This document shows, piece by piece, positions 1 through 64,000 of a DNA stretch of 64,000 bases (positions within the stretch are counted from its first letter, which is position 1; the number at the start of each line of letters is the position of its first letter). The position numbers were made by a program, and so were the translations under genes. This stretch comes from Alphaproteobacteria bacterium (GTDB taxonomy: Bacteria; Pseudomonadota; Alphaproteobacteria; RF32; CAG-239). Location: contig JAZSBR010000036.1 of the NCBI GenBank assembly GCA_045602545.1, positions 31,279 through 95,278 on the forward strand, read 5' to 3'. The notes below the pieces were generated by a model. That model saw nothing but the letters and a program-made list of their open reading frames with translations, had not been told where the DNA came from and did no database searches.

Positions 1-2280
1 CAAACTGATTGCCACCGATTTTTTGCCTTGTGGCAAATTCTCGCCTTCATAAAGGTCAAAAACGCGCACATCGGTAATATGATTGCGGTCGGCATTTTTG
101 GCCGCAGCTATAATATTGATGGCATTAACATTTTTATCAACCACAAACGCAAGGTCTTTATCAATCGGTTGAAATGCCGAAAGTTCAAGCTTTTTGCGCG
201 CCTTAACCGATTTGCGAGGCAACGGAATATTGTTTAAGTTAACCTCAAATGCCACCACGCGTTCTTTGATGTCAAGCATTTTCAAAATGCTCGGATGAAT
301 TTCTCCGAAATAAGCCAAAACATTTTTACCCAAGCGAATTGCACCTGAACGACCAGGATGATAATAGCTTGGCGCATCGGTGGTAATTTGCGGATTTTCA
401 AACGGACCTTTTGCCGCCGCAATTGCTGCCAAGGCATCGGCTTTTGCGTCAAACACATCATATGCTCTTGCACTGCCTGTCCAGTCTTTTTTGGCGGTAT
501 TGCCGGCACGTACACCGCTGGCAGACATAATCTGCTCGTTCGGGTTGCGTCCGAAAAATGTCGGTCCGACTTCAAAGAGTGCCACATTTGCATAACCTTT
601 GGCAATATTGTTTTTTACTGCCGTTAACAGGTTAGGCAAAATTGACGGGCGCATTTCATCAAGCTCTTTAACAATCGGATTTTGCAACAAAATCGGCGCT
701 TTTTCGTTGCGGAAAAACTTCGCGATATCACTGTCTGCAAAGCTCCATGTTACGGTTTCATACATTCCGCGAGAAGCAAGTTCATGCTTAACGATTAAGG
801 CATTATGTTGCTCTGGAAGGAGAATTTCTTTCGGCAATTTATCATGCGGAAGAGATTGCGCCGGAATATTATCAAGACCTATCATGCGCACAACTTCTTC
901 AACCAAATCGTGTTCGCCTTCAATATCACCGCGCCAACTCGGAGAAATTGCCTTAATTTTGCCGTTTTCAAAACTTACTTCAAAACCTAAATTTTGCAAA
1001 ATTTCCATTGACTTTTCTTTTGCTACCGGCATACCGATAAAGCTTTCCAAATGTTCAGGACGCAGATATGCAACCTGCGGTTTATAATCATCTTCCGAGC
1101 CGACAACTGTTAATTCCGAAGCTTCACCTCCGCAAATTTGTAAAATCAAGGCGGTGGCATAATCCGAACCCAAGATGTTTGACTTCGGGTCAACCCAACG
1201 TTCATAACGATAACGTGAGTCGGAATCTATCTGCAAATGACGACCGGTATAGGCAATGCATTCCGGCTTAAACAACGCCGATTCCAATACCACATTGACA
1301 GTGTCATCAGAGCAACCTTTATTAAGTCCGCCCATAACACCGCCCAAGCATTGCACGCCCTCATCATCGCAAATTCCGAGTGATTTATCGTTCAAAACAT
1401 ATTCTTTTTCGTTTAAGGCCATAAACTTTTCGCCGTCTTTTGCCATTTTAACAACAATTGAGCCTTTTAATTTATCGGCATCAAAAACATGCAACGGACG
1501 CGCCAAATCATAGCAAATGTAATTCGTTATATCCACCAGCGGAGAAATTGAGTGCAATCCGATGGCATTTAAGCGATTTTTCATCCAATCAGGTGTCTTG
1601 GCATGATTGTTCACGCCTTTGATATAGCGCGCGGTATAAACAGGGCATTCAACCGGATTTTCCACCTTAACACTAACCGGATTAGCAAATTTTGCCGGCA
1701 TTTTTTTGATGTTAAGCGGTTTTAAAGTGCCAAGTCCTGCTGCCGCCAAATCACGGGCAATTCCGCGCACACCCAAGCATTCGGCGCGGTTAGGAGTGAT
1801 GGATACTTCAATTACCGGATCAATGTTTAAAACTTCAGCCGCCGGAAGTCCGATTTTTGTGTCTTCAGGCAGTTCAATAATGGCATCATGAGCCGTGCCG
1901 ATACCGATTTCATCAACCGCGCACATCATACCGCAACTTTCAACCCCGCGGATTTTGGCACGTTTTAAGCGCTCGTTAAACAGCGGAATCAATGTTCCCT
2001 CACGCGCAAAAATTCCGACCAAACCTTTGTGAACATTCGGCGCACCACACACAACCTGATATTTGTTTGTGCCGTCATTAACGCACAAAACGTGCAATTT
2101 GTCGGCGTCCGGATGATTTTCAACGCTTTCAATGCGTGCGCTGACAAATTCTTTCAAGCCGTCGGAAGGGTCAAAAACTTCTTCAACTTCCAAACCGATA
2201 CGGGTTAAAGTTTCGCAAATTTCATTGATGTTTGCGTTTGTTTCTAAATGCTCTTTGAGCCAAGATAGAGTAAATTTCAT
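1..2280 (-). CDS. pheT: phenylalanine--tRNA ligase beta subunit (C-terminal end runs off the window start)
   Basis: Absent from the supplied ORF track because no stop lies inside the window. My translation of the minus strand from ATG at 2280 gives MKFTLSWLKEHLETNANINEICETLTRIGLEVEEV... and stays open for 760 codons to base 1 (...HITDVRVFDLYEGENLPQGKKSVAISL). ATGA stop/start overlap with pheS at 2277-2280. Confidence 0.9.
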   Translation of the reverse strand, partial: MKFTLSWLKEHLETNANINEICETLTRIGLEVEEVFDPSDGLKEFVSARIESVENHPDADKLHVLCVNDGTNKYQVVCGAPNVHKGLVGIFAREGTLIPLFNERLKRAKIRGVESCGMMCAVDEIGIGTAHDAIIELPEDTKIGLPAAEVLNIDPVIEVSITPNRAECLGVRGIARDLAAAGLGTLKPLNIKKMPAKFANPVSVKVENPVECPVYTARYIKGVNNHAKTPDWMKNRLNAIGLHSISPLVDITNYICYDLARPLHVFDADKLKGSIVVKMAKDGEKFMALNEKEYVLNDKSLGICDDEGVQCLGGVMGGLNKGCSDDTVNVVLESALFKPECIAYTGRHLQIDSDSRYRYERWVDPKSNILGSDYATALILQICGGEASELTVVGSEDDYKPQVAYLRPEHLESFIGMPVAKEKSMEILQNLGFEVSFENGKIKAISPSWRGDIEGEHDLVEEVVRMIGLDNIPAQSLPHDKLPKEILLPEQHNALIVKHELASRGMYETVTWSFADSDIAKFFRNEKAPILLQNPIVKELDEMRPSILPNLLTAVKNNIAKGYANVALFEVGPTFFGRNPNEQIMSASGVRAGNTAKKDWTGSARAYDVFDAKADALAAIAAAKGPFENPQITTDAPSYYHPGRSGAIRLGKNVLAYFGEIHPSILKMLDIKERVVAFEVNLNNIPLPRKSVKARKKLELSAFQPIDKDLAFVVDKNVNAINIIAAAKNADRNHITDVRVFDLYEGENLPQGKKSVAISL

Positions 2281-3386
2281 CGTGCAAGTCCTCCGTTATC
2301 ACTTAATCCGCCGGTCATTGAAGAAAAGTCAAGCGGAGTAAAGCCATAGTGCTTGAGCCAACGTACATCCGATTCAAAAAATGTGCGCAAATCCGGAATG
2401 CCGTATTTGAGCATTGCCAAGCGGTCAATGCCAAGTCCGAAAGCAAAGCCTTGATATTCGTCAGGATTTATTCCGCCGGCTTTCAAAACATTAGGGTGAA
2501 CCATTCCGCAACCCAAAACCTCAAGCCAATCTGTTCCGGCGCCGATTTTAAGTTCGGTCTTGGTTTTTAAACAGCCGATATCCATTTCAGCCGATGGCTC
2601 GGTGAACGGAAAATATGACGGACGATAACGCACCGGCAACTCATCAAGCTCAAAAAAGGCTTTCATAAAATCATATAAACAACCTTTGAGGTGCGCCATG
2701 GTGATGTTTTTATCAATTACCAAGCCCTCAACCTGATGGAACATCGGTGTATGAGTTGCATCATAATCCGAGCGATAAGTGCGCCCCGGAGCAATGATGC
2801 GGATAGGTGGTTGTTGCTTTTCCATGGTGCGGATTTGCATGCCGGAAGTATGAGTGCGCACAACATAAGCGCTGTCCATATCAAACGGAGCATCAGGGTT
2901 GTTGTTGATGTAAAACGTGTCTTGCATTTGGCGGGCAGGGTGATTTGCCGGCATATTAAGCGCATTAAAGTTATGAAACTGGTCTTCAATATCAGGCCCG
3001 TTGGCAACTTCAAAGCCCATCTGCCCGAAAATAGCGATAACTTCTTCATAAATTTTGGAAACCGGATGAATACGTCCTTGCATTTCAGGACGAACAGGCA
3101 AAGTAACATCAATTGTTTCTTTTTTGAGCTTTTCATCTAAAGCCTTGGCTTCCAATGCCGATTTTTGCGCTTCAATAGCTTTTTCAATTTCGCTTTTGAC
3201 AACATTCAGGCTTTTGCCTAAAGCAATTTTTTCTTCCAAAGGAAGCGCGCCCAAACCTTTCATCAATTCAGTCAGCTTTCCCTTTTTCCCCATAACCGAA
3301 ACTCTGATATCATCAAGGCTTTTTAGGTCTTCAGCCCCGTTGATTTGTTTCAAAATTTCGGCTTTCAAATCTTTAATATTTTCCAT
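2277..3386 (-). CDS. pheS: phenylalanine--tRNA ligase alpha subunit
   Basis: 369 aa. Class II aaRS motifs (…FYINNN…VVRTHTSGMQIRTM…PGRTYRSD…GFAFGLGIDRLAML) and pheS-pheT operon context. Confidence 0.95.
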   Translation of the reverse strand: MENIKDLKAEILKQINGAEDLKSLDDIRVSVMGKKGKLTELMKGLGALPLEEKIALGKSLNVVKSEIEKAIEAQKSALEAKALDEKLKKETIDVTLPVRPEMQGRIHPVSKIYEEVIAIFGQMGFEVANGPDIEDQFHNFNALNMPANHPARQMQDTFYINNNPDAPFDMDSAYVVRTHTSGMQIRTMEKQQPPIRIIAPGRTYRSDYDATHTPMFHQVEGLVIDKNITMAHLKGCLYDFMKAFFELDELPVRYRPSYFPFTEPSAEMDIGCLKTKTELKIGAGTDWLEVLGCGMVHPNVLKAGGINPDEYQGFAFGLGIDRLAMLKYGIPDLRTFFESDVRWLKHYGFTPLDFSSMTGGLSDNGGLAR

Positions 3387-3411
3387 TTACAACAACCTTA
3401 AAATTCTTTTA

Positions 3412-3466
3412 TAAAAGTAAAAAGAGCCGGCCAAAGGCACTGCCTGAAAGCCAACTCTTTTTATAT
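3412..3466 (-). terminator. rho-independent terminator/attenuator hairpin between rplT and pheS
   Basis: Minus-strand RNA AAAAAGAGUUGGC-UUUCAGGCAGUGCCUUU-GGCCGGCUCUUUUUAC: an 8-bp GC-rich stem followed by a U-tract, in the rplT-pheS spacer. Confidence 0.6.
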
Positions 3467-3488
3467 TTTTAAATATTTTCGTATCTGT

Positions 3489-3848
3489 TTATTTCGCAAG
3501 AGCTGCTTTGGCAGTTTCTACCAACTTAGCAAAAGCTTGGGGCTCTTTCAAAGCGATATCGGCCAAAACCTTACGGTCAAGTTCAACACCGGCTTTATTC
3601 AGCCCGCTCATAAATCGAGAATAAGTCATATCATACAAACGTGTGGCGGCGTTAATACGTTGAATCCACAAAGAGCGGAAAGTTCTTTTCTTTGCTTTTC
3701 TGTCACGATATGCATATTGCAGACCTTTTTCGACTTTTTCAACAGCTACTCTGAAAACGTTTTTATTGCGACCTCTGTAACCTTTAGCCATACCCAAAAT
3801 TTTCTTGTGGCGAGCGTGAGCGGTCATTCCTCTTTTAACACGAGACAT
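3489..3848 (-). CDS. rplT: 50S ribosomal protein L20
   Basis: 119 aa, [35 protein letters not shown]… is the canonical L20 N-terminus. Adjacent to rpmI. Confidence 0.97.
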
Positions 3849-3862
3849 ATTTCAATCCTCCC

Positions 3863-4057
3863 TTAAATAAACGGTAAAAACTTTTTAACAAACTTGTTGG
3901 CGGCAGATATAATAACCGAACCACGTGCTTGTCTTTTTTGTTTTGTAGGTTTGTTGAAGAGAAGGTGTCTCTTGAACGAATGTTTTCTTGTTAATTTGCC
4001 TGTACCGGTAACGCCAAAGCGCTTTGCGGCGGCTTTTTTAGTTTTTATTTTCGGCAT
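3863..4057 (-). CDS. rpmI: 50S ribosomal protein L35
   Basis: MPKIKTKKAAAKRFGVTGTGKLTRKHSFKRH… Start moved to the internal ATG at 4057 because the AAGGGA Shine-Dalgarno lies inside the 5-codon ORF-track extension. Confidence 0.9.
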   Translation of the reverse strand: MPKIKTKKAAAKRFGVTGTGKLTRKHSFKRHLLFNKPTKQKRQARGSVIISAANKFVKKFLPFI

Positions 4058-4140
4058 TTGATTCCCTTTCAAAAAATCTGGAATTTACACAAAGCTGTCA
4101 GGCATGCCTTCTTATCGCCCGAACAACCAAAACGAAGGCC

Positions 4141-4168
4141 TTTATACCACACATTTTTAAAAATGCAA
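4141..4168 (-). promoter_or_regulatory. putative sigma70 promoter of rpmI-rplT
   Basis: Minus strand TTGCAT-16 nt-TATAAA, about 80 nt upstream of rpmI. The leader contains a GGCCUUC…GAAGGC hairpin, a possible L20 autoregulatory site. Confidence 0.45.
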
Positions 4169-4205
4169 GTGTTTTTTTTGCTTTATGTCGCAAAAAGTCT
4201 TAAAG

Positions 4206-5231
4206 CTATTTTTTAAATGTCAAAACCACGAAGTTATCGTTACCATCGTGAAGCCATTGAGCGGCTTCTGCCGGAGTCCAACGTTTTTTGGAAAAAGGAA
4301 GTTGTGAATAACAGTTTCCGTTATAATCGGCATAACCTGCAGAACAACTGATGTTACCGTCATCCGGAATTTCTGTGCAGCCGGTACCTGTATGATAATA
4401 ATAGTAATCATCGCTTTCGGAATGAAGACATTCCTTATGGTCACCGGCATCAAATATAACCTTATCACTATAAACGTTAGCCGCAGTTTCTATATATGCT
4501 TTTATTTTTTCATAACAGCTTTCGGAATTGTTTTTACATTTAAAAATCGTAAAACCTTCATCCCAATCATTTAGAGCATCATTACTCCAACCACTAAAAT
4601 CAAGAGAATTTGGAATAATTATTTCTAAATCACTGTTCGTTCTAAAAGCATTACTATCAATGGTTGTTAATGAGCTTGGAAGTTCTAAGTGAGTTAGAGC
4701 CGATGTCTCAAGGAAGGCATCATTAGCGATGGTCTCTATCATAGGCATATTAACATTGCTTAGAGAGCTTGCACCGGCAAATGTTCCCTCATTGATTATT
4801 TTTACATTTGGCATATCAATACTTGTCAAAGATGATGCTTCCCGAAATGCATATTCTCCGATGGTGGTTAGCGTGTTTGGAATGTCAATATCTGTTAGTA
4901 ATGTTTCTCCGCTAAAAGCATTTTCTCCGATATTTACGACTCCATCACCAATTACAACGCGCGTTACGCCTTGTCTTGCCCAAGGAGCAGAAGTTACCCA
5001 TCCGTTTTCGTATCCGTCGTCCGTTCCGTGAAAAGCATAGGTAACGTAGTAATCATTCATTGTTACATTTCCTGCACCGGTTTTAGCTGAAATCGTTAAA
5101 ATTCCGTCGTCAATTTTCCATAAACAAGTTTCATCTTCATTACAGTAACCTGCAGTATCTATTGCTCTGGCTTCACTTGATATTTCCAAAACAAAAATCA
5201 CTATACTTGCAATTAAAACAAACTTTCTCAT
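4206..5231 (-). CDS. secreted BspA-type leucine-rich-repeat protein with family C-terminal module (paralog 1)
   Basis: Signal peptide MRKFVLIASIVIFVLEISSEARA. LRR_5-like units (IGEYAFREASSLTSIDMP / INEGTFAGASSLSNVNMP…). C-terminus KKRWTPAEAAQWLHDGNDNFVVLTFKK is shared with 5 other ORFs in the window. Confidence 0.85.
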   Translation of the reverse strand: MRKFVLIASIVIFVLEISSEARAIDTAGYCNEDETCLWKIDDGILTISAKTGAGNVTMNDYYVTYAFHGTDDGYENGWVTSAPWARQGVTRVVIGDGVVNIGENAFSGETLLTDIDIPNTLTTIGEYAFREASSLTSIDMPNVKIINEGTFAGASSLSNVNMPMIETIANDAFLETSALTHLELPSSLTTIDSNAFRTNSDLEIIIPNSLDFSGWSNDALNDWDEGFTIFKCKNNSESCYEKIKAYIETAANVYSDKVIFDAGDHKECLHSESDDYYYYHTGTGCTEIPDDGNISCSAGYADYNGNCYSQLPFSKKRWTPAEAAQWLHDGNDNFVVLTFKK

Positions 5232-5498
5232 TTTATTTTCCTTCTTTAAAAATTAAAACTAATTTAGCATAAAAGAAAAATCGCCCCAAAAGGCGACTGG
5301 AAGTTGGAAACTATACTTATCAGATAGTGTGATTTATTCGCAAACCGAGCGGTTTCTTATTTCGTCACCTTCCAATCATACGAATATGACTGAAAATTAA
5401 ACTATCCTCACATAAGGATGGATAAGTATGAGGTTTCCACACCTCCGAGCCTTTTATGCTCATTTCCGATTTTAGCTGATTTTACTATTTAAAGTCAA
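5232..5498 (-). promoter_or_regulatory. class-1 structured leader, copy A, with its promoter
   Basis: Minus strand: TTGACT(5498-5493)-18 nt-TAAAAT(5474-5469), then an RNA starting near GAGCAUAAAAGGCUCGGAGGU and ending in UCGCC/GGCGA hairpin + UUUUUCUUUUAUGCU (plus 5266-5297). It aligns with copies at 23915-24164 and 30889-31125 with compensatory changes. Confidence 0.7.
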
Positions 5499-5500
5499 GC

Positions 5501-5530
5501 TAAAAAAGAACCGGCTCTAAAGAGTCGGTC
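5501..5530 (-). terminator. terminator downstream of the U32 peptidase gene
   Basis: Minus RNA GACCGACUC-UUUA-GAGCCGGUUC followed by UUUUUU, lying between the stop at 5553 and the class-1 promoter. Confidence 0.6.
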
Positions 5531-5552
5531 TTAATGAAATTATATAGTAAGA

Positions 5553-7829
5553 TTAAATATTGTTTGCTATAAAATTGCCTTTAATACAATTATTTATTTC
5601 ACTAAATTTAAGTAAATTATTAACAATATTTTTTACCTTTTCCGGTGTATATGACTTGTAGCAAAAATCCATTCTGAAAAAGTCAGGGGTAAGGTTTTTA
5701 GCCTCTTCTGCGATGCAATACGGGCGATTATCAAACACCATCATTTGGCAATTGCGTGAAAGGGCGGAAAATTTCGTGCCGTCACGTTCAATTTCAAACC
5801 ATTTTTCGCCTCTGGTGCAGTTTTTGCAATCATTATCGCGAATACAACCGACGCTGGTAAATAAAGGAATGTCCTGATAAATGATAAGTTCGGTTTTTAA
5901 TGGAGATTTTTCTATTAAATTACAAATATTTATCTTTATATCTTCAAGTGATAAAGAAACTTTGGAGGCGCCGATTTCCCTTGCCATGGATACGGCTTGC
6001 GAATTTAGCATATAAATAGTTGAATCAAAAGAAATATCAAACTTTTCAAGCGGTAAAATTTCTAATGCCCAATAATTTGCCACCTGCCATTTGTGATAAC
6101 CGGAATCCAAAAGCTTTTCAATAATCGGCTCATAAATCTTCGGATGGCGACAAACAGCCGGCAAGGCAATGCGAATTTTGTTCTTCGGCAAGTTTTGTAA
6201 ATCGCTCAAATCATCATCAGGATTTATCAGCCAGATAATTTCAGAAAAATCACTTAAATTCAGCAAGTTAAGATATTTAAGGTCGTCAATCTTTATTGAA
6301 AATTGCGGTTTTTGCGGTTTATCGGTGCGCGCCTTTACTTCCGGCAATTCCGTTTTTTTTGTTTCCGGCTTTATGCTCTCATAAAGCTTGCGGCGCAGTT
6401 CATTTGCCAAAGATGCCGGCACAAAAAGGTTTTGCTTGTTTTCAAATTCCAACGAGTTAAGTTCAAATTTTGTATCGCCGGTTTTTGCAAAAGCTTTTTG
6501 CACGGCTTCAAAGCTTTTTTGCGGATTTTCCGCCGGTGTGAACGAGCCCTCAACCGATGCCGTGAAAGTTTTATATTGAGCCGTAATTTTATCAGTAAAT
6601 ACAACAACTTTTACATTAATCGGCGTTGTATTTTTATATGCTCCAGGTTTCGGCTTTTCATAAGCGTATGCGCCTTTAACTTCACTTGAGGAAGCAAGAT
6701 ATATTTTGTTTTTTTTGCTTAAATGCGGATAATTCGGAGGCAGTTCAATTTCAACAAAATCATTTTTAAGCGCTTCAAATACGCTTTTTTTGTTCACAAA
6801 CAGCTTTTGAAGCGAGAAGCCGAACGGTTTTTCATTGCCGTCAGCATCAATTTGCAAGCCGTCGTGGCGGGCAATTTTATGATTTGTTTTGAAGCGCATT
6901 CTGCCATGGGAAACACTTTCAACTTCGCCGATTAAAAGACCTCTGTGACCCACAAAATCGCGGTCTATAACGGTTTTATCTTTGCCGTTGAAATGAAATT
7001 TGCACCACGGGCGGGAAAAAATTTGTTTTATGCGCTCTTCGCGATTGATATCAGCGCCTTTGCCGTCCAAAATCTGCCGATAATAATCGGTTACGGCGGC
7101 AACATAAAGTGCTGATTTTTTGCGCCCTTCAATTTTTAAGGAATCCGCCGGCAAAGCCAAAATATCTTCTCTTAATGCCATATCTTTCATTGAAAAAAGG
7201 TGTGTTTCTTTGCCGTCAGTCGTCTTAAAGCAGGCACGGCACGGATAAAGGCATTTTCCGCGGTTGGCACTGCGTCCGTATTCAAGCGCCGAAAATTGGC
7301 ACAATCCGCTGTATGAATAGCAAAGAGCGCCATGGATAAAAGCTTCGGTTTCCAAATTTGGGATTGAGGCAATTTCCGCAATTTCGGATTTAGTTAATTC
7401 GCGCGCCAAAACCACGCGCTTAAAGCCGAGTTTTTGCAAAAACAATGCACCTTCTTTATTATGAACCGCCATTTGCGTGCTGGCGTGCATTTCAAACCAC
7501 GGATATTTTTCCCTCATCACGCGCGCCACGCCCAAGTCTTGAATAATCAGCCCGTCAACATGACAGCGTGTGCAAATATCAAGACTGTTGAGAAGTTCAG
7601 GCAATTCGCCTTCCTGCAAAACCGTGTTTAAGGCAACATAAACCTTGCGCTTCAAACTGTGGGCATAAGCCGTAAATTCATCCAAAGCAGGCTCATCAAA
7701 ATTGGTGGCCGTGGCACGTGCCGAAAACTTTGAAAGCCCCAAATATACGGCATCTGCGCCATAATAAAGCGCGGCATATCCGGCCTCAATATCGCCGGCA
7801 GGTGCAAGCAATTCTTGCTTTTTCATCAT
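5553..7829 (-). CDS. peptidase U32 family protein (long form, two U32-like halves)
   Basis: N-terminus KKQELLAPAGDIEAGYAALYYGADAVYLGLSKFSARA… and …IHGALCYSYSGLCQFS… are typical of U32. ATG at 7829 preferred (GAAGG SD 7 nt upstream) over the TTG at 7832. Confidence 0.8.
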   Translation of the reverse strand: MMKKQELLAPAGDIEAGYAALYYGADAVYLGLSKFSARATATNFDEPALDEFTAYAHSLKRKVYVALNTVLQEGELPELLNSLDICTRCHVDGLIIQDLGVARVMREKYPWFEMHASTQMAVHNKEGALFLQKLGFKRVVLARELTKSEIAEIASIPNLETEAFIHGALCYSYSGLCQFSALEYGRSANRGKCLYPCRACFKTTDGKETHLFSMKDMALREDILALPADSLKIEGRKKSALYVAAVTDYYRQILDGKGADINREERIKQIFSRPWCKFHFNGKDKTVIDRDFVGHRGLLIGEVESVSHGRMRFKTNHKIARHDGLQIDADGNEKPFGFSLQKLFVNKKSVFEALKNDFVEIELPPNYPHLSKKNKIYLASSSEVKGAYAYEKPKPGAYKNTTPINVKVVVFTDKITAQYKTFTASVEGSFTPAENPQKSFEAVQKAFAKTGDTKFELNSLEFENKQNLFVPASLANELRRKLYESIKPETKKTELPEVKARTDKPQKPQFSIKIDDLKYLNLLNLSDFSEIIWLINPDDDLSDLQNLPKNKIRIALPAVCRHPKIYEPIIEKLLDSGYHKWQVANYWALEILPLEKFDISFDSTIYMLNSQAVSMAREIGASKVSLSLEDIKINICNLIEKSPLKTELIIYQDIPLFTSVGCIRDNDCKNCTRGEKWFEIERDGTKFSALSRNCQMMVFDNRPYCIAEEAKNLTPDFFRMDFCYKSYTPEKVKNIVNNLLKFSEINNCIKGNFIANNI

Positions 7830-7989
7830 CAAAAAACCTTCAGTTATTGTTTGCGCCCTTTTTAACGCAATTACAAAAGCTTGTCAAGCACTGTTCGGTT
7901 ATTTTTTGCTGTGGCTATCTTTAATAAGTTCTCTTGCATTTTTTTGAGGCGTAAATTATTATGGCGTTATTGATGAAGGAGAAAATTTT

Positions 7990-8427
7990 ATGTTGCTCAC
8001 GTTTTTAGCGATACTTACTCCGTTTTTGGCGCTTGTACGGCCGTTGCAACGCAATCGTTTTTTTATTTTTTATTTTGCGATGATGATGGCAAGTGCTTAT
8101 ATTACCGAAAATTATTATTTCCGGACGGCTTTTTTTTCGCATAAAACATTGCTTTTGTTTGCGGTATATCATCTGGTTTGCATAAATATTTCGGCATTTT
8201 TGGCATACGGCGCCGATAAAAGAGCGGCGGTGCGCGGTGATTGGCGTATTCCGGAAGCGCATCTGCATACGCTTGAATTTTTGGGCGGTTGGCTCGGAGC
8301 TTATGTTGCCCAAAAGTTTTTTCATCATAAAAGCAAAAAGCGCTCATATCAGGCAATGTTTTGGCTTATGCTTGTTTTACAAAGCGCGGCGATTTATATT
8401 ATCTTAAAATATCTGAAACTTATTTAG
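7990..8427 (+). CDS. DUF1294-family membrane protein
   Basis: …GADKRAAVRGDWRIPEAHLHTLEFLGGWLGAYVAQKFFHHKSKK… matches the DUF1294 signature as I remember it. AGGAGA SD. Confidence 0.7.
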   Translation: MLLTFLAILTPFLALVRPLQRNRFFIFYFAMMMASAYITENYYFRTAFFSHKTLLLFAVYHLVCINISAFLAYGADKRAAVRGDWRIPEAHLHTLEFLGGWLGAYVAQKFFHHKSKKRSYQAMFWLMLVLQSAAIYIILKYLKLI

Positions 8428-8439
8428 AAGGAGGAAATA

Positions 8440-9900
8440 ATGCAAAAATTTTTGAGTTTGATGATTGCGGGTTTAACTGCAAGTTTCTTGGCACAGGCAA
8501 AAGAACCGCAGGTTTTGCCGGCAAACAATGAAACACTGGCTTTGAGCATATATAACGGCAATTTGGCGTTGGTTAAAGATTCGCGTCCGGCGCGTTTGGA
8601 AGGCGGTGTGAATGAAGTGATTTTTGACGGTGTTTCGCGCGATATTCAGTCGGAAACCGCAATTATTTACGGGCAAGGTGTAAAGGTTTTGGAGCAAAAT
8701 TACAGCTATAACCTCATCAATGAAGATAATCTGATTAAACAGGCAATCGGCAAGGAAGTTTTGACGGTGCGCGAAAGTCCGGATGACGGGGAGAATATTT
8801 TTGAACGTGCCGTTGTTTTGGGTGTTTCCGGCGGAAAACCGATTTTGCGCTTTAATTACGGGATTGAAACCGATTTTACGGGGCGTGTGGTCTTTAATGA
8901 AATTCCGGCCGGTTTAAGCAATAAGCCGATTTTGGCGGCAAAAATAAACAGTTCTTCATCAGGCGATAAGCTTTTGAATCTGGCATATCTCACTTCGGGT
9001 TTAAGCTGGAAAACGGATTATGTGGCAAATATCAATAATAAAACCTCGCTTGATTTAACCGGTTGGGTTACCATCAATAACGAATCGGGGGTTGACTATA
9101 ACAATGCGAAAATTCAGCTGATTGCCGGCGATGTTAATATTGTGCGTCCGGCCATGCAACCGCGTTTGATGATGGCAAAAAGCTTCGGAGTGATGGATAA
9201 TGCGATGGAAAGCACTTCAATTGAACCGGAGCAAATCAACAGCTATGAGCTTTATACGCTTCCGAATATCACAACGATTAAAGACAAGCAAAATAAGCAA
9301 ATCAGCCTGATTGAAAAAGCAGATGTTAAATATTTTAAGGAGTTTAATTTGCGCTCGCAGTTATATTTCGGTGCAAACAGCGAGTTCAAAAAGGCACATC
9401 CGGATATTACGGTTGTTGTTGATAATAATGAAGCCTCAAACTTGGGAATTTCACTGCCGGCGGGAACGATTCGTTTTTATGAAAAGGATAAGAACGGCAA
9501 TTTGCAGTTTATCGGCTCAAACAATATCGGCAACACGGCAAAGGAAGAAACATTGCGCTTGAATTTGGGTAAGGCCTTTAGTTTGGTGGTAAACGGCAAA
9601 GTCACGAAGGTAAGCGAAAAAGAATTGTCACGCACGCAAAATGACAAGAACGGTTGCTATAATACAAGCTTATTAAAAACGTATGATGTGGCGGTTAATT
9701 TCAATAATGCCGAAAAAGAAGATAACACAGTTGTTTTCAAACAGAATATGGTAGACAGTGCTAAAATCATCAAGGAATCGCTGAAAAGCGAGCTTGAAAA
9801 TGCCAATACCCGCGTTTGGAAAGTTGGTATTCCGGGATCAGGTAAGGTGGATTTGACCTTTACGGTGGAAATCAAAGACAACGAACACCATTGCTTTTAA
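8440..9900 (+). CDS. DUF4139-domain secreted protein
   Basis: Signal peptide MQKFLSLMIAGLTASFLAQA. …GLSWKTDYVANIN…LDLTGWVTINNESGVDYNNAKIQLIAGDVN… is typical of DUF4139/DUF4140 proteins. Confidence 0.65.
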   Translation: MQKFLSLMIAGLTASFLAQAKEPQVLPANNETLALSIYNGNLALVKDSRPARLEGGVNEVIFDGVSRDIQSETAIIYGQGVKVLEQNYSYNLINEDNLIKQAIGKEVLTVRESPDDGENIFERAVVLGVSGGKPILRFNYGIETDFTGRVVFNEIPAGLSNKPILAAKINSSSSGDKLLNLAYLTSGLSWKTDYVANINNKTSLDLTGWVTINNESGVDYNNAKIQLIAGDVNIVRPAMQPRLMMAKSFGVMDNAMESTSIEPEQINSYELYTLPNITTIKDKQNKQISLIEKADVKYFKEFNLRSQLYFGANSEFKKAHPDITVVVDNNEASNLGISLPAGTIRFYEKDKNGNLQFIGSNNIGNTAKEETLRLNLGKAFSLVVNGKVTKVSEKELSRTQNDKNGCYNTSLLKTYDVAVNFNNAEKEDNTVVFKQNMVDSAKIIKESLKSELENANTRVWKVGIPGSGKVDLTFTVEIKDNEHHCF

Positions 9901-9920
9901 TTTATAAGGGCAGGGTGATA

Positions 9921-9961
9921 AAAAAGCGCCTTTGTCATAAATCGGCAAAGACGCTTTTTTA
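9921..9961. terminator. bidirectional terminator between convergent genes
   Basis: AAAAAGCGCCUUUG-loop-CAAAGACGCUUUUUU: a stem flanked by an A-run and a T-run. Confidence 0.65.
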
Positions 9962-9972
9962 TATGGAAAAAA

Positions 9973-11301
9973 TCACTTCTTAAAAGTAATCACCACGAAG
10001 TTATCGTTTCCGTCATGAAGCCACTCAGCCGCCTCTGCCGGTGTCCAACGTTTTTTGGCGAATGGGTATTCACTCCAGCATTGCTTATCCCACTCAACAA
10101 ATCCGGAAGCGCAAGGAACACTGCCATCAGTGTTTTTTCTTGAGCAGCCGGCACCACTCCAGCCGTAATTACCGGAGCATTGTGAAGGACTGGTTGCCTC
10201 AGAAATGCGGCTTGAATCTATGCAACCACTTGAGCAATTGCATGTCGCATTTGCCGGACATCTTGGATCATCAGCAGAAAAATATTTTGCCAGTTTTTCA
10301 TAACAGGTGTTTAAACCACCTTGGCAAACGATATTTACGCCCTCTGGAAGTTCCCTAAAGACCCGACTGTTCCACCCTTCTGTATTAATATTATCAGGAA
10401 TTATAATACTTTCTAAACCTGAGGCATCATGAAAGGCGCCCTCTCCGATACCTGTAACACCTTCCGGAATCGTGATGCTGGTTAAACCGGTGGCATTATA
10501 AAAGACATTATCTCCGATACCTGTAACACCTTCCGGAATCGTGATGCTGGTTAAACTGCTGGCATTCAAAAAGGCACTACTTCCGATACTGGTAAGCGAA
10601 TCCGGAAGCGTGATGCTGGTTAAACCGCTGGCACTATTAAAGGTATTAATTCCGATACTTGTAACACCTTCCGGAATCGTGATGCTGGTTAAACTGCTGG
10701 CACCATAAAAGGCCTGATCTCCGATTCTGGTAACCGTATTCGGAAGCGTGATGCTGGTTAAACCGCTGGCATTACTAAAGGCACTATTTCCTATTTTAGT
10801 AAAATTACTACTGGAATCAAATGATACGGAAGTTATATTTGGGTTTGCATAAAACGGATGCTTGGTGTCAGCAGTGTCGCCGGAATAATAACCATTAACA
10901 CCACCAACATTTTTCCATTCGTAAACATTCCTGCTCGCCACTTCACCACTACCATATAAAGTTACGGCACCGTCTGTTGTTTGAGTGTAATAACAACTTC
11001 CTCCACAGCTTTTGCACTCCATTGACTCGGCAATACACCCTGTTCCGCAGACTTTCTCTCCGCTTTTGCAACTATCCGCAAAGGCTGTGGATATGTTGAG
11101 GGAAAGGAGGAGGGCAAATGCGGTCATCTTGAGGGTCGAACGAAGTGAGTGCCCGTAAAGATCTCTTTTTGCAGAGTAACATTGCGTTTTAACTCCGTCA
11201 TTGACAACAGACTCTACACTTGCTCCGGAGATCTTGACACCCGCTTCGGGGTTCAAGATGACAGCGGATTTATTTTTTTCATTTTTCTTAATTTCAAACA
11301 T
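9973..11301 (-). CDS. secreted BspA-type LRR protein with family C-terminal module (paralog 2)
   Basis: Six near-identical 23-aa LRRs (LTSITIPEGVTGIGDNVFYNATG…). C-terminus KKRWTPAEAAEWLHDGNDNFVVITFKK. AGGAG SD 8 nt before the ATG at 11301. Hydrophobic signal-like segment MTAFALLLSLNISTAFA begins only at residue 59. Confidence 0.8.
   Translation of the reverse strand: MFEIKKNEKNKSAVILNPEAGVKISGASVESVVNDGVKTQCYSAKRDLYGHSLRSTLKMTAFALLLSLNISTAFADSCKSGEKVCGTGCIAESMECKSCGGSCYYTQTTDGAVTLYGSGEVASRNVYEWKNVGGVNGYYSGDTADTKHPFYANPNITSVSFDSSSNFTKIGNSAFSNASGLTSITLPNTVTRIGDQAFYGASSLTSITIPEGVTSIGINTFNSASGLTSITLPDSLTSIGSSAFLNASSLTSITIPEGVTGIGDNVFYNATGLTSITIPEGVTGIGEGAFHDASGLESIIIPDNINTEGWNSRVFRELPEGVNIVCQGGLNTCYEKLAKYFSADDPRCPANATCNCSSGCIDSSRISEATSPSQCSGNYGWSGAGCSRKNTDGSVPCASGFVEWDKQCWSEYPFAKKRWTPAEAAEWLHDGNDNFVVITFKK
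10380..10800. repeat. tandem 69-bp (23-codon) repeats encoding the LRR units
   Basis: The unit ctccgatacctgtaacaccttccggaatcgtgatgctggttaaac recurs at 10443 and 10512, with diverged copies out to about 10800. Period is 69 bp. Confidence 0.8.
11121..11264. mobile_element. 144-bp nested-palindrome (MITE/RPE-like) element lying in frame in the 5' end of paralog 2
   Basis: Terminal inverted repeats gtcatcttgag…/…ctcaagatgac. Each arm is itself a hairpin (aucuugaGCCCcgaagcGGGCgucaagau). The same element is at 51326-51469, and the arm architecture resembles the element at 40331-40453. Confidence 0.6.
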
Positions 11302-11612
11302 TTTAGTTCTCCTATTAAAAAAGGTTGTTTAAAAATTCAAATGCCCTCTGTTTTTACAGCGGGCGGGGAGTTGAACAATCATGTTGACAGTAATGACTCC
11401 TACATCCTTTAGCATTTAAAAATACTTGTACATACGACATAGGCTCCCCAACCAAAGTGGGGATTTTGGATACAAAAAAACAGCATCCGAGGGACACTGA
11501 TTTAATGTACCTCTGTCAACAAAGAGCCGTTCAAAGCCCCGAACCCGAAGGTTCTTAAAATGATTTTCATCATTCTGCATGGTATGCTAGCAGAAAAAAT
11601 AAAAAATGTAAA
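11302..11612 (-). promoter_or_regulatory. class-2 structured leader, copy E, with its promoter
   Basis: Minus strand TTTACA(11612-11607)-17 nt-TAGCAT(11589-11584). Conserved blocks GAAUGAUGAAAAUCAUU, GAACCUUCGGGUUCGGGGCU, AUCCCCACUUUGGUUGGGGAG, and AACUCCCCGCCCGCUGUAAAAACAGAGGGC + U-rich tail. Confidence 0.7.
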
Positions 11613-11636
11613 GTAAAATGTGTTATGTCAATAAAA

Positions 11637-11672
11637 AAACTCCCGATGGCATTGTGCCGATGTCGGGAGTTC
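11637..11672 (-). terminator. terminator of the pgsA-ompR-sensor kinase operon
   Basis: Minus RNA ACUCCCGA-16 nt loop-UCGGGAGUUUUUUU directly after the kinase stop. Confidence 0.7.
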
Positions 11673-11717
11673 TTATTTTACCAAGCAAAGCGCGAAATAA
11701 AGCGTCTTAAAGCACTT

Positions 11718-13073
11718 TTATAAGGGCAAGGAGATGACTACTCTCAACCCTCCTAATGAACTATCTGACAACTCAATTGAGCCACCGTGTGAAACAACAA
11801 TGTCTTTGGCAATAGCCAGACCTAAGCCGACACCGCCCGTTTCTTTGTTGCGGGAAGGGTCAACACGATAAAATGCCTTAAACACATCATCACGTTTGTC
11901 TTTAGGAATTCCCGGTCCGTCATCGTCAACGGAAATTTCCAAGCGCTTGTCATCGGAAGTAATCGCCACCGCAATTTCCTTGCCGTAATGAAAGGCATTT
12001 TCAATAATGTTGGTAACGGCACGGCGCAAAGCCTGTTCACGCCCCTGAATGGCGCTTACGTCATAATTGGTGGAAAATCTGATCATGGCATTGGTGTTTT
12101 TGCGGTATTTGTTAATGATTGAAGTAATCATCTCATTAACGTCAATAAAGCCCGATTTTTCACCGCCTTCACCGCTGACAAAAGCCAAATAGCCGTCAAG
12201 CATTTTTTCCATCTCATCAATATCTTGCACAAATTCCTGATTTTCCTTGCTGTCCGGCAACATTGCCATTTGCAGTTTCATTCTGGTGAGCGGAGTGCGC
12301 AAATCATGTGAAACTCCGGCAAGCATTTGCGTGCGCTCTGATATCTGGCGCAAAATGCGCTCTTTCATCTTTACAAAAGCCAGTCCGGCACGGCGAACCT
12401 CGATTGAGCCGTATGGCTTGAATTTTGTGTTGATACCTTTACCGAAATCCTCGGCCGCAGAAGCAAGTTGGGTGATGGAACGCGCTTGAACACGCAAGAA
12501 CAATACCGCAACCACAAACAAAAGCAAAGAAGTGGCAATCATCCAAGCCACAAAACCGAAAATTGAAGTGCTGAAAATGTTTTTCAAAGGTGTCTTAAAT
12601 ACATATAAGCCCTTATCCATATCAACCAAAATATTCAAATCATCGTGGTGATTTGATAAAAAAACCTCCGTATTTGCCATCGGGAAACGCTTGGTTAAGG
12701 CTTCAGCCAAAAATCCGGTGATAAAACGGCCGTTATTTTTATTTTTGCGCCAAACATCGTGTTTGTTTTCGTTTTCATAAAACTGCACGTCTATATCATA
12801 AATAGCCTTTGCCTGAGCCTTAATGTCGGCAAAGTTTTCCGTGCCGTCATCAATTGTGATGATGAAGGCCATATCCTCAACCAAATTATCGGAAAGGCGC
12901 CTGCCGACCTTGCTCCAACTGCTGTTCCAATAAGCATAAACCGAAACAATTTGCACCACAATCAAAGGTACAAATATCAAGAGCATTGTTCTGAAAAACA
13001 ATGAACGAGGTAAAAATTTTCTCTTAAAAGCTGTTAAAGCTGAATTTAAGCCTTTCGGCAAAATTACATGCAT
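11718..13073 (-). CDS. sensor histidine kinase, EnvZ-like
   Basis: Two TM segments, HAMP region, H-box …AGVSHDLRTPLTRMKLQ…, N/G boxes …DDGPGIP…GGVGLGLAIAKDIV…. Immediately downstream of an OmpR-type regulator. Confidence 0.85.
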   Translation of the reverse strand: MHVILPKGLNSALTAFKRKFLPRSLFFRTMLLIFVPLIVVQIVSVYAYWNSSWSKVGRRLSDNLVEDMAFIITIDDGTENFADIKAQAKAIYDIDVQFYENENKHDVWRKNKNNGRFITGFLAEALTKRFPMANTEVFLSNHHDDLNILVDMDKGLYVFKTPLKNIFSTSIFGFVAWMIATSLLLFVVAVLFLRVQARSITQLASAAEDFGKGINTKFKPYGSIEVRRAGLAFVKMKERILRQISERTQMLAGVSHDLRTPLTRMKLQMAMLPDSKENQEFVQDIDEMEKMLDGYLAFVSGEGGEKSGFIDVNEMITSIINKYRKNTNAMIRFSTNYDVSAIQGREQALRRAVTNIIENAFHYGKEIAVAITSDDKRLEISVDDDGPGIPKDKRDDVFKAFYRVDPSRNKETGGVGLGLAIAKDIVVSHGGSIELSDSSLGGLRVVISLPL

Positions 13074-13082
13074 TTTTCTCTC

Positions 13083-13766
13083 CTAGTCAATTAGTAACAT
13101 ATATCCTTTTCCGCGAATTGTTTGCAAATATCGCGGATTTTTTGAATCTTTTTCTATTTTTTTGCGAAGTCTGGTGATTTGCACATCTATTGAGCGCGAA
13201 TTTTCGCCGGTTTCCAAAAGTTCTGCCAATTGTTCGCGTGAAAAAATCTGCCCGTTTTTCTTGCCTAAAATGCTGAGCAAAGTTTGCTCTAACGGAGTTG
13301 TATGCAAAATATTTCCGTCTGCATCTCTTAATTCATTTGTTTTGGTATCAAAAACAAAATCACCGATTTTTAGCAGATTTTGCGCTTGAGTTTTCTGCGG
13401 AATACGGCGCAAAATGTTGTTTATGCGCAAAACCAATTCCTTTGGCTCAAACGGTTTTGCCAAATAGTCATCGGCTCCGGATTCCAAACCGCTTATTCGG
13501 TCTTCGGTTTCACCCATAGCCGTCAGCACAATTGCCGGAACTTGGCTTGTCTTGCGCAAGTTTTGCAAAAATTCAAGCCCCGTTTCATTAGGCATCATAA
13601 CGTCAACAATCAACAAATCAAAAATATATTGACTTAAAAACATGCGCGCATTTTCGGCATCTTTAGCCGTGGTGACGGCAAACCCGTTTTCTTGCAAATA
13701 GCGCTGCAAGAGCGCACGCAGACGCGTGTCATCATCAATAACCAAAATGTGCGAACGTTCTTGCAT
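13083..13766 (-). CDS. ompR: OmpR-family two-component response regulator
   Basis: Receiver domain (ILVIDDD…DLLIVDVMMP…KPF) plus winged-helix C-terminus (…LTRLRKKIE…PRYLQTIRGKGYML). Confidence 0.85.
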   Translation of the reverse strand: MQERSHILVIDDDTRLRALLQRYLQENGFAVTTAKDAENARMFLSQYIFDLLIVDVMMPNETGLEFLQNLRKTSQVPAIVLTAMGETEDRISGLESGADDYLAKPFEPKELVLRINNILRRIPQKTQAQNLLKIGDFVFDTKTNELRDADGNILHTTPLEQTLLSILGKKNGQIFSREQLAELLETGENSRSIDVQITRLRKKIEKDSKNPRYLQTIRGKGYMLLID

Positions 13767-13775
13767 TTGTTGAAC

Positions 13776-14492
13776 TTAAGCCTTTTTCTTTGTGCTTTTT
13801 TTTGCTGTTTTCTTCGGTGCAACTTTGGCAGTTTTTTTCTTTTCTGCCGTTTTTACCGTTTTTGTAGTTTTTGCCGGTTTAGCGTCTTTTTTCGGTGCAA
13901 CAACTTCAACGGTTGCCGCAACTTCTGTTACTTTTTTTGCTTCTTCGGCTTTAACATAATCCAAGCTTTTTTGATAATATTGATAACCGGTAATAAAAGT
14001 CAAAACAGCGGCAACCCAAAGCAAAAATTCGCCCAAATAGCTCCAGCCTATCCACAGTTCGCGGAACATCATCATAGACAAGGCAACCATTTGAAATGCG
14101 GTCTTCCACTTTGCAAGTTTTGTTACCGGCAAACCGACATTCACTTCGCGCAAAAATTCTCTTAAGCCGGAAACCAAAATTTCACGGCATAAAATCACAA
14201 ATACCGGAATAATACTGATATGCAAGCTATACATATCAGGTTTTGCCAATATTACAACCAAAGCGGTGGCAACCAGCAACTTATCGGCAATCGGGTCAAG
14301 CAAGCGTCCGAAGGCTGAAGTCTGATTGCGGGCGCGTGCCAGATAGCCGTCAAAATAGTCGGTTATGGAAGCCAAAACAAAGAGTACTGCCGCCAGCATT
14401 GCCCAAAAATATGAAGTAAAGTAAATTGATAAAAAAATGAGCGGAATAACAACTATTCTGGAAATTGTCAGAATGTTAGGTAAATTATACAC
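13776..14492 (-). CDS. pgsA: CDP-diacylglycerol--glycerol-3-phosphate 3-phosphatidyltransferase with a Lys/Ala-rich C-terminal tail
   Basis: CDP-alcohol phosphatidyltransferase motif DYFDGYLARARNQTSAFGRLLDPIADK. The last ~55 aa are KKVTEVAATVEVVAPKKDAKPAKTTKTVKTAEKKKTAKVAPKKTAKKSTKKKA. Confidence 0.85.
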   Translation of the reverse strand: MYNLPNILTISRIVVIPLIFLSIYFTSYFWAMLAAVLFVLASITDYFDGYLARARNQTSAFGRLLDPIADKLLVATALVVILAKPDMYSLHISIIPVFVILCREILVSGLREFLREVNVGLPVTKLAKWKTAFQMVALSMMMFRELWIGWSYLGEFLLWVAAVLTFITGYQYYQKSLDYVKAEEAKKVTEVAATVEVVAPKKDAKPAKTTKTVKTAEKKKTAKVAPKKTAKKSTKKKA

Positions 14493-14552
14493 TTTAACCC
14501 CCTTATAAAGTTCAATAAATAAACAAATTTTACCTATAATAAAACGCTTTTT

Positions 14553-16361
14553 TTAATTATGGAAGTATTTATATATTTTTTCCGCTACTTTTTTGCTGAT
14601 GGTATCAACTTTCATTAACTCAGCAACACTTGCACTCTTGATTTGTTCCACCGAGCCGAAAAAGTTTAAGAGCAAATTCTTGCGTTTTGCACCGATTCCT
14701 TTAATTTCATCAATTTGAGATTTGAAAATTGATTTTGTGCGCTTTTTGCGATGTGTGCCGATGGCAAAACGATGCGCCTCATCACGCAGGTTTTGCATAT
14801 AAAAAGCAATCGGAGAGGCAAACGGAAGCGAAAAACTTTCATGCCCCAAAATATGATAAAATTCTTTGCCGGCATTGCGTTCCGGACCTTTGGAAATGGC
14901 AATAATCGTGATTTCCGACAAATCATAATCTTTAAGGCTTTCATGAACGGCATGAAGTTGCCCCAAACCACCGTCAAGCAAAATCACATCAGGTTTGTTT
15001 TCCGGAGCCATATGCTCAAAACGGCGGTGCAAAACCTCTTTCATCATGGCAAAATCATCATTCGTGTTTTCGGTATATTTGATGTTAAAAGTGCGATACG
15101 ATTTTTTATCAAATCCGTCGGGAGTTGCCACCACCATTGCCCCCACGGCAAAGCTACCCTGATTATGCGAATTATCATAAATTTCAATGCGTTCCGGAAA
15201 TTTCGGTAAGCCGAAATATTGTTGCATTTCATAAAGATTTTCTTTTACGCTTGCAGTTTCGGCAATTTTACGTTCAATGGCGGCGAGGGCGTTTTCTTTT
15301 GTTCGCTCAATCAGTTTTTGCTTGTTGCCCTTTTGATAAGTATTGATTTTGGCGCCGATTGCCTCTTGCAAAAAGTCGGAATTTTCCGGCATAACGGACA
15401 CGATTATTTCTTTTGGCGGTGTGCGCTCGGCATAAAAAGAACTCAAAAAAGCCTCCATGATTTCAGCATCATCAAGTTCCCAAGTATTTTTCGGAAAATA
15501 CGGAACATTTCCGCAATTTTGACCGGCGCGAATGAAAAACACCTGAATGCAAACCATATTTTTATGCTTAATCACGGCAATGATATCGGCAGAAGAAATT
15601 CCGGCATATTCCACATTATAACCGCCCTGAATCGCGCTCAAAGCCTTTATTCTGTCGCGCAAAATCAAAGCCAATTCAAAATTAAGATTGTTGCTGGCTT
15701 CTTGCATTTTTGCCGAAAGTTCTTCTTTATATTCGGTATTTTTACCCTCTAAAAAGGCAATCACTTCATTAACCGATTTGAGATAATCTGCTTTTGAAAT
15801 TTTGCCGACACACGGCGCACTGCAACGCTTTATCTGATAAAGCATACACGGACGCTCGCGATTGTGAAACATGGAATCTCGGCATGAACGAAGTCCGAAA
15901 ACTTTTTGCACGATATCAATCACGCTGTTGACGGCCGAAGCACTGGCAAACGGTCCGAAATATTTTATTTTATTGCTTTCACGCGCACCGCGACTTTTAC
16001 GCAAGGCCGGAAATTCTTCGTTCAAATTTATCATTAAATGCGGAAAAGTCTTGTCATCTTTTAATAAAATGTTATATTTCGGCTCCAACTTCTTAATTAA
16101 GTCATTCTCCATTAGAAGGGCTTGAGCCTCATTTTCAACAATAATAAATTCCATGCGTTCAACTTCTGAAACCATACGTTTTATATGGTCAGGCAATTTA
16201 TCAAAATGCGTATAGGCGACAATGCGTTTTTTTATGCTTTTGGCTTTTCCGACATAAAGCACGCGGTTGTCTTTATCAATCATGCGATAAACTCCGGGGT
16301 TAAGCGGAGCAATTTTTACATTATTTTTAATGACTTCAATTCCGTGTTTGATATCGGGCAT
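14553..16361 (-). CDS. uvrC: excinuclease ABC subunit C
   Basis: 602 aa. GIY-YIG N-terminus (GVYRMIDKDNRVLYVGKAKSIKKR) and C-terminal HhH (…IKGIGAKRKNLLLNFFGS…). Confidence 0.95.
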   Translation of the reverse strand: MPDIKHGIEVIKNNVKIAPLNPGVYRMIDKDNRVLYVGKAKSIKKRIVAYTHFDKLPDHIKRMVSEVERMEFIIVENEAQALLMENDLIKKLEPKYNILLKDDKTFPHLMINLNEEFPALRKSRGARESNKIKYFGPFASASAVNSVIDIVQKVFGLRSCRDSMFHNRERPCMLYQIKRCSAPCVGKISKADYLKSVNEVIAFLEGKNTEYKEELSAKMQEASNNLNFELALILRDRIKALSAIQGGYNVEYAGISSADIIAVIKHKNMVCIQVFFIRAGQNCGNVPYFPKNTWELDDAEIMEAFLSSFYAERTPPKEIIVSVMPENSDFLQEAIGAKINTYQKGNKQKLIERTKENALAAIERKIAETASVKENLYEMQQYFGLPKFPERIEIYDNSHNQGSFAVGAMVVATPDGFDKKSYRTFNIKYTENTNDDFAMMKEVLHRRFEHMAPENKPDVILLDGGLGQLHAVHESLKDYDLSEITIIAISKGPERNAGKEFYHILGHESFSLPFASPIAFYMQNLRDEAHRFAIGTHRKKRTKSIFKSQIDEIKGIGAKRKNLLLNFFGSVEQIKSASVAELMKVDTISKKVAEKIYKYFHN

Positions 16362-16364
16362 ATT

Positions 16365-18026
16365 TTAGGCTCCGATTAAAACTTTGGCGGCGGCGCGGGC
16401 CTCATCGCTGATTATTTCTCCGGCGAGCATACGGGCGATTTCTTCTTTCTTTTCTTCGGTATTTAAGCGCTTAACTGTTGTGAAGACAGCATTATCCGAG
16501 CCTGATTTTTCAACTTTGAAATGGCATGAACTTAAGGCGGCAACCTGCGGAGAATGGGTTACAACCAAAACCTGAACTTTTTTACCCAACAGCGCCAGCT
16601 TTTCGCCTACGGCTTGCGCCGTTGCCCCACCGATACCAGTGTCAATTTCATCAAAAATCATGGTGTCAACATCTGAACTTTGCGCTAAATTTACCTTCAG
16701 AGCCAACATCAATCTGGCGAGTTCACCGCCTGATGCTATCTTGTTGATTTGTCCCGGTAAAGTGTTAGGATTTGTGGAAACCGTGAAACAAACATCGTCT
16801 ATGCCATTTTCGCTCCACAAACTCTCTTCTTTTGCTGTTATTTGTGTAACAAAACAAGCCTTTTCCATTTTTAAATCAGGCAGTTGCTTCATAACATCGG
16901 CATCAAGTGTTTCGGCGTCGTTTTTGCGCATTTGTGATACGGTTTTTGCCAAATTATAATACTCTTTTTTTGCGGTTTCTTCGGCTTTCATCAATTCAGC
17001 CAAATTATTTTCACCATTGTTCAGATTTTGTAATTTAAGTTTCAAATCATTCCATACATCAGGCAAATTTTCCGGCAAAACATGATGTTTGCGCGCCAAA
17101 CTTTTTAAGGCGAAAAGGCGCTCTTCCAAGGCATTTATTTCCTCTGAGGAAAAATTTACTTCGTTTGATGCCTGCATAATCTCTTCTTCGGCTTCTTCCA
17201 AGTTAATGAGAGCTGTATCTAAAATTTCTCCGATAGCCGAATATTTATTATCCACAAGCGCGTTCAATCTGGAAACCGAAGAAAGTGCTTGTCTGATGTT
17301 TGAACGCACATTTGATTGGCTTAATGCCTGATACGCCGTATTCAGGTTTTCGGCGATTTTTTCGGAGTTCATCATCTGTTTGCGTTTTGTTTCAAGCGCT
17401 TCAATTTCATTATCCTTAGGGGATAATTTTTCAAATTCATCAAGCCAATGGTGAATGTTTTCTTCTTCTTGTTGTGCTTCCAACAAGTTTTTTTGCAAAG
17501 TTATGCGTTCTTTTTGCAGTTTTTTCCAAGAAAAAAATTTCTCTTTCAAGCTTTGAAGTGCTTCCTTGTGATTGCCATAATTATCCAAAACATCGGAATG
17601 TGTTGCCGGATTAAGCAACCCCTGATTATCAAATTGCCCGTGAATTTCCACTAACTGTGCGCCGATTTCTTTCAAAAGCTTTTGAGTAATCGGTTGGTCA
17701 TTGAAAAGTATTTTTCCTTTCCCGTCATTTGAAAGTGAACGTTTGATGATGATTTCATCAGCATAGTCCAGTTCATATTCATCACAAAGTTTTTTTAAAT
17801 TATTATTTTCGGCGGACAAGTCAAAAACCGCGGAAACGGAAAGCTTGTCTTCTCCGCTTCGTATCATTGAGGTGTCGGCACGATTGCCTAACACAAAACC
17901 CAATGAATCAAGCAAAATGGATTTTCCGGCGCCGGTTTCACCGCTGAAAACAATAAAACCGTTTGGAAAATCCAAATCCAATTTATCAATCAAAACAACA
18001 TTTTTAATTGACAGGGACTTAATCAT
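16365..18026 (-). CDS. recN: DNA repair protein RecN
   Basis: 553 aa. MIKSLSIKNVVLIDKLDLDFPNGFIVFSGETGAGKSILLDSL (Walker A), coiled-coil middle, C-terminal …ASGGELARLMLALK… signature. Confidence 0.95.
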   Translation of the reverse strand: MIKSLSIKNVVLIDKLDLDFPNGFIVFSGETGAGKSILLDSLGFVLGNRADTSMIRSGEDKLSVSAVFDLSAENNNLKKLCDEYELDYADEIIIKRSLSNDGKGKILFNDQPITQKLLKEIGAQLVEIHGQFDNQGLLNPATHSDVLDNYGNHKEALQSLKEKFFSWKKLQKERITLQKNLLEAQQEEENIHHWLDEFEKLSPKDNEIEALETKRKQMMNSEKIAENLNTAYQALSQSNVRSNIRQALSSVSRLNALVDNKYSAIGEILDTALINLEEAEEEIMQASNEVNFSSEEINALEERLFALKSLARKHHVLPENLPDVWNDLKLKLQNLNNGENNLAELMKAEETAKKEYYNLAKTVSQMRKNDAETLDADVMKQLPDLKMEKACFVTQITAKEESLWSENGIDDVCFTVSTNPNTLPGQINKIASGGELARLMLALKVNLAQSSDVDTMIFDEIDTGIGGATAQAVGEKLALLGKKVQVLVVTHSPQVAALSSCHFKVEKSGSDNAVFTTVKRLNTEEKKEEIARMLAGEIISDEARAAAKVLIGA

Positions 18027-19009
18027 TAAAGAGAGCCTTCCTCGGAATTCGTTTTATCTCCGAACCACGGCCAACCGAATTTATACCAAGGCTTGTCAGA
18101 AGATGTTTCCGAAGAAGTTTCGGATATTTCTTCCGGTTCTTCAACAGTTTCTTCTTGTTCGGCTATATTTTCGCTTTTATCACCGAACCACGGCCAACCG
18201 AACTTATACCAAGGCTTATCAGAAGATGTTTTAGTTTCCTTATCTTCTTTAGAAATATTTGATTTTTTAGTTTTTTCTATTTTGTTCATAACATCTTCAG
18301 CCTTAGCCGTCCATTTGCTGTTCGGGTAATTCATCTTTAAGATTTTATAATAGCCTTTGGCATATTTATTCATCCCCAAAATTGCATAAATTTCAACCTC
18401 GCGATATAAAGCTTCTTCAATTTGCACGGTTTTTTGATATTGTTCCAACACAACATTAAAGCGGTTTAATGCCGAAAGGTAGTTTTTGTTATTCAAATAA
18501 TAACGCCCGATAATCATTTCCTGAGCGGCCTTGTAGTCTTCTGCCAAATTTATTTTTTGCAAAACATCTTTGGTGTATTTGCTATCGGGATAAAGAGTTA
18601 CCAAGCGCTCAAATGTTTCTTCAGCCATTCGCGTATTCAGTTGGTCTTTTTCCGCCGAAGAAATCTGGTCATAATAGCTCATTCCTTTCAAGTAATAAGC
18701 ATAATCCGCATCCTTATTTCCCGGATGATATTTCAAAAATCTGTCCGCCGCCATAATGGCATCATCATACGATTCGTTTTTATAATAAGCATAAGCCGCC
18801 ATCAGTTTGGCTTTGACGGCCCATTTTGAATAAGGATGCTCTGTTTCAAGCTGTTCAAATTGTTCGGCTGCTTTTTTATATTTTGTTTCTTCTAAGTTGT
18901 TGTATGCCTTATTATAAAGATTTTCTGCCGGCAGGTTAAGATTTTCATCCTTAGAGGCGCAAGCAGAAATCAAAAGTCCCAAAATAAGTATTGCAGATAT
19001 TTTTTTCAT
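18026..19009 (-). CDS. bamD: outer membrane protein assembly factor BamD (lipoprotein) with duplicated aromatic C-terminal motif
   Basis: Lipobox LLISAC. TPR-like YfiO body (…PYSKWAVKAKLMAAYAYYKNESYDDAI…). Tail contains SSDKPWYKFGWPWFGDK twice. Confidence 0.85.
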   Translation of the reverse strand: MKKISAILILGLLISACASKDENLNLPAENLYNKAYNNLEETKYKKAAEQFEQLETEHPYSKWAVKAKLMAAYAYYKNESYDDAIMAADRFLKYHPGNKDADYAYYLKGMSYYDQISSAEKDQLNTRMAEETFERLVTLYPDSKYTKDVLQKINLAEDYKAAQEMIIGRYYLNNKNYLSALNRFNVVLEQYQKTVQIEEALYREVEIYAILGMNKYAKGYYKILKMNYPNSKWTAKAEDVMNKIEKTKKSNISKEDKETKTSSDKPWYKFGWPWFGDKSENIAEQEETVEEPEEISETSSETSSDKPWYKFGWPWFGDKTNSEEGSL

Positions 19010-19011
19010 TT

Positions 19012-19863
19012 TTATTCCTCAATTATTTCATAATTTTCAGTGTCGGAAAATAATTTTTTCAAAACTTCATTGTTATGATAGTGTCCGCTTTTAAAGCCCG
19101 AAACTTCGGCAAGCAGACGAAAACCCGATGTATACATATCTCCGATTAAGTCAAGAGTTTTATGCTTTACGCACTCATTTTGAAGCCTGAAACCACCTTC
19201 GTTTAAGATTGTATTCCCGTCCAAAACAACGGCATTTTCCAAACTTCCGCCCTTAATTAAGCCGATTGAACGCAAATAATCAACCTGATATTTTTCACAA
19301 AAAGTGCGGGCAGGGGCAATGTCTTCAACAAACAACTCCTTGGTTATAATGCCGGAAAACTCTTGATGTCCGACAATTTCAGATGGAAAATCAATCTCAA
19401 AATTGACCTTAAAATCATCATAAGGTTTCAAACTGACAAAGTTTTCTTTATCATCGGTAAATTTTATTTCCTTTTTTACTTTAAGATATTTTCTTTTTTT
19501 CGTTTGTTTAATTATTTCGGCAGATTTGAGCGCATCACAAATAACTTTGGCGCTTCCGTCCAAGATAGGAACTTCCGGATTATCGACACTGATAACGGCG
19601 TTATCAATTCCGAAAGCATAAAGCGTTGCCATAATATGTTCAATAGTGCTGACGATTTGTCCGCCGTTTCCCAAGCAAGTGCAATTTCTGGTGTCAACAA
19701 CATTATTATAAAGTGCAGGGAAGGTGTTGTTTTCTTTCAAATCGGAGCGAACAAAAGATATCCCGCTGTTTTCTTCAGCCGGAGCAATAACAAGATTGCT
19801 TGCACAACCGCTGTGAAGTCCGATGCCTGAAATTTTAAGCTTTTGGTTTAATGTTTGTTGCAT
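19012..19863 (-). CDS. lpxC: UDP-3-O-acyl-N-acetylglucosamine deacetylase
   Basis: MQQTLNQKLKISGIGLHSG…HNNEVLKKL. Start set to the ATG at 19863 (GGAGAAAACAATG) because the 30-codon ORF-track extension overlaps rnpB. Confidence 0.9.
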   Translation of the reverse strand: MQQTLNQKLKISGIGLHSGCASNLVIAPAEENSGISFVRSDLKENNTFPALYNNVVDTRNCTCLGNGGQIVSTIEHIMATLYAFGIDNAVISVDNPEVPILDGSAKVICDALKSAEIIKQTKKRKYLKVKKEIKFTDDKENFVSLKPYDDFKVNFEIDFPSEIVGHQEFSGIITKELFVEDIAPARTFCEKYQVDYLRSIGLIKGGSLENAVVLDGNTILNEGGFRLQNECVKHKTLDLIGDMYTSGFRLLAEVSGFKSGHYHNNEVLKKLFSDTENYEIIEE

Positions 19864-19879
19864 TGTTTTCTCCAAAAAA

Positions 19880-20283
19880 GGTGAATGGCAACTTATAAGC
19901 CGGGTTCTGTATGTCAGAGGTTTATAAAAAAACATAACACGATAGCTATTCATCTGCGTCGAATGTCGCCATCCGACTGGTGCGACCTACCTTTGGAGAG
20001 GAACGGAAACCTTCCCTTTATTCGGACAAGCCGAATCCCCGTTTTTGGTCTTACATCAGACAGGGTTTACCTCAAGCCATAAATATTGCTACTTATGCGG
20101 TGAGCTCTTACCTCGCCTTTTCAACCTTACCGATTTATGATAAAATCGGCGGTAATTTTCTGTGGCACTGTCCCGTGGATTACTCCAGCCAGACGTTATC
20201 TGGTGTCTTGTTTCCGCGAAGCCCGGACTTTCCTCATTATCGGCTTTTACTTGCCGTAACGCAGCCATCCGGTTACCATTCAC
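19880..20283 (-). ncRNA. rnpB: RNase P RNA, bacterial type A
   Basis: Minus strand contains the universal GAGGAAAGUCCGGGCU (plus 20221-20236) and ACAGAACCCGGCUUA (plus 19893-19907). P1 pairing is GAAUGGUAAC (5', plus 20272-20281) with GUUGCCAUUC (3', plus 19882-19891). Also …GGUAAGAGCUCACC… and …GGUAAACCC… modules. Confidence 0.92.
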
Positions 20284-20411
20284 AAAAGATAAACTAATCA
20301 AAAAATATCTAAAAATCAATCACAATTAATTATTTTTCCTCTTTTAATTAAATTTTAAGTATTTTGCGCTAAAAATGCAATTACCCTTTAATTTTTACAG
20401 GAGTCATTTTA

Positions 20412-20999
20412 ATGAAAAAATTAATTTTAACAGCTTCAGCCTTGGTTTTGGGTTTAAGCTTGGCTATGCCTGCAATGGCTGAATGCAACGGTATTTACGT
20501 TGCTGGTCGTGGCGGTATTTTCAAAAACCATTTTAAGAAAAAGCAAACACATATTAATAATTATAAATTAGATGATGCAGAACTTATGATAAGTGGTGCT
20601 ATCGGTTATCGTTATGATTATTGGCGTACTGAATTAGAATATGTATGGCGAGATAAAAATGATTTTAATGATGAACATGTTGGCGCAAATTTCAAGAGCT
20701 ATTCAGGTATGTGGAACAACTACATTGATATTTTACCTTATGAATGGATTTCTCCGTACGTTGGAGTTGGTTTAGGTTTCACAAAACTTAAATATTCAGC
20801 AAAAGATAAGGATGATAACTATGTATTTGAGAGCAATAAAAAGACCAACTTTACATGGTCTGTCGGCGGTGGTGTAACATTAAAAGTTACAAATCGCGTT
20901 AATGTTGATGCCGGCTATCGCTATTATGATATCGGTTCATTCGGACGTAATGATGTTACTTTGCAAGAAGTATATGGCGGTTTGCGCTACGTATTCTAG
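20412..20999 (+). CDS. small outer-membrane beta-barrel protein (OmpA-like/Omp25-type porin family)
   Basis: Signal peptide MKKLILTASALVLGLSLAMPAMA, alternating beta-strand pattern, C-terminal …YGGLRYVF ending in Phe. Confidence 0.75.
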   Translation: MKKLILTASALVLGLSLAMPAMAECNGIYVAGRGGIFKNHFKKKQTHINNYKLDDAELMISGAIGYRYDYWRTELEYVWRDKNDFNDEHVGANFKSYSGMWNNYIDILPYEWISPYVGVGLGFTKLKYSAKDKDDNYVFESNKKTNFTWSVGGGVTLKVTNRVNVDAGYRYYDIGSFGRNDVTLQEVYGGLRYVF

Positions 21000-21018
21000 T
21001 AACAAAATACAGTTGAAG

Positions 21019-21046
21019 AGCCACTGGTATCCGGTGGCTTTTTTTA
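21019..21046 (+). terminator. rho-independent terminator
   Basis: AGCCAC-UGGUAUCCG-GUGGCU followed by UUUUUUAU. Confidence 0.7.
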
Positions 21047-21072
21047 TAAAATAATTTCATCGGAGGAAAATT

Positions 21073-22416
21073 ATGAGTGAAAAGTTGTTTGGCACGGACG
21101 GAATCAGAGGTGTTGCAAATATTTATCCGCTGACACCGGATTTTTGTTTGCGTTTGGCCAATGTTTTAGCCTTAAAAATCTGCCTTAAAAATAAGAAGGT
21201 TGCAATTGCCAGAGATACGCGTATTTCAGGCGATATGCTGTTTTCGGCACTGGCTTCGGGTTTTACGGCTCAGGGGGTGGATGTTATTGATTTGGGAATT
21301 ATTCCGACTCCGCTTTGCACAACCTTAACACCTAAGCTTAATGTTGATATGAGCATTATGATAACCGCATCGCACAACCCGTATCAGGACAACGGCTTGA
21401 AACTTATAACATCTGACGGTAATAAGTTTTCCGATTCTGCCACCGAAATTTTGGAAGCTGAATTGGCAAAAACTCCGTCCTTTACTTATGATAAAGACAA
21501 AATAGGGCAGATTATCAAAACTTCTGCCGGTTTAGATTCTTATTTTCCGGTTGTGCAAAAATTAGCAGGTGCCGATTCGCTTAAAAATATGAAAATCGTG
21601 CTTGATTCGGCAAACGGAGCTTTTTCAAGCATTTTGCCGGAAGTATTCAAGTTTTTGGGTGCCGAAACAATAAACTTATCGCATACTCCGAACGGCAAAA
21701 ATATCAATGAAAATTGCGGTTCTCAACATACGGAAAATTTGTGCAAAACCGTGGTTGAAAACGGCTATGATTTAGGCGTTGCCGTTGATGGCGACGGAGA
21801 TAGAATTATTATTTGTGATGAACTTGGAAATCGTCTGAACGGCGACCAGATTATCGGCTTTTTGGCACAATATATGAACAAGCATAAAATGTTAAAAAAT
21901 AATGCCGTTGTGGCAACAATTTATTCAAATTTGGGCTTGGGCGAATATGTTAAATCACTCGGGCTTGATTTTTATGCCACACCGGTTGGCGAACGCTATG
22001 TTATTGAAAAAATGCATGAAATAGGTGCTAATTTAGGCGGAGAAGAATCCGGACACATGGTTTTATCTGATTACAGCTTAACCGGAGATGCTATGTTGAC
22101 GGCGATTGTTGTTTGCCTCGGTATTAAAGAAATCAGCAAAAAAGTAAGTGAGATTTTTCCGGTGTTTGAGCCGTTTCCGACAATTGCTCACAATCTGAAA
22201 TTTGCCGATAAATCGCAAGTTGCAAAAATTATGGAGGATAATGAAGTGCAATCATGCATAGAAAGCATTAAAAAACAGCTTGAAAGCAAAGGTTCACTGA
22301 TTGTCAGAAAGTCAGGCACCGAGCCGGTTATTCGCATAAAATTTGAGGCAAAAGACGAAGCTTGGATTAAAAATTTAAGTGAAGAATTGCTGGAAAAAAT
22401 AAATAAGGTAAAATAG
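21073..22416 (+). CDS. glmM: phosphoglucosamine mutase
   Basis: MSEKLFGTDGIRGVAN…, active-site TASHNPYQDNGLK, and …GVAVDGDGDR… Mg site. Confidence 0.93.
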   Translation: MSEKLFGTDGIRGVANIYPLTPDFCLRLANVLALKICLKNKKVAIARDTRISGDMLFSALASGFTAQGVDVIDLGIIPTPLCTTLTPKLNVDMSIMITASHNPYQDNGLKLITSDGNKFSDSATEILEAELAKTPSFTYDKDKIGQIIKTSAGLDSYFPVVQKLAGADSLKNMKIVLDSANGAFSSILPEVFKFLGAETINLSHTPNGKNINENCGSQHTENLCKTVVENGYDLGVAVDGDGDRIIICDELGNRLNGDQIIGFLAQYMNKHKMLKNNAVVATIYSNLGLGEYVKSLGLDFYATPVGERYVIEKMHEIGANLGGEESGHMVLSDYSLTGDAMLTAIVVCLGIKEISKKVSEIFPVFEPFPTIAHNLKFADKSQVAKIMEDNEVQSCIESIKKQLESKGSLIVRKSGTEPVIRIKFEAKDEAWIKNLSEELLEKINKVK

Positions 22417-22552
22417 ATTAAGCATTGCTGATAAATATCTATACTAATAAGGGCCTTCTTTTTGATAAAGAAGACCTTTAATGCCCGCCTTAAGGCGGAG
22501 GCATCATAAGCTTTTGATTGAGCTCAAAAGCTTGATAATTTTTTAAATACCC

Positions 22553-23914
22553 TCATTTCTTGAAAGTCAATATAACGAAGTTATTATCATCATTCAACAA
22601 CGGCGCTGCTTCGGCAGGGGTATATTGAATGCGGTTGCAAAATCCACCCATATCTTTATAACCGGCACCACAGCCATTGGCAGAACTTATGCAAACTCCG
22701 TCTTTGCCTAAATAGCCATCTCCGCAACCCTTGGATTCACTAACACAAAGATTATCCTTTAAATAGAAGCCTGCTCCGCAACCTTCGCCATCTTCTCTGG
22801 CAACACATTCATCACCGACTTGTTTTTCGCCATAACCGCAACCAAGATCTGCAGGGAAACAAGATGGGTAACCACTGCTGTTTGTTCCTGCAATGTAGCC
22901 TTCTTTGCATTCAGTAACACAGACTCCATCTTGTAAAGAATATCCTGTATGACATTTTACACAATAAGCATCAGAACTAGATTCACAAACATCTTGCACA
23001 CATTTTTTTTTATTTTTGTATGCTGTATTTGAAACGACATATCCACTAGGGCATTCTTCTACACATCTACCTTCCATCAAAATAAAATCGCCCGTACATC
23101 TATTACACATACCGCCATATATCCAATTTGAAAGACAGTTTACATCCGTGCAATAATTAAATGTTTTACCAGAATAAGGATAAACATAGTTTCGTGTATT
23201 TTCTTTCTGCAGACATTCTTCTTTCGTTATACACCTTCCTTCAATATTATAATAACCATCTTCACATTCCGAGCATGTTCTTGAATCTGTATATGAACTG
23301 CAATGTTTCATTTCTGCGTATTTTTCCTTTAATAAACAGACACCATTAATTTCCAAATAATATCCGCTGTTACAGCCTGTACATTTACCTGTTGTTGCAT
23401 TATACCATGAGCAACCTTCCGGATTCTTTTTACAATTTCCATTTCCCATATAATACCCGCTATTACAACCACCGCATTTGCCTTCATTCACATTGTACCA
23501 TGAACAATTTTCCGGATTCTTTTTACAAACTCCATTTTCCATATAATATCCGCCTTGACAATAAGCGCATTTTCCACCGCTTACACAAGTACCACAATTT
23601 TCCGAACAATTTGATGAATCTATTATTTCTTCACATTTTCCATTTATCGATTCGTATCCGTCTTTACACTCTTCGCAATAAGTATAGTCATCTTCACAAG
23701 CATCACCATCATCATAACAATTCGAATCCTGACATCTTACACATTTTCCCTCGGCATTATGTCCATATCCTTCATCCGAACAGTCATTGCAATATCCGGT
23801 TTCTTGGTCACATGAATCCTCGCTGTAGCAAGGAGAACTGCCGCACATATAATCTGCATAAACAACTCCAGAAAACAAACTGCTTACACATAACATCAAA
23901 AAAAGCTTTTTCAT
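22553..23914 (-). CDS. secreted cysteine-repeat protein with family C-terminal module (paralog 3)
   Basis: Signal peptide MKKLFLMLCVSSLFSGVVYA. About 60 Cys in repeated C-x2-C…GYY…G-x-C units (e.g. CGGCNSGYYMGNGNCKKNPEGCSWYN). C-terminus NRIQYTPAEAAPLLNDDNNFVILTFKK. Confidence 0.8.
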   Translation of the reverse strand: MKKLFLMLCVSSLFSGVVYADYMCGSSPCYSEDSCDQETGYCNDCSDEGYGHNAEGKCVRCQDSNCYDDGDACEDDYTYCEECKDGYESINGKCEEIIDSSNCSENCGTCVSGGKCAYCQGGYYMENGVCKKNPENCSWYNVNEGKCGGCNSGYYMGNGNCKKNPEGCSWYNATTGKCTGCNSGYYLEINGVCLLKEKYAEMKHCSSYTDSRTCSECEDGYYNIEGRCITKEECLQKENTRNYVYPYSGKTFNYCTDVNCLSNWIYGGMCNRCTGDFILMEGRCVEECPSGYVVSNTAYKNKKKCVQDVCESSSDAYCVKCHTGYSLQDGVCVTECKEGYIAGTNSSGYPSCFPADLGCGYGEKQVGDECVAREDGEGCGAGFYLKDNLCVSESKGCGDGYLGKDGVCISSANGCGAGYKDMGGFCNRIQYTPAEAAPLLNDDNNFVILTFKK

Positions 23915-24164
23915 CTTTTACTTCCTTTTCTTTTAAAATTATTTCCATTAGCACAAAAGAAAATCGCCACATAAATTGGCGACTGGAAGCTGATAACTAT
24001 TTCGTATAATATAGTGTAACATATTTGAAGAATTACTTCTTATTCTGCTACCTTCCAGCCATAAAGGATGGAAATTTTTTTAATATTTATACGAAAGAGG
24101 CTATCAGACCTCCGAGCCTTTTATGCTCAAGAAGTATGCTAGCAGAAAAAATCCCTTTTGTAAA
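23915..24164 (-). promoter_or_regulatory. class-1 structured leader, copy B, with its promoter
   Basis: Minus strand TTTACA(24164-24159)-17 nt-TAGCAT(24141-24136), then GAGCAUAAAAGGCUCGGAGGU… …CUUCCAGUCGCCA-loop-UGGCGAUUUUCUUUUGUGCU. Confidence 0.7.
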
Positions 24165-24213
24165 GCAAAAAAACGGAAATAATATAATGAAGGTATATTA
24201 ACTTACTGATAAT

Positions 24214-24248
24214 AATAAAAAAGCCGAAACATTATCTACTTCGGCTTA
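24214..24248 (-). terminator. terminator downstream of prfA
   Basis: Minus RNA AAGCCGAA-GUAGAUAAUGU-UUCGGCUU followed by UUUUAUU. Confidence 0.7.
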
Positions 24249-24271
24249 TAATCAAAAGTTCATCAAAAATC

Positions 24272-25345
24272 TTAATCCATTTCCGCCAAACGTTCGGCTT
24301 GATCTTCGGCAATCAGAGCGTCAATAATTTCGCCCAGAGCTTCGCCGGAAACCACATCATCAAGCTTATAAAGCGTCAAATTGATACGGTGGTCGGTCAC
24401 GCGACCTTGCGGATAATTATAAGTGCGGATGCGCTCGCTTCTGTCACCGCTACCTACCTGCAATTTGCGTTTTTCGGAATAATCGGCATTTATCGCCTCG
24501 CGCTGGCTGTCATACAATTTTGAGCGCAAGTGATTCATTGCTTTTTCTTTATTTTTGAATTGCGAACGATCATCTTGGCATTGAACGACAATTCCGGTCG
24601 GAATGTGAGTTATGCGAACTGCCGATTCCGTGCGGTTAACGTGTTGTCCGCCGGCACCGGATGCTCGATATACATCAATTTTCAAATCCGCAGGATTGAT
24701 GTATAAATCAACTTCTTCAATTTCCGGTAAAACCGCTACCGTGGCCGCCGAAGTGTGAACTCGGCCTTGAGATTCGGTAATCGGCACACGTTGAACACGG
24801 TGTGCGCCGGATTCAAACTTCAACTTTGCAAAAACATCTTTTCCGGTGATTTTTGCCGAAGCTTCTTTATATCCGCCCAAACCGTTTTCATTGGCATCCA
24901 AAATTTCAAAACGCCAACCTTGTTTTTGCGAATAGCGCTGATACATTTCAAACAAAACTGCCGCAAACAAAGCCGCTTCATCTCCGCCCGTGCCGGCACG
25001 CACCTCTAAAATGGCATTTTTTTCATCGTCGGAATCTTTCGGCAACAACAATATGCGAATTTGCTTTTCCAACTCCGGCAACTGCTCTTTAAGCTCATAA
25101 AATTCAGCTTCCGCCATTTCTTTCATCTCTTTATCCATTTCAGGATCATCAATCATGGCTTTGTCATCATTCATGGCTTTAAGAGCGCGGTTATATTCGT
25201 TTATTGCCTCTACGACCGGCTCTAACACGGATAATTCTTTGTTGAGCTTAACCAACTCATCGGAGGATATATCCGGAGAACTCAAAAGAGCCTGAACTTC
25301 CTCATAGCGGTTGGCTACGTTTGCCAGTTTTTCTTCTAAATTCAT
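24272..25345 (-). CDS. prfA: peptide chain release factor 1
   Basis: 357 aa, …[28 protein letters not shown]… GGQ motif, RF1-type N-terminal region. Confidence 0.93.
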
Positions 25346-26580
25346 ACTGATAATTCCTCAATTAAATGTTCAAAAGAAACATTTTTTTGTTCACCGCTGT
25401 CAAAATCTTTTAAGGTGACTTCACCTCTTGCAATTTCATCAGAACCGATAATAACAGCCTTAAGGGCTTTGAACTTATTAGCTTTTTCCAAACGTTTTTT
25501 CATATTTCCGCTATAACTTTGCTCAACTCTGAAACCGGCAAGTCGCAATTTATAAGCAATTTCCATGGCTTTTTCATTTGTGTCTTCGCCAAGCGGAATA
25601 ACGGCAATCGGGCGCGCCAAATCAACACTTTCTTCCAAAAGCATAGCCAGTCTTTCAACACCGCAAGCCCAGCCTATACCTGAAATATCTCCACCACCCA
25701 TTTGAGCGACCAAACCATCATATCTGCCACCGGCTAAAACCGTGCCTTGCGCGCCGAGCTTGTCTGTCGTAAGTTCAAAAACAGTGTGTGAATAATAATC
25801 AAGTCCGCGCACCAAACGATTGTTTATGCGATATTTTATGCCTAAATTATCAAGCCCGCGCAGAACATCGGCAAAAAACTTTTTGGAAGTTTCGTTTAAG
25901 CTGTCGGCATAAAGCGGAGCATTTTCAATAACAGCCTTGTCGCATTCTTCTTTTGAATCAAGAATGCGCAAAGGATTTCTTTCCAAACGCTCTTTACTGT
26001 CTTGTGAAAGCTCATCATAATGCTCTTTCAAATAAGACACCAGCTTTTCGCGATATGCATTTCGGCTCTCGGCATCACCGAGCGAGTTAATTTCAACCGT
26101 TACGGCTCCGTTTAATCCGAGCTTTTCCAAAAACTCATAAGCCATTGATATAACTTCAATATCTGCCTGAGGAGTTTCAACACCCAACAATTCAACACCA
26201 AATTGTGTGAATTGACGTTGACGGCCTTTTTGCGGACGTTCATAACGAAACATCGGGCCGGAATAATAAAACTTAATCGGCAAATTTTGCTTCAAGCCGT
26301 TAGAGATGAACGCACGCACGACACCTGCCGTGCCTTCCGGGCGAAGAGTTAAGCTTTCACCGCCTTTATCGGTAAAACAATACATTTCTTTGGTAACAAT
26401 ATCGGATGTATCACCCAAATTGCGCGAAAATACTTCCGTAAACTCAAATATCGGTGTTTCAATTTCTTCAAAACCGTATTTTTCCACAACACTTGAGCCG
26501 GTTGCCACAACTTTTTTCAGCTTTCTTTTTGCTTCGCCGTACAAATCATATGTACCGCGCACATTTTGTATTTTTTCCAT
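25342..26580 (-). CDS. hisS: histidine--tRNA ligase
   Basis: [17 protein letters not shown]…, …[12 protein letters not shown]…, …GGGRYDGLV…. 4-nt overlap with prfA. Confidence 0.93.
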
Positions 26581-27488
26581 TATCTTTTCTCTAAAAATTT
26601 ATCCAAATTTACACTTATCTGATTGCGAGGAGATGTAACTTTCGTTAATTTGCCGTCAATATAAAATTTTACATTATTGCTTTTTCCGACTGTAACTTGC
26701 AGGTTTTCGTTATAAGGCACTTCATATTCAAAACCTTTATGATAAACTCTTGCCAGCAAAACTTTGTTATTGTGCTTAAGCTCAATCCATGAATCGCCGA
26801 CCAAAACTATTTTAATGCGCGGAGCATCGGCTTCTTTTTGCTCGGTTTCTTCGGTTTTTGTTTCAGCTTCGTCTGCTTTTTCATTATCACTTTCAAGATT
26901 TTCATCACTGTTGAGCGTTTCTTTATTATCGTTTTCAGTGTTGATTTCAACTTGATTTTCGCCATTATCTTCAACAGCAATATTTTGGGTCGTTTCTTCA
27001 ATGATAACCGGAGTCGGATAGTTTTCAGCGCTCGGAGTATCATTCATAAATTCAACCACCGGTGCGGAAGAATATTTATCATAGAGCTTCCAGCCGAGTA
27101 TTGCCGCAATCAAAATCGCCAATCCGATTATAACATGCTTAAGGTGAGGGGCATTGGTTTTTTGTTCATCTCCGATGGCTTTAAGGTTTTTTTTGCCGGT
27201 TGTGGCAGGCATGGCAGTTTCTTTGAACGATTGAACAATTCTGGCGCTGTTAAGCCCGAGATATTCGGCATAATTTCTGACATATCCCAAACCGTATGGT
27301 TCAACAGGCAATTTTTTATAATCAACATTTTCAATCGCCTCAAGATAAACACGGCGAATAAACAAAACATCGGCAACGTCATTTAAGGTTTTGCCCTGCT
27401 TTAATCTGGCATTACGTAAAATATCGCCGACAGTTTGAGTTTCTTCTTGTTTTTCGGAAGTTTCTTCTTCAATTATTTCGTTTTCCAC
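26580..27488 (-). CDS. rodZ: RodZ-like cytoskeleton protein (HTH + TM + DUF4115-like C-terminus)
   Basis: HTH …VGDILRNARLKQGKTLNDVADVLFIRRVYLEAIE…, a single TM (HVIIGLAILIAAILGW), an acidic linker and a C-terminal beta-rich domain. Confidence 0.65.
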   Translation of the reverse strand: MENEIIEEETSEKQEETQTVGDILRNARLKQGKTLNDVADVLFIRRVYLEAIENVDYKKLPVEPYGLGYVRNYAEYLGLNSARIVQSFKETAMPATTGKKNLKAIGDEQKTNAPHLKHVIIGLAILIAAILGWKLYDKYSSAPVVEFMNDTPSAENYPTPVIIEETTQNIAVEDNGENQVEINTENDNKETLNSDENLESDNEKADEAETKTEETEQKEADAPRIKIVLVGDSWIELKHNNKVLLARVYHKGFEYEVPYNENLQVTVGKSNNVKFYIDGKLTKVTSPRNQISVNLDKFLEKR

Positions 27489-27530
27489 TTTAGTACCTCA
27501 CTTATTTTTTTTGAGCTTATAACACATAAT

Positions 27531-29741
27531 TTATTTAATTGCAATACCATGATCAAGAGCATAGGATAACAGCTGAGGTCTGAGTGTTTTTTTATTTGAT
27601 TTGAATAAAAGTTTTACATAGTCCTCAATATCTTCTTTTTTCAAGCTTCTGATCATTTTCTTTACTTTTGCATAAGACGAGCCAGAAACGGAAAAGTTTC
27701 GGTATCCCATACCGATTAAGACCATTGCCTCAATCGGATTACCAGCCATTTCACCGCAAACAGAACAATAAACCTTATATTGACCGGCTTTGTCAACAAT
27801 TGTCTTCATCAGCCTTAAAAACGGAGCCGATAAAACATCATAGCGATTTGAAAGGCGAGGATTTCCGCGGTCGCAAGCAAATGTAAATTGGTATAAATCA
27901 TTGGTCCCGACAGAAATAAAATCCACTTCTTGCAAAATTTCATCCAATTGAAATACAATTGACGGAACTTCAATCATTATGCCGATGTTTATTTGTTTTG
28001 CCGTAGGATTTTTGCGTGTTTTTTCACGCTCATATTCAAGCATAACGGTTTCTTTGGCTTCCTGAAATTCCTGCAAGGTTGAAATCATCGGAAACATAAT
28101 GTTTAAGGTTTTTCCGGCCGATGCTCTCAAAAGCGCTCTGATTTGTTGGCGCAAGATGGCTCGTCTGTCAAGAGTTATGCGAATTGAGCGCCAACCGATT
28201 GCCGGATTTTCTTCCTTAATTTCGCCCCAATAAGGCAGAAGCTTATCCGATCCCACATCAAGTGTGCGAAAAATAATTCTTTTATTCCCCATTTTATTGA
28301 ACAAACGCGCATATTGCGTTTGCTGTGTTTCAACATCGGGCATTTTATCTTTGGTCATATACATAATTTCCGTGCGATAAAGTCCGATACCGTCACAATT
28401 TGTCGGTTCAATATAATCAAAATCCAAATCAAAACCATAATTCAAGGCCAAATTTATTTTTGTGCCATCAAGAGTTTCGGTCGGCAAAGTACGAAGCGTT
28501 TTCAGTTCGGCAAAGATATTTTTGCGCCCGAACGATTTTTCCTTAAATTCGCTGATTATTTCATCGGACGGATGAATATATAATTTGCCGTTTTCACCGT
28601 TAAGCGCAATAAGTTCTCCGGATTTTACCTCTTGCAAAACCCCGTGAATTTTGGCTATAACCGGAATATTGAGCGCTTTAGCCACAATTACCGCGTGCAT
28701 GGTTGCCGTTCCGTCTTCTATTACAAGGCCTTTTATTTTTTCATAGTTGTAATCCATTAAATCAGCCGGTCCCATGTTTTGCGCAATAATAACGATATCT
28801 TCATCGGGTAGAACTTCGGCATTTTCCGTCTCACCGGCGACAAATGAACGTAATCTGTCTGACACATCACGCAAATCATACAATTTTTCTTTCAAATACA
28901 CATCATCGGTGAGAGAAAGTTTGTTCCACATTTCTTCATAAACGTGTTCAATTGCCGCTTCCGCCGTATAACCTTTTGAAATATCGGCACTTATTTTTTT
29001 ATACCAGCCTTTGTCCTGAGCAAACATCTTATATGCTTCCATAATGGCAACGCTATTGCCGATAGAATTTTCCGTTTGAGCAATTTTTTTATCCAAATAT
29101 TCGCTCATTTTTTTTCGGCCTTCATCAAGTCTTGATTGTTCAAGCTCAATATTTTCGGCAAAAATGTTCACCAATTCGCGATGACGACGGTGCAAAACCA
29201 CTTTTCCCACGCCATATCCGGCATTAAGCCCGACTCCTTTAAGAGAATCACGAATCACAAAGCCTTTTTCTTTTATGAGGCGATTTTTGTATTCATTTAC
29301 GGATTTTGACGATATGAAATCAACCAATGAAAGAGAAAGTGTTTCAATGGCGGAAACAGTGTTTTCATCAAATTCCGAGTTTTTCCCCAGAACTATAACG
29401 CCGATTGTGTTATACATTCTTATTATCGGCACGCAAAGCTGATAGAAAGATTTTGTTTCATCTTTAGTGTTGATTGTTCGGCAATTTAAGGCACACAAGC
29501 CGACATTTTCATCATTAAATCTGAGTGTGCTCTTAAAATTTGAATCATTTATTCCGCCGATTTTTTCAAGATAATTTTCATCAACGGTAGCATATAAAGC
29601 AATTTTATCCGCCTCAAATGAATTAGCGAATATTTTTAATACTTCAGCTATTTTTTTTTCAGCCATATTCGGCGCAGAAATCTGTTCACTGATAACGCGC
29701 TGTACGCTTAAAGCCTCACTCAAAACTGCCGATACTGCCAT
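27531..29741 (-). CDS. ptsP: phosphoenolpyruvate--protein phosphotransferase PtsP (EI-Ntr, N-terminal GAF)
   Basis: GAF-like N-terminus, then EI core (…GGTATMHAVIVAKALNIPV…, …DGIGLYRTEIMYM…, …FISVGTNDLYQFT…). ATG at 29741 preceded by GGGAG. Confidence 0.88.
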   Translation of the reverse strand: MAVSAVLSEALSVQRVISEQISAPNMAEKKIAEVLKIFANSFEADKIALYATVDENYLEKIGGINDSNFKSTLRFNDENVGLCALNCRTINTKDETKSFYQLCVPIIRMYNTIGVIVLGKNSEFDENTVSAIETLSLSLVDFISSKSVNEYKNRLIKEKGFVIRDSLKGVGLNAGYGVGKVVLHRRHRELVNIFAENIELEQSRLDEGRKKMSEYLDKKIAQTENSIGNSVAIMEAYKMFAQDKGWYKKISADISKGYTAEAAIEHVYEEMWNKLSLTDDVYLKEKLYDLRDVSDRLRSFVAGETENAEVLPDEDIVIIAQNMGPADLMDYNYEKIKGLVIEDGTATMHAVIVAKALNIPVIAKIHGVLQEVKSGELIALNGENGKLYIHPSDEIISEFKEKSFGRKNIFAELKTLRTLPTETLDGTKINLALNYGFDLDFDYIEPTNCDGIGLYRTEIMYMTKDKMPDVETQQTQYARLFNKMGNKRIIFRTLDVGSDKLLPYWGEIKEENPAIGWRSIRITLDRRAILRQQIRALLRASAGKTLNIMFPMISTLQEFQEAKETVMLEYEREKTRKNPTAKQINIGIMIEVPSIVFQLDEILQEVDFISVGTNDLYQFTFACDRGNPRLSNRYDVLSAPFLRLMKTIVDKAGQYKVYCSVCGEMAGNPIEAMVLIGMGYRNFSVSGSSYAKVKKMIRSLKKEDIEDYVKLLFKSNKKTLRPQLLSYALDHGIAIK

Positions 29742-29835
29742 TTTTGCTCCCAAAGATATCTTTTATCTTGCAAAATTTAAGTATTATTTATAATACTTTT
29801 TGTAAACTGTAAACATAAAAAACGGAGTTAAGCAT

Positions 29836-30204
29836 ATGATAAATAATTATAAAAGAGGTGAAAGCGATGTTCGCCCTTGGGGAACATGGGAAGTTATTGA
29901 TTGCGGAAAAGGCTTTTGCGTTAAACGTATATGCGTAAATTCGGGAGGTATATTATCTCTTCAATTGCATCATTTTCGTGCTGAGCACTGGATTATCGTA
30001 AACGGCACGGCAACAGTTACGCTTGGAGAAGAAATTATTGAAAAACAGGCAGGAGAGGCTGTTTATATTGAAAAAGAAACAAAACATCGGATTCAAAACA
30101 AGTCTGAAACACCTTTAATTTTTATTGAAATTCAAACCGGTGAAAATTTAGATGAAAATGATATTGTGCGCTATGATGATGTTTATGGCAGAATAAAACA
30201 ATAA
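29836..30204 (+). CDS. cupin-domain protein (type II phosphomannose isomerase C-terminal cupin-like)
   Basis: RPWGTWEVIDCGKGFCVKRICVNSGGILSLQLHHFRAEHWIIVNGTA…. Confidence 0.7.
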   Translation: MINNYKRGESDVRPWGTWEVIDCGKGFCVKRICVNSGGILSLQLHHFRAEHWIIVNGTATVTLGEEIIEKQAGEAVYIEKETKHRIQNKSETPLIFIEIQTGENLDENDIVRYDDVYGRIKQ

Positions 30205-30205
30205 A

Positions 30206-30790
30206 TCAGTCTAAGGATAATTCATTTTCTTTTTTTTCGGCATCTTCTTTGGCGAGAGGGTTGTTGATTTTTTCCTGTTCATCTTCAAAAGAGGCACTTA
30301 AGCTTTCAAGCTCATCGGCATCAAGCTCAATTTTTTCGCCTTCAATAAGCACATAACCGCTTATGGCTTTATTGTTATCATAAAGAACTTCCGCACTGAT
30401 TTGTCCTTTGTCATCATAAAGAATCTGCGCACCGCTCTGCACTCCGTTGATATAATTCAATTCATTATGAACATTGCCGTCTTCATAATACTGATAGAAT
30501 TTGCCGTTTATTTTTCCTTGTTCAAAGGTTCCGCTATATTGCAGATTGCCGTTTTCATCATAGAATTGACCTTCGCCGTCAGGAATTCCGTTTTTGGCAG
30601 ACATTTCCATTTTGACATTACCGTTGGCATAATATGTTTTATAAATTCCGTTAATCGGCTTTTCATAGATATCAAAAACAACGCCGTTCACAACATTTGT
30701 ATTGTTTTCATTATAAATTTCAGCCTCTTCATTTTTTTTACAAGCGCTCACAAATAGCACAGAAGCGAAAAGAATGTATAAATGTTTCAT
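30206..30790 (-). CDS. MORN-variant repeat lipoprotein (YwqK-like)
   Basis: Lipobox LFVSAC. Repeats YYANGNVKMEM…G…G.FYDENGNLQYSGTF..GK.NGKFYQYYEDGN. ATG at 30790 chosen because GGAGAA lies within the 4-codon ORF-track extension. Confidence 0.7.
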   Translation of the reverse strand: MKHLYILFASVLFVSACKKNEEAEIYNENNTNVVNGVVFDIYEKPINGIYKTYYANGNVKMEMSAKNGIPDGEGQFYDENGNLQYSGTFEQGKINGKFYQYYEDGNVHNELNYINGVQSGAQILYDDKGQISAEVLYDNNKAISGYVLIEGEKIELDADELESLSASFEDEQEKINNPLAKEDAEKKENELSLD

Positions 30791-30888
30791 ATTATTCTCC
30801 ATCAGATAAGCTTATGTGATGTTAAAATACTTGGGCGTTAAAGTCAAACAAGAAAGCAAACGGTCAACAGGAGATTATAATTTTGAAC

Positions 30889-31125
30889 TTGATTTTTAAT
30901 TTTTTTTCTGTTAACATTTTTTTAGAGCATAAAAGGCTCGGAGGTATACGAACCTCTTGCAAATATGTCCTTTCATTAAGGATAGTTTTATTTTCAGTCA
31001 TACTTGTATGGCTGGAAGGTGATGAAATAAGAAGGCATGGCTTTGCGAATAAATCACACTATCTAATTTGCAATAGTTCGTAACTTCCAGTCGCCTTTGG
31101 GGCGATTTTTCTTTTATGCTCAAGT
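30889..31125 (+). promoter_or_regulatory. class-1 structured leader, copy C, with its promoter
   Basis: TTGATT(30889-94)-17 nt-TAACAT(30912-17). RNA runs from AGCAUAAAAG (30926-35) to its complement CUUUUAUGCU (31111-20). UCGCC/GGCGA hairpin + U-tract at 31090-31115. Confidence 0.7.
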
Positions 31126-31380
31126 GGCGTAATTTTTAAGAAAAGGACTGTTAAAATGAACAATGTTTTTAATAGAGTGCAAATGCTCGAAACAAATGAG
31201 AATTGCAATAAATTTTCCAAGAGTGTTTCGTATGAAACACTCGTCGGCGGTACGACGACAATCGGCAGGGAGTATGAACAGAATCAGCGGTTGAGTGAGG
31301 GCAGTGCGGATAAACCGCTTTCGGCGGTCGGCACTTTGACATCGTTGCTGTGCAACTCCGCCAAAGTGGAGGAAAAATGG

Positions 31381-32265
31381 TTGCAAATATCGCCTGTATT
31401 TAGGTTGGCAAAAATTTTTAGCTTAGTGGCGGTTTTATCCGTTGGTATGATGAGCGAATCATGGGCAGACTGTTGGGCTACTGAAAACAATCTGATTAAA
31501 AGCTGCTACAATACCTGGGAACCCGGAAAGCCAGACAATTGCGGAGATGGTTGTACTTATACCTACAATAACGGCAAACTAACCGTAACCGCCACTAAAC
31601 CTGGTGCGGTTATACAGCAAGGTATTTTTGCTCTAAGGTATTATGAGGAAAAAGCTGGTTTTCCCAATATAACTAACGTCGAAATAGCCGGTGAATTTGA
31701 TACTATCGGAGGACATGCTTTTTTGAATAATGCCGCTACCATATCCGGAAAAGGCGGAGTTTTATACACAAATAGCATTGATTATAATGCCTTTGGCAAC
31801 GATAATACTTTAACAGGAACAATAATTGTAAGTGATAAACAAACTACTTTAGGAGAAGGACCTTGGTATAATGCAACTCTAAACGCAACCATGATTCTTC
31901 CTCCGACAATTAAATCCATTTCCGGTTGGGCTCTTTATGGTTTGAATTTAGGCTCAAATGCCAAAATTTATTGCGGAGTTGAAAATTGCGAAGAATTGTT
32001 CAGTAATGTTAATTGTGATGCAATCGATGAACAATATTCGACACGGTGTAAAAATAACTTAAACACATTACTTTCTTCCGGTAAATTGCTTGCCTATCCC
32101 GACGGTTGCACGAAAATGGGCGCCTCGGGTTGCACAAAATGCAAAAACGAAAACTTCAAATTAAACGATGGTGAATGCGACCGCTTACGCTATACTCCTG
32201 CCGAGGCGGCGGAGGTGCTGACTGATGATAATAATAACAGTGTGACGATTACGTTTAGAAAGTAA
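31381..32265 (+). CDS. secreted LRR-like protein with family C-terminal module (paralog 4); ORF-track start 31156 probably too far upstream
   Basis: In-frame TTG at 31381 sits 8 nt after GGAGG and yields a classical signal peptide (M)QISPVFRLAKIFSLVAVLSVGMMSESWA. C-terminus DRLRYTPAEAAEVLTDDNNNSVTITFRK. Degenerate BspA-like repeats. Confidence 0.7.
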   Translation: MQISPVFRLAKIFSLVAVLSVGMMSESWADCWATENNLIKSCYNTWEPGKPDNCGDGCTYTYNNGKLTVTATKPGAVIQQGIFALRYYEEKAGFPNITNVEIAGEFDTIGGHAFLNNAATISGKGGVLYTNSIDYNAFGNDNTLTGTIIVSDKQTTLGEGPWYNATLNATMILPPTIKSISGWALYGLNLGSNAKIYCGVENCEELFSNVNCDAIDEQYSTRCKNNLNTLLSSGKLLAYPDGCTKMGASGCTKCKNENFKLNDGECDRLRYTPAEAAEVLTDDNNNSVTITFRK

Positions 32266-32280
32266 AATACATAAAAATCA

Positions 32281-32320
32281 AAAAAACTCCCTAGTTTTAG
32301 CTTAAAACGAGGGAGTTTTA
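32281..32320. terminator. bidirectional terminator between convergent genes
   Basis: AAAAAACUCCCU-loop-AGGGAGUUUUAU. Confidence 0.65.
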
Positions 32321-32338
32321 TAATCTGCAAATCTATAA

Positions 32339-33112
32339 TTACTTAATATAGGGCAGGGCGTTGACCAAATCTTCTTCAGTGTTGATATCAGCCGGTGCTT
32401 CTTTAACCAGCTTGATATTATCAACAAGCATTGCCCGAACACTCATGCCGTTTTCTAGAGCGCGCAATTGCTCCAAGGCCTCGCGTTTTTCCAAAACACC
32501 GGTCGGTAGCGATACCATTTTTTGCAATGAGGCGGCCTTAAATACATAAATACCGATATGATAATACAAATCCTGATTAGGGCATTTTTCCGGATTTCTG
32601 GTATATGGCGCAGTGGCGCGGGTAAAGTATAAACAGCGACCTTCTTTTTCGCCCTCACGCATACCCATGATGATTTTAACCACATTCGGGTTATTTTTAT
32701 CTTCTTCCGATTTAATCAACATTCCGCAGGTGGCAATGTCGCAATCGGTGCGCTTAACCATCTCAACCAAAGGAATTGTGACTTTCGGGTCAACATTGAT
32801 ATTATCGCCCTGAAAATCAACCACAATATCATATTTTGAGCCGTCCGGATCCAAAACTTTTAAGGCGGCGGCAATTCTGTCGGTTCCGCTCGGCAAATTC
32901 GGATCGGTTAAAATTGCGGTTGCGCCGAATTTTTGGCACTCATCAACAATCGCCTGATCGCCGGCGGCAATTGCAATATCCGTATCAAGCGCATTTTTAA
33001 CGTTTTCATAAACGCGTTGCACCATGGTTTTGCCGTTAATCACGCGAAGCGGTTTGTTCGGCAATCTGGTGGCAGCTAAACGTACCGGCATTAAAGTTAT
33101 AACTCTGCTCAT
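32339..33112 (-). CDS. kdsB: 3-deoxy-manno-octulosonate cytidylyltransferase
   Basis: MSRVITLMPVRLAATRLPNKPLRVINGKTMVQRVYE… and …LEQLRALENG…. Confidence 0.9.
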   Translation of the reverse strand: MSRVITLMPVRLAATRLPNKPLRVINGKTMVQRVYENVKNALDTDIAIAAGDQAIVDECQKFGATAILTDPNLPSGTDRIAAALKVLDPDGSKYDIVVDFQGDNINVDPKVTIPLVEMVKRTDCDIATCGMLIKSEEDKNNPNVVKIIMGMREGEKEGRCLYFTRATAPYTRNPEKCPNQDLYYHIGIYVFKAASLQKMVSLPTGVLEKREALEQLRALENGMSVRAMLVDNIKLVKEAPADINTEEDLVNALPYIK

Positions 33113-33129
33113 TTTATTTCTCCTTAAAG

Positions 33130-33546
33130 TTAAATTCTGTTCATATTTTCAGCAAAAGCTTGTTTGATTTTAGCGATAATTTTTTGTTTTTCCGCCGGCT
33201 CATATTTAGAACTGTGCGAGTTCCAAACCGTTCCCGGCCAATCAGGGTCACCATTTTTACGGCAAACAATATGCACATGAAGCTGAGGTGTCATATTGCC
33301 TATCATCGCGACATTGTCTTGGTCACACGGAAAAAGCGAAAACATAATATCTTCAGCCAAAGCGATTTCTTTCATCAGCTGAAAACGTTCATCCATTGTT
33401 AAACCGGTCATATTCTTGGTGTTTTCTTTCTTCGGAACCAGAAAAATCCACGGATAATATTTGTTATCTTCAAACAAAACCGTGCAAAGTTTTAAATCAG
33501 TGATATAATCCTTAGCCTTTAAGGCCGGAACAAGTTCAAAAGCCAT
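33130..33546 (-). CDS. HIT-family protein
   Basis: 138 aa, …TPQLHVHIVCRKNGDPDWPGTVW… histidine-triad-like motif. Confidence 0.65.
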   Translation of the reverse strand: MAFELVPALKAKDYITDLKLCTVLFEDNKYYPWIFLVPKKENTKNMTGLTMDERFQLMKEIALAEDIMFSLFPCDQDNVAMIGNMTPQLHVHIVCRKNGDPDWPGTVWNSHSSKYEPAEKQKIIAKIKQAFAENMNRI

Positions 33547-34526
33547 TATTTACCTCCGACGCTTTTTATTTGTATTATCTCTTCTAGCGCAATATTTTCT
33601 TTATGGCAAATGTTTTCTAACGAGTTTCCTCTGCTTATTTCTTCCGCAGTCACACCGGTTTTAACGCACAAAATCGGCGCAACACCGATATTTACGGCGC
33701 CTTTAATGTCGGTGCGCACCGTATCGCCAATCATACAAGTTCGCGCTTTGTTGATTTTTATGCCGTTGTTTTGCAAAATTTCAAAAGCATACTCATATAT
33801 ATTTTTATGCGGTTTGCCGAATTCCAAAACTTCGGCACCGGCTTGGCGCAACATTTCGGCAATTGTGCCGTTGCGTACAACAAATTGTGCCGGCAAGTCA
33901 GGCACAAGCGGATGACCTTCTTTTGCCACATAATCCGGATTGGCATTAACAGCCGGCAATTTGCTTTTTATAACCTCATTAACAATTTCCTCAAAAGGCT
34001 CGGCAGTCAGACTGTTCCACACAACGGGCTTGTCACTTTCGGCCGTCTTAAACGGCAAGAATTTATCTCTCAGTTCAGGATATTTTTTATATTGCTCTTC
34101 AAAAATAAAAGGCACACCGCAATAAACAAAATCAGCCTCATCAAGAGTTTCAACCTGTTCATAATCAGTGTCGGCAAATGCTTTAATATGAGGTTGACCG
34201 ATAACATAATATTTTTTAGGATTAGGGCAGGAAGAAAATTTTAAGCTCTTCTCCAACAATGATTTTCTGAGCAAATCACCGGATGATATGAGAAAATTAT
34301 ACTCTTTGCCATAATGCAATCCCTGACGCTCGTATTTTTTCATATTATCTGCCGAAAGCGCCGAAGAATTGGAAATAACCACAACGGTTTTGCCTTGGTT
34401 AATCAGGTTTTGCATGGTTTCACGGCTGTTTTCATAAAAACCGTTGCCTTCCCAAAAAACACCGTAAGCGTCAAATAAGAACAAGTCAAAATTGTCGCTG
34501 ATTTCGGATAAACTGTTGTAAATCAT
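33546..34526 (-). CDS. HAD-superfamily hydrolase, subfamily IIA-like
   Basis: Motif I FLFDAYGVFWEG, motif …VVVISNSS…, C-terminal …CMIGDTVRTDIKGA…. Confidence 0.7.
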   Translation of the reverse strand: MIYNSLSEISDNFDLFLFDAYGVFWEGNGFYENSRETMQNLINQGKTVVVISNSSALSADNMKKYERQGLHYGKEYNFLISSGDLLRKSLLEKSLKFSSCPNPKKYYVIGQPHIKAFADTDYEQVETLDEADFVYCGVPFIFEEQYKKYPELRDKFLPFKTAESDKPVVWNSLTAEPFEEIVNEVIKSKLPAVNANPDYVAKEGHPLVPDLPAQFVVRNGTIAEMLRQAGAEVLEFGKPHKNIYEYAFEILQNNGIKINKARTCMIGDTVRTDIKGAVNIGVAPILCVKTGVTAEEISRGNSLENICHKENIALEEIIQIKSVGGK

Positions 34527-34537
34527 TGAATTTCCTT

Positions 34538-35584
34538 CTATTTTAATATTGCAATGCGCGCTTTGTGGGGAATTTTAAGGTCCTTGTATTCAGGATTTTT
34601 TGCCACAAAATCTTTCCATGCCTTGCGTGATGATTTTCTTTTGGCCTTCATTTCCGGCACAATCCAAATTTTACCATAACTCAAAAAAATTTCTTTTCCG
34701 CCTAAAGTTGTACCGTTGAAAGGCAATGTTTGAAGCTCGGCAATAAGGCTTAAAATGCTGTCGGCGCGCGGAATATAATTTTTTTTCAAAAGAGTTGCCA
34801 AAATGCGAAATTTCAGCTCGTTATGCAAAGCCAAAAAATCAGTTAATTTAATGCTGAAAACCGCGTCAAAATAAGAGGTTACCTTATTGGATATTTCTTT
34901 TTGCACTTGTTCTTCAATATAGCTTTCGGCACTTTGTAAATTGGTAACGGCTTCATCAAACTTTTCTAAGCCAATTCCGGTTTTTTGTTCCAACTGAGGC
35001 AGAAATTTACGCATTTTTACACGCAAAAAATCGGTATTATCGTTTGATTCGTCATGCACCCATTTGATATTTTTTTCTTTAAGATAATTTTCCATAAATT
35101 CCGGCGGAAAATGCAACATCGGACGCAAAATTTTTAAGCCTTTATAATCGGAAATCTCGCGCATGGAACACAAACCGCTTAAACCGCTGCCACGTTCCAA
35201 ACGCATTAAAAAAGTTTCCGCTTGGTCACGCAGGTGATGAGCGGTTGCCAGATATTTTATATTATGCTCAAAGCACCATTTTCTGATGAGCTCGTAACGG
35301 GCAAGGCGTGCGGCTTCTTCCACACCGGTTAAAGGTTTTTCGCCCTCCCAGATTAAAATATGATGCTCAATATGGTGTTTTTGCATAATTTCAACCACAT
35401 ATTTTGCTTCCGCATCGGCGCTCGGGCGAAGTTTGTGATTAACTGTCAGAGCAATAACCTTAATGCCCAAAGCATCGCATTCACTTTTAAGCATGAGTGC
35501 AAGTGCCAGCGAATCAGCTCCGCCGGAAACTCCTACGGCAAGCGTATCTATTCTGATTTTATATTTATCAAAAAGCTCTAACAT
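34538..35584 (-). CDS. tilS: tRNA(Ile)-lysidine synthase
   Basis: PP-loop AVGVSGGADSLALALML, …TVNHKLRP…, …ATAHHLRDQAETFLMRLERGSG…. Confidence 0.9.
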   Translation of the reverse strand: MLELFDKYKIRIDTLAVGVSGGADSLALALMLKSECDALGIKVIALTVNHKLRPSADAEAKYVVEIMQKHHIEHHILIWEGEKPLTGVEEAARLARYELIRKWCFEHNIKYLATAHHLRDQAETFLMRLERGSGLSGLCSMREISDYKGLKILRPMLHFPPEFMENYLKEKNIKWVHDESNDNTDFLRVKMRKFLPQLEQKTGIGLEKFDEAVTNLQSAESYIEEQVQKEISNKVTSYFDAVFSIKLTDFLALHNELKFRILATLLKKNYIPRADSILSLIAELQTLPFNGTTLGGKEIFLSYGKIWIVPEMKAKRKSSRKAWKDFVAKNPEYKDLKIPHKARIAILK

Positions 35585-35619
35585 TAGTTCCTTAAACTTT
35601 TTCGCAGTGACAAAATACC

Positions 35620-36879
35620 TTATTTAAGCATATTTTCCAAAGCATTATAGTCCGGATAATCGCTCAACTTGCCCAAAAGCGCATAAGTCGGCGTGCCGGA
35701 AAATAACCGTTGTGCAACGCGCAAAATATCTTCCTTCTTAATATTATCAATCTGCGCCACAATCTCATCAATGTTGAAAAAACGACCGTAAATCAGATAA
35801 TGACGCGCCAACATCTCTGCCACCGGAAAAGAACTCTCCAAACCCATCAAAAGTCCGGCCTTTATTTGCGTTTTGGCACGTTGCAACTCAACATCGTCAA
35901 CGTATTCATTGGTGATTTTTTTGATTTGGTCGGCAACAACCGGCAAATATTGCTTGATTTGTGATGCATCAAGTCCCGCATATATTCCGCTTAAACCGGT
36001 TTTGGTATATGAGCTTACAAAACTATACACCGTATATACAAGACCGCGCTTTTCCCTTATCTCTTGAAACAAACGCGATGACATTCCGCCACCCAAAATC
36101 AACGACATAACATGCGATGTGCGAAAATCTTTATCCATATAATCAATACCGTTAAAACCCAAAACCACTTGCGCTTGCTCAACATCCCTGTTTTCAACAT
36201 AAAAACCGCCCGTGTATTTTTGCTCCGGCTTGATAAAATCCGTTCTTGAACGCAAGGAATGCATGCGCTCCTCAATCATTTTAACAAACTCTTCATGGCG
36301 CAAATTTCCGGCGGCGGCAACAATGATATTTTCACCGGCATAATGCTTTTTCATATATTCACGCAGGCTCTCGGCCGAAAATGAACGCACAAGCTCCGCC
36401 GTGCCTAATATACTGCGTCCGACCGGTTGGGCGGAAAACGCCTTTTCCTGAAAATGCTCAAACACGGCATCGCTCGGATCATCGTATGTTTGCTTGATTT
36501 CCTGTACTACAACTTCTTTTTCCTTAACCATCTCCGAATCCGGAAACGTTGGCGCCATCACAAAATCCGCCAAAACATCAACCGCAAGCTCAAGGTCATT
36601 TTTCAGCATTTTGGCATAAAAAGCAGTGAATTCGCGCGAAGTGTAGGCGTTTGTAGAGCCTCCTACATTTTCAATATCTTCCGAAATCGCCAGATAATCA
36701 CGTTTTGCCGTGCCTTTAAACACCATATGTTCAATAAAATGCGAAATTCCGTTATTATCAGCTGTTTCATAAGCACTTCCGGTGTTTATCCAAATTCCCA
36801 AAGCAACGCTCTCTACCTGAGGACGTTCAACAGTAACAATCTTCAATCCGTTGTTCAGTGTTGTAGTATTTATATCCAT
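35620..36879 (-). CDS. M16-family (pitrilysin-like) zinc peptidase
   Basis: Inverted zinc motif GISHFIEHMVFKGT. ATG at 36879 preferred over the TTG at 36885. Confidence 0.85.
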   Translation of the reverse strand: MDINTTTLNNGLKIVTVERPQVESVALGIWINTGSAYETADNNGISHFIEHMVFKGTAKRDYLAISEDIENVGGSTNAYTSREFTAFYAKMLKNDLELAVDVLADFVMAPTFPDSEMVKEKEVVVQEIKQTYDDPSDAVFEHFQEKAFSAQPVGRSILGTAELVRSFSAESLREYMKKHYAGENIIVAAAGNLRHEEFVKMIEERMHSLRSRTDFIKPEQKYTGGFYVENRDVEQAQVVLGFNGIDYMDKDFRTSHVMSLILGGGMSSRLFQEIREKRGLVYTVYSFVSSYTKTGLSGIYAGLDASQIKQYLPVVADQIKKITNEYVDDVELQRAKTQIKAGLLMGLESSFPVAEMLARHYLIYGRFFNIDEIVAQIDNIKKEDILRVAQRLFSGTPTYALLGKLSDYPDYNALENMLK

Positions 36880-36974
36880 TATCAAAGCCTTTAAAATTTA
36901 TTTGACACGCAATATATATTATTTATAATGTGAAGGCAACAAATTTTAATGTTTTATGAAAGGATTTTTTTGTT

Positions 36975-37646
36975 ATGAATAAGCAATTTCGCTTTGCGGT
37001 TGTACTGTCCGGATGCGGACGCGCCGACGGCTCGGAAATTTATGAAACAACAAGCGCATTATATGCAATCGCCAAATCAGGCAATGTTTATCAATGTTTT
37101 GCTCCGAATATTTTTCAGGCAAAAGTTGTTGACCTATATCAACGTTCCGAAGTGGCGGAAAAACGCAATGTTTTGAGCGAATCTGCACGCTTGGCACGCG
37201 GAAATATTTTTGATTTAAAACAATTTAAGGCCAAAGATTATGACGCAATCGTCTTCCCCGGCGGAATGGGCGCGGTCACCAACTGGTGCGATTATGCTTC
37301 AAAAGGGTTGGCTTGCGAAATAGATCCGGAAATAAAACGCGCTATTCTTGAAAGTTATGAACATAGGCTTGTTATTTGCGCCATGTGCATTGCTCCGACA
37401 TTGCTTGCTCTTGTTTTGGGCGATAAAAATATCCGCTTTACCTTGGGAGCTGACAGCGTGAACACTAAAGAGCTGGAAACTTTGGGTGCCGTTCATCGTG
37501 AAACTTCGGCAACCGGAGTCTGCGTTGATAAGAAAAACTTAATCTGCACAACTCCGGCATATATGCTGGCAACAAATATCACTGAAATTTTTGCCGGCGC
37601 CGAAAAAATGATTAACGAAGCCGTAAAACTTTTGGAAGAAAAATAG
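36975..37646 (+). CDS. elbB: ElbB-like DJ-1/PfpI-family protein (isoprenoid biosynthesis glyoxalase)
   Basis: FAVVLSGCGRADGSEIYETTSALYAI… and …VICAMCIAP…. Confidence 0.7.
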   Translation: MNKQFRFAVVLSGCGRADGSEIYETTSALYAIAKSGNVYQCFAPNIFQAKVVDLYQRSEVAEKRNVLSESARLARGNIFDLKQFKAKDYDAIVFPGGMGAVTNWCDYASKGLACEIDPEIKRAILESYEHRLVICAMCIAPTLLALVLGDKNIRFTLGADSVNTKELETLGAVHRETSATGVCVDKKNLICTTPAYMLATNITEIFAGAEKMINEAVKLLEEK

Positions 37647-37649
37647 TTT

Positions 37650-38759
37650 TTAAGCTTTTTGAGAGGCTAAATATTCCAAAAATTTAATCTGAATATCGGC
37701 AATTTGCTCAACGCTTTTAATGTCAACAAATTCGTTTGAAGCGTGCATGCCATCGCCTGTTCCCGAATGCATAATTACGGTTGAACCTTTAACGGCGAAT
37801 TCACGCGAATCGGTTGCTCCGCCTATATGCTCAAACTCTATTTTTTGCCCCATAATATTTTCGGCAAATGCTTTATAGCTCAAAATATCGGGATTTTGCT
37901 CATCCATAACAACCGGAGTGCTTTCTGACGCAATTTCATATCTGACGCCGTCTTCCATGCACTTATCAAGATTTTGCTTTAACTTTTCAACGCTTGAATC
38001 TTCGGTTAAGCGAAAATCCAAAAGCGCTTCGGCATGGTTAGAAATAATGTTTGAAACCTGTCCGCCTTGAATGGTGGCAAAATGCACGGTATCAATCCAT
38101 TTTTCTTCAGGTTGAGGCAAATTTGAGGCATAATACGGATAAATTTTTCTGATATTTTCCCAAGTTTTGAACAATAACTCATTGGCATCAATACCGGCCC
38201 AAGGTGTTGAACCGTGCGCTTCTTTTCCCGTTGAGATAAGTTTTACAAACACCGGATTTTTGCACTTTGTAACAATTTTGGTAATATCTCCGCCCACATC
38301 ATTATCCAGAACGATTTTCGCTTTGATATTCGGATAATTTTTCAAAAATGACTCTGTTGATTTGCTTCCTTTTTCTTCATCGGTAGATAAAACAACGCCA
38401 AACTTTATGGGCAAGTTATTTAAGCCTGCATATTCCATTGAATTCATAGCAACAGCGGCAAAAGATTTCATATCCAAAGTGCCTCGTCCAAACATCTTGC
38501 CGTCTTTAATAACCGGCTCAAACATTTTATCTTCAGCCGGCACAACATCAATATGCCCCAAAATCAAAACATCAAACTCAACTCCGTCGCAATTGCGCAG
38601 AAAAACCACCGGAGAAGCGGTGCTTTGAAAAATTTCCGCTTTTATGTTTGTTCCGGCAAATTTATTGGTAATATACTCCGTTATTTTTCTTATTTCGGCT
38701 TCGTTGCCCGTAATTGTTTTAAATCTGATTAGATCTTGAATTGTTGAAATTAAATCCAT
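37650..38759 (-). CDS. M20-family metallopeptidase (ArgE/DapE/CPG2-like)
   Basis: MDLISTIQDLIRFKTITGNEAEI…LGHIDVVPA…GRGTLDMKS…STDEEKGS. Start set to the ATG at 38759 (GGAGAATAAAAATG). The ORF-track extension overlaps the divergent SH3 gene. Confidence 0.8.
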   Translation of the reverse strand: MDLISTIQDLIRFKTITGNEAEIRKITEYITNKFAGTNIKAEIFQSTASPVVFLRNCDGVEFDVLILGHIDVVPAEDKMFEPVIKDGKMFGRGTLDMKSFAAVAMNSMEYAGLNNLPIKFGVVLSTDEEKGSKSTESFLKNYPNIKAKIVLDNDVGGDITKIVTKCKNPVFVKLISTGKEAHGSTPWAGIDANELLFKTWENIRKIYPYYASNLPQPEEKWIDTVHFATIQGGQVSNIISNHAEALLDFRLTEDSSVEKLKQNLDKCMEDGVRYEIASESTPVVMDEQNPDILSYKAFAENIMGQKIEFEHIGGATDSREFAVKGSTVIMHSGTGDGMHASNEFVDIKSVEQIADIQIKFLEYLASQKA

Positions 38760-38836
38760 TTTTATTCTCCGTTTTTTACTTTTTTTTAGCATTATTTGAG
38801 TACAATATAGCAAATATTTGTTAAAAAGGAATAAAA

Positions 38837-39352
38837 ATGAAATCGTTTTGTTATTTATTGGCGGTTTTTTTAACGGTATGCTCCGTAAATCAGGCAAATG
38901 CCTCGCAAAATGAAGATGCAAACAGCGAAACGGGCTTGCCGATACCGCGCATGGTGTCTTTGCGCTCAAGCCTGATTAACGTGCGTTCCGGTCCGGGAAG
39001 CCGTTATCCGATTGAGTGGGTATATAAGCAAAAGGGCGCTCCGGTTGAAATCATTTCAGAATTCGAACTTTGGCGCAAAATACGCGATTGGGAAGGCACG
39101 GAAACCTGGGTGCATAAAGCCATGCTTTCAGGACGCAGATTTGTTAAAGTTACCACTCCCGGCGAAAACAATATTTATGCCAAGCCTGAAGAGGGAGCAA
39201 AAATCATTGCCAAAGTTGAAGACGGCGTTGTCGGCGAGATTGAAAAATGCCCGAATGCTGACGGAATGTGCTTAATTAAGTTTGACAGCGTGAAAGGCTG
39301 GATGCCGCGCAATGATTTGTTCGGAATTTATGATCACGAGGTAATAAAATAA
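38837..39352 (+). CDS. secreted bacterial SH3-domain protein (SH3_4/DUF1058-like)
   Basis: Signal peptide MKSFCYLLAVFLTVCSVNQANA. …INVRSGPGSRYPIEWVYKQKGAPVEIISEFELWRKIRDWEGTETWVH…. Confidence 0.7.
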   Translation: MKSFCYLLAVFLTVCSVNQANASQNEDANSETGLPIPRMVSLRSSLINVRSGPGSRYPIEWVYKQKGAPVEIISEFELWRKIRDWEGTETWVHKAMLSGRRFVKVTTPGENNIYAKPEEGAKIIAKVEDGVVGEIEKCPNADGMCLIKFDSVKGWMPRNDLFGIYDHEVIK

Positions 39353-39355
39353 AAA

Positions 39356-40288
39356 TTGCGATGTGTTTATTCGTTCAATGCCGATGAAAAATTGCTTGCC
39401 GTTATAAAACAATGGCAGTCTTGGCTTTTGAATGAACGTCGTTTTTCCGCGCACACGCTTGACGGATATTCTCGCGATTTATCGTGTTTTTTGCAGAATA
39501 TTTTCAAAACGCCGGCAACCATCAATGACTTGCAAAATTTGGAAGTTCGCGATTTTCGGCGCTTTATTTTTTCGCGTTCGGCTGAAAATATTGAAAAATC
39601 ATCATTGGCGCGCGAGCTTTCTTCAATAAAGAATTTTTATAAATGGCTGAGCAGGGAAAACATCGTGAAAAACTCGGCGATTTCGGTTATATCAACTCCG
39701 CGTCGTCCCAAAACTCTACCAAAAGCCCTTGATGTTGACGATTCGTTTGACGTTATAACCGAGGCAAAAAATATGGCGATTAACGAGTGGCAGGGCTTGC
39801 GTGATCGGGCGATATTAACGCTGTTATACGGTTGCGGGTTGCGTATTTCCGAGGCCTTGGGCTTGAATATCGGCGATATCAATGAAAAAAGTGAAACACT
39901 TCGCATAAAAGGTAAAGGCAATAAGGAGCGCATTGTTCCACTGTTACCGATTATCTGGAAAAATATTGATTTATATTTGCAAAAATGCCCTTATAAATTA
40001 AGTGTGGGTGAACCATTGTTTTTGGGCGCGCGCGGAGAGAGAATAACCGCCAGAGTTGTCCAAAGGCAAGTTAAAAAACTGCGCCTTTATTTGGGTTTGC
40101 CGGACACTTTTACACCGCACGCTTTGCGCCATTCGTTTGCCACTCAATTGCTGGAGCAAGGAACGGATTTACGCTCACTGCAAGAACTTTTGGGGCATTC
40201 ATCATTGATGACCACGCAACGTTATACGGAAGTCAAAATTGAAACTTTGCAGAAAGAATACCACAAAGCCCACCCGCTTGAAAAATAA
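39356..40288 (+). CDS. xerC: tyrosine site-specific recombinase XerC/XerD type
   Basis: TTG start. …RRFSAHTLDGYSRDLSCFL…, catalytic …GLRISEAL…, …HALRHSFATQLLEQGTDLRSLQELLGHSSLMTTQRYTEV. Confidence 0.8.
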   Translation: MRCVYSFNADEKLLAVIKQWQSWLLNERRFSAHTLDGYSRDLSCFLQNIFKTPATINDLQNLEVRDFRRFIFSRSAENIEKSSLARELSSIKNFYKWLSRENIVKNSAISVISTPRRPKTLPKALDVDDSFDVITEAKNMAINEWQGLRDRAILTLLYGCGLRISEALGLNIGDINEKSETLRIKGKGNKERIVPLLPIIWKNIDLYLQKCPYKLSVGEPLFLGARGERITARVVQRQVKKLRLYLGLPDTFTPHALRHSFATQLLEQGTDLRSLQELLGHSSLMTTQRYTEVKIETLQKEYHKAHPLEK

Positions 40289-40294
40289 GCCTTA

Positions 40295-40454
40295 TTTTTT
40301 TTCTGTCATTCCGAGGAGCGTTTTTTTTCTGTCATTCCGAGGAGCGAAGCGACGTGGGAATCTCCATGCATCAAGTGACTCATAAAAAATAGGCATCATT
40401 ATCACATACGGGACTCGCTCAAAGAGATTCCCACGCCTTCGGCTCGGAATGACG
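40295..40454. repeat. intergenic nested-palindrome (MITE-like) element with a perfect 26-bp tandem duplication at its left end
   Basis: ttttttttctgtcattccgaggagcg occurs at 40295-40320 and again at 40321-40346. Left arm gtcattccgaggagcgaagcgacgtgggaatctc (40331-40364) is inverted at 40424-40453 (gagattcccacgccttcggctcggaatgac). Confidence 0.75.
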
Positions 40455-40500
40455 TACCTTTTCCACATAAATAATTATCCACAAGTTTTGGTAAAAAAGG

Positions 40501-40529
40501 TTGAAAAATAGTGCATAGCGTAGTTATAT
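40501..40529 (+). promoter_or_regulatory. putative sigma70 promoter of the adhesin gene
   Basis: TTGAAA-17 nt-TTATAT, about 130 nt upstream of the ATG. The 5' UTR carries palindromes ATATGCTCAGCATAT (40564-78) and TATTTGCAAATA (40603-14). Confidence 0.4.
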
Positions 40530-40656
40530 GAAAGGCGTGAATTTAGCTTTATCTTTTTCTGCCATATGCTCAGCATATAGTCGAGAAGGGATAAGGCGAA
40601 TGTATTTGCAAATATATTTAAACTTTAAAATTTAACCAAAAATAGGAGAAAAGAAT

Positions 40657-43600
40657 ATGAAATATTCTAGAACTGCCCTTGGTTTATTGAATGCACAATA
40701 TCGCAGTGTGTTGCGTAAGTGCTTTTTGATAAACATGGGGCTTTTTGCGTTAGGCGCAATTGCCACTCCGGCGAAGGCTGAATATACTACAGTTGATTTA
40801 TCAACAGTATATCCAAGCGGAACAGCAACTGAAACTTTGAAGTACAAGGATGCTACAAATCAAAGCACTAAATATGTTTGGGACGCTGAAAACATAGTTA
40901 TTAGCCCAACGGCAGGTGATAGCAGAGGTATTGACTTAGGTAACATAAGTTATAATGGAAGTGAACCTTACATTATGGATATAGGTGGTGAGAATACTGA
41001 AAGTATTACTATTACTCCGACAAACGGATATGCCATAACTGTATTCAAAGAGAGTGAACTAAACTTGGAAGCTGATGAAATAACGGTTAATGGTATAGTC
41101 CATGCTTCCGATAATACAATGGCTGATTTGGCTAAACATGCGACGGTTAATATTAAAGGTGGTGAGGTTGTTTTAAATGCTGACACTACCTATAAAACTG
41201 CTGTTGAAGCTATGAGTCAAGGTATTGTTAATATTGAAGGCGATACGACAATTACTGGTGACAAGGCAATTTTATCCCGTGGTAACGCTCAAATTAACGT
41301 TAATACAAATAATAACGACAATAAAACTGTTATCAATGGTGATATTGTTTTTGATTATGATCAAGATACTTCGGGTTCTCCAATTGATGCATATGTCAAC
41401 GTCAATTTGAATGGAGAAGATTCGTCTTGGACCGGTAATACATACGTTGATTGGAATACCAAGCCTGAAGAAAGTAAGTTGAATGTTACAAAGTCAACTA
41501 TTACTTTGAGTGATGGTGCCACTTGGAATGCTACAAAAATTGAAAACAATGATGTAGCCACTGATGGTAGCCGTTACACTTCAATCAATAACCTCAACGT
41601 TGATGGTGGTAATGTTAAGTTTAATGAAGCCGGTGCGCAGGTTCAAATTGATAACTTAAAAGTTGGCGCTGATGGTGTAAATGTTACTAAAAATGCTGAT
41701 TCAGATAGAATAGAAGTAAAAACAACAGCTGATTTACGTAATGGTGTATCTGATAGTTATGCCGATATTATCAATGTAAATGATGGTGCTAGTCTTTATG
41801 TTGATGCTGATGCAAGTGGTAATCTTGATGCTGTTGGTGGTAATAAGGAATACATCAAACTTGAAGGTGTTACTTTATTGTCTGCTATGAATTCCGGATC
41901 AACCATTAACACTGCAGGATATGACTTATCATCAGGTAATGCTGCAAAATCATTGGGAGTATATTATGCTGATACTTCAACCGATGGTTCCGGTAACATT
42001 GTTTTAGGTACTAAGCAATCATATACTGACCTTATCGGTATTGAGCAGAATGGTAACTACATCAAAGCTTATAATGCTGCTGATGCTGAAAACACATCTG
42101 TTTCAGCTAACCTGAGCGCATTAGATAATCAAGTTTTTGAAAATGAAACAAACATTGCTCAAAACACAGCTGATATTGCAACAAACACAGATGCGATTGC
42201 ACAAAATACTGCTGCTATTGCCGGTAAGCAAGATACTTTGTCTGAAGCACAGTTGGCAGCAGCTAACTCTGGTATTGATTCAACTAAAGTATCAACCTAC
42301 GATGGTTATGCTGCTCAAATCAGTGCAAAAGCTGATGTGGCAACAACTTATACAAAAGATGAAGTTAATGCTTATGTTGCTGACAATGCCGTTCAAACTG
42401 TTACAACAGGTACAGCCAATGGCACTATTTCTGTTGATGGCTCAAATGTTGCGGTTAAAGGCTTAGGCTCTGCTGCTTATACAGAATCTTCTGCTTATGC
42501 AACAGCGGCTCAAGGCACATTGGCAGAAACTGCAGTTCAGAGCGTTGTTAAAGGTGATAACAACGGTGAAATTAAAGTTGATGGCACAACAATTAAAGTT
42601 TATGATGATGCTGCTCTTCAAGCTGCAGTTGAAGCTGCGCAAACAACAGCTACTAATGCACAATCTACAGCAACTGCTGCTCAGACTGCTGCAAGCACGG
42701 CTAATAGTAAAGCCACTACTGCACAATCTACAGCAACAGCTGCTCAAACTGCTGCCGCTGCCGCTCAAACAGCTGCTAATACTGCCCAATCAACAGCTGA
42801 AGCTGCTCAAACTGCTGCAAGCACAGCTGATGGTAAGGCGGTTGCAGCTCAATCTGCTGCTACTGCCGCTCAAACGACAGCAAATACGGCTGTGACAAAT
42901 GCAGCCTCAGCTCAATCTGCTGCTGAAGCTGCGCAAACAGCTGCTGATACTGCTAATTCAACAGCAAATGCAAATAAGACAGCTATTACAACCTTGAATG
43001 GCAGTGCAAGTCAAACAGGTTCTGTAGCAAATTCTATTGCAACAGCTTTGACATCATACAGCACAACAGATCAAATGAACAGTGCAATCAGTACAGCTAT
43101 TTCAAACGCTGCTTCAAACTATGATGCAGCAGGTTCTGCTGCTACAGCTGAGCAAAATGCAAAAGATTATGCTGATGGTGCTATAGCTGATGAAGTTACT
43201 GCTCGTAACACAGCTATTGGTGCAGCTAAAACTGAAATTTTAGCCGGTACAGGTTATGCCGGTTCTGGTTTGGAAACTGCAGTTGCTGGTACAGCTAATG
43301 CTCAAATTACTGCTTCTTTGAATGGCACAGATGCCGGCACAATCGGAAAAGCTATTTCTGATGCACAAGCTGCTGCTGAAGCTACCGCTGCTACTGCACA
43401 AGATACGGCTGATGCTGCATTATTGAATGCAGGTGGTGCTGCTTCTGCTGCTGCCGCTGCTCAAACAACAGCCAACCAAGCTAAAACAGCTGCTGAAAAT
43501 GCTCAGACTTCAGCTGATGCAGCTAAGGCATCTGCTGATGCTGCACAAGTTACTGCCGATACAGCAATAGCAAATGCAGGTGGTGCTGCTTCTGCTGCTG

Positions 43601-46600
43601 CCGCTGCTCAAACAACAGCCAACCAAGCTAAAACAGCTGCTGAAAATGCTCAAAGCACAGCTGATACTGCTGTCGCAAATGCCGCAACTGCACAAGACAC
43701 AGCTAATGCTGCATTATTGAATGCAAGTGGTGCTGCTTCTGCTGCTGCCGCTGCTCAAACAACAGCCAACCAAGCTAAAACAGCTGCTGAGGTTGCTGAT
43801 GGTAAAGCCGTTGCAGCTAAAGCATCTGCTGATGCAGCCCAAGTTACAGCTGATACAGCAATAGCAAATGCAAGTGGTGCTGCTTCTGCTGCTGCCGCTG
43901 CTCAAACAACAGCTAATCAGGCAAAAGACAGAGCAGATCATGCTTATGCATTGGCTGAAAAAGCAGAAGGTGATGCCGCACAGGCTCAAACAGCTGCTAA
44001 TCACGCACAAGACACTGCTAATGAAGCAAAAGAGGCTGTCGGTGATGTTTCTAAATTTGCTCAAAGCACAACAGGCAATATCTCTAACTCTGTTCCTGGT
44101 TCAGGTACAAATGCAACCAACGCTTCTGCTGCTATCGCCAATATAGACGCTACAATCGGTCAAATCCATGGCTTGGCTTCTACTATTACCGATGCTGCAG
44201 GTGCTAAAAACTTAGAGCAAGGCTCAACAGTAAGCGGTCACTTGCTTGCTTTAGCAGCTTCTATCGGTAACAGAACTGATTATACCGGTGCAAATTATCT
44301 TGTAAATAACCAAGATATTGCTACATCACTTACTGTTTTGGATACCGCTATCGGCAATGCTGAAGATAAGAATGATATTCAAGATAATTCTTTGTCAGAC
44401 ATCTATGGCAAGTTGAACGGTGGTAATTATAATAAGACTACCGGTGCTGTTACAGATGCAACTGCTTTATCAACAAACTTCACAGCTACTAATGTTACAG
44501 CTGCTGCAAATGAGTTGTTGACAGATATCACAGTAACCGCTGATGGTAACTACATTACAGCCGGTGCTGATGTTAAAGGCAATTTGAGTGCTTTGGACGG
44601 TCAAGTTAAGGACAATGCCGATAATATCGCTTCAACAATGGCTTTGGTCGGTACAACTTCCGCACCGAAGACGGGTCATGGCATCTTAGCTGGCAAGACC
44701 ATTACTGGTACTGCCGGTACAGATAACCTCAATATGGTTGATGCCATTGATTTTGTCGCTGCCAATGCGGCCGGCTTGAATGTGGATAATGTTTACTCCG
44801 GTAAAAATACATTCGGTACAACATCAGGTAGCCAAGTTATCATTGATAACGGCGGCAACTTGACGGTTAACCATGATTTGACAATCGGTAAAGCAAACGC
44901 TATCAGCAGCACAGCAACCGGCAAATTGGATATGGGTGGCAACACATTGCTCAATGTCCAAGGCTTGACCTTGACAGACGGCTCAGGCCACACAGCAACG
45001 TTGGCAGCTACCGAAAACGGTATCAACACCGGAAACGCTGACCTTGACGTTGGTACAGGTGCTTTAAAATCTCAAACTTTGTATGTCGGTACAACGGATC
45101 AATTCTCAGTTGACGGATCAGGTAATGTCAGTACATCAGGTACATTGGATGTGACGGGTAAAGCAACTGTCGGCTCACTTGATATCGGTACAACAGGCAA
45201 GGGCTTTGATGCAACCGGCAACTTGACTGCAGGTACAATCAATGCAACTGGTATCGACACCACAACTGCCAATACAGTTAAACTCGGTGGTACAGGCTTT
45301 ACAACGGCTGTTACCGGCGATATGACGGTCAGCGGTACGACGACTTTGACTGATTTGACCGTGACGGGTGATACCACTTTGGATGACTTGACGGTCAACG
45401 GTAATACGAGTTTGAAAAATACTACCGTGGACGGTACTTTGGAAGTAACCGGTGGTGCTATATTCGGTGATAAGACAGATCAATTTGTTGATATCACGGA
45501 TGGTGCTATTACCGTTCATGATGGTACAGGTTCAACCAATATCACAGCAAGTATTGCCAACAATGGCAATATCACAACCAAAGGTGCTTTAGAGGTGGCA
45601 GGTCTTGCTTCACTCAACGGTGGCATCAATGTCAATGACAAGTTTGAAGTTAGCGGTACAGATGGTACGGTTACATTAACCAACGGTACAAACACTGCTT
45701 CTATTGCTATGACTGACGTTAAGGTTGCGACGGATGATCCGCTCAATCCTGAATCTGTTACTAATGTTATGAAAGTAACGGGAACAGGTTTGTTTACGGG
45801 TGATGTTGTTTCTGAGTCTGGATTTACTATTGCTCAGAAGAATGGTGTCGATCAGTATGAAGTTAAATTCTCTGTTGATGACGATGGCAATATCGATACA
45901 TTAGGTACATTGTCTGTTGCCGATGACAAATTCACGGTTGACGGTTCAGGCAATATGTACGCCGCAGGTGATGCTGATATCGACGGCGACTTGTCAGTTG
46001 GTGATAAGTTCAGCGTAACTTCTGCTGGTGGTTCGTTCAGCGCAGCTGGTGGTGAATTTAAAGTCGATGGTGACGGAAATACCAAAATAAAAGGTGCAAT
46101 GGCCGCCGGTAAAACAGGTACGGAATTTAAAGTCGGCTTAAGCGGTAACATCTCTGCCGCGTCAGGCAACTTTACTGTTGATAAAGACGGTAACGTAACA
46201 GCTCAGGGTGACTTGGGTGTGTATGGTACATCTTGGTTGAAAAACACCAATGTTGATGGTGCTTTGGCTGTGACAGGTGATACAACTGTTGGTCAGAACT
46301 TCGCCGTTGCCGGTAATTCATACTTGCACAACACTTCTGTTGACGGCGCTTTAGCTGTTACAGGTACATCTTGGTTGAAAAACACCAATGTTGATGGTGC
46401 TTTAGCTGTGTCAGGTGATTCTACAGTTGGTCAGAACTTCGCTGTTGCCGGTACTTCTTACTTGCATAACACTGTTGTTAATGGTGATATGGCTGTTAGC
46501 GGAACAACAAAGACAACTGCTTTGACATTTAATGGTGAAAGCTATGTTGCCGCTATGGATCAAGGCGATGCCGCTATTACTAACGGTACTGTTGATGATC

Positions 46601-47679
46601 AGGCTAAACGTACAATGGCTACAAATGCAACTGTTGCCAAGACGGTTGGCAATTTGAATTCATTGACCACAGCCGCTAACGGCGTTACCAGTGCAAACGA
46701 TGTTGCTGATGCAATCAACAGCTTGGGAACAAACGTTGAAACCGCTACCGGCGGAACTTTCGCAGCTAACGGTGTATGGACAGGCAGTATAGACGGTAAA
46801 GTTGACGATGGTACAGGTTCGTTGGTTGATAGAGCCGTTGCTTATGGCACAATCACTGATAATAATATCTTAGATGTTGTTGATAGCTTGTATGCTAATG
46901 TTGGCAATACTGCTGTTACCGGTACAAACGATAATATCTTGAGCACAAATACGGTTAACCAAAACTTAGATCGTATTGACTCTAAGATTGGCGATATCAG
47001 AACTTTGAATGGTAATGCCTTGAATAAAGGTACGACAACTCAGCCGACAACCGTTGTTGCTGCTTTGCAGAACATTAACGACTCTATCGGTAAAGTTCAT
47101 GGCTTGTATGATGGTTCAACTGTTAACAGCACAACTGTTGCTTCAACAGTTAACGGAAACTCTAACTTGATGGCTGTTGCCGGCGGTGTTTCTACTGCTG
47201 AAGACCATTTGGTAAGCTTAGATAACGCTATCGGTGACAGAACATTGGTAAGCAAAAATACGGCTATCAATGATGCAATGAGCGGCGAATCTGTTGCTTC
47301 CGGTTTGAAAGCTGCCGGTGATGCAATTGGTGATATGAACTTCACTGGTTCTCACTATGTTGCAGGCAACAACGACTTGTCCGGTGCTGTAAGAAGCTTG
47401 GATAGCAACCTCTATCGTGTTGAATCTGATTTGCGTGATTTAAGACGCGACTTCAGACGCGGTATGGCTTCTATGTCTGCTATGTCTGCTTTGGTTCCTA
47501 ACCCGAGAGCTCACGGAAATACTTCGCTTGCTATCGGTACAGGTGCTTATGACGGTCATACAGCTGCTGCTATCGGTGGTTTCCACTATCTCACAGACAA
47601 CATTATGCTTAATGCCGGTGTGGCTTGGGGTAACTCCAGCGACGCTGCATATCGCATGGGTGTAACGTTCTCTTGGTAA
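40657..47679 (+). CDS. trimeric autotransporter adhesin (YadA-type C-terminal anchor), 2340 aa
   Basis: Long signal region MKYSRTALGLLNAQYRSVLRKCFLINMGLFALGAIATPAKA, Ala/Thr/Gln-rich coiled-coil stalk repeats, and C-terminal …MASMSAMSALVPNPRAHGNTSLAIGTGAYDGHTAAAIGGFHYLTDNIMLNAGVAWGNSSDAAYRMGVTFSW (YadA anchor pattern ending in an aromatic residue). Confidence 0.9.
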   Translation: MKYSRTALGLLNAQYRSVLRKCFLINMGLFALGAIATPAKAEYTTVDLSTVYPSGTATETLKYKDATNQSTKYVWDAENIVISPTAGDSRGIDLGNISYNGSEPYIMDIGGENTESITITPTNGYAITVFKESELNLEADEITVNGIVHASDNTMADLAKHATVNIKGGEVVLNADTTYKTAVEAMSQGIVNIEGDTTITGDKAILSRGNAQINVNTNNNDNKTVINGDIVFDYDQDTSGSPIDAYVNVNLNGEDSSWTGNTYVDWNTKPEESKLNVTKSTITLSDGATWNATKIENNDVATDGSRYTSINNLNVDGGNVKFNEAGAQVQIDNLKVGADGVNVTKNADSDRIEVKTTADLRNGVSDSYADIINVNDGASLYVDADASGNLDAVGGNKEYIKLEGVTLLSAMNSGSTINTAGYDLSSGNAAKSLGVYYADTSTDGSGNIVLGTKQSYTDLIGIEQNGNYIKAYNAADAENTSVSANLSALDNQVFENETNIAQNTADIATNTDAIAQNTAAIAGKQDTLSEAQLAAANSGIDSTKVSTYDGYAAQISAKADVATTYTKDEVNAYVADNAVQTVTTGTANGTISVDGSNVAVKGLGSAAYTESSAYATAAQGTLAETAVQSVVKGDNNGEIKVDGTTIKVYDDAALQAAVEAAQTTATNAQSTATAAQTAASTANSKATTAQSTATAAQTAAAAAQTAANTAQSTAEAAQTAASTADGKAVAAQSAATAAQTTANTAVTNAASAQSAAEAAQTAADTANSTANANKTAITTLNGSASQTGSVANSIATALTSYSTTDQMNSAISTAISNAASNYDAAGSAATAEQNAKDYADGAIADEVTARNTAIGAAKTEILAGTGYAGSGLETAVAGTANAQITASLNGTDAGTIGKAISDAQAAAEATAATAQDTADAALLNAGGAASAAAAAQTTANQAKTAAENAQTSADAAKASADAAQVTADTAIANAGGAASAAAAAQTTANQAKTAAENAQSTADTAVANAATAQDTANAALLNASGAASAAAAAQTTANQAKTAAEVADGKAVAAKASADAAQVTADTAIANASGAASAAAAAQTTANQAKDRADHAYALAEKAEGDAAQAQTAANHAQDTANEAKEAVGDVSKFAQSTTGNISNSVPGSGTNATNASAAIANIDATIGQIHGLASTITDAAGAKNLEQGSTVSGHLLALAASIGNRTDYTGANYLVNNQDIATSLTVLDTAIGNAEDKNDIQDNSLSDIYGKLNGGNYNKTTGAVTDATALSTNFTATNVTAAANELLTDITVTADGNYITAGADVKGNLSALDGQVKDNADNIASTMALVGTTSAPKTGHGILAGKTITGTAGTDNLNMVDAIDFVAANAAGLNVDNVYSGKNTFGTTSGSQVIIDNGGNLTVNHDLTIGKANAISSTATGKLDMGGNTLLNVQGLTLTDGSGHTATLAATENGINTGNADLDVGTGALKSQTLYVGTTDQFSVDGSGNVSTSGTLDVTGKATVGSLDIGTTGKGFDATGNLTAGTINATGIDTTTANTVKLGGTGFTTAVTGDMTVSGTTTLTDLTVTGDTTLDDLTVNGNTSLKNTTVDGTLEVTGGAIFGDKTDQFVDITDGAITVHDGTGSTNITASIANNGNITTKGALEVAGLASLNGGINVNDKFEVSGTDGTVTLTNGTNTASIAMTDVKVATDDPLNPESVTNVMKVTGTGLFTGDVVSESGFTIAQKNGVDQYEVKFSVDDDGNIDTLGTLSVADDKFTVDGSGNMYAAGDADIDGDLSVGDKFSVTSAGGSFSAAGGEFKVDGDGNTKIKGAMAAGKTGTEFKVGLSGNISAASGNFTVDKDGNVTAQGDLGVYGTSWLKNTNVDGALAVTGDTTVGQNFAVAGNSYLHNTSVDGALAVTGTSWLKNTNVDGALAVSGDSTVGQNFAVAGTSYLHNTVVNGDMAVSGTTKTTALTFNGESYVAAMDQGDAAITNGTVDDQAKRTMATNATVAKTVGNLNSLTTAANGVTSANDVADAINSLGTNVETATGGTFAANGVWTGSIDGKVDDGTGSLVDRAVAYGTITDNNILDVVDSLYANVGNTAVTGTNDNILSTNTVNQNLDRIDSKIGDIRTLNGNALNKGTTTQPTTVVAALQNINDSIGKVHGLYDGSTVNSTTVASTVNGNSNLMAVAGGVSTAEDHLVSLDNAIGDRTLVSKNTAINDAMSGESVASGLKAAGDAIGDMNFTGSHYVAGNNDLSGAVRSLDSNLYRVESDLRDLRRDFRRGMASMSAMSALVPNPRAHGNTSLAIGTGAYDGHTAAAIGGFHYLTDNIMLNAGVAWGNSSDAAYRMGVTFSW
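43429..43930. repeat. four tandem 147-bp (49-codon) repeats inside the adhesin stalk
   Basis: gca(g/a)gtggtgctgcttctgctgctgccgctgctcaaacaacagc… begins at 43429, 43576, 43723 and 43870 (exact 147-bp period). Encodes …GGAASAAAAAQTTANQAKTAAENAQ…. Confidence 0.85.
46225..46500. repeat. two tandem 138-bp (46-codon) repeats in the adhesin
   Basis: ggtacatcttggttgaaaaacaccaatgttgatggtgcttt… at 46225 and 46363. Encodes GTSWLKNTNVDGALAV.GD.TVGQNFAVAG.SYLHNT. Confidence 0.8.
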
Positions 47680-47703
47680 TGGACTACTAACATAAAAACA
47701 AAC

Positions 47704-47737
47704 GGGGAAGGGGTTTTTGATCTCTTCCCCTTATTTG
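47704..47737 (+). terminator. terminator after the adhesin gene
   Basis: GGGGAAG-13 nt-CUUCCCC followed by UUAUUUG. Confidence 0.6.
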
Positions 47738-47749
47738 AAAAGGAATAAC

Positions 47750-48274
47750 ATGAAAAAAAATATATATATCTTGTGCGCGGTTTTGGCGGTGGCTTATATT
47801 TATATGGGATATGAGCAAATACAAATTCATATGCTGAATAATCAAATAAAAGCGCAAAATGCTCAAATTGAAGCAAGTAAAATGGTTTATTTTTATAATC
47901 TTGAAGAAGTGTTGCGCGAAACTAATGCAATATCGGCAAAAACAGATTTTGAAAGCGAAATCCTGAAGCTTAATGATGAAGTCTTTGCCGCTGAAAAGAA
48001 AATAAAGTCTATTAAAGACGCTAAAGTGAAGGCTGATTTTTCCGATGTTTATTTGAATAATCTGAAATTTAAGCGCGATGAACTGATTAAAAAATATGAA
48101 GAAAGCATAAAAAATATTACGGATGGAATAAATAAAGCTCTGGCTGATGTGGCGGCAGAAAAGGGTGTCGCAACAATTTTTGTGCAAAGCGCAATCGCCG
48201 TAAATACCGCTTATACCGAAGATGTTACCGATGAAATTATTAAAAGATTGAAAAAAATGTCTTCTCCTTCTTGA
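47750..48274 (+). CDS. Skp/OmpH-like periplasmic chaperone
   Basis: Signal/anchor MKKNIYILCAVLAVAYIY, long coiled-coil, C-terminal …AAEKGVATIFVQSAIAVNTAYTEDVTDEIIKRLK resembling the OmpH family end. The ORF-track start 47717 lies inside the upstream terminator. Confidence 0.6.
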   Translation: MKKNIYILCAVLAVAYIYMGYEQIQIHMLNNQIKAQNAQIEASKMVYFYNLEEVLRETNAISAKTDFESEILKLNDEVFAAEKKIKSIKDAKVKADFSDVYLNNLKFKRDELIKKYEESIKNITDGINKALADVAAEKGVATIFVQSAIAVNTAYTEDVTDEIIKRLKKMSSPS

Positions 48275-48298
48275 CAAAGCAAAATTTGCTCCCTAACT
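48270..48298 (+). promoter_or_regulatory. possible RpoH (sigma32)-type heat-shock promoter for groESL
   Basis: CTTGAC-15 nt-CCCTAACT loosely fits CTTGAA-N-CCCCATNT. No CIRCE inverted repeat seen. Confidence 0.3.
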
Positions 48299-48336
48299 AA
48301 AATATCAGTTAAAAAACTTTTTTAGGAGTTATAAAA

Positions 48337-48627
48337 ATGAATATTAAACCTTTGCACGATAAAGTTTTGGTTAAACGTGTGGACGAAGAAACAAAAACCG
48401 CCGGCGGAATCATTATTCCGGATACGGCTAAAGAAAAGCCGTCGGAAGGCGTGGTTGAGGCTGTCGGTAACGGATTTAGAGCCGAAGACGGCAAAATCCT
48501 GCCGATGAGCGTTAAAGCCGGTGATAAGGTTTTGTTCGGCAAGTGGGCAGGGACCGAAATTAAAGTGAACGGCAAAGCTCGCTTGATTATTAAAGAATCA
48601 GATATTTTAGCTATTGTTGAAGATTAA
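48337..48627 (+). CDS. groES: co-chaperonin GroES
   Basis: [44 protein letters not shown]…. Confidence 0.97.
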
Positions 48628-48636
48628 GAAAGGTAA

Positions 48637-50283
<1,647 letters not shown>

Positions 50284-50339
50284 TCGCAAGATTTAAAACT
50301 CATCTTAATTATTATTTTTAACATCCTTTCATTGTTAAG

Positions 50340-50379
50340 CTCTGCCGAAAGCTTATAAACTCTCGGCAGAGTTTTTTTT
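50340..50379 (+). terminator. terminator after groEL
   Basis: CUCUGCCGA-loop-UCGGCAGAG followed by UUUUUUUU. Confidence 0.8.
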
Positions 50380-50390
50380 AATTGTTAGGA

Positions 50391-51503
50391 TTATTTTTTG
50401 AAGGTAATCACTACAAAATTATCGTTGCCGTCATGAAGCCATTTACTTGCTTCCGCCGGTGTCCAGCGCTTCTTTGAAAAAGGTAATTGAGCATAGCAAT
50501 TTCCGTTATAATCGGCATAACCGCTGGCACAAGTTATATTCCCGCTTTCCGGTAATTCGGCACATTCTGTTCCGGTATGGTAATAACTGACATTTTCGCT
50601 ATCACGAGGTGTGTTAAAACATTCTTTGTGATCATCGGCATCAAAGATAATATTGTTACCGCTGATATAAGAAGCTCTTGCGGCAAATTCTGCTATTTTT
50701 TCTTTGCAAATTTCCTGATTTCCTTTGCATTTGAATGTAACAGTTCCATTATCAGAATTATCATTTAAGGCATCATCGTCCCAACCGCTCATATCAATAG
50801 AATCAGGAATAATAATTTCAATATCACCATACGTACGAAGCGCATCACCATCAGTCCAAACAAGAGAATCAGGAATCTCTAAGGTTCGTAAATTATAAGC
50901 ATCACAAAGTGCAAGATTTCCAAGTTTTTCTATTTTTGGCATATTCACGCTTGTTAAAGCATTAGCAGCTTCAAAAGCATAGGCTCCTAATTCAGTAACG
51001 TTCGGCAATTCCACTGTGGTTAAACTCTGCAAATTATCAAAACACTCATCTTCAATAGTGGTTATATTATTGGTGTTTAGTGTTGTTAAATTAGGGACAT
51101 TATCAAAAGTTTCACGAGCGAGAGCCGTAATATTATCACCAAACTCAATTTCGGTTATTTTTTCTTGTTGGTCTCCCCAAGCAATTTCATTATCGTCATC
51201 ATCGTATACCGAATCGCAGCCGGAAAACTCTCCACTTCCATCGATAATCAGCTTTGTTCCTTCCCAAGTGCAGGTTGTTTCTGCAAAGGCTGTGGACAAG
51301 TTGAGGGAAAGAAGGAAGGCAAGGACTGTCATCTTGAGGGTCGAACGAAGTGAGGGCCCGTAAAGATCTCTTTTTGCAGAGTAACATTGCGTTTTGGCTC
51401 CGTCATTAACAACAGGCTCTACACTTGCTCCGGAGATCTTGACGCCCGCTTCGGGGCTCAAGATGACAGCGGATTCATTTTTTTCATTATTTATATCAAA
51501 CAT
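50391..51503 (-). CDS. secreted BspA-type LRR protein with family C-terminal module (paralog 5)
   Basis: C-terminus KKRWTPAEASKWLHDGNDNFVVITFKK. The N-terminal 57 aa are near-identical to paralog 2 and contain the 144-bp palindromic element. Signal-like MTVLAFLLSLNLSTAFA follows. AGGAG SD before the ATG at 51503. Confidence 0.8.
   Translation of the reverse strand: MFDINNEKNESAVILSPEAGVKISGASVEPVVNDGAKTQCYSAKRDLYGPSLRSTLKMTVLAFLLSLNLSTAFAETTCTWEGTKLIIDGSGEFSGCDSVYDDDDNEIAWGDQQEKITEIEFGDNITALARETFDNVPNLTTLNTNNITTIEDECFDNLQSLTTVELPNVTELGAYAFEAANALTSVNMPKIEKLGNLALCDAYNLRTLEIPDSLVWTDGDALRTYGDIEIIIPDSIDMSGWDDDALNDNSDNGTVTFKCKGNQEICKEKIAEFAARASYISGNNIIFDADDHKECFNTPRDSENVSYYHTGTECAELPESGNITCASGYADYNGNCYAQLPFSKKRWTPAEASKWLHDGNDNFVVITFKK
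51326..51469. mobile_element. second copy of the 144-bp nested-palindrome element, in frame in paralog 5
   Basis: ctgtcatcttgagggtcgaacgaagtgagggcccgtaaagatctc … gagatcttgacgcccgcttcggggctcaagatgacag. Collinear with 11121-11264 apart from a few substitutions. Confidence 0.6.
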
Positions 51504-51828
51504 TTCAGTTCTCCTATTAAAAAAGGTTGTTTTTAAAATTTAAATGCCCTCTGTTTTTACAGTGGGCGGGGAGTTCAGAAATCATACAAGAAGAAATGAC
51601 TGTTAAGATCTTTAGCTATAAGCCTGAACATACACCTTAACCTCCCCATCCAATGCGGGGATTTAAAACCAAAAAAAGCGCCTTCAACCTATACCAAAAA
51701 AGGATAAGCAGAAAAGACACCATTTGGGTATCTTCTTGTAAGAGCCTCTGACAGCCCCGAACCCGAAGGTTCTGAAATGATTTTCATCATTCTGTTCATA
51801 AACTAGCAGAAAAAATAAAAAATGTAAA
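51504..51828 (-). promoter_or_regulatory. class-2 structured leader, copy F, with its promoter
   Basis: Minus strand TTTACA(51828-23)-17 nt-TAGTTT(51805-00). Same conserved blocks as copies D and E. Terminator-like GCCCACUGUAAAAACAGAGGGC (plus 51546-51567) + U-rich tail. Confidence 0.65.
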
Positions 51829-51868
51829 GAAAAAAAATCACAATGGTTTATTATATAACCTTTGCTCA

Positions 51869-52495
51869 TTAGATGGCTTTTAAGAATTCTTTTATCGGGC
51901 GGTAGGATTTGCGATGTTCGGGGGTCACGCCATACTTTTTCAGCCCTTCAATATGTTGTTTTGTGCCGTAACCGGCGTTGTTTTCAAACCCGTAATACGG
52001 ATATTTCTGAGCCATTTCTTTCATTAAATTATCACGATATACTTTTGCTAAAATACTGGCGGCGGAAATGGAATATGACAAAGCATCACCTTTGATTATG
52101 CACTCTGTTTTGCATATAAAATCTTTTGGCAACCTGTTGCCGTCAATAAGCGCAAAATCCGGTTTTGTTTTCAAATTTTCAACCGCGCGTTTCATCGCTA
52201 AAAATGTTGCCTGCAAAATATTCAATTCATCAATCTCAGCAGAGCTTGCCAGACCTATACCATAAGTCAATTTTCCGGATTTTTCTTCCGCTATGAGCAA
52301 ATCATAAAGCCACTCACGTTTTTTAGCGGAAAGCTTTTTGGAATCATTTAAGTTATTTAAGATTTCGGGATTTATATCGCGCGTTAAAAAAATTACGGCG
52401 CCGGCAACAACCGGCCCCACCCAAGGACCGCGTCCGGCTTCATCAATTCCGCAAACAAAACCACTAAATTTGTTTTCAAAATTCCAGTCAGGCAT
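51869..52495 (-). CDS. rnhB: ribonuclease HII
   Basis: …CGIDEAGRGPWVGPVVAGAV…, …DSKKLS…, …GYGT.QH…. Confidence 0.92.
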   Translation of the reverse strand: MPDWNFENKFSGFVCGIDEAGRGPWVGPVVAGAVIFLTRDINPEILNNLNDSKKLSAKKREWLYDLLIAEEKSGKLTYGIGLASSAEIDELNILQATFLAMKRAVENLKTKPDFALIDGNRLPKDFICKTECIIKGDALSYSISAASILAKVYRDNLMKEMAQKYPYYGFENNAGYGTKQHIEGLKKYGVTPEHRKSYRPIKEFLKAI

Positions 52496-52783
52496 AACTT
52501 ATTCTCCTCTTTCGCATTTTTATAATAAAATCATATATTTACAAACAAAAAAGCATGGTTACCGACAATTTTTTTTCTAACCTTTTGTATAAACAATATA
52601 AAAAATGCCAGATGTCCGGCGCTGAACAATAGTTTTTCTTGATAAAAATATTTTAAGGCTTATTTCCTAAGGTGAGGGGGAGCATAAGTGATGATATATC
52701 ACTTGAGGGATTAACAAAAAAAAGAGGTGAAGAGGTAAAAAAACAAAAACAGCTCCCCTTCGTCTTTGTTAAAGGAGGAAAAA

Positions 52784-53254
52784 ATGACAAGAAATTCGCG
52801 AAGATGGCTGTTTGGTGCTCTGTTGGCTTTTTTGATAGAAATTCCGATTTATTCCGGACTTTCGCAATATAACAATTTTTCAACCGCCAACGATTTTATA
52901 AACCAATATGTAACGGAAAATCCTCAAAGCGCAGATAAGCCGTTTATCTTTTTGTTTTATAATAATATGCCTTGTGAGATGTGTCCGCAAACAATGGCGG
53001 CAATTTATGGTTTGATAGAAGAAAAATATCCGGATAAGGTTAATTTGTTTGAAATAGATTATGCCGAACCGGGAGAATTTAATTTTGAAATTGACTATAT
53101 GCTTGATCAACCGCTGACAATGGTAATGGTCCCGATGGCAAACGGACAGCCGATGCCCTATGAAAAAATTGAAAATCCGCAATTATTCTTTGGCGATTCA
53201 TACTATTTCACAAACCAAATATGTAATGCCATTGATAACCTTTTTTTAATTTAA
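52784..53254 (+). CDS. thioredoxin-fold protein with CxxC (CEMC), membrane-anchored or secreted
   Basis: ATG at 52784 after AGGAGG. MTRNSRRWLFGALLAFLIEIPIYSG then …FIFLFYNNMPCEMCPQTMAAIYGLIEEKYPDKVNLFEIDY…. Confidence 0.5.
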   Translation: MTRNSRRWLFGALLAFLIEIPIYSGLSQYNNFSTANDFINQYVTENPQSADKPFIFLFYNNMPCEMCPQTMAAIYGLIEEKYPDKVNLFEIDYAEPGEFNFEIDYMLDQPLTMVMVPMANGQPMPYEKIENPQLFFGDSYYFTNQICNAIDNLFLI

Positions 53255-53321
53255 TCTTATAAAAAAATTTACCATTTTTGATTATTATAAACACGGTCAT
53301 AAACAAAATGCTGTGTGTGAA

Positions 53322-54149
53322 ATGGTAAAGTTTTTAAATCATATTTCTCGGATAAAAGACGATTTTGATTGCGTTATTTGCGGTACAAACGGAGTAATTT
53401 CCGACGGGAAAAATGTTTATCCGGAGGCAGTGGATGCTTTAAACAGGCTCTATCTTGAGGGCAAAAAAATAGTTCTGGCAACAAATCTCGGCTTGAGAGT
53501 TTATGAACTTTTTGAATTTTTACATAAAGCTCATTTTCCGATGCATATTTTTTCGGCAATGATTACAGCCGGAGAACTTGCTCATTATTCTCTCAAAAAA
53601 CATGATGATTTGGGAAAATTTTATTATCCGCTGGTGCAAAATGACGGCGGAATTATGCAAGGCCTGAAATATCAAAAATCAGACAGCATTGTTTTAGCCG
53701 ATTTTATTTTAGCGGAAACAACCATTGATAAATTTGATTTTGAAGCCAATTTGCAAATTTTGGAGCAGGCGTTGAGATTAAATTTGCCGATGGTTTGTGT
53801 CGGTAATAATACCATGATGATGGGCGAAAACGGAGTGCAAAACAGTGTGGGAAGCCTTGCCGAACAATATGCTTTGATGGGCGGAAAAATCATTACTTTC
53901 GGCAAACCTGATGTGCGTATTGCCAAATATCTGGTGGAACAAATAAAAGATATTGCGCCGGAAAGATGTTTGGTGATTGGTGATAATATGGCAACCGATA
54001 TGAAAATGGGCAAGCTTTTTAAGGCACAAACAATGCTTATTTGCTCCGGTGTGCATCAGATTGAATTTAGTGATGCTAAAACTCTTGACGATTTGGTTCA
54101 AAATTTCGGTTTTGATGTTGATTATGCTATGGAGTGCTTAAAATGCTGA
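53322..54149 (+). CDS. HAD-superfamily hydrolase, subfamily IIA-like (second paralog)
   Basis: …DCVICGTNGVISDGKNVYPEAVDALNRLYLEGKKIVLATN…, …LVIGDNMATDMKMG…. The start (ATG 53322 versus GTG 53313) is uncertain. Confidence 0.6.
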   Translation: MVKFLNHISRIKDDFDCVICGTNGVISDGKNVYPEAVDALNRLYLEGKKIVLATNLGLRVYELFEFLHKAHFPMHIFSAMITAGELAHYSLKKHDDLGKFYYPLVQNDGGIMQGLKYQKSDSIVLADFILAETTIDKFDFEANLQILEQALRLNLPMVCVGNNTMMMGENGVQNSVGSLAEQYALMGGKIITFGKPDVRIAKYLVEQIKDIAPERCLVIGDNMATDMKMGKLFKAQTMLICSGVHQIEFSDAKTLDDLVQNFGFDVDYAMECLKC

Positions 54150-54748
54150 AAGATTGGATGAGAGATCATGACTTGGATAAAATTTTTTGGCGCATTGTTT
54201 GCGTTTTGATTTTGATGTTTGCCTTTAATATCAAGGTGGTTAATTTGTCCTCTGATCAGGCAAAAAATGTTCTTGATTATAAGCGCGAACACTACACCAA
54301 GGAATTAAATGAATATGAATTAAGCGACTTTATTAAGCTTTATCCGAAGTTTAAAAATGATGAAATTTTCAAAAATAAAGATATTGATGCTATTGCCGAA
54401 AATCCGGAAAATGCCGATTGGATTACAAAACGTTGGTTTAATTATCAGGCTTGGGATATTCAGCGCTTCTTTTATGTTAAAAATCGCTCTATTGAGGCTT
54501 TGGAAATTATAAAAAAGCAAAAGGAAGCTTCCGGTTTTATCAGTCAGTTGGAAAATCGCGTTAATCAAAATATTAAAGACGCCGAAGATAAGAAAAATAA
54601 AAAAGAAAATCTTAAAAAAAAATATGATATCGCCAAGCAAGTTTTGGATATTCATAAAAAACAAGCTGAAGACAACGGAGATTTCACGGCTGAGGAATTG
54701 CGTCTTGTGGAGAAAAAAGCTGAGGAATTGAAAAAAATATTAAATTAA
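54143..54748 (+). CDS. hypothetical membrane-anchored Lys/Glu-rich protein
   Basis: ATG at 54143 lies 8 nt after GGAG and overlaps the upstream stop (ATGCTGA). One TM (IFWRIVCVLILMFAF), charged coiled-coil C-terminus. No family recognised. Confidence 0.5.
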   Translation: MLKDWMRDHDLDKIFWRIVCVLILMFAFNIKVVNLSSDQAKNVLDYKREHYTKELNEYELSDFIKLYPKFKNDEIFKNKDIDAIAENPENADWITKRWFNYQAWDIQRFFYVKNRSIEALEIIKKQKEASGFISQLENRVNQNIKDAEDKKNKKENLKKKYDIAKQVLDIHKKQAEDNGDFTAEELRLVEKKAEELKKILN

Positions 54749-54828
54749 AACAAACAGGCGATTTTTTGAAATTTAAGCGCTGTTGTTAAGAAAATTATAA
54801 CCTTATGAGAATAATAATCAAAAGATGA

Positions 54829-55932
<1,104 letters not shown>

Positions 55933-55937
55933 CAAAC

Positions 55938-57059
55938 TTGTGGTTTAAGAATAAGCGCAATAATCATCGTAATAAAGAACAAAAGCCGATTGATAAAAAA
56001 CAGGAAAACGGCTTGAATGATGGTTATTATGCGGCTATTGACTTAGGCACAAATTCTTGTCGTCTGGTTGTTGCACAACCGACCCCTTCATCATTTAAAC
56101 TGGTGGAAACATTTTCTAAAGTGACGCGTTTAGGTGAGGGAATAATTAATGGAAACACGCTTTCAAAACCGGCAATAAGACGTACAATCTCCGCCTTAAA
56201 AGTTTGCAGTGCCATAATGGAAGAATATCAACCGATGATACGTTCTCGTTTTGTGGCAACAGCTGCTTGCAGGCGCGCGCTTAATTGCAACGAATTTGAA
56301 CAGGCTGTTAAAAAAGAAACAAAGCTCAATATGGAAGTTATCTCTTCCAAAGAAGAAGCCAGACTTGCGGTTGTGGGTTGCATGCCGTTATTGAATCGCA
56401 CCATAAAACGCGCACTGGTTTTTGATATCGGCGGAGGTTCAACGGAAATATCGCTTGCCCGTATAACAGAAAGCGGAAAGACTTTTATTGAGGGATTCGT
56501 ATCGCTTCCTTATGGAGTGGTTACGATTTCGGAGGCTTTCCCGGCAAGGGAAATGACTAAGCTTGCTTATGATACAATTGTTGAACGCACTCATAAAATA
56601 TTGCAGGAATTTGAAGAAAAAAATCATATCAGCGAAGCTATCAAAAATCAGGAAATTCAAGTTATCGGAACATCAGGAACAGTGACCGTTTTGGGTGCCG
56701 TGCATTTGGGGCTCCCGCGCTATAATCGTGCGGCGGTTGATGGAGTTTCCGTTTCCGGTGATGATATGGAAAAAGTTATAAAGCGCATTAAAAATATGGG
56801 GTATGAAGGGCGTTGCAAACATTCTTGCATCGGTAAAACAAAAGCTGATTTAACTATTTCGGGATGCGCAATTGTTGAAGCTTTGTGTACTTTTTGGCCG
56901 ATTTCGGAAATTACTATCGCCGATAGAGGTATCAGAGAAGGAATTTTGCTTGATATGATGCATCACCAAAAAAATAACTATTTCCACCCTTATGGGAAAA
57001 GACGTCGTTTCAAAAGGAGAAATTTTAAGAATGAACAACAAAAATCTGGCGGCGATTGA
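55938..57059 (+). CDS. Ppx/GppA-family phosphatase (copy 1)
   Basis: TTG start 8 nt after GGAGAA. YAAIDLGTNSCRLVVAQP…, …VFDIGGGSTEISL…. Basic tail GKRRRFKRRNFKNEQQKSGGD. Confidence 0.8.
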   Translation: MWFKNKRNNHRNKEQKPIDKKQENGLNDGYYAAIDLGTNSCRLVVAQPTPSSFKLVETFSKVTRLGEGIINGNTLSKPAIRRTISALKVCSAIMEEYQPMIRSRFVATAACRRALNCNEFEQAVKKETKLNMEVISSKEEARLAVVGCMPLLNRTIKRALVFDIGGGSTEISLARITESGKTFIEGFVSLPYGVVTISEAFPAREMTKLAYDTIVERTHKILQEFEEKNHISEAIKNQEIQVIGTSGTVTVLGAVHLGLPRYNRAAVDGVSVSGDDMEKVIKRIKNMGYEGRCKHSCIGKTKADLTISGCAIVEALCTFWPISEITIADRGIREGILLDMMHHQKNNYFHPYGKRRRFKRRNFKNEQQKSGGD

Positions 57060-58029
57060 TTTAGGCACAAATTCTTGCCGACTTAAAATTACCGATGAAA
57101 ACGGAAATCTTATTTATCGTGAAGCCGTGACAACCAAGCTTGGCGAAGGTATGATGAAAAATATGCGCTTTACCGATGAAGCATTGGAGCGCGGGCTTAA
57201 TTGTCTTAATCATTATGCTGAGTTGATGAAAGATTATAATGTCGGGAACTATCGTGCGATTGCTACGGCTTCGTGTCGTATGGCGAAAAACGGGCAACAA
57301 TTTGTGAAAATGGTTGAAGAATTGAGCGGCATAAAATTAGATATTGTTTCCGAGCAGGAAGAAGCGTTGCTTAACTTGAGAGGAGCGTCATTAAATGCCA
57401 GAAAAGATGCTGAAACTATTTTTGTTTATGATTTGGGCGGAGGTTCAACAGAACTGACACTTGCTTTGAATAGCAGTGAGCCGAAAGCTTTATACACGAT
57501 TTCAATTCCCTGGGGTGCGCGAAATGCTTCGGAATATTTTGATTTGTGTGAATATGACGAGCAAAAGGCTTTGCCTTTGAAAAAAGAAATTGGAAAATAT
57601 ACGCGCGATTTTATGATTAGCTCGGAATTTTTACAATATCTGCCGAAGTGCTGTGCGATCGCAACCTCAAGCACACCGTTACGATTGATGAATATGATTA
57701 AGAATACCGAAAGTTATGACAAAGATTTTGCTGACGGATTAAGCGCGCCAACCGAAAAATTTGATGAACAAATTGAAAAAATTTATCAATCAAATTTAGT
57801 GGAATTAATGAAAAATCCGCATATCGGAGAAAACAGAGCGCCGATTATTGTTGCAGCGAGTGTTATCTTCCAGACGATTTATAAAACCCTGCAAATAAAA
57901 GAATTAACCTCATCACTTAAAGGGGCGCAAGAAGCAATTATCTCTGATTTGGTAAAGGAAAATAAAGCAAATGGTAAAATTAACGAAATCAGCCAAAGAA
58001 GTGCGCGGTCGCAAAACCTTGACCGTTAA
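57031..58029 (+). CDS. Ppx/GppA-family phosphatase (copy 2)
   Basis: MNNKNLAAIDLGTNSCRLKITDENGN…, …VYDLGGGSTELTL…. ATG at 57031 after AGGAGA. Overlaps copy 1 by 29 nt. Confidence 0.8.
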   Translation: MNNKNLAAIDLGTNSCRLKITDENGNLIYREAVTTKLGEGMMKNMRFTDEALERGLNCLNHYAELMKDYNVGNYRAIATASCRMAKNGQQFVKMVEELSGIKLDIVSEQEEALLNLRGASLNARKDAETIFVYDLGGGSTELTLALNSSEPKALYTISIPWGARNASEYFDLCEYDEQKALPLKKEIGKYTRDFMISSEFLQYLPKCCAIATSSTPLRLMNMIKNTESYDKDFADGLSAPTEKFDEQIEKIYQSNLVELMKNPHIGENRAPIIVAASVIFQTIYKTLQIKELTSSLKGAQEAIISDLVKENKANGKINEISQRSARSQNLDR

Positions 58030-58672
58030 AGTAAAAACGGCAAAATATAATAAGCCTTCATCAAACCGTTGGTTGCAACGCCAACTTAATGATCCGTATG
58101 TTGCCGAATCAAAACGTTTGGGATATCGCTCGCGTGCTGCATTCAAGCTTATTCAATTAGATGAAAAATATCACTTTTTGGGCAAAGGAAAAACAATTGT
58201 TGACTTGGGTTGCGCTCCCGGCGGATGGACGCAGGTTGCCGCTCAAAAAAACAAAGGAGCAGGGCAAATTGTGGGGCTTGATTTGTTGCCGACCGAAGAA
58301 ATTAAAGGCGCAATTTTGTTGCAACAGGATTTTACCGAACAAAGTACGCCGGAAAAAATTAAAGCACTTCTTAACGGACCGGCTGATGTGGTGATGAGTG
58401 ATATGGCGGCAAATACCACCGGACACCAGCAAACAGACCATTTGCGCACCATTCATCTGGTTGAACTGGCATACGAATTTGCCAAAGAAATTTTGGTTGA
58501 AGGCGGAATTTTCATAGCTAAAGTTTTTCAAGGCGGTACGGAAGGCGAGCTTCTAAATGATATGAAAAAGAATTTTGCCAAAGTTACGCATTATAAGCCT
58601 GATGCCAGCCGGCAGGATTCGGTTGAAATATATGTTGTGGCGCAAGGTTTTAAGGGCGCAAATAAAGATTAG
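57971..58672 (+). CDS. rlmE: 23S rRNA (uridine2552-2'-O)-methyltransferase RlmE/FtsJ
   Basis: …WLQRQLNDPYVAESKRLGYRSRAAFKLIQLDEKYHFL…VDLGCAPGGWTQVA…VMSDMAANTTG…. Confidence 0.9.
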   Translation: MVKLTKSAKEVRGRKTLTVKVKTAKYNKPSSNRWLQRQLNDPYVAESKRLGYRSRAAFKLIQLDEKYHFLGKGKTIVDLGCAPGGWTQVAAQKNKGAGQIVGLDLLPTEEIKGAILLQQDFTEQSTPEKIKALLNGPADVVMSDMAANTTGHQQTDHLRTIHLVELAYEFAKEILVEGGIFIAKVFQGGTEGELLNDMKKNFAKVTHYKPDASRQDSVEIYVVAQGFKGANKD

Positions 58673-58709
58673 CCGAATAATAAATAAGGTTTTAAGTTTT
58701 CTTTTTTGC

Positions 58710-59015
58710 TTTACATTTTTAATTTTTTCTGCTAGCATAAAAGAAGAATGATGAAAATCATTTCAGAACCTTCGGGTTCGGGGCTGTAGCAGGCTCTATA
58801 TTGTTGGTGATACGTTAAAAGGGTATCACTTGGTGATACTTTTTTTTGTATCTAAAATCCCCACTTTGGATGGGGAGATTATGACGTATGTACAGGCTTT
58901 TTTTAAAGCTAAAGGTTATAATAGTCATTGCCAACAATATGATTTGCTAACTCCCCGCCCGCTGTAAAACAGAGGGCTTTTGAATTTTTAAACTGTTTTA
59001 AGAAAGGACAATGAT
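58710..59015 (+). promoter_or_regulatory. class-2 structured leader, copy D, with its promoter
   Basis: TTTACA(58710-15)-17 nt-TAGCAT(58733-38). Conserved blocks as in copies E and F. Terminator-like GCCCGCUGUAAAACAGAGGGC (58957-77) + UUUUGAAUUUUU. Confidence 0.7.
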
Positions 59016-59867
59016 ATGAAAAAACTAATTTTATTAACGAGTGTAGCTATATTGTGCTTATTAAATGTATCCGAATCATCGGCAGATGATGAAATAAACT
59101 GTCTAACCGGACAACAATCATGCGGAACAAATTGTTGCTGGTCGGTGGAAAATAAAAAGCTGACTATAACCGGCGGTGCCGACGGTTCCATCGGTACTAT
59201 GGATGATTACGATAATGCTTCTGGAGGAGAAGGACACAATACTCAATGGACAGGTCTAGATATAAGAGCAATTTATGTGTCAGGTTTGGAAAATATTGGG
59301 ATTCAAGCATTCCGAGATTTAAAAAAAGTCACAAATATAACCATAGGCGATTCGGTCGAGCGTGTTAGTAATGCTGCGTTTGATAATGATTATATGTTGC
59401 AATATGTTGATTTTGGTGATGCTGTAATAAGCATTGGAGAATATGTTCTCCAAGATACTCCGAGACTCATACAAATCATTGTCCCTGATACCTTGAATGA
59501 TATAGCTCTGCAATCTTTCGGGAATGGAGATCTTGTCGGAAGAAATATTCAAATAATCTGTCGTGGAGATAAAGTGTCTTGTTCGAATATTTATGAAAAA
59601 CTGTCTGAATATTCATCTAAAAAAGGACAAACATATGACGCAACAAGTCAATTGTTTTACGCAAATTATGAGCAGTGTGCCTCAACAAGCTATTTTTGGG
59701 ATGGAGCAAAATGCGTGCGTGAGCCGGATTTAAGCAAACGCAAGTGTTGCTCATCATGCAAAGATATGGGAGGATGGTGCAATCGCATTCAATATACCCC
59801 TGCAGAAGCCGCACCGTTGTTGCATAACGACAACACAAATGAAGTGACGATTACTTTCAAGAAGTGA
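59016..59867 (+). CDS. secreted BspA-type LRR protein with family C-terminal module (paralog 6)
   Basis: Signal peptide MKKLILLTSVAILCLLNVSESSA, LRR_5-like units, C-terminus NRIQYTPAEAAPLLHNDNTNEVTITFKK. Confidence 0.85.
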   Translation: MKKLILLTSVAILCLLNVSESSADDEINCLTGQQSCGTNCCWSVENKKLTITGGADGSIGTMDDYDNASGGEGHNTQWTGLDIRAIYVSGLENIGIQAFRDLKKVTNITIGDSVERVSNAAFDNDYMLQYVDFGDAVISIGEYVLQDTPRLIQIIVPDTLNDIALQSFGNGDLVGRNIQIICRGDKVSCSNIYEKLSEYSSKKGQTYDATSQLFYANYEQCASTSYFWDGAKCVREPDLSKRKCCSSCKDMGGWCNRIQYTPAEAAPLLHNDNTNEVTITFKK

Positions 59868-60656
59868 TTAAAGTTTTACCTTTTCCGCGTTGGCAAAATA
59901 GGCATCAAGATCAATGTCTTCCGATTGAGGTTGCTCAGGCTCATCTTTCATGATTTCCAAGTCAGCCAAAGTATCGGCAAGTTCATCGTTGAAAATTTGC
60001 GAAAGCTGAGTTTGAGCGTCTTCAACTTCGGTATTTTTGCTGAGTATTTTATCAACCGCGCCGGATTTCTTTTCATCAATATCCGCGGAGGCATTTTTAT
60101 CTTCTTTTTTTAAGATTTCTATATCGCTGTCATCGGGTGCTTCCGGTTTTGTGTAGTGATTAAAATAATCGCTTGATTGAGCCGGTTTTTTCGCTATCTT
60201 GTTTGAGTTATGCTTCATATTTTGCGCTTGTTTATCTTTGGCAAAAACCTGCACCGAGAGGTTGGCAAATTGGCGCATAAATTCTTCGGTTTTTGCGTTA
60301 TTTTGCTCTAATTTTTGTTCAAAATCGGCAATAAGTTGCGCATTTTTGGCATAGATTTCCTGAAGTATTTCATTTATCGTCGGCTCAATCTTTTCAAGTT
60401 TGGTAATTTTTTCGTTTAGAGCGTTAAAAATTTCCTGCGTTTGATGCTTGTATTCTTCATAAAAATCAAACGCCAAAGAAGAAAGAGCGGAAACAATCAG
60501 CACTAAAATCATGGCTGAAACCAAGATATTGCTCATTGCCAAATCAGCCATATTGCCGTCTTCGCCGAAACCTGCGGCATACAGCAAAAACAGCATAAAT
60601 AAAATACCGATTAAAATTAAACTTACAGCTTTTATGGCAAAACCGGCGTAACGCAT
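59868..60656 (-). CDS. hypothetical membrane protein with acidic coiled-coil C-terminus
   Basis: Two TM segments (AVSLILIGILFMLFLLYAAGF, ILVSAMILVLIVSALSSLAF), then a charged region. Its stop abuts the stop of the convergent gene (TGATTA). Confidence 0.5.
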   Translation of the reverse strand: MRYAGFAIKAVSLILIGILFMLFLLYAAGFGEDGNMADLAMSNILVSAMILVLIVSALSSLAFDFYEEYKHQTQEIFNALNEKITKLEKIEPTINEILQEIYAKNAQLIADFEQKLEQNNAKTEEFMRQFANLSVQVFAKDKQAQNMKHNSNKIAKKPAQSSDYFNHYTKPEAPDDSDIEILKKEDKNASADIDEKKSGAVDKILSKNTEVEDAQTQLSQIFNDELADTLADLEIMKDEPEQPQSEDIDLDAYFANAEKVKL

Positions 60657-60720
60657 TTTTCAATCCTTAAAAAACAAAGATAGGGGTATTATAAGCGCTA
60701 AAATTTAGAAAATAAAGATT

Positions 60721-62310
60721 TTAAAGCACTTGTTCGCGCGTTTTGTGCAAAACAATGTGCGGAAAATCTTCCGCAATTTTGCCGATGTGCCAAGCGTTGC
60801 GTGCCAAAAAGACCTTTTCGCCGTCATAATCTTCAGCCAAGTTCATCTTATTGGCATTATAAAAGCGTTCCAGCTCTTCCTTATTATCAGAGCTTATCCA
60901 ACGCGCCGTATAATATTGCGTGTTTTCAAAAATCACTTCAATATTAAATTCAGTGCGGATTCTGTCTGCCATAACTTCAAACTGCAACGCACCGACCACA
61001 CCGACGATGTATTCGGCACCGATTACGGGACGGAAAATGCTGGCACCGCCTTCTTCGGCAATTTGTTGAAGCGCATTTGCAAGGTGTTTTGATTTAAGCG
61101 GATCTTTCGGGCGCACTGATTTCAAAAGTTCAGGAGCAAAGCTCGGAATTCCGGTATAATGAAGTTTCTCGCCCTCGGTCAAAGTGTCACCGATTCTGAG
61201 TTGTCCGTGGTTAGGAATGCCGATAATGTCACCGGCGTAAGCGTCTTCTGCCAATTCGCGTTCCTGAGCCAAAAACATTACCGGAGTCGGCACTTTAATT
61301 TCTTTTCCGGAGCGAACCTGCAATAAGCTCATACCGCGCTTAAAGTGTCCGGAACAAATGCGCATAAAAGCAATACGGTCACGGTGTTTCGGGTCCATAT
61401 TTGCTTGAATTTTGAAAATAAAGCCCGTAACTTTTTTTTCATCGGCGGTAACCTCACGTTCAACGGCTTTTTGCGGACGGGGCAGGGGAGCAAATTTATG
61501 CAATCCGTTCAATACTTCACGCACACCGAAATTATTGACGGCACTGCCGAAAAATACCGGAGTTAGCGCGCCGGCAAGATAAAGCTCCAAATCAAACGAC
61601 GGGCAAAGCTCGCGCACCATTTCAACATCTTCACGCAGTTTTTGCACCGCATGTGCCGGAAGAAGCGCGTCAAGCTTAGGGTCATCAAGCCCTTTACAGG
61701 TTTCAATAGTGTCGTTAATTTGCGACTTATCGCCGATTTTATTCATCAAAATCAGCTGGTCGTTAATAAGGTCATAACAGCCCAAAAAATCTTTTCCGCT
61801 GCCAATCGGCCAGCTTGCCGGTGTTACATCAAGCGCCAGAGTTTTTTCAATATCGTCAAGAAGTTCAAACGGGTCCAAACCTTCGCGGTCAAGCTTGTTG
61901 ATGAATGTGATAATCGGAATGTTGCGAAGACGGCAAACTTCAAAAAGCTTTTTGGTTTGCGTTTCAATACCTTTGGCGGAATCAAGCACCATCACGGCTG
62001 AATCAACGGCCGTCAAAACACGATAGGTATCTTCGGAGAAGTCTTCGTGTCCAGGAGTATCCAACAGGTTAAAGGTTATGTTTTGATATTCAAAATTCAT
62101 CACCGAGGAAGCAACTGAAATTCCGCGCTCTTGCTCAACCTTCATCCAGTCGGAATGGGCTTTGCGATTTTCTCCGCGCGCTTTAACGGCTCCGGCCTGA
62201 GCGATGGCACCGCCGAAAAGCAAAAGTTTTTCGGTTAAAGTGGTTTTACCGGCATCAGGGTGTGAAATAATCGCAAATGTTTTGCGTGGATTTATGGTAT
62301 TTTCAGGCAT
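60721..62310 (-). CDS. prfC: peptide chain release factor 3
   Basis: …RKTFAIISHPDAGKTTLTEKLLLFGGAIAQAGAVKARG…, DTPGHEDF, NKLD. Confidence 0.95.
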   Translation of the reverse strand: MPENTINPRKTFAIISHPDAGKTTLTEKLLLFGGAIAQAGAVKARGENRKAHSDWMKVEQERGISVASSVMNFEYQNITFNLLDTPGHEDFSEDTYRVLTAVDSAVMVLDSAKGIETQTKKLFEVCRLRNIPIITFINKLDREGLDPFELLDDIEKTLALDVTPASWPIGSGKDFLGCYDLINDQLILMNKIGDKSQINDTIETCKGLDDPKLDALLPAHAVQKLREDVEMVRELCPSFDLELYLAGALTPVFFGSAVNNFGVREVLNGLHKFAPLPRPQKAVEREVTADEKKVTGFIFKIQANMDPKHRDRIAFMRICSGHFKRGMSLLQVRSGKEIKVPTPVMFLAQERELAEDAYAGDIIGIPNHGQLRIGDTLTEGEKLHYTGIPSFAPELLKSVRPKDPLKSKHLANALQQIAEEGGASIFRPVIGAEYIVGVVGALQFEVMADRIRTEFNIEVIFENTQYYTARWISSDNKEELERFYNANKMNLAEDYDGEKVFLARNAWHIGKIAEDFPHIVLHKTREQVL

Positions 62311-62413
62311 TTTTTCCTCTTGAATTTCTTACTAAATAAGCATTCTTATAGCTGAAATTTTTGAATTTGCAATATACATTTTTAATTTCTTGCTTTTTTT
62401 GAGTAAAAACATA

Positions 62414-62442
62414 TTGACAAAAATGTTTTTTAGTGGTAAATT
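62414..62442 (+). promoter_or_regulatory. putative sigma70 promoter
   Basis: TTGACA-17 nt-TAAATT, about 35 nt upstream of the ATG at 62477. Confidence 0.45.
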
Positions 62443-62476
62443 CATACCATAATGAAACAATTTTAGGAGAAAAAAG

Positions 62477-63208
62477 ATGGATAAACACCAAAGAGCATTT
62501 CATAGAGAAGCATTCAGCTATATGGGAGATTCTATCAGAGAAAAGTATAACAGTCTTGTTGTTAAATTAAATCAAACTTATGGGACAAATTTCAAATATG
62601 TTAAAGAAGTTTCCAATGGTGATATCGGACAATTAGCACGCAGTGTTATGGACAATATAGATGAATTGAAGTCTTTAAAGTCACAAGATTCAGATTCGAA
62701 TACATTTCGAGGTACGGATTTCTTAAAAACTCTTGCTGATAATTTGAAAGAAGACAAAGATCCTCACAGCTTATATCATGAAGAGAAAACATCTGAAAAG
62801 AGAAAAACAGCTAAAGATGTTATCGCTTTTTACCTTACACTTGAAAAATTGAGTACTGAGGGAGTTCATGTACCTGAAGGATTAGGTTATACAACAGATG
62901 AAAACTTAATAGATATACTTGGAAAATCGATAAGCAGAGATAAGGGATTAACGATTGATGATGCATCTCCTGAACTCAAAAAAGCTCTATTGAGTGAACC
63001 TAAAGAAGTTAGAGATGTATACATAGGACGTGAACATTTTTATTTTATGAATAAGGCACAAAAAGAAAGAGTGACTGATAAGGATATAGAGCATATTGAT
63101 TATTCTTCTAAAGATATTGATATAGCTGGAATTATAGAAGGTATAAAAGCAAGAGAAGCAAATTTAAGCAATGCTAAAGCTTCAAAAGGTAAGGGAATTG
63201 CTGATTAA
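62477..63208 (+). CDS. hypothetical protein (no family recognised)
   Basis: 243-aa ORF with AGGAGA SD, a terminator downstream, no signal peptide or TM segment, and locally AT-richer codon usage. Confidence 0.5.
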   Translation: MDKHQRAFHREAFSYMGDSIREKYNSLVVKLNQTYGTNFKYVKEVSNGDIGQLARSVMDNIDELKSLKSQDSDSNTFRGTDFLKTLADNLKEDKDPHSLYHEEKTSEKRKTAKDVIAFYLTLEKLSTEGVHVPEGLGYTTDENLIDILGKSISRDKGLTIDDASPELKKALLSEPKEVRDVYIGREHFYFMNKAQKERVTDKDIEHIDYSSKDIDIAGIIEGIKAREANLSNAKASKGKGIAD

Positions 63209-63231
63209 TCGAATCTTTGAAAAAAAATACG

Positions 63232-63262
63232 ACGGCGGAGAACAAAAATCCGCCGCTTTTTG
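63232..63262 (+). terminator. rho-independent terminator
   Basis: CGGCGGA-GAACAAAAA-UCCGCCG followed by CUUUUUG. Confidence 0.75.
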
Positions 63263-63312
63263 TTGTCTTTGGCAGAATAAAATAGGTTGTTTTCGGTTGA
63301 AGTTTTTTTTCT

Positions 63313-63598
63313 TTGACATTTAAAAATTTTTTGATAAAATTATTGTCATAAATGATGGAAGTCTGCCAAAGATATAAGTCATTTTAGGGCGTGAGAACCC
63401 TCTAATCAATAAGTAGTCGCTTCAATGTTGCGACTTTTACATAACCGATATTTCGCTTTGAGCGGATGTCGGCGCAATAAGGCTCTTTAGCGCGAAAACG
63501 TCGAGCCGGTTTTTGCTTATTGATTAACGGTTTCTCAACATCCGCCCGCCTTTTAAGACGGGTTTGTTTTTAATTTGTAACTTTAATGAGGTGTTGAA
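63313..63598 (+). promoter_or_regulatory. promoter plus ~250-nt structured leader with terminator-like hairpin upstream of the pilin-like gene
   Basis: TTGACA(63313-18)-16 nt-(TGa)TAAAAT(63335-40). Long-range 11-bp helix UAAUCAAUAAG(63403-13)/CUUAUUGAUUA(63516-26) encloses three hairpins. CCCGCC-UUUUAA-GACGGG + UUUGUUUUU at 63545-63571. GAGGUG SD before the ATG at 63599. Confidence 0.6.
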
Positions 63599-64000
63599 AT
63601 GAGAAAAAATAATGAAATCGGTCGCTCTATGATTGAAATGCTTGGTGTTCTGGCAATAATCGGGGTTTTATCAGTCGGAGGAATCGCCGGCTATTCCAAG
63701 GCGATGGAAAAAATGAAGATAAATAAGCATATAAATCATATAACTGAAATTGTGAATGCCGTGCAAACTACATATATGTCGCAAAAAAATTATTCCGGAT
63801 TAAATTGTCAAGTTGCGCATGATGTAGGTATTATTCCGGATGAAATGTGGAATAATGAAGCGTCTGATTGTTACAATGAGTGGGGAGATAATATTAATGT
63901 TGATGGTGTGCATTCAGTTGGTCATTGGGGGGATTATTTTTATATAAAAGAATGGGATTGGAGTTTTTCTACTGCGGATTGTGTAGAAATAATAACAAAA
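63599..64000 (+). CDS. type IV pilin-like / pseudopilin protein (prepilin-type N-terminal domain), truncated by window end
   Basis: Not in the ORF track (no stop in window). My translation is MRKNNEIG|RSMIEMLGVLAIIGVLSVGGIAGYSKAMEKMKINKH…: a short basic leader, Gly cleavage site, Glu at +5 and a hydrophobic helix, which is the class III (prepilin) signal. Confidence 0.75.
   Translation, partial: MRKNNEIGRSMIEMLGVLAIIGVLSVGGIAGYSKAMEKMKINKHINHITEIVNAVQTTYMSQKNYSGLNCQVAHDVGIIPDEMWNNEASDCYNEWGDNINVDGVHSVGHWGDYFYIKEWDWSFSTADCVEIITK

Follow-up and report, generated by a model that had tools for sequence, protein, structure and literature searches.

Known sorting tags of the size of the module described here contain a transmembrane helix, which this module lacks. 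Variable surface families with conserved ends are exemplified by the Mycoplasma Vsp and Vlp lipoproteins. In Tannerella forsythia, the BspA-type LRR surface protein BspA bears a dedicated C-terminal sorting domain, the T9SS CTD (PMC5445135). In the TcpF and CofJ type IVb pilus systems, a soluble protein exported by Sec attaches to a pilus subunit by a short, flexible peptide at its terminus and is thereby taken across the outer membrane (PMC9565799, PMC6048534, PMC10120004).

The DNA analysed here (the window) is a 64-kb stretch from an uncultured alphaproteobacterium of 40% GC; by GroEL, its nearest named relatives are 'Alphaproteobacteria bacterium' MAGs. This host has a diderm envelope with LPS, as LpxC, BamD and OMPs are encoded in the window, together with a CcrM-type methylase, RodZ, PtsP and, at 40657-47679, a YadA-type adhesin carrying a YadA_anchor domain. 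A first-pass annotation had pointed to six ORFs with a common tail on five LRR passengers and one cysteine-repeat passenger. The translations of all six agree with those it quoted, and Pfam places LRR_5 in five genes and Furin-like_2 in g3. The genes and their tail modules are as follows.

4206-5231, minus strand: g1, secreted LRR_5 protein of 341 aa with a canonical signal peptide (equals P0131)
4209-4346, minus strand: g1 tail module, W-type, 46 aa, CSAGYADYNGNC...WTPAEAAQWLHDGNDNFVVLTFKK
9973-11301, minus strand: g2, LRR_5 protein of 442 aa from the RBS-adjacent ATG, signal-peptide core from codon 59
9976-10113, minus strand: g2 tail module, W-type, 46 aa
22553-23914, minus strand: g3, cysteine-repeat (Furin-like_2) protein of 453 aa with a canonical signal peptide
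22556-22672, minus strand: g3 tail module, Y-type, 39 aa
31156-32265, plus strand: g4, LRR_5 protein of 369 aa (ATG at 31156) or 294 aa (TTG at 31381), signal-peptide core at codons 84-103
32140-32262, plus strand: g4 tail module, Y-type, 41 aa, with a TFRK end
50391-51503, minus strand: g5, LRR_5 protein of 370 aa from the RBS-adjacent ATG, signal-peptide core from codon 58
50394-50531, minus strand: g5 tail module, W-type, 46 aa
59016-59867, plus strand: g6, LRR_5 protein of 283 aa with a canonical signal peptide
59757-59864, plus strand: g6 tail module, Y-type, 36 aa

The six tails share the consensus C-x(6-10)-C-...-[YW]TPAEAA-x-[VLW]L-x-D-x-N-x-N-x-V-x-[IL]TF[KR]K-COOH, with 14 invariant columns. 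A six-frame scan of the whole window for TPAEA followed by [ILV]TF[KR]K and a stop codon returned exactly 6 matches, all of them in these genes. With the first Cys of the disulfide loop taken as its start, the module measures 36-46 residues, longer than the ~25 residues first proposed. The ~15 residues that separate the motif from the basic end are polar (D77, D86, N96 and N99 per cent), only V-T-I-T-F being hydrophobic, which bears out the earlier statement that the tail has no transmembrane helix. In the family alignment, near-invariant positions are (per cent) T98, P98, A96, E99, A100, N96, N99, V93, I94, T95, F99, [KR]99 and K93.

A 42-position profile of the tail was used in an exhaustive search of 1.84 billion protein representatives, matches being counted as clusters at 50% identity. 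The profile gave E = 1e-15 to 7e-23, values that exclude a chance resemblance, and the family comprises 326 cluster representatives at E<=1e-3 and 253 at E<=1e-10. A tail-like N-terminal stretch of an L026 protein (CVRYTAEEAKEA...SFTAVF) was not significant (E = 8.4, 4.6 bits) and was discarded. As had been claimed for the six ORFs, the tail lies at the extreme C-terminus in the relatives: the distance from [YW]TPAEA to the C-terminus is 23-25 residues in 164 of the 166 family sequences examined. Its portability also holds across the family. LRR_5 is the passenger in 70/142 members, 72/142 have no LRR_5 match in Pfam, and the other passengers are RHS, MORN_2, Furin-like_2 or sequences with no Pfam domain; at least six Pfam families occur among the passengers besides LRR_5 and LRR_8. 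Family members contain 5.3% Cys, and an N-terminal hydrophobic core is present in 98 of the 125 members of at least 200 aa. With significant profile scores, many sequences and varied architectures, the tail constitutes a new protein domain family, which looks host-associated and adhesin-like.

The family is not confined to very recent duplicates, given its 326 clusters at 50% identity and the saturation of synonymous sites. Among the six window tails, mean pS is 0.80 (saturated) versus a mean pN of 0.20, and third codon positions vary freely. These values indicate that the tail is old and kept by selection on the protein and not on the DNA; recent duplication or gene conversion of the tails is ruled out by the same comparison. 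The passengers are hypervariable while the tail is conserved. A GroEL identical to that of the window is present in other assemblies, in contrast to the six tail proteins, each of which stands alone or almost alone when 15 billion proteins are clustered at 90% identity. In L006, an assembly with the identical GroEL, a different pre-tail sequence occupies the position of g5, and no tail gene was found within +/-10 kb of GroEL in relatives with 94-98% GroEL identity.

Sec-type signal peptides had been assigned to all six proteins. Judged by eye and by a simple hydrophobicity rule, those of g1, g3 and g6 are canonical and N-terminal, whereas g2, g4 and g5 have their hydrophobic core 58-80 codons past the ATG next to the ribosome-binding site. 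The g4 ATG at 31156 is placed directly after a leader and a ribosome-binding site, and the TTG at 31381 has GGAGGA 7 nt upstream. The starts chosen in the first-pass annotation were those of the long ORF for g2 and g5 and the internal TTG (31381) for g4. The starts listed for g2, g4 and g5 are provisional. The 5' ends of g2 and g5 have 212 nt in common at 92% identity.

That the tail is not a named domain agrees with our searches: no Pfam, NCBIfam or PDB entry covers it. Pfam-A and NCBIfam gave no match to the tails, in the full proteins or alone, even at E<=10, and a profile search of PDB sequences gave none. Foldseek with the tail model returned nothing significant, its only two matches, both non-significant, being EGF-like MSP1-19; with a full-length model only the LRR part was matched. 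The motif strings were absent from the literature by full-text search, and a JGI metagenome scan with tail peptide patterns gave no match. The same patterns against GTDB representative genomes yielded one spurious Acidobacteriota match, a weak negative since the window's own genome was also missed.

Structure prediction of the tail alone, a check that had been proposed with the original observation, gave a hairpin, a short helix and an extended coil end. In the AlphaFold model the disulfide hairpin is followed by the short helix (PAEAA) and by an extended, unpaired C-terminal strand with two basic end residues, at moderate confidence (tail pLDDT 58-82). The last ~15 residues are predicted by AlphaFold2 as extended and free of any intramolecular strand partner in full-length and tail-only models alike. 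In the LRR members, 60-100 residues of helices and Cys hairpins separate the LRR from the tail. Taken from a monomer prediction, an unpaired terminal strand is a weak indication of docking.

Every one of the six genes is located behind a shared promoter type and one of two structured RNA leaders of ~230-280 nt, listed below.

5232-5468, minus strand: type A leader of g1, with a promoter-like site at 5498-5469 and a terminator-like hairpin at 5298-5279
11302-11583, minus strand: type B leader of g2
23915-24136, minus strand: type A leader of g3
30918-31155, plus strand: type A leader of g4, with a terminator-like hairpin at 31089-31107
51504-51799, minus strand: type B leader of g5
58739-59015, plus strand: type B leader of g6, with a promoter TTTACA-17-TG-TAGCAT at 58710-58738 and an internal terminator-like hairpin at 58817-58845

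Both leaders are structured cis-regulatory RNAs with strong covariation. In type A, 96.3% of cells are paired versus 31-47% in slid controls, and both sides are changed in 14/37 pairs, a count matched by 0/500 shuffles. At 18 further loci, cognate duplexes are longer than non-cognate ones (8.3 versus 4.5 and 6.1 versus 3.8). The type A structure comprises a pseudoknot, a terminator and mutually exclusive pairings, and its helix 108-117/185-194 (A9 numbering) overlaps the 5' half of the terminator stem. With a terminator and a competing helix, type A has the organisation of an expression platform and would be expected to switch. A closing helix of type A, GAGCAUAAAAG/CUUUUAUGCUC, drawn from the three window copies, was dropped when wider sampling showed a local 5' hairpin. 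Type B combines long-range helices with terminator-like hairpins; 88.4% of its cells are paired versus 39-49% in slid controls and both sides are changed in 22/61 pairs versus 4-8 when slid, these statistics being drawn from the same five sequences from which the structure was derived. Neither leader matched any of the 4227 Rfam 15 families; for type A there was no match at gathering thresholds, and the best E was 0.04 with permissive filters. The type A leader also precedes type IV pilin genes (bundlin/PilS-type) in relatives, which suggests that tail genes and pilin genes are co-regulated.

Tail genes are dispersed singly among housekeeping genes, in the window as in relatives. A conserved neighbour gene was sought around the tail genes of relatives and only unrelated housekeeping genes were found; no partner, processing site or enzyme, or secretion system was linked to tail genes in the window or in the neighbourhoods of relatives.

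From the architecture of these proteins, and by analogy with the BspA-type LRR surface proteins of other phyla, which bear a C-terminal domain devoted to sorting, we propose for the tail a lineage-specific role as docking or sorting tag of Sec-exported surface proteins, a reading to which we give a probability of about 40%. On this view the disulfide-rich, adhesin-like proteins of an uncultured clade of alphaproteobacteria would carry the tail as an autonomous address module at their C-terminus, made up of a small disulfide-closed beta-hairpin, the short PAEAA helix and an extended amphipathic strand, V-T-I-T-F, with two basic end residues. Once the protein has been exported by Sec and its disulfides have formed in the periplasm, it would engage a single conserved partner through its exposed terminal strand and basic carboxy-terminus, probably by beta-strand addition. 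Candidates for the partner are a protein of the outer membrane, a component of the envelope and a pilus subunit. This docking would pass the passenger across the outer membrane or keep it at the surface, where binding would be carried out by the fast-diversifying passenger, mostly a BspA-type LRR. The tail genes would form a co-regulated set, with the same promoter type and one of two leaders with terminators. A wider version of this proposal, which we regard as unlikely, posits for gut-type Alphaproteobacteria an undescribed route of display or secretion at the outer membrane, for which the tail would serve as recognition tag; this route might be coupled to the bundlin-type type IV pilus, whose genes have the RNA leader in common with the tail genes. 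Tail and riboswitch-like leaders, both of them new, would together mark out a regulon of hypervariable surface proteins whose expression some signal switches.

The high conservation of the tail could equally mean a role in folding or oligomerisation. The tail would then be the terminal unit of a lineage-specific Cys-rich (EGF/furin-like) stalk, which caps, folds or oligomerises and takes no part in sorting or docking, and it would be conserved as a folding nucleus or multimerisation element. This fits with the Cys-rich C-x-x-G-Y hairpins that always precede the tail, with the repeated matches of the N-terminal half of the profile inside g3 and L007, with the EGF-like character of the sole, non-significant, fold-search matches and with the failure to find a partner. 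However, the TPAEAA...VTITFKK half is never repeated internally and occurs at the C-terminus only, the tail is far more conserved than the stalk repeats, and the last 15 residues are packed against nothing in the models; we therefore hold a structural role to be rather doubtful.

The exposed strand could instead be the functional end of the protein, its terminal Lys or Arg binding either a glycan or some molecule of the host or matrix with a specificity for basic residues at the C-terminus. K or R is indeed the last residue in 156/166 family sequences, the strand is predicted to be exposed and the family has a host-associated, adhesin-like appearance. Yet the diverse LRR passengers would be redundant if the tail were the binding element, and a motif under host pressure should vary, whereas the tail is the most invariant part of the protein, which makes such a role improbable. 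It is far less credible still that the peptide is incidental and that the 5' leader and 3' tail are kept alike as DNA for shuffling passenger cassettes between loci, in a form of antigenic variation. Passengers that are hypervariable between strains with identical GroEL, variable middles between conserved ends and the 212 nt common to the 5' ends of g2 and g5 all speak for recombination. But the tail copies are only about 74% identical as DNA, their synonymous differences being saturated and their amino acids strongly conserved, the opposite of what gene-conversion homogenisation would leave, and no exact DNA match in the tails is long enough for efficient homologous recombination; the contrast between pS and pN largely refutes this explanation.

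Should the tail prove to be a tag for sorting or docking, diderm bacteria would have a new means of directing proteins to their surface: a tag of ~40 residues, devoid of a transmembrane helix, borne by hundreds of adhesin-like, fast-evolving proteins in an uncultured clade that appears host-associated. Such a tag would provide a handle to list the surface proteome of this clade from sequence alone, to reach the partner machinery by co-occurrence and to design reporter fusions. The leaders are new structured RNAs with clear covariation ahead of pilins and surface proteins, a gene class for which, to our knowledge, regulatory RNAs have rarely been described.

Several described C-terminal elements were set aside. 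The tail is not the C-terminus of an outer-membrane beta-barrel or autotransporter, as the proteins lack a barrel domain and have K-K or R-K, not an aromatic residue, at their end. Nor is it an LRR C-terminal capping motif, since g3 has no LRR, half of the family (72/142) has no LRR_5 match and the tail stands apart from the LRR. A type I secretion signal is discounted by the N-terminal signal peptides, the Cys-rich composition and the lack of RTX matches.

Compared with riboswitch and attenuator leaders, both window leaders have the same conserved multi-helix structures with compensatory changes; however, the genes controlled here are surface proteins and pilins and not metabolic genes. They are good candidates for a new riboswitch or antitermination system. 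Like the Mycoplasma Vsp/Vlp families, the tail genes have many paralogues, a conserved 5' untranslated region, signal peptide and end region, a hypervariable repeat-containing middle and strain-level turnover. Unlike in these families, the tail proteins of the window are no lipoproteins, they belong to a diderm alphaproteobacterium, and it is the protein sequence of the tail, not its DNA, that is conserved; no phase-variation element was identified with the window tail genes. The TcpF/CofJ signal differs in being N-terminal, unrelated in sequence and encoded in a pilus operon, whereas the window tag is C-terminal and its genes are dispersed outside pilus operons, the link to pilin genes being the common type A leader in relatives.

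With the LPXTG/sortase, PEP-CTERM/exosortase and GlyGly-CTERM/rhombosortase signals, the tail has in common its extreme C-terminal position, a short invariant motif (here TPAEAA), a basic end and many passengers in one genome. For these signals to work, a transmembrane helix of ~20 residues has to link the motif to the basic end, whereas the tail is polar and acidic there (x-D-D-N-x-N-x) before its 5-residue amphipathic strand; no NCBIfam sorting-signal model matched the tails, and no sortase, exosortase or rhombosortase gene was found in the 64-kb window. The T9SS CTD is a beta-sandwich at least about twice the size of the tail, restricted to Bacteroidota and recognised by Pfam and NCBIfam models. 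Its profile (Por_Secre_tail) did not match the tails at E<=10, and the window, from a host outside the Bacteroidota, contains no T9SS component. What the tail shares with the T9SS CTD is its organisation: a conserved C-terminal module borne by a large paralogous set of Sec-exported surface proteins with unrelated passengers, including BspA-type LRRs.

A six-frame scan of the whole window for TPAEA followed by [ILV]TF[KR]K and a stop codon returned exactly six occurrences, all at the ends of the six ORFs (g1 to g6) that the first-pass annotation had singled out. The ORFs lie where that annotation had placed them, and their translations match its quotations:

4206-5231, minus strand, g1
9973-11301, minus strand, g2
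22553-23914, minus strand, g3
31156 or 31381 to 32265, plus strand, g4
50391-51503, minus strand, g5
59016-59867, plus strand, g6

The six tails have 14 invariant columns in common and measure 36-46 residues when the first Cys of the disulfide loop ahead of them is taken as residue 1. Those of g1, g2 and g5 (W-type) carry a 6-7-residue insert (PF[SA]KKR) ahead of WTPAEA, which is missing from those of g3, g4 and g6 (Y-type). Pfam assigns LRR_5 to five of the passengers, i.e., the variable parts ahead of the tail, and Furin-like_2 to that of g3, as had been proposed. Tandem DNA repeats are found within the passengers of g2 (10375-10802, minus strand; five 69-nt units, one LRR per unit) and g3 (23350-23535, minus strand; two 93-nt units of CxxC/GYY repeats), and these agree with repeat-number variation.

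A 42-position profile of the tail was used for an exhaustive HMMER search of 1.84 billion cluster representatives, which yielded 326 proteins at E<=1e-3, of which 253 also passed E<=1e-10. The profile match reached the C-terminus or stopped 1-3 residues short of it in all 150 matches listed, and 164 of 166 sequences have [YW]TPAEA 23-25 residues from their end, as expected from the initial claim that the module is strictly C-terminal. The consensus of these 166 sequences, [YW]-T-P-A-E-A-A-x-[VLW]-L-x-D-D-N-x-N-x-V-T-I-T-F-[KR]-K, is 93-100% conserved at most named positions; K or R is the last residue in 156 of them, and a minority variant ends in ...MTFKVNR. The portable character of the module also held beyond the window: LRR_5 was detected in 70 of 142 family members, the others bearing RHS, MORN_2, Furin-like_2, Ephrin_rec_like or no Pfam domain (several of the latter being fragments). 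An N-terminal hydrophobic core is present in 98 of the 125 members of at least 200 aa, the cysteine content of the family is 5.3%, and its members in public collections are unnamed or annotated 'hypothetical protein'. In two assemblies (L039:1-9450 and L040:1-9450), a W-type tail gene is broken into two ORFs, one for the LRR part and one for the tail, and adjoins a block of large unannotated genes that ends with a 775-aa Hydrolase_2 protein; this block is possibly a structural module of a phage or a gene-transfer agent.

No Pfam-A or NCBIfam model covers the tail in the full-length g1-g6 proteins, and the isolated 58-residue protein ends gave no match to either library even at E<=10. A profile built from 56 tails matched nothing among PDB sequences, and the motif strings did not occur in the full text of any of some 8 million papers and preprints. 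The module, which the first reading had not recognised as a named domain, is new to the domain and structure libraries searched. The AlphaFold2 model of g6 (105-sequence alignment) contains a confident LRR solenoid (mean pLDDT 87), whose PDB neighbours are BspA-type LRR proteins. In its tail region (pLDDT 58-81), a beta-hairpin corresponding to the disulfide loop is followed by a short helix across PAEAAPL, and the last ~15 residues have neither regular structure nor a partner. A model of the tail alone (56 sequences, pLDDT 78) agrees with this arrangement; a comparison with PDB structures retrieved no neighbour for it, just two non-significant matches, both to EGF-like MSP1-19.

The six tail DNAs are ~74% identical and differ at third codon positions. 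Nei-Gojobori counts over the 19 best-aligned codons of the six copies gave a mean pS of 0.80, which is saturated, versus a pN of 0.20. The tail copies are therefore old and conserved at the peptide level; recent duplication or gene conversion is ruled out by these values. Together with the 326-protein family, the saturation also sets aside the concern that the tails might be very recent duplicates only. As a module, the tail is autonomous, confined to the C-terminus and strongly selected. Unlike the tail, the passengers turn over rapidly. When 15 billion proteins are clustered at 90% identity, each of the six window proteins stands alone, except that the cluster of g5 has two 60-aa fragments as sole other members; a GroEL identical to that of the window is present in several other assemblies. 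Next to one such 100% identical GroEL, a tail gene (L006:1-156, minus strand) occupies the g5 position downstream of groEL (window 50391-50540); its tail is the same as that of g5 and its pre-tail sequence is different. This comparison indicates passenger replacement at the strain level.

All six genes have one promoter type, TTTACA or TTGACT, a spacing of 17-18 nt and (TG)TAnnAT, embedded in a conserved TTTTTCTGCTAGCATA context, which suggests that they form one regulon. Each is preceded by a long conserved leader of one of two types, A (~190-230 nt) or B (~240-300 nt). Both types recur 5' of tail genes in relatives (L001, L007), and neither is matched by any Rfam 15 family:

5469-5498, minus strand, g1 promoter
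58710-58738, plus strand, g6 promoter (equivalent sites lie upstream of each of g2-g5)
5232-5468, minus strand, type A leader of g1
23915-24136, minus strand, type A leader of g3
30918-31155, plus strand, type A leader of g4
11302-11583, minus strand, type B leader of g2
51504-51799, minus strand, type B leader of g5
58739-59015, plus strand, type B leader of g6
L007:2462-2718, L001:7767-7991, L009:13629-13860, L010:12909-13137 and L016-L037, type A leaders in relatives
L001:6619-6899 and L002:4757-4996, type B leaders in relatives

The structural alignment of type A (8 loci) comprises a hairpin, a three-helix core and a 5-bp pseudoknot, in which the hairpin loop pairs with a GUUUCC-like segment downstream. 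Pairing was found in 96.3% of cells versus 31-47% in slid controls, and 14 of 37 pairs change on both sides, which was matched by none of 500 shuffles; in the pseudoknot, both sides changed in 4 of 5 pairs. A pattern scan recovered 22 further loci from metagenomes, and in 18 of them cognate duplexes were longer than non-cognate ones, both for the pseudoknot (6.1 versus 3.8 nt) and for a further long-range helix (8.3 versus 4.5 nt). The 3' end of type A is a terminator-like hairpin, the 5' half of which also belongs to the covarying helix 108-117/185-194, and an upstream CCUUCUGG segment competes for the same central CUGGAAGG. These pairing alternatives correspond to an attenuator or riboswitch logic, in which switching itself is predicted. 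Most of the genes 3' of the extra loci encode bundlin/PilS-type type IV pilins; the rest code for signal-peptide proteins, an OMP-like protein or LRR-type N-termini. Type A therefore serves surface-structure genes of the clade in general. For type B, in a comparison of 5 sequences only, 88.4% of cells were paired versus 39-49% when slid, and both sides changed in 22 of 61 pairs; it has long-range helices and terminator-like hairpins (e.g., 58817-58845). The two leaders, a novelty outside the original finding, are better supported than the docking or sorting role of the tail.

Three of the genes bear an additional in-frame stretch, from the ATG with a ribosome-binding site to the signal-peptide core:

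11128-11301, minus strand, g2, 58 codons
51333-51503, minus strand, g5, 58 codons
31156-31380, plus strand, g4, 75 codons

Such stretches are also in frame in several relatives (P0023, P0059, P0074, P0106, P0108 and P0123); in others, the protein begins directly with MTIPALA... At the DNA level, those of g2 and g5 share 92% identity across 212 nt. Folding gives a long stable hairpin for both kinds (z = -3.8 and -3.3), and none of 200 shuffled sequences reached this stability. The 3' arm of the g2 hairpin contains the internal AUG; no Shine-Dalgarno sequence precedes the internal ATGs of g2 and g5, and GGAGGA is located 7 nt ahead of the internal TTG of g4. The stretches could be extended signal peptides that are translated, palindromic insertions that keep the frame, or a third RNA element.

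The window (GC 40%) encodes LpxC, BamD, an OMP, RodZ, PtsP, HisS, PrfA, GroEL, a CcrM-type methylase, RF3 and RNase P RNA, and the closest named GroELs (94-96% identity) belong to 'MAG: Alphaproteobacteria bacterium', which identifies the host as an uncultured diderm alphaproteobacterium. Judged by their sample labels, related contigs seem to come from animal or human gut studies and from a bioreactor. Both here and in relatives, tail genes are scattered one by one among housekeeping operons, and no secretion system or candidate partner was linked to them in the window or the relatives' loci. In the loci examined, relatives with 94-98% GroEL identity had no tail gene around GroEL; a scan of GTDB representative genomes also found none, but it relied on narrow patterns, missed the window's own genome and therefore carries little weight. 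The window further encodes a 2340-aa YadA-type trimeric autotransporter adhesin (40657-47679, plus strand; YadA_anchor at residues 2281-2340), with internal tandem repeats of 147 nt (43373-44073) and 138 nt (46225-46500) and with neither leader nor tail. The class A RNase P RNA (19880-20280, minus strand; 262 bits) overlaps the 5' end of the LpxC ORF (19012-19953), the listed start of which is therefore probably too far upstream. Two overlapping Ppx/GppA-family ORFs (55938-57059 and 56992-58029, plus strand) adjoin the CcrM-type N6_N4 methylase with a RAMA domain (54847-55932), and the 3' part of the BamD (YfiO) gene (18052-18231, minus strand) has a 57-nt direct repeat of 95% identity with 123-nt spacing.

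The tail bearers are Sec-exported, cysteine-rich proteins of a diderm host, with diverse, fast-evolving, adhesin-type passengers. Because of the position of the tail and the architecture of these proteins, and because LRR_5 passengers in other phyla bear a dedicated C-terminal sorting domain, such as the T9SS CTD of Tannerella BspA (PMC5445135), we tentatively propose, with a probability of about 0.4, that the tail docks onto a single conserved partner in the envelope. Docking would proceed by beta-strand addition through the exposed, amphipathic strand V-T-I-T-F and its basic carboxy-terminus, and would serve to pass the protein across the outer membrane or to retain it at the surface. It is rather unlikely that the tail is a structural end-piece of the Cys-rich stalk, and a ligand-binding end is improbable. 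A role at the DNA level, as a recombination handle, is very improbable and largely refuted by the pS of 0.80 versus the pN of 0.20. The tail as a docking or sorting tag is plausible but unproven.

The tail fails the defining features of every known family compared. It is not a T9SS CTD (wrong size, no profile match, wrong phylum), a tripartite sorting signal (no transmembrane helix) or an OMP or autotransporter end (no barrel, no terminal aromatic residue); an LRR cap is rejected by its presence on proteins lacking LRRs, and a T1SS signal by the Sec signal peptide. By function, it would most resemble a sorting tag. In TcpF and CofJ, the signal for secretion through the type IVb pilus is a flexible peptide at one terminus, which hooks onto a minor pilin (PMC9565799, PMC6048534, PMC10120004). 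Although this signal is N-terminal, whereas the tail is C-terminal, and the sequences are unrelated, it provides, among the systems compared, a concrete mechanistic precedent for such a tag.

Follow-up and report, generated by a model that had tools for sequence, protein, structure and literature searches.

An in-frame palindromic repeat before the signal peptide of alphaproteobacterial LRR proteins: a probable REP dimer with RPE-like behaviour

Two BspA-type LRR genes on the minus strand of the 64-kb stretch of DNA analysed here (the window; 64,000 nt) carry a palindrome in frame between an ATG with an SD sequence and the signal peptide. What kind of sequence occupies such a place, and is it translated? 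The initial annotation had described two 144-bp nested palindromes at this position, and both copies were recovered with the coordinates and terminal inverted repeats claimed for them. Copy A (11121..11264) lies in the LRR paralog ORF 9973..11301 (paralog A), where it encodes AVILNPEAG...SLRSTLKMT, and copy B (51326..51469) lies in the LRR paralog ORF 50391..51503 (paralog B); all features of these two loci given below are on the minus strand. Both copies are 144 nt long and share 95% identity (blastn E = 6e-62); the 64-kb window contains no further copy of the 144-nt element. The terminal inverted repeats of the window copies, CTGTCATCTTGA(G/A) and CTCAAGATGAC(A/C)G, are 12-13 bp long, and direct repeats flanking the element were found in none of the ten DNA copies, eight of which come from relatives. 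The A-rich left flank GAAAAAAATAAATCC (11266..11280 in copy A; 51471-51485 in copy B, within the segment 51471..51515) occurred with the element in 10/10 DNA copies, regardless of the upstream sequence. Because this flank always accompanies the element, the repeated unit is ~160 nt rather than 144 nt.

The element consists of two hairpin units arranged head-to-head, each with an unpaired (C/T)GTC tag, an A-T-first stem and a CTC tail. In copy A, the 5' arm (11228..11264) is composed of the tag CTGTC, the stem ATCTTGA, an inner CCCG-AAG-CGGG clamp and loop, the stem TCAAGAT and the tail CTC. It is followed by a moderately conserved spacer of ~62 nt with small stems of its own (11166..11227) and by the 3' arm, which is the inverted unit (11121..11165; tail GAG, stem ATCTTtA, loop GGGCACTCACTTCGTTCGACCC, stem TCAAGAT, tag GACCG). 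The arms of copy B are located at 51433-51469 and 51326-51370. The claim that each arm is itself a hairpin held for the 5' arm, a clear stand-alone hairpin, and was borne out only in part for the 3' arm, whose hairpin is weaker. The whole element can be folded into one long imperfect hairpin, in which the CTC tail pairs with the GAG of the opposite arm (dG of -54 and -56 kcal/mol for copies A and B, respectively); 0/200 shuffled sequences were equally stable (z = -3.9 for copy A and -3.7 for copy B). A terminator was ruled out, as there is no T-run after the element, and so were a tRNA-derived sequence, an attC site, CRISPR and a tandem repeat. Rfam returned only RNase P at the gathering threshold and, at a permissive threshold, nothing credible over the element or the leader.

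The upstream ATG (11299-11301 in paralog A and 51501-51503 in paralog B) is preceded at a distance of 7 nt by AGGAG (11309-11313 and 51511-51515), and the hairpin begins 36 nt 3' of it. A second ATG (11125-11127 and 51330-51332) is located in the 3' arm, within the terminal stem of 10 bp and without an SD, so that the difference between the two start codons noted in the initial annotation was seen in both copies. In copy A, this arm also holds the IS110 insertion point known from relatives, CTCAAGAT/GAC, where the slash marks the junction. The signal-peptide-like segment of paralog A (11077..11127) reads MTAFALLLSLNISTAFA, then D, without K or R between M and the hydrophobic core; that of paralog B (51282..51332) reads MTVLAFLLSLNLSTAFA. 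The cleavage site predicted for element-bearing precursors is AFA/D. K or R after MT was absent from 12/12 element-bearing signal peptides, and the canonical element-free paralogs start with MKK or MRK (3/3). No Pfam match was obtained for the pre-signal extension. Paralog A is present in protein databases as a 442-aa protein according to an LRR family search, which was unusable for classing N-termini, being dominated by generic LRR_5 proteins of Bacteroidota.

An element-free comparison site exists on the plus strand of the window (58745..59035), which covers the class-2 leader of the LRR paralog 59016..59867 and the first codons of that gene (MKKLILL...). As had been claimed, this paralog shares its class-2 leader with the element-bearing window paralogs and begins directly with its signal peptide; the shared leader proved to be ~330 nt long and not ~140 nt. 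It is structured, with a predicted promoter and two terminator-like hairpins. For class 1, the SD-ATG of the element-free paralog 4206 (MRKFVL...) is homologous to that of the element-bearing loci L012 and L003 (MNKLF-EKNKS-element), and in this comparison the SD-ATG of paralog A likewise corresponds in position to that of element-free paralogs. In the comparison of paralogs with and without the element, it is found behind both leader classes, and its presence or absence is independent of leader class. An out-of-frame ATG in AATGAAAAAAAT was considered as the ancestral start and rejected, since it is absent from L003, L012 and L013 and does not have the frame that a 144-nt insertion would require.

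Beyond the window, related metagenomic bacteria contributed eight further DNA copies and 12 proteins fused to the element, which is thus not confined to the two window duplicates. The DNA of these further relatives consisted of short ENA contigs. Of the fused proteins, 11 are LRR paralogs and one is prepilin-like, and the element is always at the N-terminus of a secreted protein. When 1.84 billion protein representatives were searched exhaustively with a profile, the peptide turned up nowhere but at the N-termini of LRR paralogs and of the one prepilin-like protein; the internal matches P0023 and P0024 were rejected as chance matches to repeats. Every copy occupies the same relative place, 3' of the conserved GAAAAAAATAAATCC and 5' of a cleavable leader or signal sequence, and only two gene families are involved. 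In the prepilin-like protein (P0021/L012), the same cassette precedes a prepilin-type motif (G/RSMIEML, with E at +5), and in L002 and L004 it is followed by a stop after 5-8 codons, with no gene downstream. Extra modules are stacked in L006, L013, P0009, P0011, P0012, P0015 and P0017 and are also open and in register.

Other searches were less productive. A word-indexed protein search with the 49-aa peptide returned six short ORFs only and missed the fused proteins that the exhaustive profile search later found. In the genome contigs, a collection without the source lineage, the invariant 22-mer of the element had 0 matches and the LRR family profile found no relatives. A 20-mer matched JGI metagenome contigs five times, in each case by chance within unrelated genes. 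Plasmid and phage collections (blastn) and viral contigs (pattern scan) contained no element match, and a full-text literature search for the terminal sequences of the element retrieved unrelated primers only.

Across the ten DNA copies, the stems are invariant and the loops variable, the conservation maxima coincide exactly with base-paired segments, and one closing pair covaries (G-C in five copies, A-U in four). Variable columns at codon positions 1, 2 and 3 number 9, 7 and 4, respectively, without third-position excess. Owing to flanking +8 and +1 indels, the invariant GTCAAGATCTC is translated as either VKIS or VSRS, depending on the copy; the frame-shifted internal readings are back in frame before ...LKMT. 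Some proteins have the central part in the +1 frame (LRHTLKRSLRA), and a central YSAKRDLYG motif is kept in most copies. The variants of the left and right arms are found in all four pairings, with one peptide replaced by another (EAGVKISGAS versus ERSEWVSRSHVT; PSLRSTLK versus DFAYAQPLK versus ARSPKGSRLK).

The copies are 144, 147, 153 or 156 nt long, and the divisibility by three and open frame pointed out for the two window copies extend to all ten. Frame 0 is stop-free in 10/10 DNA copies and the other frames have 1-4 stops each, although most relatives were found via protein searches, which can find open frames only, so that the open frames in part reflect ascertainment. The two window copies and the IS-free reconstructions of L001 and L006 are free of this bias; in the window copies, one of six frames is open, namely the one common to the upstream ATG and the signal peptide. 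We conclude that conservation acts on the hairpin stems and tags at the DNA or RNA level and not on the encoded peptide, and that the frame nonetheless stays open and in register in every copy. The element is a natural example of two overlaid constraints, with stems kept and a frame held open while the peptide is free to vary.

The element was compared with the CGTC REP superfamily, which is characterized by a terminal CGTC (with TGTC and CCTC variants), an A-T-first stem of 8-9 bp, a loop of 4-5 nt and a 3-nt unpaired tail, mostly CCA; its members mostly occur as dimers of the head-to-head type, separated by spacers of 20-100 bp that are often conserved, and form dispersed families of tens to thousands of copies per genome (PMC3733652). 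The families CGTC-1 to CGTC-4 include dRS3 of Neisseria and RPE-4 and RPE-6 of R. conorii (Di Nocera et al. 2013, PMC3733652). The host of our element is an uncultured alphaproteobacterium, and CGTC REP hosts are mostly Alphaproteobacteria. The tag of the 5' arm is TGTC in 10/10 copies; that of the 3' arm has a constant GTC and a variable fourth base (CGTC, TGTC, GGTC, AGTC). A-T pairs occupy stem positions 1 and 2 (ATCTTGA/TCAAGAT), and the tags point outward around the conserved ~62-nt spacer. An invariant CTC follows every stem, at the position of the tail in CGTC REPs but not with the sequence CCA. The dimensions of stem and loop deviate from the rule: the outer stem has 7 bp (8 bp in two sister arms) and encloses 12-25 nt, and only variant 1 of the 5' arm closes with a 3-4-nt loop, after the inner CCCG/CGGG clamp.

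Sister subfamilies were also found. Their stems are self-complementary (ATTCC/GGAAT, ATTATCGG/CCGATAAT and ATACTCGG/CCGAGTAT), with tag (TGTC, CGTC or GGTC) and tail as in the element. One sister dimer is intergenic and lies on the plus strand of the window (40303..40454; CTGTC-ATTCC...GGAAT-CTC ... GAG-ATTCC...GGAAT-GACG; dG -54, z -3.8). Its first 26 nt are tandemly duplicated at 40303-40328, and the remaining 40329-40454 shows the same head-to-head arrangement as the element. Together with copies A and B, the 64-kb window thus holds three REP-type dimers. No RAYT, Y1_Tnp or IS200-like gene was detected among 30 window proteins by Pfam scans. To our knowledge, CGTC-type repeats have no dedicated transposase.

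In the relatives, a 1153-bp IS110 element was present in five loci with different flanks, identical in all of them and always inserted at CTCAAGAT/GAC (junctions CTCAAGAT/TGTTAG... and ...CTGGATTGAT/GAC). The insertion separates the pre-signal extension from the signal peptide, and short 'hypothetical proteins' (60-70 aa) from related metagenomes represent this cassette, truncated by IS110. This IS has a bridge-RNA-like hairpin whose internal-loop segments match both sides of the insertion site: CUCGAGAU corresponds to the left target in the same sense, with one G-T, and UUGUCAU is the reverse complement of ATGACAA, the right target. The comparison follows the LTG/RTG rule of bridge RNAs as applied to IS110 (PMC11208160). 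Judged by these matches, the right terminus of the element is a programmed target of an IS110-family IS, and CGTC-type repeats would add a natural target class for this bridge-RNA-guided recombinase family. Neither a recombinase nor IS110 was detected in the 64-kb window. The IS110 family is related to Piv invertases.

We consider it probable (about 0.58) that the element is a selfish, long-loop REP dimer of the CGTC/TGTC superfamily that is translated within a leader removed by processing. The dimer and its A-rich flank are situated a few codons after the SD-ATG and just before the hydrophobic core or the prepilin cleavage motif. The SD and the frame suggest that the upstream ATG is the start in use; translation from it through the palindrome would yield a cytoplasmic pre-signal extension of 58 aa or longer, which the stacked modules in relatives would bring to ~170 aa. 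Such an extension may be tolerated because everything N-terminal of the peptidase site is cut from the mature protein, and the region before the signal-peptidase or prepilin-peptidase site could be a safe harbour in which repeats survive and stack. Selection would act only on the open frame. We infer that the element spread mainly via LRR gene duplication and recombination between copies, resulting in mosaic arms, and that it was transferred at least once to an unrelated gene. All copies of the subfamily share a homologous location, and one old insertion with later gene duplication accounts for most of the data without ongoing mobility. The gene models of 442 aa and 370 aa probably have the right start, but their leader would be repeat-derived and non-functional. 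An extension of 58-170 aa in front of a Sec signal peptide is uncommon and could interfere with export.

The palindrome could instead be an untranslated or regulatory 5' leader that tunes mRNA stability or translation, with the true start at the right-terminal ATG (MT...); the open frame before it would then be due to chance or be a leader ORF that melts the hairpin when translated. In favour of this, each module ends with ATGAC and hence has an in-frame ATG right before the hydrophobic core, which would give the prepilin-like protein a canonical 5-aa leader (MTERG) and fits downstream initiation equally well. The stability of the hairpin (z about -3.8) points the same way, and the two terminator-like hairpins of the long leader make layered RNA control plausible. 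In addition, many REPs annotated at ORF 5' ends are probably untranslated, and many of the N-terminal ones are argued to act post-transcriptionally rather than to code (PMC3733652). However, the SD is found at the upstream ATG and in the element-free paralogs and not at the internal ATG, which is moreover base-paired in the invariant 10-bp stem, and signal peptides beginning with MT would all lack a charged n-region. Lengths in multiples of 3, compensated +8/+1 indels and 0 stops in 10/10 copies would be needless in an untranslated sequence, and the upstream ORF reaches the internal ATG without a stop, which rules out classical coupling or re-initiation. We regard an untranslated leader as rather unlikely. 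The earlier suggestion of a palindrome that decides between the two starts is also unlikely, given a hairpin that begins 36 nt past the ATG, an internal ATG buried in a stem without an SD, and the compensated indels.

A role as a recombination site, for swaps of cassettes (promoter, leader, start) or for reversible IS110 switching in antigenic or phase variation, would be in line with the four combinations of arm variants, the occurrence of the element behind both leader classes, the gene-less cassettes of L002 and L004 and the position of IS110 exactly at the junction of element and signal peptide in five loci. The excision of IS110 is scarless (PMC11208160), and the genes encode BspA-type LRR surface proteins with many paralogs. 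Nevertheless, such a role is very unlikely in our view: the window lacks both recombinase and IS110, there are no inverted partner sites around a promoter or gene, the IS resembles an ordinary autonomous IS landing on a repeat (as IS621 does on REPs and Nf1 on dRS3), and ordinary homologous recombination between paralogs explains the mosaic arms equally. The restriction to the N-termini of related secreted proteins, the constant frame and the YSAKRDLYG motif would also be expected of a family-specific N-terminal domain or propeptide selected for its amino acids, with the DNA palindrome being incidental. This is most improbable, since the invariant DNA is translated in either of two frames, depending on the copy, the arms are swapped for unrelated peptides, the central part is in the +1 frame in some proteins, conservation is highest exactly at base-paired segments, and both a third-position excess and a Pfam match for the extension are lacking. 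The initial annotation had named a conserved propeptide as the outcome that would speak against it; the peptide is not conserved, and one invariant stem is translated in two frames. We also considered that the stretch between start and signal peptide is a docking zone, in which translatable REP modules serve as sites for homology or IS110, with reshuffling or switching of LRR genes and an extension that modulates export. This idea is quite unlikely; if true, a selfish repeat would have been co-opted into a surface-protein variation system.

Returning to the REP dimer, how does it compare with known systems? MITEs have terminal inverted repeats, a target-site duplication and a parent IS with the same ends; the element shows terminal inverted repeats and no flanking direct repeats in the ten copies, and the IS110-family insertion, the only IS found with it, lacks terminal inverted repeats and has unrelated ends. 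It shares with REPINs and REP-RAYT systems the two inverted short hairpin repeats with a spacer, which fold as two hairpins or one long one; those are GTAG-tagged doublets with a Y1 transposase, whereas the tag here is TGTC. With CGTC REPs it has in common the (C/T)GTC tag, the A-T-first stem, a 3-nt segment at the tail position, the head-to-head dimer foldable as one long hairpin, several stem subfamilies per genome, an alphaproteobacterial host, intragenic in-frame copies and the lack of an adjoining transposase gene. It differs from them in the 7-bp outer stem, the 12-25 nt enclosed with a second GC clamp, the CTC tail, the constant 15-nt A-rich flank and the location of all known copies of the subfamily at gene 5' ends. 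REPs and dRS3 are known as landing sites of the IS110 family, namely for IS621 in E. coli and for the Nf1 prophage in Neisseria (PMC11208160, PMC7058167). As in those cases, an IS110-family element (DEDD_Tnp_IS110 and Transposase_20) uses one fixed repeat position, and its 5' non-coding stem-loop shows the LTG and RTG layout of bridge RNAs; here, AT (or GAT) seems to form the core instead of CT, and the target is within a coding region.

A further comparison is with RPE-1 and its relatives, which are in-frame palindromic repeats in Rickettsia genes (Ogata et al. 2000/2002), with RPE-1 copies at NH2 termini reported as expressed (both as summarised in PMC10969869 and PMC3733652). In both cases, a palindrome of ~100-150 bp lies in frame within alphaproteobacterial protein genes, keeps the ORF and encodes a peptide without evident function; here, this is seen in the 10/10 open DNA copies and the 12 fused full-length proteins. 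We drew the link from the tag and stem rules of PMC3733652. The likeness to RPEs proposed in the initial annotation thus stands for the in-frame palindrome and for the tag and stem rules of RPE-4 and RPE-6, but not for the spread. RPEs are scattered over many unrelated housekeeping genes and internal positions, whereas the element is found in two gene families and in the pre-signal or leader part only, and its modules stack in tandem. The behaviour of the element is RPE-like rather than that of a new kind of system. It places the RPE phenomenon of in-frame palindromic repeats outside Rickettsia, in an uncultured gut alphaproteobacterium, and suggests a cause for their tolerance, namely that the insertions sit in a part of the precursor that is lost on processing.

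Two LRR genes in the window carry the element. Paralog A (9973..11301, minus strand; 442 aa, the length also of its NCBI entry) and paralog B (50391..51503, minus strand; 370 aa) share one 5' order: AGGAG, 7 nt, ATG, 11-12 A-rich codons (MFEIKKNEKNKS and MFDINNEKNES, respectively) and a 144-nt segment (11121-11264 and 51326-51469, minus strand), followed by MTAFALLLSLNISTAFA in paralog A and MTVLAFLLSLNLSTAFA in paralog B. The two copies are 95% identical (E = 6e-62), and no third copy was found within the 64-kb window. Their termini are inverted repeats (CTGTCATCTTGA... and ...TCAAGATGAC), each copy folds into a single long imperfect hairpin (-54 and -56 kcal/mol; z = -3.9 and -3.7), and only the gene frame is open. 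These properties confirm the initial annotation of a nested palindrome lying in frame between the SD-ATG and the signal segment. The element-free paralog with the same leader that it had described was also recovered (59016..59867, starting MKKLILL). The six paralogs of the window are BspA-type LRR_5 proteins or carriers of their C-terminal ..YTPAEA..TFKK module. This module of ~30 aa, ..(R/Q)(W/Y)TPAEA..L.D.N.N.V..TF(K/R)K, ends all six ORFs (9973-10062, 50391-50480, 4206-4295, 59778-59867, 32176-32265 and 22553-22642), including that of a cysteine-rich furin-like-repeat protein without LRR. No Pfam model for it was found; it may serve in sorting or anchoring.

In the genome collection, which did not give access to DNA of the source lineage, neither the invariant 22-mer nor the LRR family had a match. 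A scan of metagenome contigs returned chance matches only, and no copies were found in plasmids, phages and viral contigs. A word-indexed search with the 49-aa peptide yielded only six short ORFs (60-69 aa) from ENA gut metagenomes and missed P0030, the window's own 442-aa protein, and 12 fused proteins; negatives of the indexed search do not amount to absence. The fused proteins were recovered by an exhaustive search with a profile built from eight peptides, which gave 17 true matches; two internal matches were rejected as chance matches. The extension was present on 11 LRR paralogs, spanning residues 1 to ~64 in ten of them, the N-terminus of the eleventh (P0020) being cut by a contig end, and on an unrelated 284-aa prepilin-like protein (P0021). 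DNA from the contigs of eight matched proteins (loci L001-L006, L012 and L013) supplied the further copies in relatives that the initial annotation had proposed to look for. Proteins named 'MAG: Alphaproteobacteria bacterium' share 94-96% identity with the GroEL of the window, and the neighbour genes of L013 include Rick_17kDa_Anti and BamE.

Alignment of ten DNA copies, together with a hairpin scan beside GTCAT, resolved the element into two mutually inverted hairpin units with outward tags and a spacer of ~62 nt. Each unit consists of a (C/T)GTC tag, an AT-first stem ATCTTGA, a GC-rich insert of 12-25 nt, the stem TCAAGAT and a CTC tail. Sister units keep tag and tail on different but self-complementary stems: ATTCC/GGAAT in an intergenic dimer of the window (40329-40454), ATTATCGG/CCGATAAT and ATACTCGG/CCGAGTAT in the second module of L006, and ATTCTGAG.../...AGAAT in a half-module of L013. 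The units therefore form a hairpin superfamily that retains pairing, tag and tail while its stem sequence changes. The head-to-head intergenic dimer as a whole (CTGTC-ATTCC...GGAAT-CTC, 40303-40454, plus strand) shows a tandem duplication of its first 26 nt and lies between genes for a XerC/D-like recombinase (39356-40288) and a 2340-aa YadA-type autotransporter (40657-47679); its stems resemble those of Neisseria dRS3 (ATTCCC..GGGAAT).

Stems and tags were invariant in all ten copies, and the inserts differed. The closing pair of the inner hairpin of the 5' arm covaries (G-C in five copies, A-U in four), and each arm exists in two versions, with all four combinations seen. The long 5' arm has 8 nt extra before the invariant GTCAAGATCTC and 1 nt extra after it, and the same GTCAAGATCTC is read as VKIS with the short arm and as VSRS with the long one. 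Some relatives read the centre of the element in the +1 frame (..LRHTLKRSLRA..) and are back in register ahead of ..LKMT. Where all copies share the frame, variable sites fall 9, 7 and 4 times on codon positions 1, 2 and 3. Stem invariance, reading in two frames and these counts indicate that the encoded peptide is not under selection, and we reject the conserved propeptide that had been named as the refuting alternative. The copies measure 144, 144, 144, 147, 147, 153, 147, 153, 147 and 156 nt. Frame 0 held no stop in 10/10 copies (1-4 stops in the other two sense frames), a count biased by protein searches, which detect open copies only; copies free of this bias are the two of the window and those of L001 and L006 as reconstructed without the IS. 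Additional modules are likewise open and in register in L006, L013 (93 nt), P0009, P0011, P0012, P0015 and P0017, and in the group of these five proteins stacked modules reach up to ~170 aa ahead of the hydrophobic core. The sequences of these copies point to selection for an open frame.

Two leader types precede these genes. The class 1 leader (GTCATATTCGTATGGCTGGAAGGTGATGAAATAAGA..., ending in a terminator-like CGCC-TTTGG-GGCG with a T-run) is conserved upstream of other LRR paralogs and the prepilin-like gene, whether or not the palindrome is present (5232-5470, minus; 30925-31155, plus; L012:300-545, L003:440-644, L004:1-56). The class 2 leader (~330 nt; 11332-11613 and 51535-51829, minus; 58745-59015, plus; L005:330-685, L013:400-716) is conserved upstream of LRR genes and contains a promoter-like TTTACA-N17-TAGCAT and a strongly conserved core whose hairpins are capped by GAAA and UUCG tetraloops (AGAAUGAUGAAAAUCAUUU..GAACCUUCGGGUUCGGGGCU). 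Next come a terminator-like hairpin, which has a T-run, and another hairpin; a second terminator-like hairpin lies immediately 5' of the SD, and in L013 the hairpin at this place differs in sequence. The class 2 leader had no match in Rfam and may represent a cis-regulatory RNA or attenuator not yet described.

Behind class 1 leaders the SD-ATG has the same position in both forms of the gene: the element-free paralog 4206..5231 starts MRKFVLIAS..., and in the element-bearing genes of L012 and L003, MNKLF and EKNKS precede the element in that order. Given this common position, the upstream ATG (11299-11301 and 51501-51503) looks like the original start, and the element like an insertion that lies a few codons downstream within the leader peptide. 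Alternatively, translation might start at the internal ATG in the right end of the element (11125-11127 and 51330-51332), with the palindrome governing start choice, as had been suggested initially. The prepilin-like protein would then begin with a textbook leader (MTERG/RSMIEML, E at +5). However, no SD precedes the internal ATG, which is base-paired in the outer stem; its use would give all 12 element-bearing signal peptides an MT followed by hydrophobic residues and no K/R, whereas MKK or MRK opens the three canonical element-free paralogs. The sole positive charge near the hydrophobic core is the K/R contributed by the terminal stem (..LK/MT, ..LR/MT). The hairpin begins 36 nt past the upstream ATG, which is too distant to hinder initiation there. 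Control of start choice by the palindrome is thus unlikely, and we favour initiation at the upstream ATG with read-through of the element (probability about 0.6-0.7).

In both gene families the element sits N-terminal of the processing site, either the signal-peptidase site of AFA/D type or the prepilin G/R site. It would be cut from the precursor during processing, leaving the mature protein unaltered if the frame is open, which may be why insertions are tolerated and one to three modules stack. The LRR paralog 31156..32265 has a pre-signal extension of its own, ~85 aa of unrelated sequence (31156-31410, plus strand) that is strongly structured as RNA (z = -2.9) with a perfect 9-bp hairpin at 31221-31242. 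Its close metagenome relative P0010 has the REP dimer in that place.

Evidence for insertion comes from the independence of element presence and leader class, the element in front of the unrelated prepilin-like gene, the differing modules that adjoin it, and the intergenic sister dimer with its partial tandem duplication. Against frequent transposition stand a 15-nt A-rich left flank and a relative position that are constant in every copy of the subfamily. No target duplication was seen at the element, and no RAYT/IS200-type transposase occurs among the 30 window proteins. Judged from these sequences, most of the spread probably took place through gene duplication and recombination between paralogs. 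L002 (276-485) and L004 (38-247 plus its IS-free continuation) hold orphan cassettes of leader, start and palindrome that stop after 5-8 codons with no exported-protein gene behind; they are perhaps leftovers of rearrangements.

In L001, L003, L004, L005 and L006, which differ in leaders, arms and downstream sequences, the element is broken at one identical point, between CTCAAGAT and GAC. The interrupting IS (1153-1154 bp; L001:255-1407, L004:235-1387, L006:241-1394, left ends at L003:815 and L005:859) encodes a DEDD_Tnp_IS110/Transposase_20 protein, and because of this interruption related metagenomes contain 60-aa 'orphan' ORFs ending in ..LKIVS and a stop. The 5' non-coding end of the IS folds into a stem-loop (z = -4.4). 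In its internal loop the 5' strand contains CUCGAGAU, which corresponds to CTCAAGAT in sense orientation apart from one G-T, and the 3' strand contains UUGUCAU, the reverse complement of ATGACAA. Left and right target guides of bridge RNA are laid out in the same way (PMC11208160), and we interpret the stem-loop as a bridge-RNA-like guide layout. The core here seems to be AT/GAT, not CT. Known targets of IS110-family elements include REPs (IS621) and dRS3 (Neisseria Nf1), and the repeat nature of the palindrome is therefore supported. In L002 (1-150) the first hairpin of the class 2 leader is replaced by the 3' end of a different IS110-type transposase gene, which borders directly on the leader; this hairpin may be the target of a second IS110 element.

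CGTC-tagged REPs, described by Di Nocera et al., have an unpaired CGTC tag (or TGTC/CCTC), stems of 8-9 bp with A-T in the first two positions, loops of 4-5 nt and a 3-nt tail (PMC3733652). They occur mainly as head-to-head dimers with spacers of 20-100 bp, mostly in Alphaproteobacteria, have no dedicated transposase and include occasional intragenic in-frame copies; R. conorii CGTC-1 and -4 are equated with RPE-6 and RPE-4, and Neisseria dRS3 with CGTC-1, and RPE-1 copies at NH2 termini are reported to be expressed (PMC3733652). The arms of the element agree with these repeats in tag, A-T positions, tail position, dimer arrangement and host, but differ in stem and loop length and in the tail sequence (CTC, against mostly CCA). 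The RPE-like reading of the initial annotation was largely right and can be sharpened. On the comparison of published features, we file the element neither under CGTC-1 to -4 nor under a named RPE family but as a long-loop variant of the CGTC-tagged REP kind that would work like an RPE.

Follow-up and report, generated by a model that had tools for sequence, protein, structure and literature searches.

The stretch of alphaproteobacterial DNA analysed here, which is 64,000 nucleotides long and is called the window below, carries three copies of a leader RNA of about 195 nt, which we term class 1a. Class 1a is very likely a genuine and well-supported new family of structured cis-regulatory leaders. 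The more specific reading, that these structured 5′ leaders act in cis, as an RNA family not yet catalogued, to gate read-through of a built-in terminator, is the explanation we lean towards, with less assurance. The transcription start site, termination and read-through are all predictions inferred from sequence alone, and there are no transcript data. The preliminary description of the window had proposed a structured cis-regulatory leader outside the known families, and this proposal is supported by covariation, predicted promoters, a terminator-like hairpin and the absence of a match in Rfam. A riboswitch in the narrow sense, sensing a ligand directly, is neither shown nor excluded. Terminator-coupled leaders and riboswitch-like RNAs are already known as a kind; what is new is the family, and small-molecule binding is untested.

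Class-1a leaders, their promoters and their genes

The three copies lie at 5266–5461 on the minus strand (copy A), 23950–24128 on the minus strand (copy B) and 30925–31120 on the plus strand (copy C). The preliminary description had placed them correctly, with ranges that also took in the promoter and the spacer to the ribosome-binding site (RBS). The window contains exactly three occurrences of the 21-mer GAGCATAAAAGGCTCGGAGGT, and none of 100 shuffles contained any match to it. A covariance model, R1, built from seven copies, scores copy C at 224.9 bits (E = 1e-61), copy A at 208.4 bits and copy B at 154.7 bits. The promoters, leaders and genes are as follows.

5266–5498 (−): copy A promoter and leader; TTGACT-18-TAAAAT (5498–5469), RNA 5461–5266; promoter called in the consensus scan
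4206–5231 (−): copy A gene; BspA-type LRR paralog, Pfam LRR_5
23950–24164 (−): copy B promoter and leader; TTTACA-17-TAGCAT (24164–24136), RNA 24128–23950; promoter called
22553–23914 (−): copy B gene; Cys-rich paralog with furin-like repeats, Pfam Furin-like_2
30889–30917 (+): predicted sigma-70-type promoter of copy C; TTGATT (30889–30894), 17-nt spacer, TAACAT (30912–30917)
30925–31120 (+): complete class-1a leader of copy C, running from where transcription is inferred to start through the last base of the P1 3′ strand
31141–32265 (+): copy C RBS AAAAGGA (31141–31147) and gene; ATG at 31156, 369 aa

The order of parts is the same in each copy. A sigma-70-like promoter, predicted about 7 nt upstream of the leader start, is followed by the element of about 195 nt, which begins with GAGCAUAAAAGGCUCGGAGGU, and then by a GC-rich hairpin and, directly after it, a U-tract reading UUUU(U)CUUUU(A/G)UGCU. 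Downstream of the U-tract, all three copies have an A/U-rich spacer of about 35 nt, an AAAGGA-type RBS and an ATG. The copy B promoter has an upstream TG, and its leader is shorter and lacks hairpin P4. The copy C promoter scores below the threshold of the consensus scan and was inferred from how copy C aligns with copies A and B. A search for shared cores found its core TTTTCTGTTAACAT also in copy B and in the class-2 leaders described below; the core TTTTCTGYTARCAT in copy C is shared with other leaders, and TTTTCTGCTAGCAT is common to class 1a and class 2.

With a GC-rich hairpin and a U-tract between promoter and start codon, the layout of an intrinsic-terminator attenuator is met. Terminator-like hairpins were called in all three window copies, against 0.1–0.4 expected by chance. 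The gap from the end of the element to the RBS and ATG is only about 35 nt. Because the leader terminator lies so near the RBS, there is no room for a separate gene promoter, and the downstream gene is therefore reliant on read-through of the leader terminator.

In the protein encoded behind copy C, BspA-type LRR repeats are accompanied by a signal-peptide-like internal segment and the C-terminus ..YTPAEAAEVLTDDNNNSVTITFRK. This C-terminus, of about 30 aa, is shared by all three class-1a proteins in the form ..(Y/W)TPAEAA..L.DDN.N.V.(I/L)TF(K/R)K and is found on six open reading frames of the window, three behind a class-1a leader and three behind a class-2 leader. Pairwise identity is 69–82% between the leaders, against about 50% at the nucleotide level and about 20% at the amino-acid level between the adjacent coding regions, which bears out the earlier observation that the genes have diverged much further than their leaders.

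Fold, covariation and the four-strand toggle

The class-1a fold consists of a closing helix P1, a P2/P3 rod, a multiloop with P4, P5 and P6/P6a, and a pseudoknot abutting the terminator. Its parts in copy C, all on the plus strand, are listed here.

30926–30935 (+): P1 5′ strand AGCAUAAAAG, pairing with CUUUUAUGCU at 31111–31120
30935–30945 (+): invariant GGCUCGGAGGU, unchanged in all ten class-1a copies
30947–30953 (+): P2 5′ strand UACGAAC, partner GUUCGUA at 31076–31082; 5 of 7 pairs compensatory
30954–30956 (+): internal loop CUC, opposite UA, directly after P2
30957–30964 (+): P3 5′ strand UUGCAAAU, partner AUUUGCAA at 31066–31073; 6 of 8 pairs compensatory
30968–30982 (+): P4 hairpin UCCUU-UCAUU-AAGGA, which copy B, L001 and L014 lack or replace
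30991–31018 (+): extended P5 hairpin, made of UUUUCAG (30991–30997), P5 (30998–31011) and CUGGAAG (31012–31018)
31012–31018 (+): pseudoknot 5′ strand CUGGAAG, partner CUUCCAG at 31084–31090
31019–31057 (+): P6 (GUGAU/AUCAC), which encloses the conserved internal loops GAAAUAAGAA and GCGAAUAA as well as the variable hairpin P6a; compensatory pairs 5 of 5 in P6 and 4 of 5 in P6a
31084–31090 (+): pseudoknot 3′ strand CUUCCAG, whose final AG doubles as the base of the terminator stem
31089–31107 (+): terminator-like hairpin AGUCGCC-UUUG-GGCGAUU, followed by the U-tract UUUUUCUUUU; called in the scan

The terminator-like region as a whole spans 31089–31120 (+), and the tail of its U-tract is the P1 3′ strand (31111–31120). 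Within GGCUCGGAGGU, GGAGGU serves as a 5′ purine strand; by pairing with ACUUCC at 31083–31088 it can lengthen the rod.

The evidence for this fold comes from pairs that change on both sides. In the alignment of the ten close copies, standard pairs make up 95.4% of pair cells, and two-sided changes affect 30 of 57 pairs. The covariation score of 0.407 compares with 0.168 in shuffles, none of 500 of which reached it, and with 0.04–0.08 in controls with a slid register. A structure-blind MAFFT alignment of seven copies gave 92.9% paired cells and two-sided changes in 21 of 57 pairs, again with 0 of 500 shuffles. By both alignments, the riboswitch criterion of a covariation-backed structured 5′ leader domain is met. 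The basis for this is only 10–13 sequences from one uncultured lineage. Most of the covariation falls in P2 (7 bp), P3 (8–10 bp), P6 (5 bp) and P6a, and the P2/P3 rod keeps its length while its sequence is free. P1 is nearly invariant, with a compensatory change from A-U to G-C in L015 and one G.U pair in copy B. The terminator stem also covaries, being UCGCC/GGCGA, UCGCU/AGCGA in L015 and CCUCC/GGAGG in L001 and L014. The most widely conserved feature is the P6 internal loop pair RAAAUAAG/CGAAUAWR, which is retained even in diverged relatives. Copy C has an MFE of −69.7 kcal/mol (z = −7.0) versus −53.6 kcal/mol for the opposite strand; the G.U pairs and the better folding of the sense strand, by 16 kcal/mol, identify the sense strand as the RNA strand.

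Most of the structural claims of the preliminary description held. These are the closing helix AGCAUAAAAG/CUUUUAUGCU with its G.U pair in copy B; the invariant GGCUCGGAGGU; the long helix that diverges in sequence and stays complementary, in its outer (P2) and inner (P3) parts; the small hairpins with variable loops (P5); the covarying helix GUGAU/AUCAC versus GUAGC/GUUAC; the conserved GAAAUAAGAA and CACUAU motifs; and the UCGCC/GGCGA hairpin with a U-tract at the P1 3′ strand. The CUGGAAG...CUUCCAG pseudoknot or alternative pairing held as well, with copies from outside the window supplying the compensatory changes that support it. The CCUC/UAG internal loop is present; its strict invariance failed, L017 having CCUU. 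The proposed pairing of GGAGG with CCUC is not the best-supported one, GGAGG pairing with CUUCC in every MFE fold.

The central feature of the fold is a set of four strands with competing partners. CUGGAAG is complementary both to the upstream UUUUCAG, with which it extends P5 (the alternative pairing, ALT), and to the downstream CUUCCAG. The second pairing is a pseudoknot by topology, CUGGAAG lying inside the P3 multiloop and CUUCCAG outside P2. It is fully paired in all 13 copies and has three compensated positions, with the compensatory variants UCGGAAG:CUUCCGA in L001 and CUGGAGG:CCUCCAG in L019, L021 and L023, which belong to a deaminase-linked variant. The alternative partner of CUUCC is the invariant 5′ GGAGG, which stacks on P2 and extends the rod (EXT). 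The nested state, with both the rod extension and the P5 extension, is the MFE fold in 10 of 10 copies. The equivalent of UUUUCAG:CUGGAAG in L001 covaries (CCGAC/GUCGG). The GGAGG:CUUCC pairing is invariant and thus has no covariation support, and one of its pairs is lost in the deaminase-linked variant.

The pseudoknot 3′ strand overlaps the base of the terminator by 1–2 nt in every leader class. Blocking the two overlapping bases in copy C changes the terminator from −9.3 to −7.8 kcal/mol, and the same block in the deaminase-linked variant changes it from −10.4 to −5.7 kcal/mol, a cost of 4.7 kcal/mol. With a 2-nt overlap and a cost of about 1.5 kcal/mol, the coupling of toggle and terminator in class 1a is predicted to be weak to modest. 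In most copies a 5′ segment is complementary to the 5′ half and loop of the terminator, with z = 0 to −2 relative to shuffles. A classical antiterminator, in which 5′ AAAAGGC, CAUAAA or CGGAGGU would pair with the 5′ strand and loop of the terminator, seemed attractive on inspection but scored no better than shuffles. P1 cannot be what decides termination, because it forms only once polymerase is past the terminator. Reading the class-1a leaders for a leader peptide yielded just open reading frames of 2–4 codons, which are not conserved. A hammerhead-like UGAUGA...GAAA in P6 was rejected, as it is not conserved across the copies.

Relatives, class-2 leaders and known systems

Searches with R1 recovered ten close copies as well as diverged relatives, further loci having been found by tracing homologs of the downstream protein to their contigs. 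The close copies, at 120–225 bits, are the three of the window together with seven from metagenome contigs, L001, L010, L014, L015, L016, L017 and L018. A diverged variant at 61–64 bits is present in eight of the nine loci L019–L027, upstream of a 175-aa CDA-fold deaminase, and two shorter variants in L011 lie upstream of LRR genes (R1 E about 1e-6). PheS-linked relatives were observed in bovine and other metagenome assemblies and in GCA_016291175.1. The window itself contains one diverged relative, located before a type IV pilin-like gene whose start is at 63600, and its remaining R1 matches are below 12 bits.

63368–63576 (+): diverged relative; R1 28.4 bits, E = 6e-6; rod, internal hairpin, GCGGAUGU:ACAUCCGC pseudoknot and terminator

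Wherever the neighbour could be resolved, the copy lies in sense, 24–112 nt upstream of a start codon. This count covers copies A, B and C and the pilin-gene relative in the window, L001, L010, both variants of L011, L014–L017 and eight of the nine loci L019–L027.

Leaders of a second class, of about 255 nt, precede the other three genes of the window that carry the shared C-terminus.

About 11325–11580 (−): class-2 leader, downstream gene 9973–11301 (−)
About 51525–51795 (−): class-2 leader, downstream gene 50391–51503 (−)
About 58743–58995 (+): class-2 leader, downstream gene 59016–59867 (+)

Class 2 resembles class 1a in its promoter core, its downstream protein family and its four-strand toggle, and in a topology of rod, three multiloop hairpins and terminator. 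It differs from class 1a in its length, in having other conserved nucleotides and in lacking the P1 closing helix. R1 detects only one of six class-2 copies, and weakly (E = 6e-4). P1 is absent from both the diverged relatives and class 2, and the toggle and the terminator are kept in both. The toggle takes the forms CUCC...GGGAGUU...AACUCCC and CUCCUU...GAGGAGUU...AGCUCCUC in the short variants, GCGGAUGU...ACAUCCGC in the pilin-gene leader, and GGGG / CCCC-loop-GGGGAG / CUCCCC, with the terminator next, in class 2.

Neither gathering nor relaxed thresholds gave a tenable Rfam 15 match for the class-1a leaders. A scan of the whole window with its 4227 covariance models at the gathering threshold returned only RNase P at 19880–20280, and thus no match for the class-2 leaders either. 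At E ≤ 10, copies C, A and B gave unrelated matches of 8–22 bits, none of them found in all three. AaHKsRNA82 was the only recurrent sub-threshold family, matching different parts of the leader in two copies. The sub-threshold matches (nqrA-II, AaHKsRNA82, Hrs12 and others) were rejected as inconsistent across the three copies. The c-di-GMP-I (RF01051, GEMM-I) and c-di-GMP-II (RF01786) models did not match copies A–C even at E ≤ 10. Searches with blastn against PLSDB plasmids and INPHARED phages found no similarity, and none of the four matches from a pattern scan of IMG/VR was confirmed by the covariance model. Exact-pattern scans of genome and metagenome contigs, with patterns too strict for diverged members, returned nothing or chance matches (L002–L009), the latter scoring below 22 bits with the covariance model over stretches of roughly 30–80 nt. 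The motif is not mentioned in the literature we searched, which for Fremin & Bhatt 2021 (PMC8040213) extended to the first 200 supplementary files out of 408.

The closest mechanistic likeness is to riboswitches in which a pseudoknot is coupled to a terminator, and the closest gene association is that of the c-di-GMP riboswitches; class 1a does not qualify as a member of either family. Like ZTP/pfl, fluoride/crcB, preQ1 and c-di-GMP-II, class 1a is a promoter-proximal leader with the 3′ strand of a pseudoknot at the 5′ base of a terminator, and it shares with pseudoknot-containing terminator riboswitches the conserved unpaired nucleotides in internal loops and the variable but covarying helices. 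Unlike these four families, it matches no Rfam model. It also departs from the pseudoknot terminator riboswitches in that its pseudoknot shares just 2 nt with the terminator, that the search for an antiterminator gave nothing significant, and that P1 encloses the terminator, its 3′ strand being transcribed after the termination point. The c-di-GMP riboswitches are associated with adhesin and pilin genes in Clostridioides and Vibrio. Class 1a likewise occurs in several copies before surface adhesins and a type IV pilin-like gene, but its conserved nucleotides are unrelated and one variant precedes a deaminase. The LoaP leader hairpin, the Bacteroides UpxY leaders, EAR and put resemble class 1a as long conserved leaders of surface-structure or exopolymer genes that involve read-through of terminators. 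They act processively on distal terminators or need a nearby cognate NusG-like gene, whereas the class-1a terminator is internal, no linked regulator gene was seen and there is no Rfam EAR match.

Proposed mechanism, alternative explanations and significance

The mechanism that we propose for class 1a is inferred from these features. Transcription is predicted to start at the G of GAGCAUAAAAG, about 7 nt past the sigma-70-type promoter. The RNA would fold into the P2/P3 rod bearing a multiloop of three hairpins (P4, P5 and P6/P6a) with invariant A-rich loops. CUUCCAG could then pair either with GGAGGU, extending the rod, or with CUGGAAG, forming the pseudoknot; CUGGAAG would otherwise be held by UUUUCAG. 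The nested state, with rod extension, P5 extension and the full terminator of 7–8 bp, is the putative default and would lead to termination. An effector, which may be a small ligand, a protein or a physical signal and of which none has been identified, would stabilise the pseudoknotted tertiary fold. The pseudoknot state would remove the bottom two pairs of the terminator stem, free the 5′ GGAGGU and raise read-through into the adhesin gene. After read-through, P1 would close the leader into a three-way junction at the 5′ end of the mRNA. Neither the direction of the switch nor the identity of the effector is established, and the direction given here is the version we chose by inference. The direction remains open because the antiterminator is no better than shuffled controls. 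Most downstream genes encode secreted LRR or Cys-rich proteins with the common C-terminus, plus the pilin. Together with the CDA-fold deaminase, they do not make up one pathway and give no clue to a ligand.

The alternative that survives best is a specific sub-case of this explanation. Class 1a may be a true metabolite or second-messenger riboswitch, in which the P6 loops and the pseudoknot form a small-molecule aptamer, for example for a cyclic dinucleotide controlling adhesion and pili. This remains a possibility for which there are no binding data. In its favour are the large, information-rich conserved core with invariant unpaired nucleotides, the pseudoknot adjoining the terminator and the several copies per genome before adhesin-like and pilin genes. 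Against it, there is no similarity to Rfam riboswitches, including the c-di-GMP-I and c-di-GMP-II models, and the presence of a deaminase among the downstream genes leaves no coherent hint of a ligand. Furthermore, genes of one protein family stand behind at least two leader classes whose conserved nucleotides differ, which is unusual for a single ligand and is our reason for caution about a single-metabolite riboswitch.

Another explanation, which we consider unlikely, is a constitutive 5′ UTR module for mRNA stability, processing or translation, in which the hairpin and U-tract merely attenuate. P1 and the three-way junction would shield the end of the mRNA, the rod of about 22 bp would be an RNase III substrate and the exposed GGAGGU, a perfect Shine-Dalgarno-like sequence, could serve in the manner of a STAB-SD element. 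It would fit such a module that P1 pairs the extreme 5′ end and forms only in read-through transcripts, that the rod is conserved in length and free in sequence, that GGAGGU complements the anti-SD perfectly whereas the actual RBS, AAAGGA, is weaker, and that no significant antiterminator was detected. However, invariance at about 60% of positions, a covarying pseudoknot and two mutually exclusive conserved pairings go beyond what a stabiliser requires, and the diverged relatives and class 2 lack P1 yet keep the toggle and terminator.

It is very unlikely that the terminated transcript of about 185 nt is itself the product, as a trans-acting or protein-sequestering sRNA to which read-through is incidental. 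The leader does have its own promoter, a terminator-like 3′ end and a compact, stable fold. However, it is always in sense and 24–112 nt upstream of a start codon, with no space for a separate gene promoter, and the P1 3′ strand lies beyond the U-tract, so that a terminated sRNA could never contain P1, for which L015 shows a compensatory change.

A DNA-level element, that is, an invertible switch of the cwpV type, a MITE or a recently duplicated cassette kept by gene conversion, is all but excluded. The Clostridioides difficile cwpV switch is an inverted-repeat-flanked segment of about 180–200 bp between the promoter and a surface-protein gene, with a terminator in the leader RNA. Class 1a is similar in that a 10-bp inverted repeat, AGCATAAAAG/CTTTTATGCT, flanks a terminator-bearing segment of about 175 bp between the promoter and a surface-protein gene. 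Leaders that resemble one another much more closely than their genes do would also fit a DNA-level element. Unlike cwpV, however, all copies have one orientation relative to promoter and gene, so that for an invertible switch of the cwpV/fimS type the inverted-repeat criterion is met and the both-orientation criterion is not; the internal helices covary extensively in the manner of RNA, including G.U pairs that on the opposite strand would turn into A.C mismatches; the repeat of copy B is imperfect as DNA and pairs through G.U as RNA; and relatives without the inverted repeat retain the rest of the fold. A MITE or REP-type repeat was likewise rejected, there being no copies at arbitrary sites, only sense copies directly 5′ of genes, with helices that change their sequence and keep their pairing.

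The preferred reading therefore remains that of a cis-acting leader RNA family gating its own terminator. As an orphan riboswitch or attenuator candidate, class 1a has unusual traits, namely a closing helix that encloses the terminator, a covarying pseudoknot that abuts the terminator and two exclusive conserved pairings. The covariance model R1 can be used directly for mining metagenomes and metatranscriptomes. Counting class 1a, class 2 and the pilin-gene relative, there are at least seven such leaders in 64 kb. A bolder reading, which we regard only as possible, is that class 1a, its diverged relatives and class 2 make up a superfamily of pseudoknotted four-strand-toggle riboswitches that sense an unidentified signal, perhaps a second messenger, and that gate the whole secreted adhesin-like repertoire and the pilin in an uncultured gut or rumen Alphaproteobacterium. 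If the preferred reading is right, class 1a is a new regulatory RNA family, large and rich in information, and class 2 is a sister to it that works by a shared logic. The family would control surface adhesins and pili in an abundant, uncultured, host-associated alphaproteobacterial lineage and would give access to the way in which these bacteria switch their surface repertoire.

Class-2 leaders and a common promoter core

Six ORFs in the window encode secreted proteins, LRR or Cys-rich, which are very unlike one another outside a common C-terminus of ~30 residues, C..R..(Y/W)TPAEAA..L.DDN.N.V.ITFKK:

4206-5231(-)
9973-11301(-)
22553-23914(-)
31156-32265(+)
50391-51503(-)
59016-59867(+)

This C-terminus had no match in Pfam or NCBIfam. 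Judged from the sequence alone, it could act as a signal by which this lineage sorts or secretes proteins. The three paralogs without a class-1a leader (~195 nt) are preceded by a different, ~255-nt structured leader, class 2, also found at related loci outside the window:

~11325-11580(-), ~51525-51795(-), ~58743-58995(+), class-2 leader, window
L010 4858-5110; L011 17045-17310(-); L018 4397-4655, class-2 leader, related loci

Across these six copies, RNAalifold found 22 of 58 pairs to be compensatory. They show the same four-strand toggle as class 1a, here made up of GGGG, CCCC-loop-GGGGAG and CUCCCC, with a terminator downstream, and, as for class 1a, no Rfam family corresponds. Both classes have the promoter core TTTTCTGCTAGCAT, with an extended -10 of the TGnTAGCAT type, in the window at:

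11584-11597(-)
24136-24149(-)
30904-30917(+)
51800-51813(-)
58725-58738(+)

This common core suggests, by inference only, that both leaders may belong to one promoter-leader module.

Other elements

19880-20280(-), bacterial class A RNase P RNA (RF00010, 261.8 bits)
~40290-40460(+), putative REP/MITE-like element
L019 6405-6880(-), equivalents in L020-L027, region upstream of a strain-variable gene

The second, inferred from its repeats to be REP/MITE-like, precedes a giant 2340-aa ORF, 40657-47679(+). It contains a 27-nt unit, TTTTTTTCTGTCATTCCGAGGAGCG, in tandem and an inverted partner, CGGCTCGGAATGACG, flanking the palindrome GGGAATCTCC/GAGATTCCC. Upstream of the strain-variable gene of related loci L019-L027 (product 255-400 aa, no family match) lie ~470 nt that hold a TTGACA promoter and a long 5' UTR; this region did not match the class-1a covariance model, R1, and is possibly one more leader type.

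Class-1 relatives at pilin and deaminase genes

63368-63576(+), diverged class-1 relative (28 bits, covariance model)
L011 2777-4567(-), locus with a short class-1 variant leader upstream of an LRR_5 gene
L019-L026 ~15737-15922(-), e.g. L021 15737-15918, leader variant GCUCGGAGAC

The first precedes a gene for a type IV pilin-like protein (MRKNNEIGRSMIEMLGVLAIIGVLS...), which starts at 63600 and is incomplete because it continues past the window end. The succession of leader, LRR_5 gene and Bundlin/PilS-type pilin gene in L011 suggests from sequence alone a possible adhesin-pilin operon behind a single leader. Variant GCUCGGAGAC, with the pseudoknot CUGGAGG:CCUCCAG, precedes a 175-aa CDA-fold deaminase, and a second terminator-like hairpin lies between it and the RBS. 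The leader family is therefore not confined to adhesin genes.

Follow-up and report, generated by a model that had tools for sequence, protein, structure and literature searches.

Leader-dependent control of surface-structure operons is known from the NusG paralogues, namely RfaH with the ops/JUMPstart element, UpxY of Bacteroides and LoaP. Terminator/antiterminator riboswitches and attenuators (purine, c-di-GMP, T-box, pyr and trp) are located in the 5′ untranslated region (UTR) and have a conserved folded sensor domain, and the leader described here is like them in both respects. In C. difficile, type IV pili and surface proteins are targets of c-di-GMP-II riboswitches (PMC11477304). A first-pass annotation of a 64-kb stretch of DNA (the window) had pointed to a riboswitch- or attenuator-like leader in front of a type IV pilin-like gene and had seen in it a faint resemblance to GEMM-I. 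The general form of this proposal stands: the leader is conserved and covarying, precedes an ORF, ends in a hairpin with a U-tract and contains overlapping alternative pairings. The hint at GEMM is not supported. It is very likely that we are dealing with a conserved cis-acting structured leader, and, judged from its sequence, it probably works as a transcription attenuator.

The leader of the pilin-like gene

The leader, its promoter and the pilin-like ORF are on the forward strand. A sigma-70-type promoter is found at 63313 to 63340 (-35 box TTGACA, 63313-63318; 16-nt spacer; -10 box TAAAAT, 63335-63340, as part of the extended -10 TGaTAAAAT, 63332-63340). In a consensus scan, it scored 11/12 with its TG extension and was the top promoter-like site within 62300-64000. 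The promoter is kept in the closest homologue, L001, and TTTACA-type promoters are found at equal distance in other leader copies. The transcript probably starts near 63347. About 250 nt of noncoding RNA separate the promoter from the Shine-Dalgarno sequence (SD) GAGGUG (63588-63593), which precedes a type IVb pilin-like ORF that starts with ATG at 63599 and is cut by the window end at 64000, after 134 codons. Promoter, untranslated RNA, SD and ORF had all been placed correctly in the first-pass annotation. Relatives of the ORF carry PF05307 or PF08805; the orthologue P0001 is 93% identical and has 206 amino acids. The DNA belongs to an alphaproteobacterium that has not been cultured. The relatives of the ORF come from rumen and gut metagenome-assembled genomes named "Alphaproteobacteria bacterium," and DNA of the window is present in bovine gut metagenomes. 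The gene upstream (62477-63208) ends with a hairpin and a U-run of its own (63233-63262).

Positions 63347-63575 make up the 5′ leader of the pilin mRNA, a folded RNA of ~225 nt. Its minimum free energy (MFE) is -77 kcal/mol (z = -3.6), and only 1 of 200 shuffled sequences folded equally well. A hairpin at the 5′ terminus, P0 (63350 to 63384; AAAUGAU...GUCAUUU with an inner stem), is followed by two stacked helices, P1 and P2, that close a four-way junction with three hairpins. The 5′ strand of the outer helix, P1 (63387 to 63400), pairs in the MFE fold with 63529-63547. It consists of GGGCG (63387-63391), which is the 5′ strand of P1a and is called r0 here, and of UGAGAA-CC (63392-63400), the 5′ strand of P1b. 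The 3′ strand of P1b, GG-U-UUCUCA (63529 to 63537), is supported by the MFE fold and by covariation in the family described below. Behind it lies a tail, r3 (ACAUCCGCCC, 63538 to 63547), whose possible partners are r0, a segment called r2 and, with its last 3 nt, the 3′ arm of the terminator. P2 is formed by UAAUCAAUAAG (63403 to 63413) and CUUAUUGAUUA (63516 to 63526); it is the 11-bp long-range helix of the first-pass annotation. All elements of that annotation were recovered at their stated positions or 1 to 2 nt away.

The three hairpins that this helix had been said to enclose are present in the MFE fold as well, and indeed every helix listed before is part of that fold. Hairpin 1 (AGUCGC-loop-GCGACU) occupies 63415 to 63435. 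Hairpin 2 (CCGAU...GUCGG, 63445 to 63472, -13.7 kcal/mol) has a 5′ arm, r1 (63445-63457), that sequesters r2 (GAGCGGAUGU, 63460-63469), which lies within the 3′ arm and is complementary to r3. The junction between hairpins 2 and 3, CGCAAUAA (63473 to 63480), corresponds to a family consensus GAAUAA whose columns are nearly invariant. Hairpin 3 (GGCUC...GAGCC with an inner GCG/CGU stem, 63481 to 63507) has an outer stem that is conserved in the family; its inner part departs in the window copy from the family consensus GC-CAAAUAA-GC and yet pairs. Finally, a terminator-like hairpin, CCCGCC/GACGGG (63545-63562), is followed by the U-tract UUUGUUUUU (whole element, 63545 to 63574) and sits 15 to 25 nt ahead of the SD. 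This hairpin, too, had been annotated, but it is weak in the window copy (-7.8 kcal/mol), and the consensus scan did not flag it. New compared to the first-pass annotation are P0 and P1 (63387-63400/63529-63547), as well as the finding that the segment before the terminator is complementary to the 3′ arm of hairpin 2.

None of the RNA runs searched holds the leader of the window copy, and bovine metatranscriptome contigs matched conserved genes only. For two other copies, read-sized RNA contigs run from the leader through the terminator into the coding sequence (one contig of 151 nt for L099 and two contigs for L114). These contigs show, at most, cotranscription of leader and gene.

A family of leaders and its relatives

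The leader is a member of a family of structured leader RNAs that had not been catalogued before and that we call type A. The comparison with Rfam that the first-pass annotation had proposed was run with Rfam 15 (4227 families). At gathering score, the whole window gave RNase P only, and eight typical leader copies matched no family, GEMM-I/II included. At E <= 10, no credible match and no GEMM match was found in 63200-63700. Two weak matches, to SQ2397 (24 bits) and sRNA-Xcc1 (22 bits), were far below the thresholds; the former is on the opposite strand, over the terminator of the upstream gene. Since no Rfam 15 family matches, the GEMM assignment is not supported. Also, the linker CGCAAUAAGGC, which had been taken as the hint of GEMM-I, is the family's own conserved junction GAAUAAGG, which recurs in types A and C. 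In place of the two neighboring hairpins of GEMM-I, docked through a tetraloop-receptor around a conserved ligand junction, the fold has a four-way junction of three hairpins inside P1/P2 with GAAUAAGG as the junction. The covariance model of the c-di-GMP-II riboswitch (RF01786) had no match in the window or in the eight typical copies. Likewise, neither the window nor these copies had an Rfam match to a T-box, and the downstream genes encode surface proteins and not aminoacyl-tRNA-related functions. The motif was not described in the literature searched.

Homologous leaders, which the first-pass annotation had proposed to look for, are present in related genomes. In the leader of the closest orthologous locus (L001-L004), which is homologous, P2 is changed from AAUCAAUAAG/CUUAUUGAUU to AAUCAACGAAU/AUUCGUUGAUU in a compensatory manner; in the L001 leader, there are three compensatory changes in P2 and further ones in hairpin 1. 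A search with nhmmer of 78 pilin loci from GTDB genomes gave leader copies in L009, L066, L078 and L028, and at least 120 stretches of metagenome contigs were matched exactly by the 3′ block ACGGTTTNNNAACATCCGCCCGC. Altogether, there are at least 95 distinct type A copies across loci of gut and rumen Alphaproteobacteria. A covariance model, R1, was made from 23 copies with a hand-drawn structure, the window copy being left out. R1 matches 81 type A copies, and it matches the window copy (63323-63586) with 108 bits (E = 6.6e-32). Most copies score 140 to 229 bits; the window copy and L001 form a divergent type A branch, with an 11-bp P2 and an altered hairpin 3 as divergent traits of the window copy. 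Hairpin loops differ in length and sequence among type A copies.

Covariation was counted in an alignment of 80 distinct type A rows fitted to the R1 model. In this alignment, 93.4% of the cells were paired, versus 82.6% after shuffling, and double changes were present in 28 of 56 pairs (516 cells); none of 500 shuffles reached any of these measures. With partners slid against each other, only 31 to 45% of the cells were paired. All 6 modeled pairs of P0 and all 9 of P2 covary, and hairpin 1 has double changes at all 7 modeled pairs. P1b covaries at three pairs (CG/GC/AU, GC/AU and AU/GC/CG). Hairpin 2 is conserved and has wobble changes only; hairpin 3 is conserved with wobble changes, and so is the terminator stem, which in addition covaries (UA/CG) at its top pair. 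RNAalifold on a plain MAFFT alignment of type A recovered P1b, hairpin 1 and the terminator and missed P2 because of gap placement. The G-U pairs assign the RNA to the sense strand of the gene. An origin of the P1/P2 inverted repeats by DNA inversion or from a miniature transposable element (MITE) was also considered and was set aside, with 81 of 81 type A cores in the same orientation and G-U pairs in the sense strand only.

Among the matches listed, the downstream sequence is long enough for a judgment in 89 of the 95 distinct copies, and 79 of these 89 are followed by a same-strand ORF with an SD. In nearly all of the 79, the ORF starts 36 to 57 nt past the 3′ block (49 nt in the window copy), directly behind the U-tract. 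The leader does precede a pilin-like ORF, as proposed, but it is not pilin specific: pilins make up 16 of the 79 downstream ORFs. The other products include PF03797 autotransporters, a PF13505 outer-membrane beta-barrel protein, TRL and PEGA lipoproteins, a Stealth/GT8 transferase and an EcoRI-type adenine methylase; overall, the downstream classes are pilins, autotransporters, porins, lipoproteins and BspA-type proteins. In L088, L142 and L167, a lipoprotein gene is preceded by a tandem of two complete promoter-leader units, which are 271 nt apart.

Two further leader families, types B and C, were first separated by repeat analysis of the window, and R1 found their six members in the window at full model length with 20 to 44 bits. 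Type B leaders at 11320-11583 and 51523-51803 (both reverse strand) and at 58737-59000 (forward strand) each precede a BspA-type leucine-rich repeat protein. Type C leaders, seen by both repeat analysis and R1, are at 5256-5491 and 23940-24158 (both reverse strand) and at 30895-31130 (forward strand). On 1.2 Mb of pilin loci, R1 found 53 further sites, ~25 of them directly upstream of a pilin gene. Leaders of types A, B and C are interchangeable among pilin paralogues. Types B and C are like type A in their scaffold and in the classes of their downstream genes. The common scaffold comprises P0, a purine-rich r0, covarying P1b and P2, an internal hairpin r1:r2 and a pyrimidine-rich tail r3, followed by a terminator (r3:r4, r4 being the 3′ arm) and an SD. 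The core of r2/r3 differs (GGAUG/CAUCC in A, GGGGAG/CUCCCC in B and GGAAG/CUUCC in C), and the inner domain of type B is unlike that of type A. The interchangeable promoter-leader cassettes suggest a modular way to bring unrelated genes under one control.

The window thus holds seven related leaders in 64 kb, in front of a very mixed set of genes. Such a density and gene mix are unusual for a metabolite riboswitch and count against one.

Competing pairings and the proposed switch

In all three types, r2 can pair with r3, and the complementarity extends into the first 3 to 4 nt of the terminator 5′ arm (type A, r2 GGACGGAUGU and r3 ACAUCCGCCC; type B, r2 GGAUGGGGAG and r3 CUCCCCGCCC; type C, r2 GGCUGGAAG and r3 CUUCCAGUC). 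In type A, 9 to 10 of the 10 positions pair in all 81 rows, with r3 being preset in most copies by the pattern used for the search. Positions 1, 2 and 4 to 10 are paired in 73 to 81 of the 81 rows, position 3 being A.C in 57 rows and G-C in 24, and r2 of the window copy (GAGCGGAUGU) pairs with r3 at 9 of 10 positions. Since r2 and r3 are invariant in type A, the antiterminator of this type rests on complementarity and on what is seen in types B and C. When A is compared to B, r2:r3 differs at four positions, each changed on both strands with pairing kept. Within type B, GACC pairs with GGUC and GCCC with GGGU or GGAU, and the duplexes have energies of -11 to -22 kcal/mol.

When 33 type C leaders were aligned with plain MAFFT, r2:r3 (9 bp) was paired in 100% of 297 cells, of which 22 were double changed; none of 500 shuffles reached this count or score, and slid controls reached 53.5% at most. 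Columns 291-293 of r3, the last three of this helix, covary with r2 and also with the 3′ arm of the terminator, and the hairpin r1:r2 of type C covaries, too. An anchor-based count over the four variable positions gave 58 Watson-Crick pairs, 10 GU pairs and no mismatches among 68 positions, with 17 distinct combinations. Swapped partners had a mean of 2.0/4 Watson-Crick pairs, compared to 3.4/4 for the true partners. These two counts replaced an earlier r2:r3 swap test (11-mers, GU allowed), which barely discriminated because the terminator starts had been called in different registers. As read from the sequences, r1:r2, r2:r3 and r3:r4 show the pattern characteristic of an anti-antiterminator, antiterminator and terminator.

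The energies of the helices are alike in size: -9 to -16 kcal/mol for hairpin 2, -8.5 to -10.7 kcal/mol for r0:r3, -14 to -16.5 kcal/mol for r2:r3 and -8 to -15 kcal/mol for the terminator. The native fold of the window copy comes in two versions of equal energy (-72.0 kcal/mol); in one, P1a is in the register GGGCG:CGCCC and invades the terminator, and in the other, it is GGG:UCC and the terminator is complete. A simple nested fold with r2:r3 was rejected, being 19 kcal/mol worse (-52.8 versus -72.0 kcal/mol). Because of this cost, the ON state would need a pseudoknot-like arrangement or kinetic control; by our estimate, 10 nt of linkers together with hairpin 3 could span the 18 bp. A third partner of r2 was first proposed by RNAalifold in type A (GGACGG:CCGUUU plus UCGGC:GCCGA, 99.5% paired), and therefore, the real switch may be more complex.

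We lean, with no great confidence, toward conditional termination with two mutually exclusive RNA states. In the OFF state, hairpin 2 (r1:r2), the proposed anti-antiterminator, would be closed, r3 would lie on r0 (P1a), the terminator r3:r4 would form and RNA polymerase would stop. In the ON state, r2 would leave r1 and pair with r3, replacing r0 under P1b; the terminator would be blocked and the pilin gene transcribed. The conserved junction and the loops (GAAUAAGG, AAAUAAG, CCCUUU and GUUU) may sense a putative effector that would shift the balance between OFF and ON. Candidates for this effector are small molecules, second messengers among them, and RNA-binding proteins. A small molecule is conceivable, if doubtful. 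Since the same device precedes many surface-protein genes, it would coregulate the cell surface. Whether the leader could be a trp-type attenuator with a leader peptide was examined separately. An AUG or GUG opens r1 and a stop codon often lies in GAAUAA, but the reading frames fall in all three frames relative to r2, peptide lengths vary and no SD stands ahead. A leader peptide was rejected because the frame is not conserved.

With the same architecture, the effector could instead be a protein, such as a LicT/SacY-, PyrR- or TRAP-like protein or a CsrA-like GGA binder, or another RNA. A very large and heterogeneous regulon, the combination of three divergent sensor cores with one common expression platform and the repeated AAUAAG motif would all suit such an effector. 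The SELEX consensus of CsrA is RUACARGGAUGU, and GGAUGU in r2 of type A as well as GGA motifs in r0/r2 of type C resemble CsrA-type sites. However, r0 of types A and B has no GGA motif, protein-dependent attenuators are usually much smaller than this leader domain, and no candidate protein gene was linked to the leaders in the loci examined. A protein or RNA effector is unlikely on this evidence.

A constitutive structured 5′ UTR would do without any switch. P0 and the compact fold would then shield mRNAs of highly expressed surface proteins from 5′-end-dependent decay in the manner of the ompA leader, the U-rich stretch ahead of the SD would enhance translation, and the hairpin would be a leaky terminator or a processing barrier. 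The covarying P0 at the extreme 5′ end fits this well, and so do the strong promoters, the abundant surface proteins encoded downstream, the read-through RNA fragments and the swapping of promoter-leader cassettes, up to 7 per 64 kb, among unrelated genes. But a stabilizer needs neither a 190-nt four-way junction with invariant junction nucleotides nor a GC hairpin with a U-tract before every gene, and the covariation of r2 with the first nucleotides of the terminator would be left unexplained. We regard a constitutive UTR as rather improbable.

It is very improbable that the ~215-nt RNA comes from an independent gene for a trans-acting sRNA, the pilin being expressed by terminator leakage only. 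The element does have a promoter of its own, its 3′ end is terminator-like, tandem copies with their own promoters stand 271 nt apart (L088, L142 and L167), and its C/U-rich segments CAUCC, CUUCC and CUCCCC are like the anti-SD seed motifs that known sRNAs use. Those candidate seeds, however, are base paired and not exposed, the sequence of P2 varies freely, no other promoter lies in the gap between leader and ORF, and in 79 of 89 assessable copies, the next ORF lies in a fixed orientation and at a fixed distance. A diverged member of the c-di-GMP riboswitches (GEMM-I or GEMM-II), for which c-di-GMP is attractive as an effector by analogy of regulon only (type IV pili and surface proteins; PMC11477304) and which tandem copies would also suit, can practically be dismissed in view of the missing GEMM match even at E <= 10, a four-way junction in two long helices where GEMM-I has two hairpins and GEMM-II a pseudoknot, and the lack of GG[DE]EF, EAL and HD-GYP signatures in a crude regex motif scan of 2.2 Mb of DNA of the clade.

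Significance and comparison with known systems

If the attenuator model is right, the leaders are an unrecorded and abundant class of regulatory RNA, with at least 120 metagenomic matches and seven copies in 64 kb. The class would govern the pili, adhesins, porins and lipoproteins with which a common, uncultured group of gut and rumen bacteria contacts its host and neighbors. Such an orphan riboswitch or attenuator would stand out for an unusually clear, testable switch in which four competing segments are supported by covariation. It would also give a handle on the signals that uncultured gut and rumen Alphaproteobacteria sense. Only tentatively do we extend this to types A, B and C as one riboswitch superfamily, in which four-way-junction aptamers, in about a hundred copies per genome, would sense one or more global signals and switch most of the surface proteome of this widespread clade. 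The signals might be a nucleotide second messenger or a metabolite derived from the host or the gut, the platform would be the strand exchange among r0, r1, r2, r3 and r4, and the targets would be pilins, autotransporters, porins, lipoproteins, BspA-type proteins, the capsule-type transferase and the DNA methylase.

The leader is like general attenuators in that a terminator-like hairpin lies just upstream of the ribosome binding site, r2 is complementary to the 5′ arm of the terminator, and r1 sequesters r2. It is unlike them in that the antiterminator strand is inside the domain, ~75 nt from its partner and across P1b and P2; with two closing helices in between, the ON state must therefore be pseudoknot-like. 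Further differences are the fourth competitor, r0, the lack of a leader peptide and the lack of a match among 4227 Rfam families. The c-di-GMP-I and c-di-GMP-II riboswitches (RF01051 and RF01786) resemble the leaders in type of regulon, in many copies per genome, in occasional tandems and in a probable termination platform; they differ in covariance model and fold, and cyclase signatures were not found in the sampled DNA of the clade. With the NusG-paralogue systems, the leaders have in common a great length in front of surface or extracellular genes and premature termination as the (here proposed) control point. Those systems recognize short elements in DNA or RNA and work processively over long operons, whereas the leader is a 190-nt covarying fold with a terminator-like hairpin of its own, before mostly single genes.

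Type B and type C leaders and their shared protein C-terminus

Type B leaders have the scaffold of type A, the structured RNA family found upstream of the pilin-like ORF at 63599, but differ from it in the core (hairpin UCCCCA/UGGGGA; tail CUCCCCGCCCGC). They were found upstream of genes for BspA-type LRR surface proteins, at 11320-11583 (-) (gene 9973-11301), 51523-51803 (-) (gene 50391-51503) and 58737-59000 (+) (gene 59016-59867), and pilin genes in the loci L005 and L007 also have a type B leader upstream. Type C leaders, with the sequence order GGAGGU ... GGAAGG ... ACUUCC, precede secreted-protein genes, at 5256-5491 (-) (gene 4206-5231), 23940-24158 (-) (gene 22553-23914) and 30895-31130 (+) (gene 31156-32265). 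Covariation of the antiterminator pairing was clearest in type C. A C-terminal motif of about 25 aa, (R/K)(W/Y)TPAEAA..(L)..(D)(G/D)N(D/N)N.V..TFKK, was common to all six proteins behind the window's type B and C leaders (ORFs 4206-5231, 9973-11301, 22553-23914, 31156-32265, 50391-51503 and 59016-59867) and may be a C-terminal sorting or secretion signal of the clade.

Promoter-leader cassettes

Nearly identical copies of a promoter box, TTTTGCTTTACATTTTTAATTTTTTCTGCTAGCATA, were found upstream of leaders of differing types, at 58704-58739 (+), 11583-11618 (-), 24135-24172 (-) and 51804-51837 (-), with a weaker match at 63303-63336 (+). Therefore, promoter and leader move as a cassette. A single lipoprotein gene is preceded in each of L088 (477-979), L142 (about 280-574) and L167 (3128-3633) by a tandem pair of complete type A promoter-leader-terminator units, which are spaced 271 nt apart and have P2 long-range helices unlike each other in sequence.

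Repeat-bearing genes and Rfam matches

The gene at 40657-47679 (+) codes for a protein of 2340 aa in which alanine/glutamine/threonine-rich repeats are numerous, with periodicities of 147 nt and 21 nt; the protein's C-terminal end looks like a trimeric-autotransporter anchor, and no leader was found upstream of the gene with R1, the covariance model built from type A copies other than the window's. In-frame tandem repeats also occur at 10375-10802 (-) (69-nt units, within LRR protein gene 9973-11301) and at 18052-18231 (-) (a 57-nt duplication, SSDKPWYKFGWPWFGDK, within gene 18026-19009).

A hairpin at 63233-63262 (CGGCGGA/UCCGCCG, between an A-run and a U-run) is likely the bidirectional terminator of upstream gene 62477-63208 and accounts for a weak Rfam match to SQ2397 on the opposite strand. 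The sole Rfam family detected in the window was bacterial RNase P RNA class A, at 19880-20280 (-) with 262 bits.
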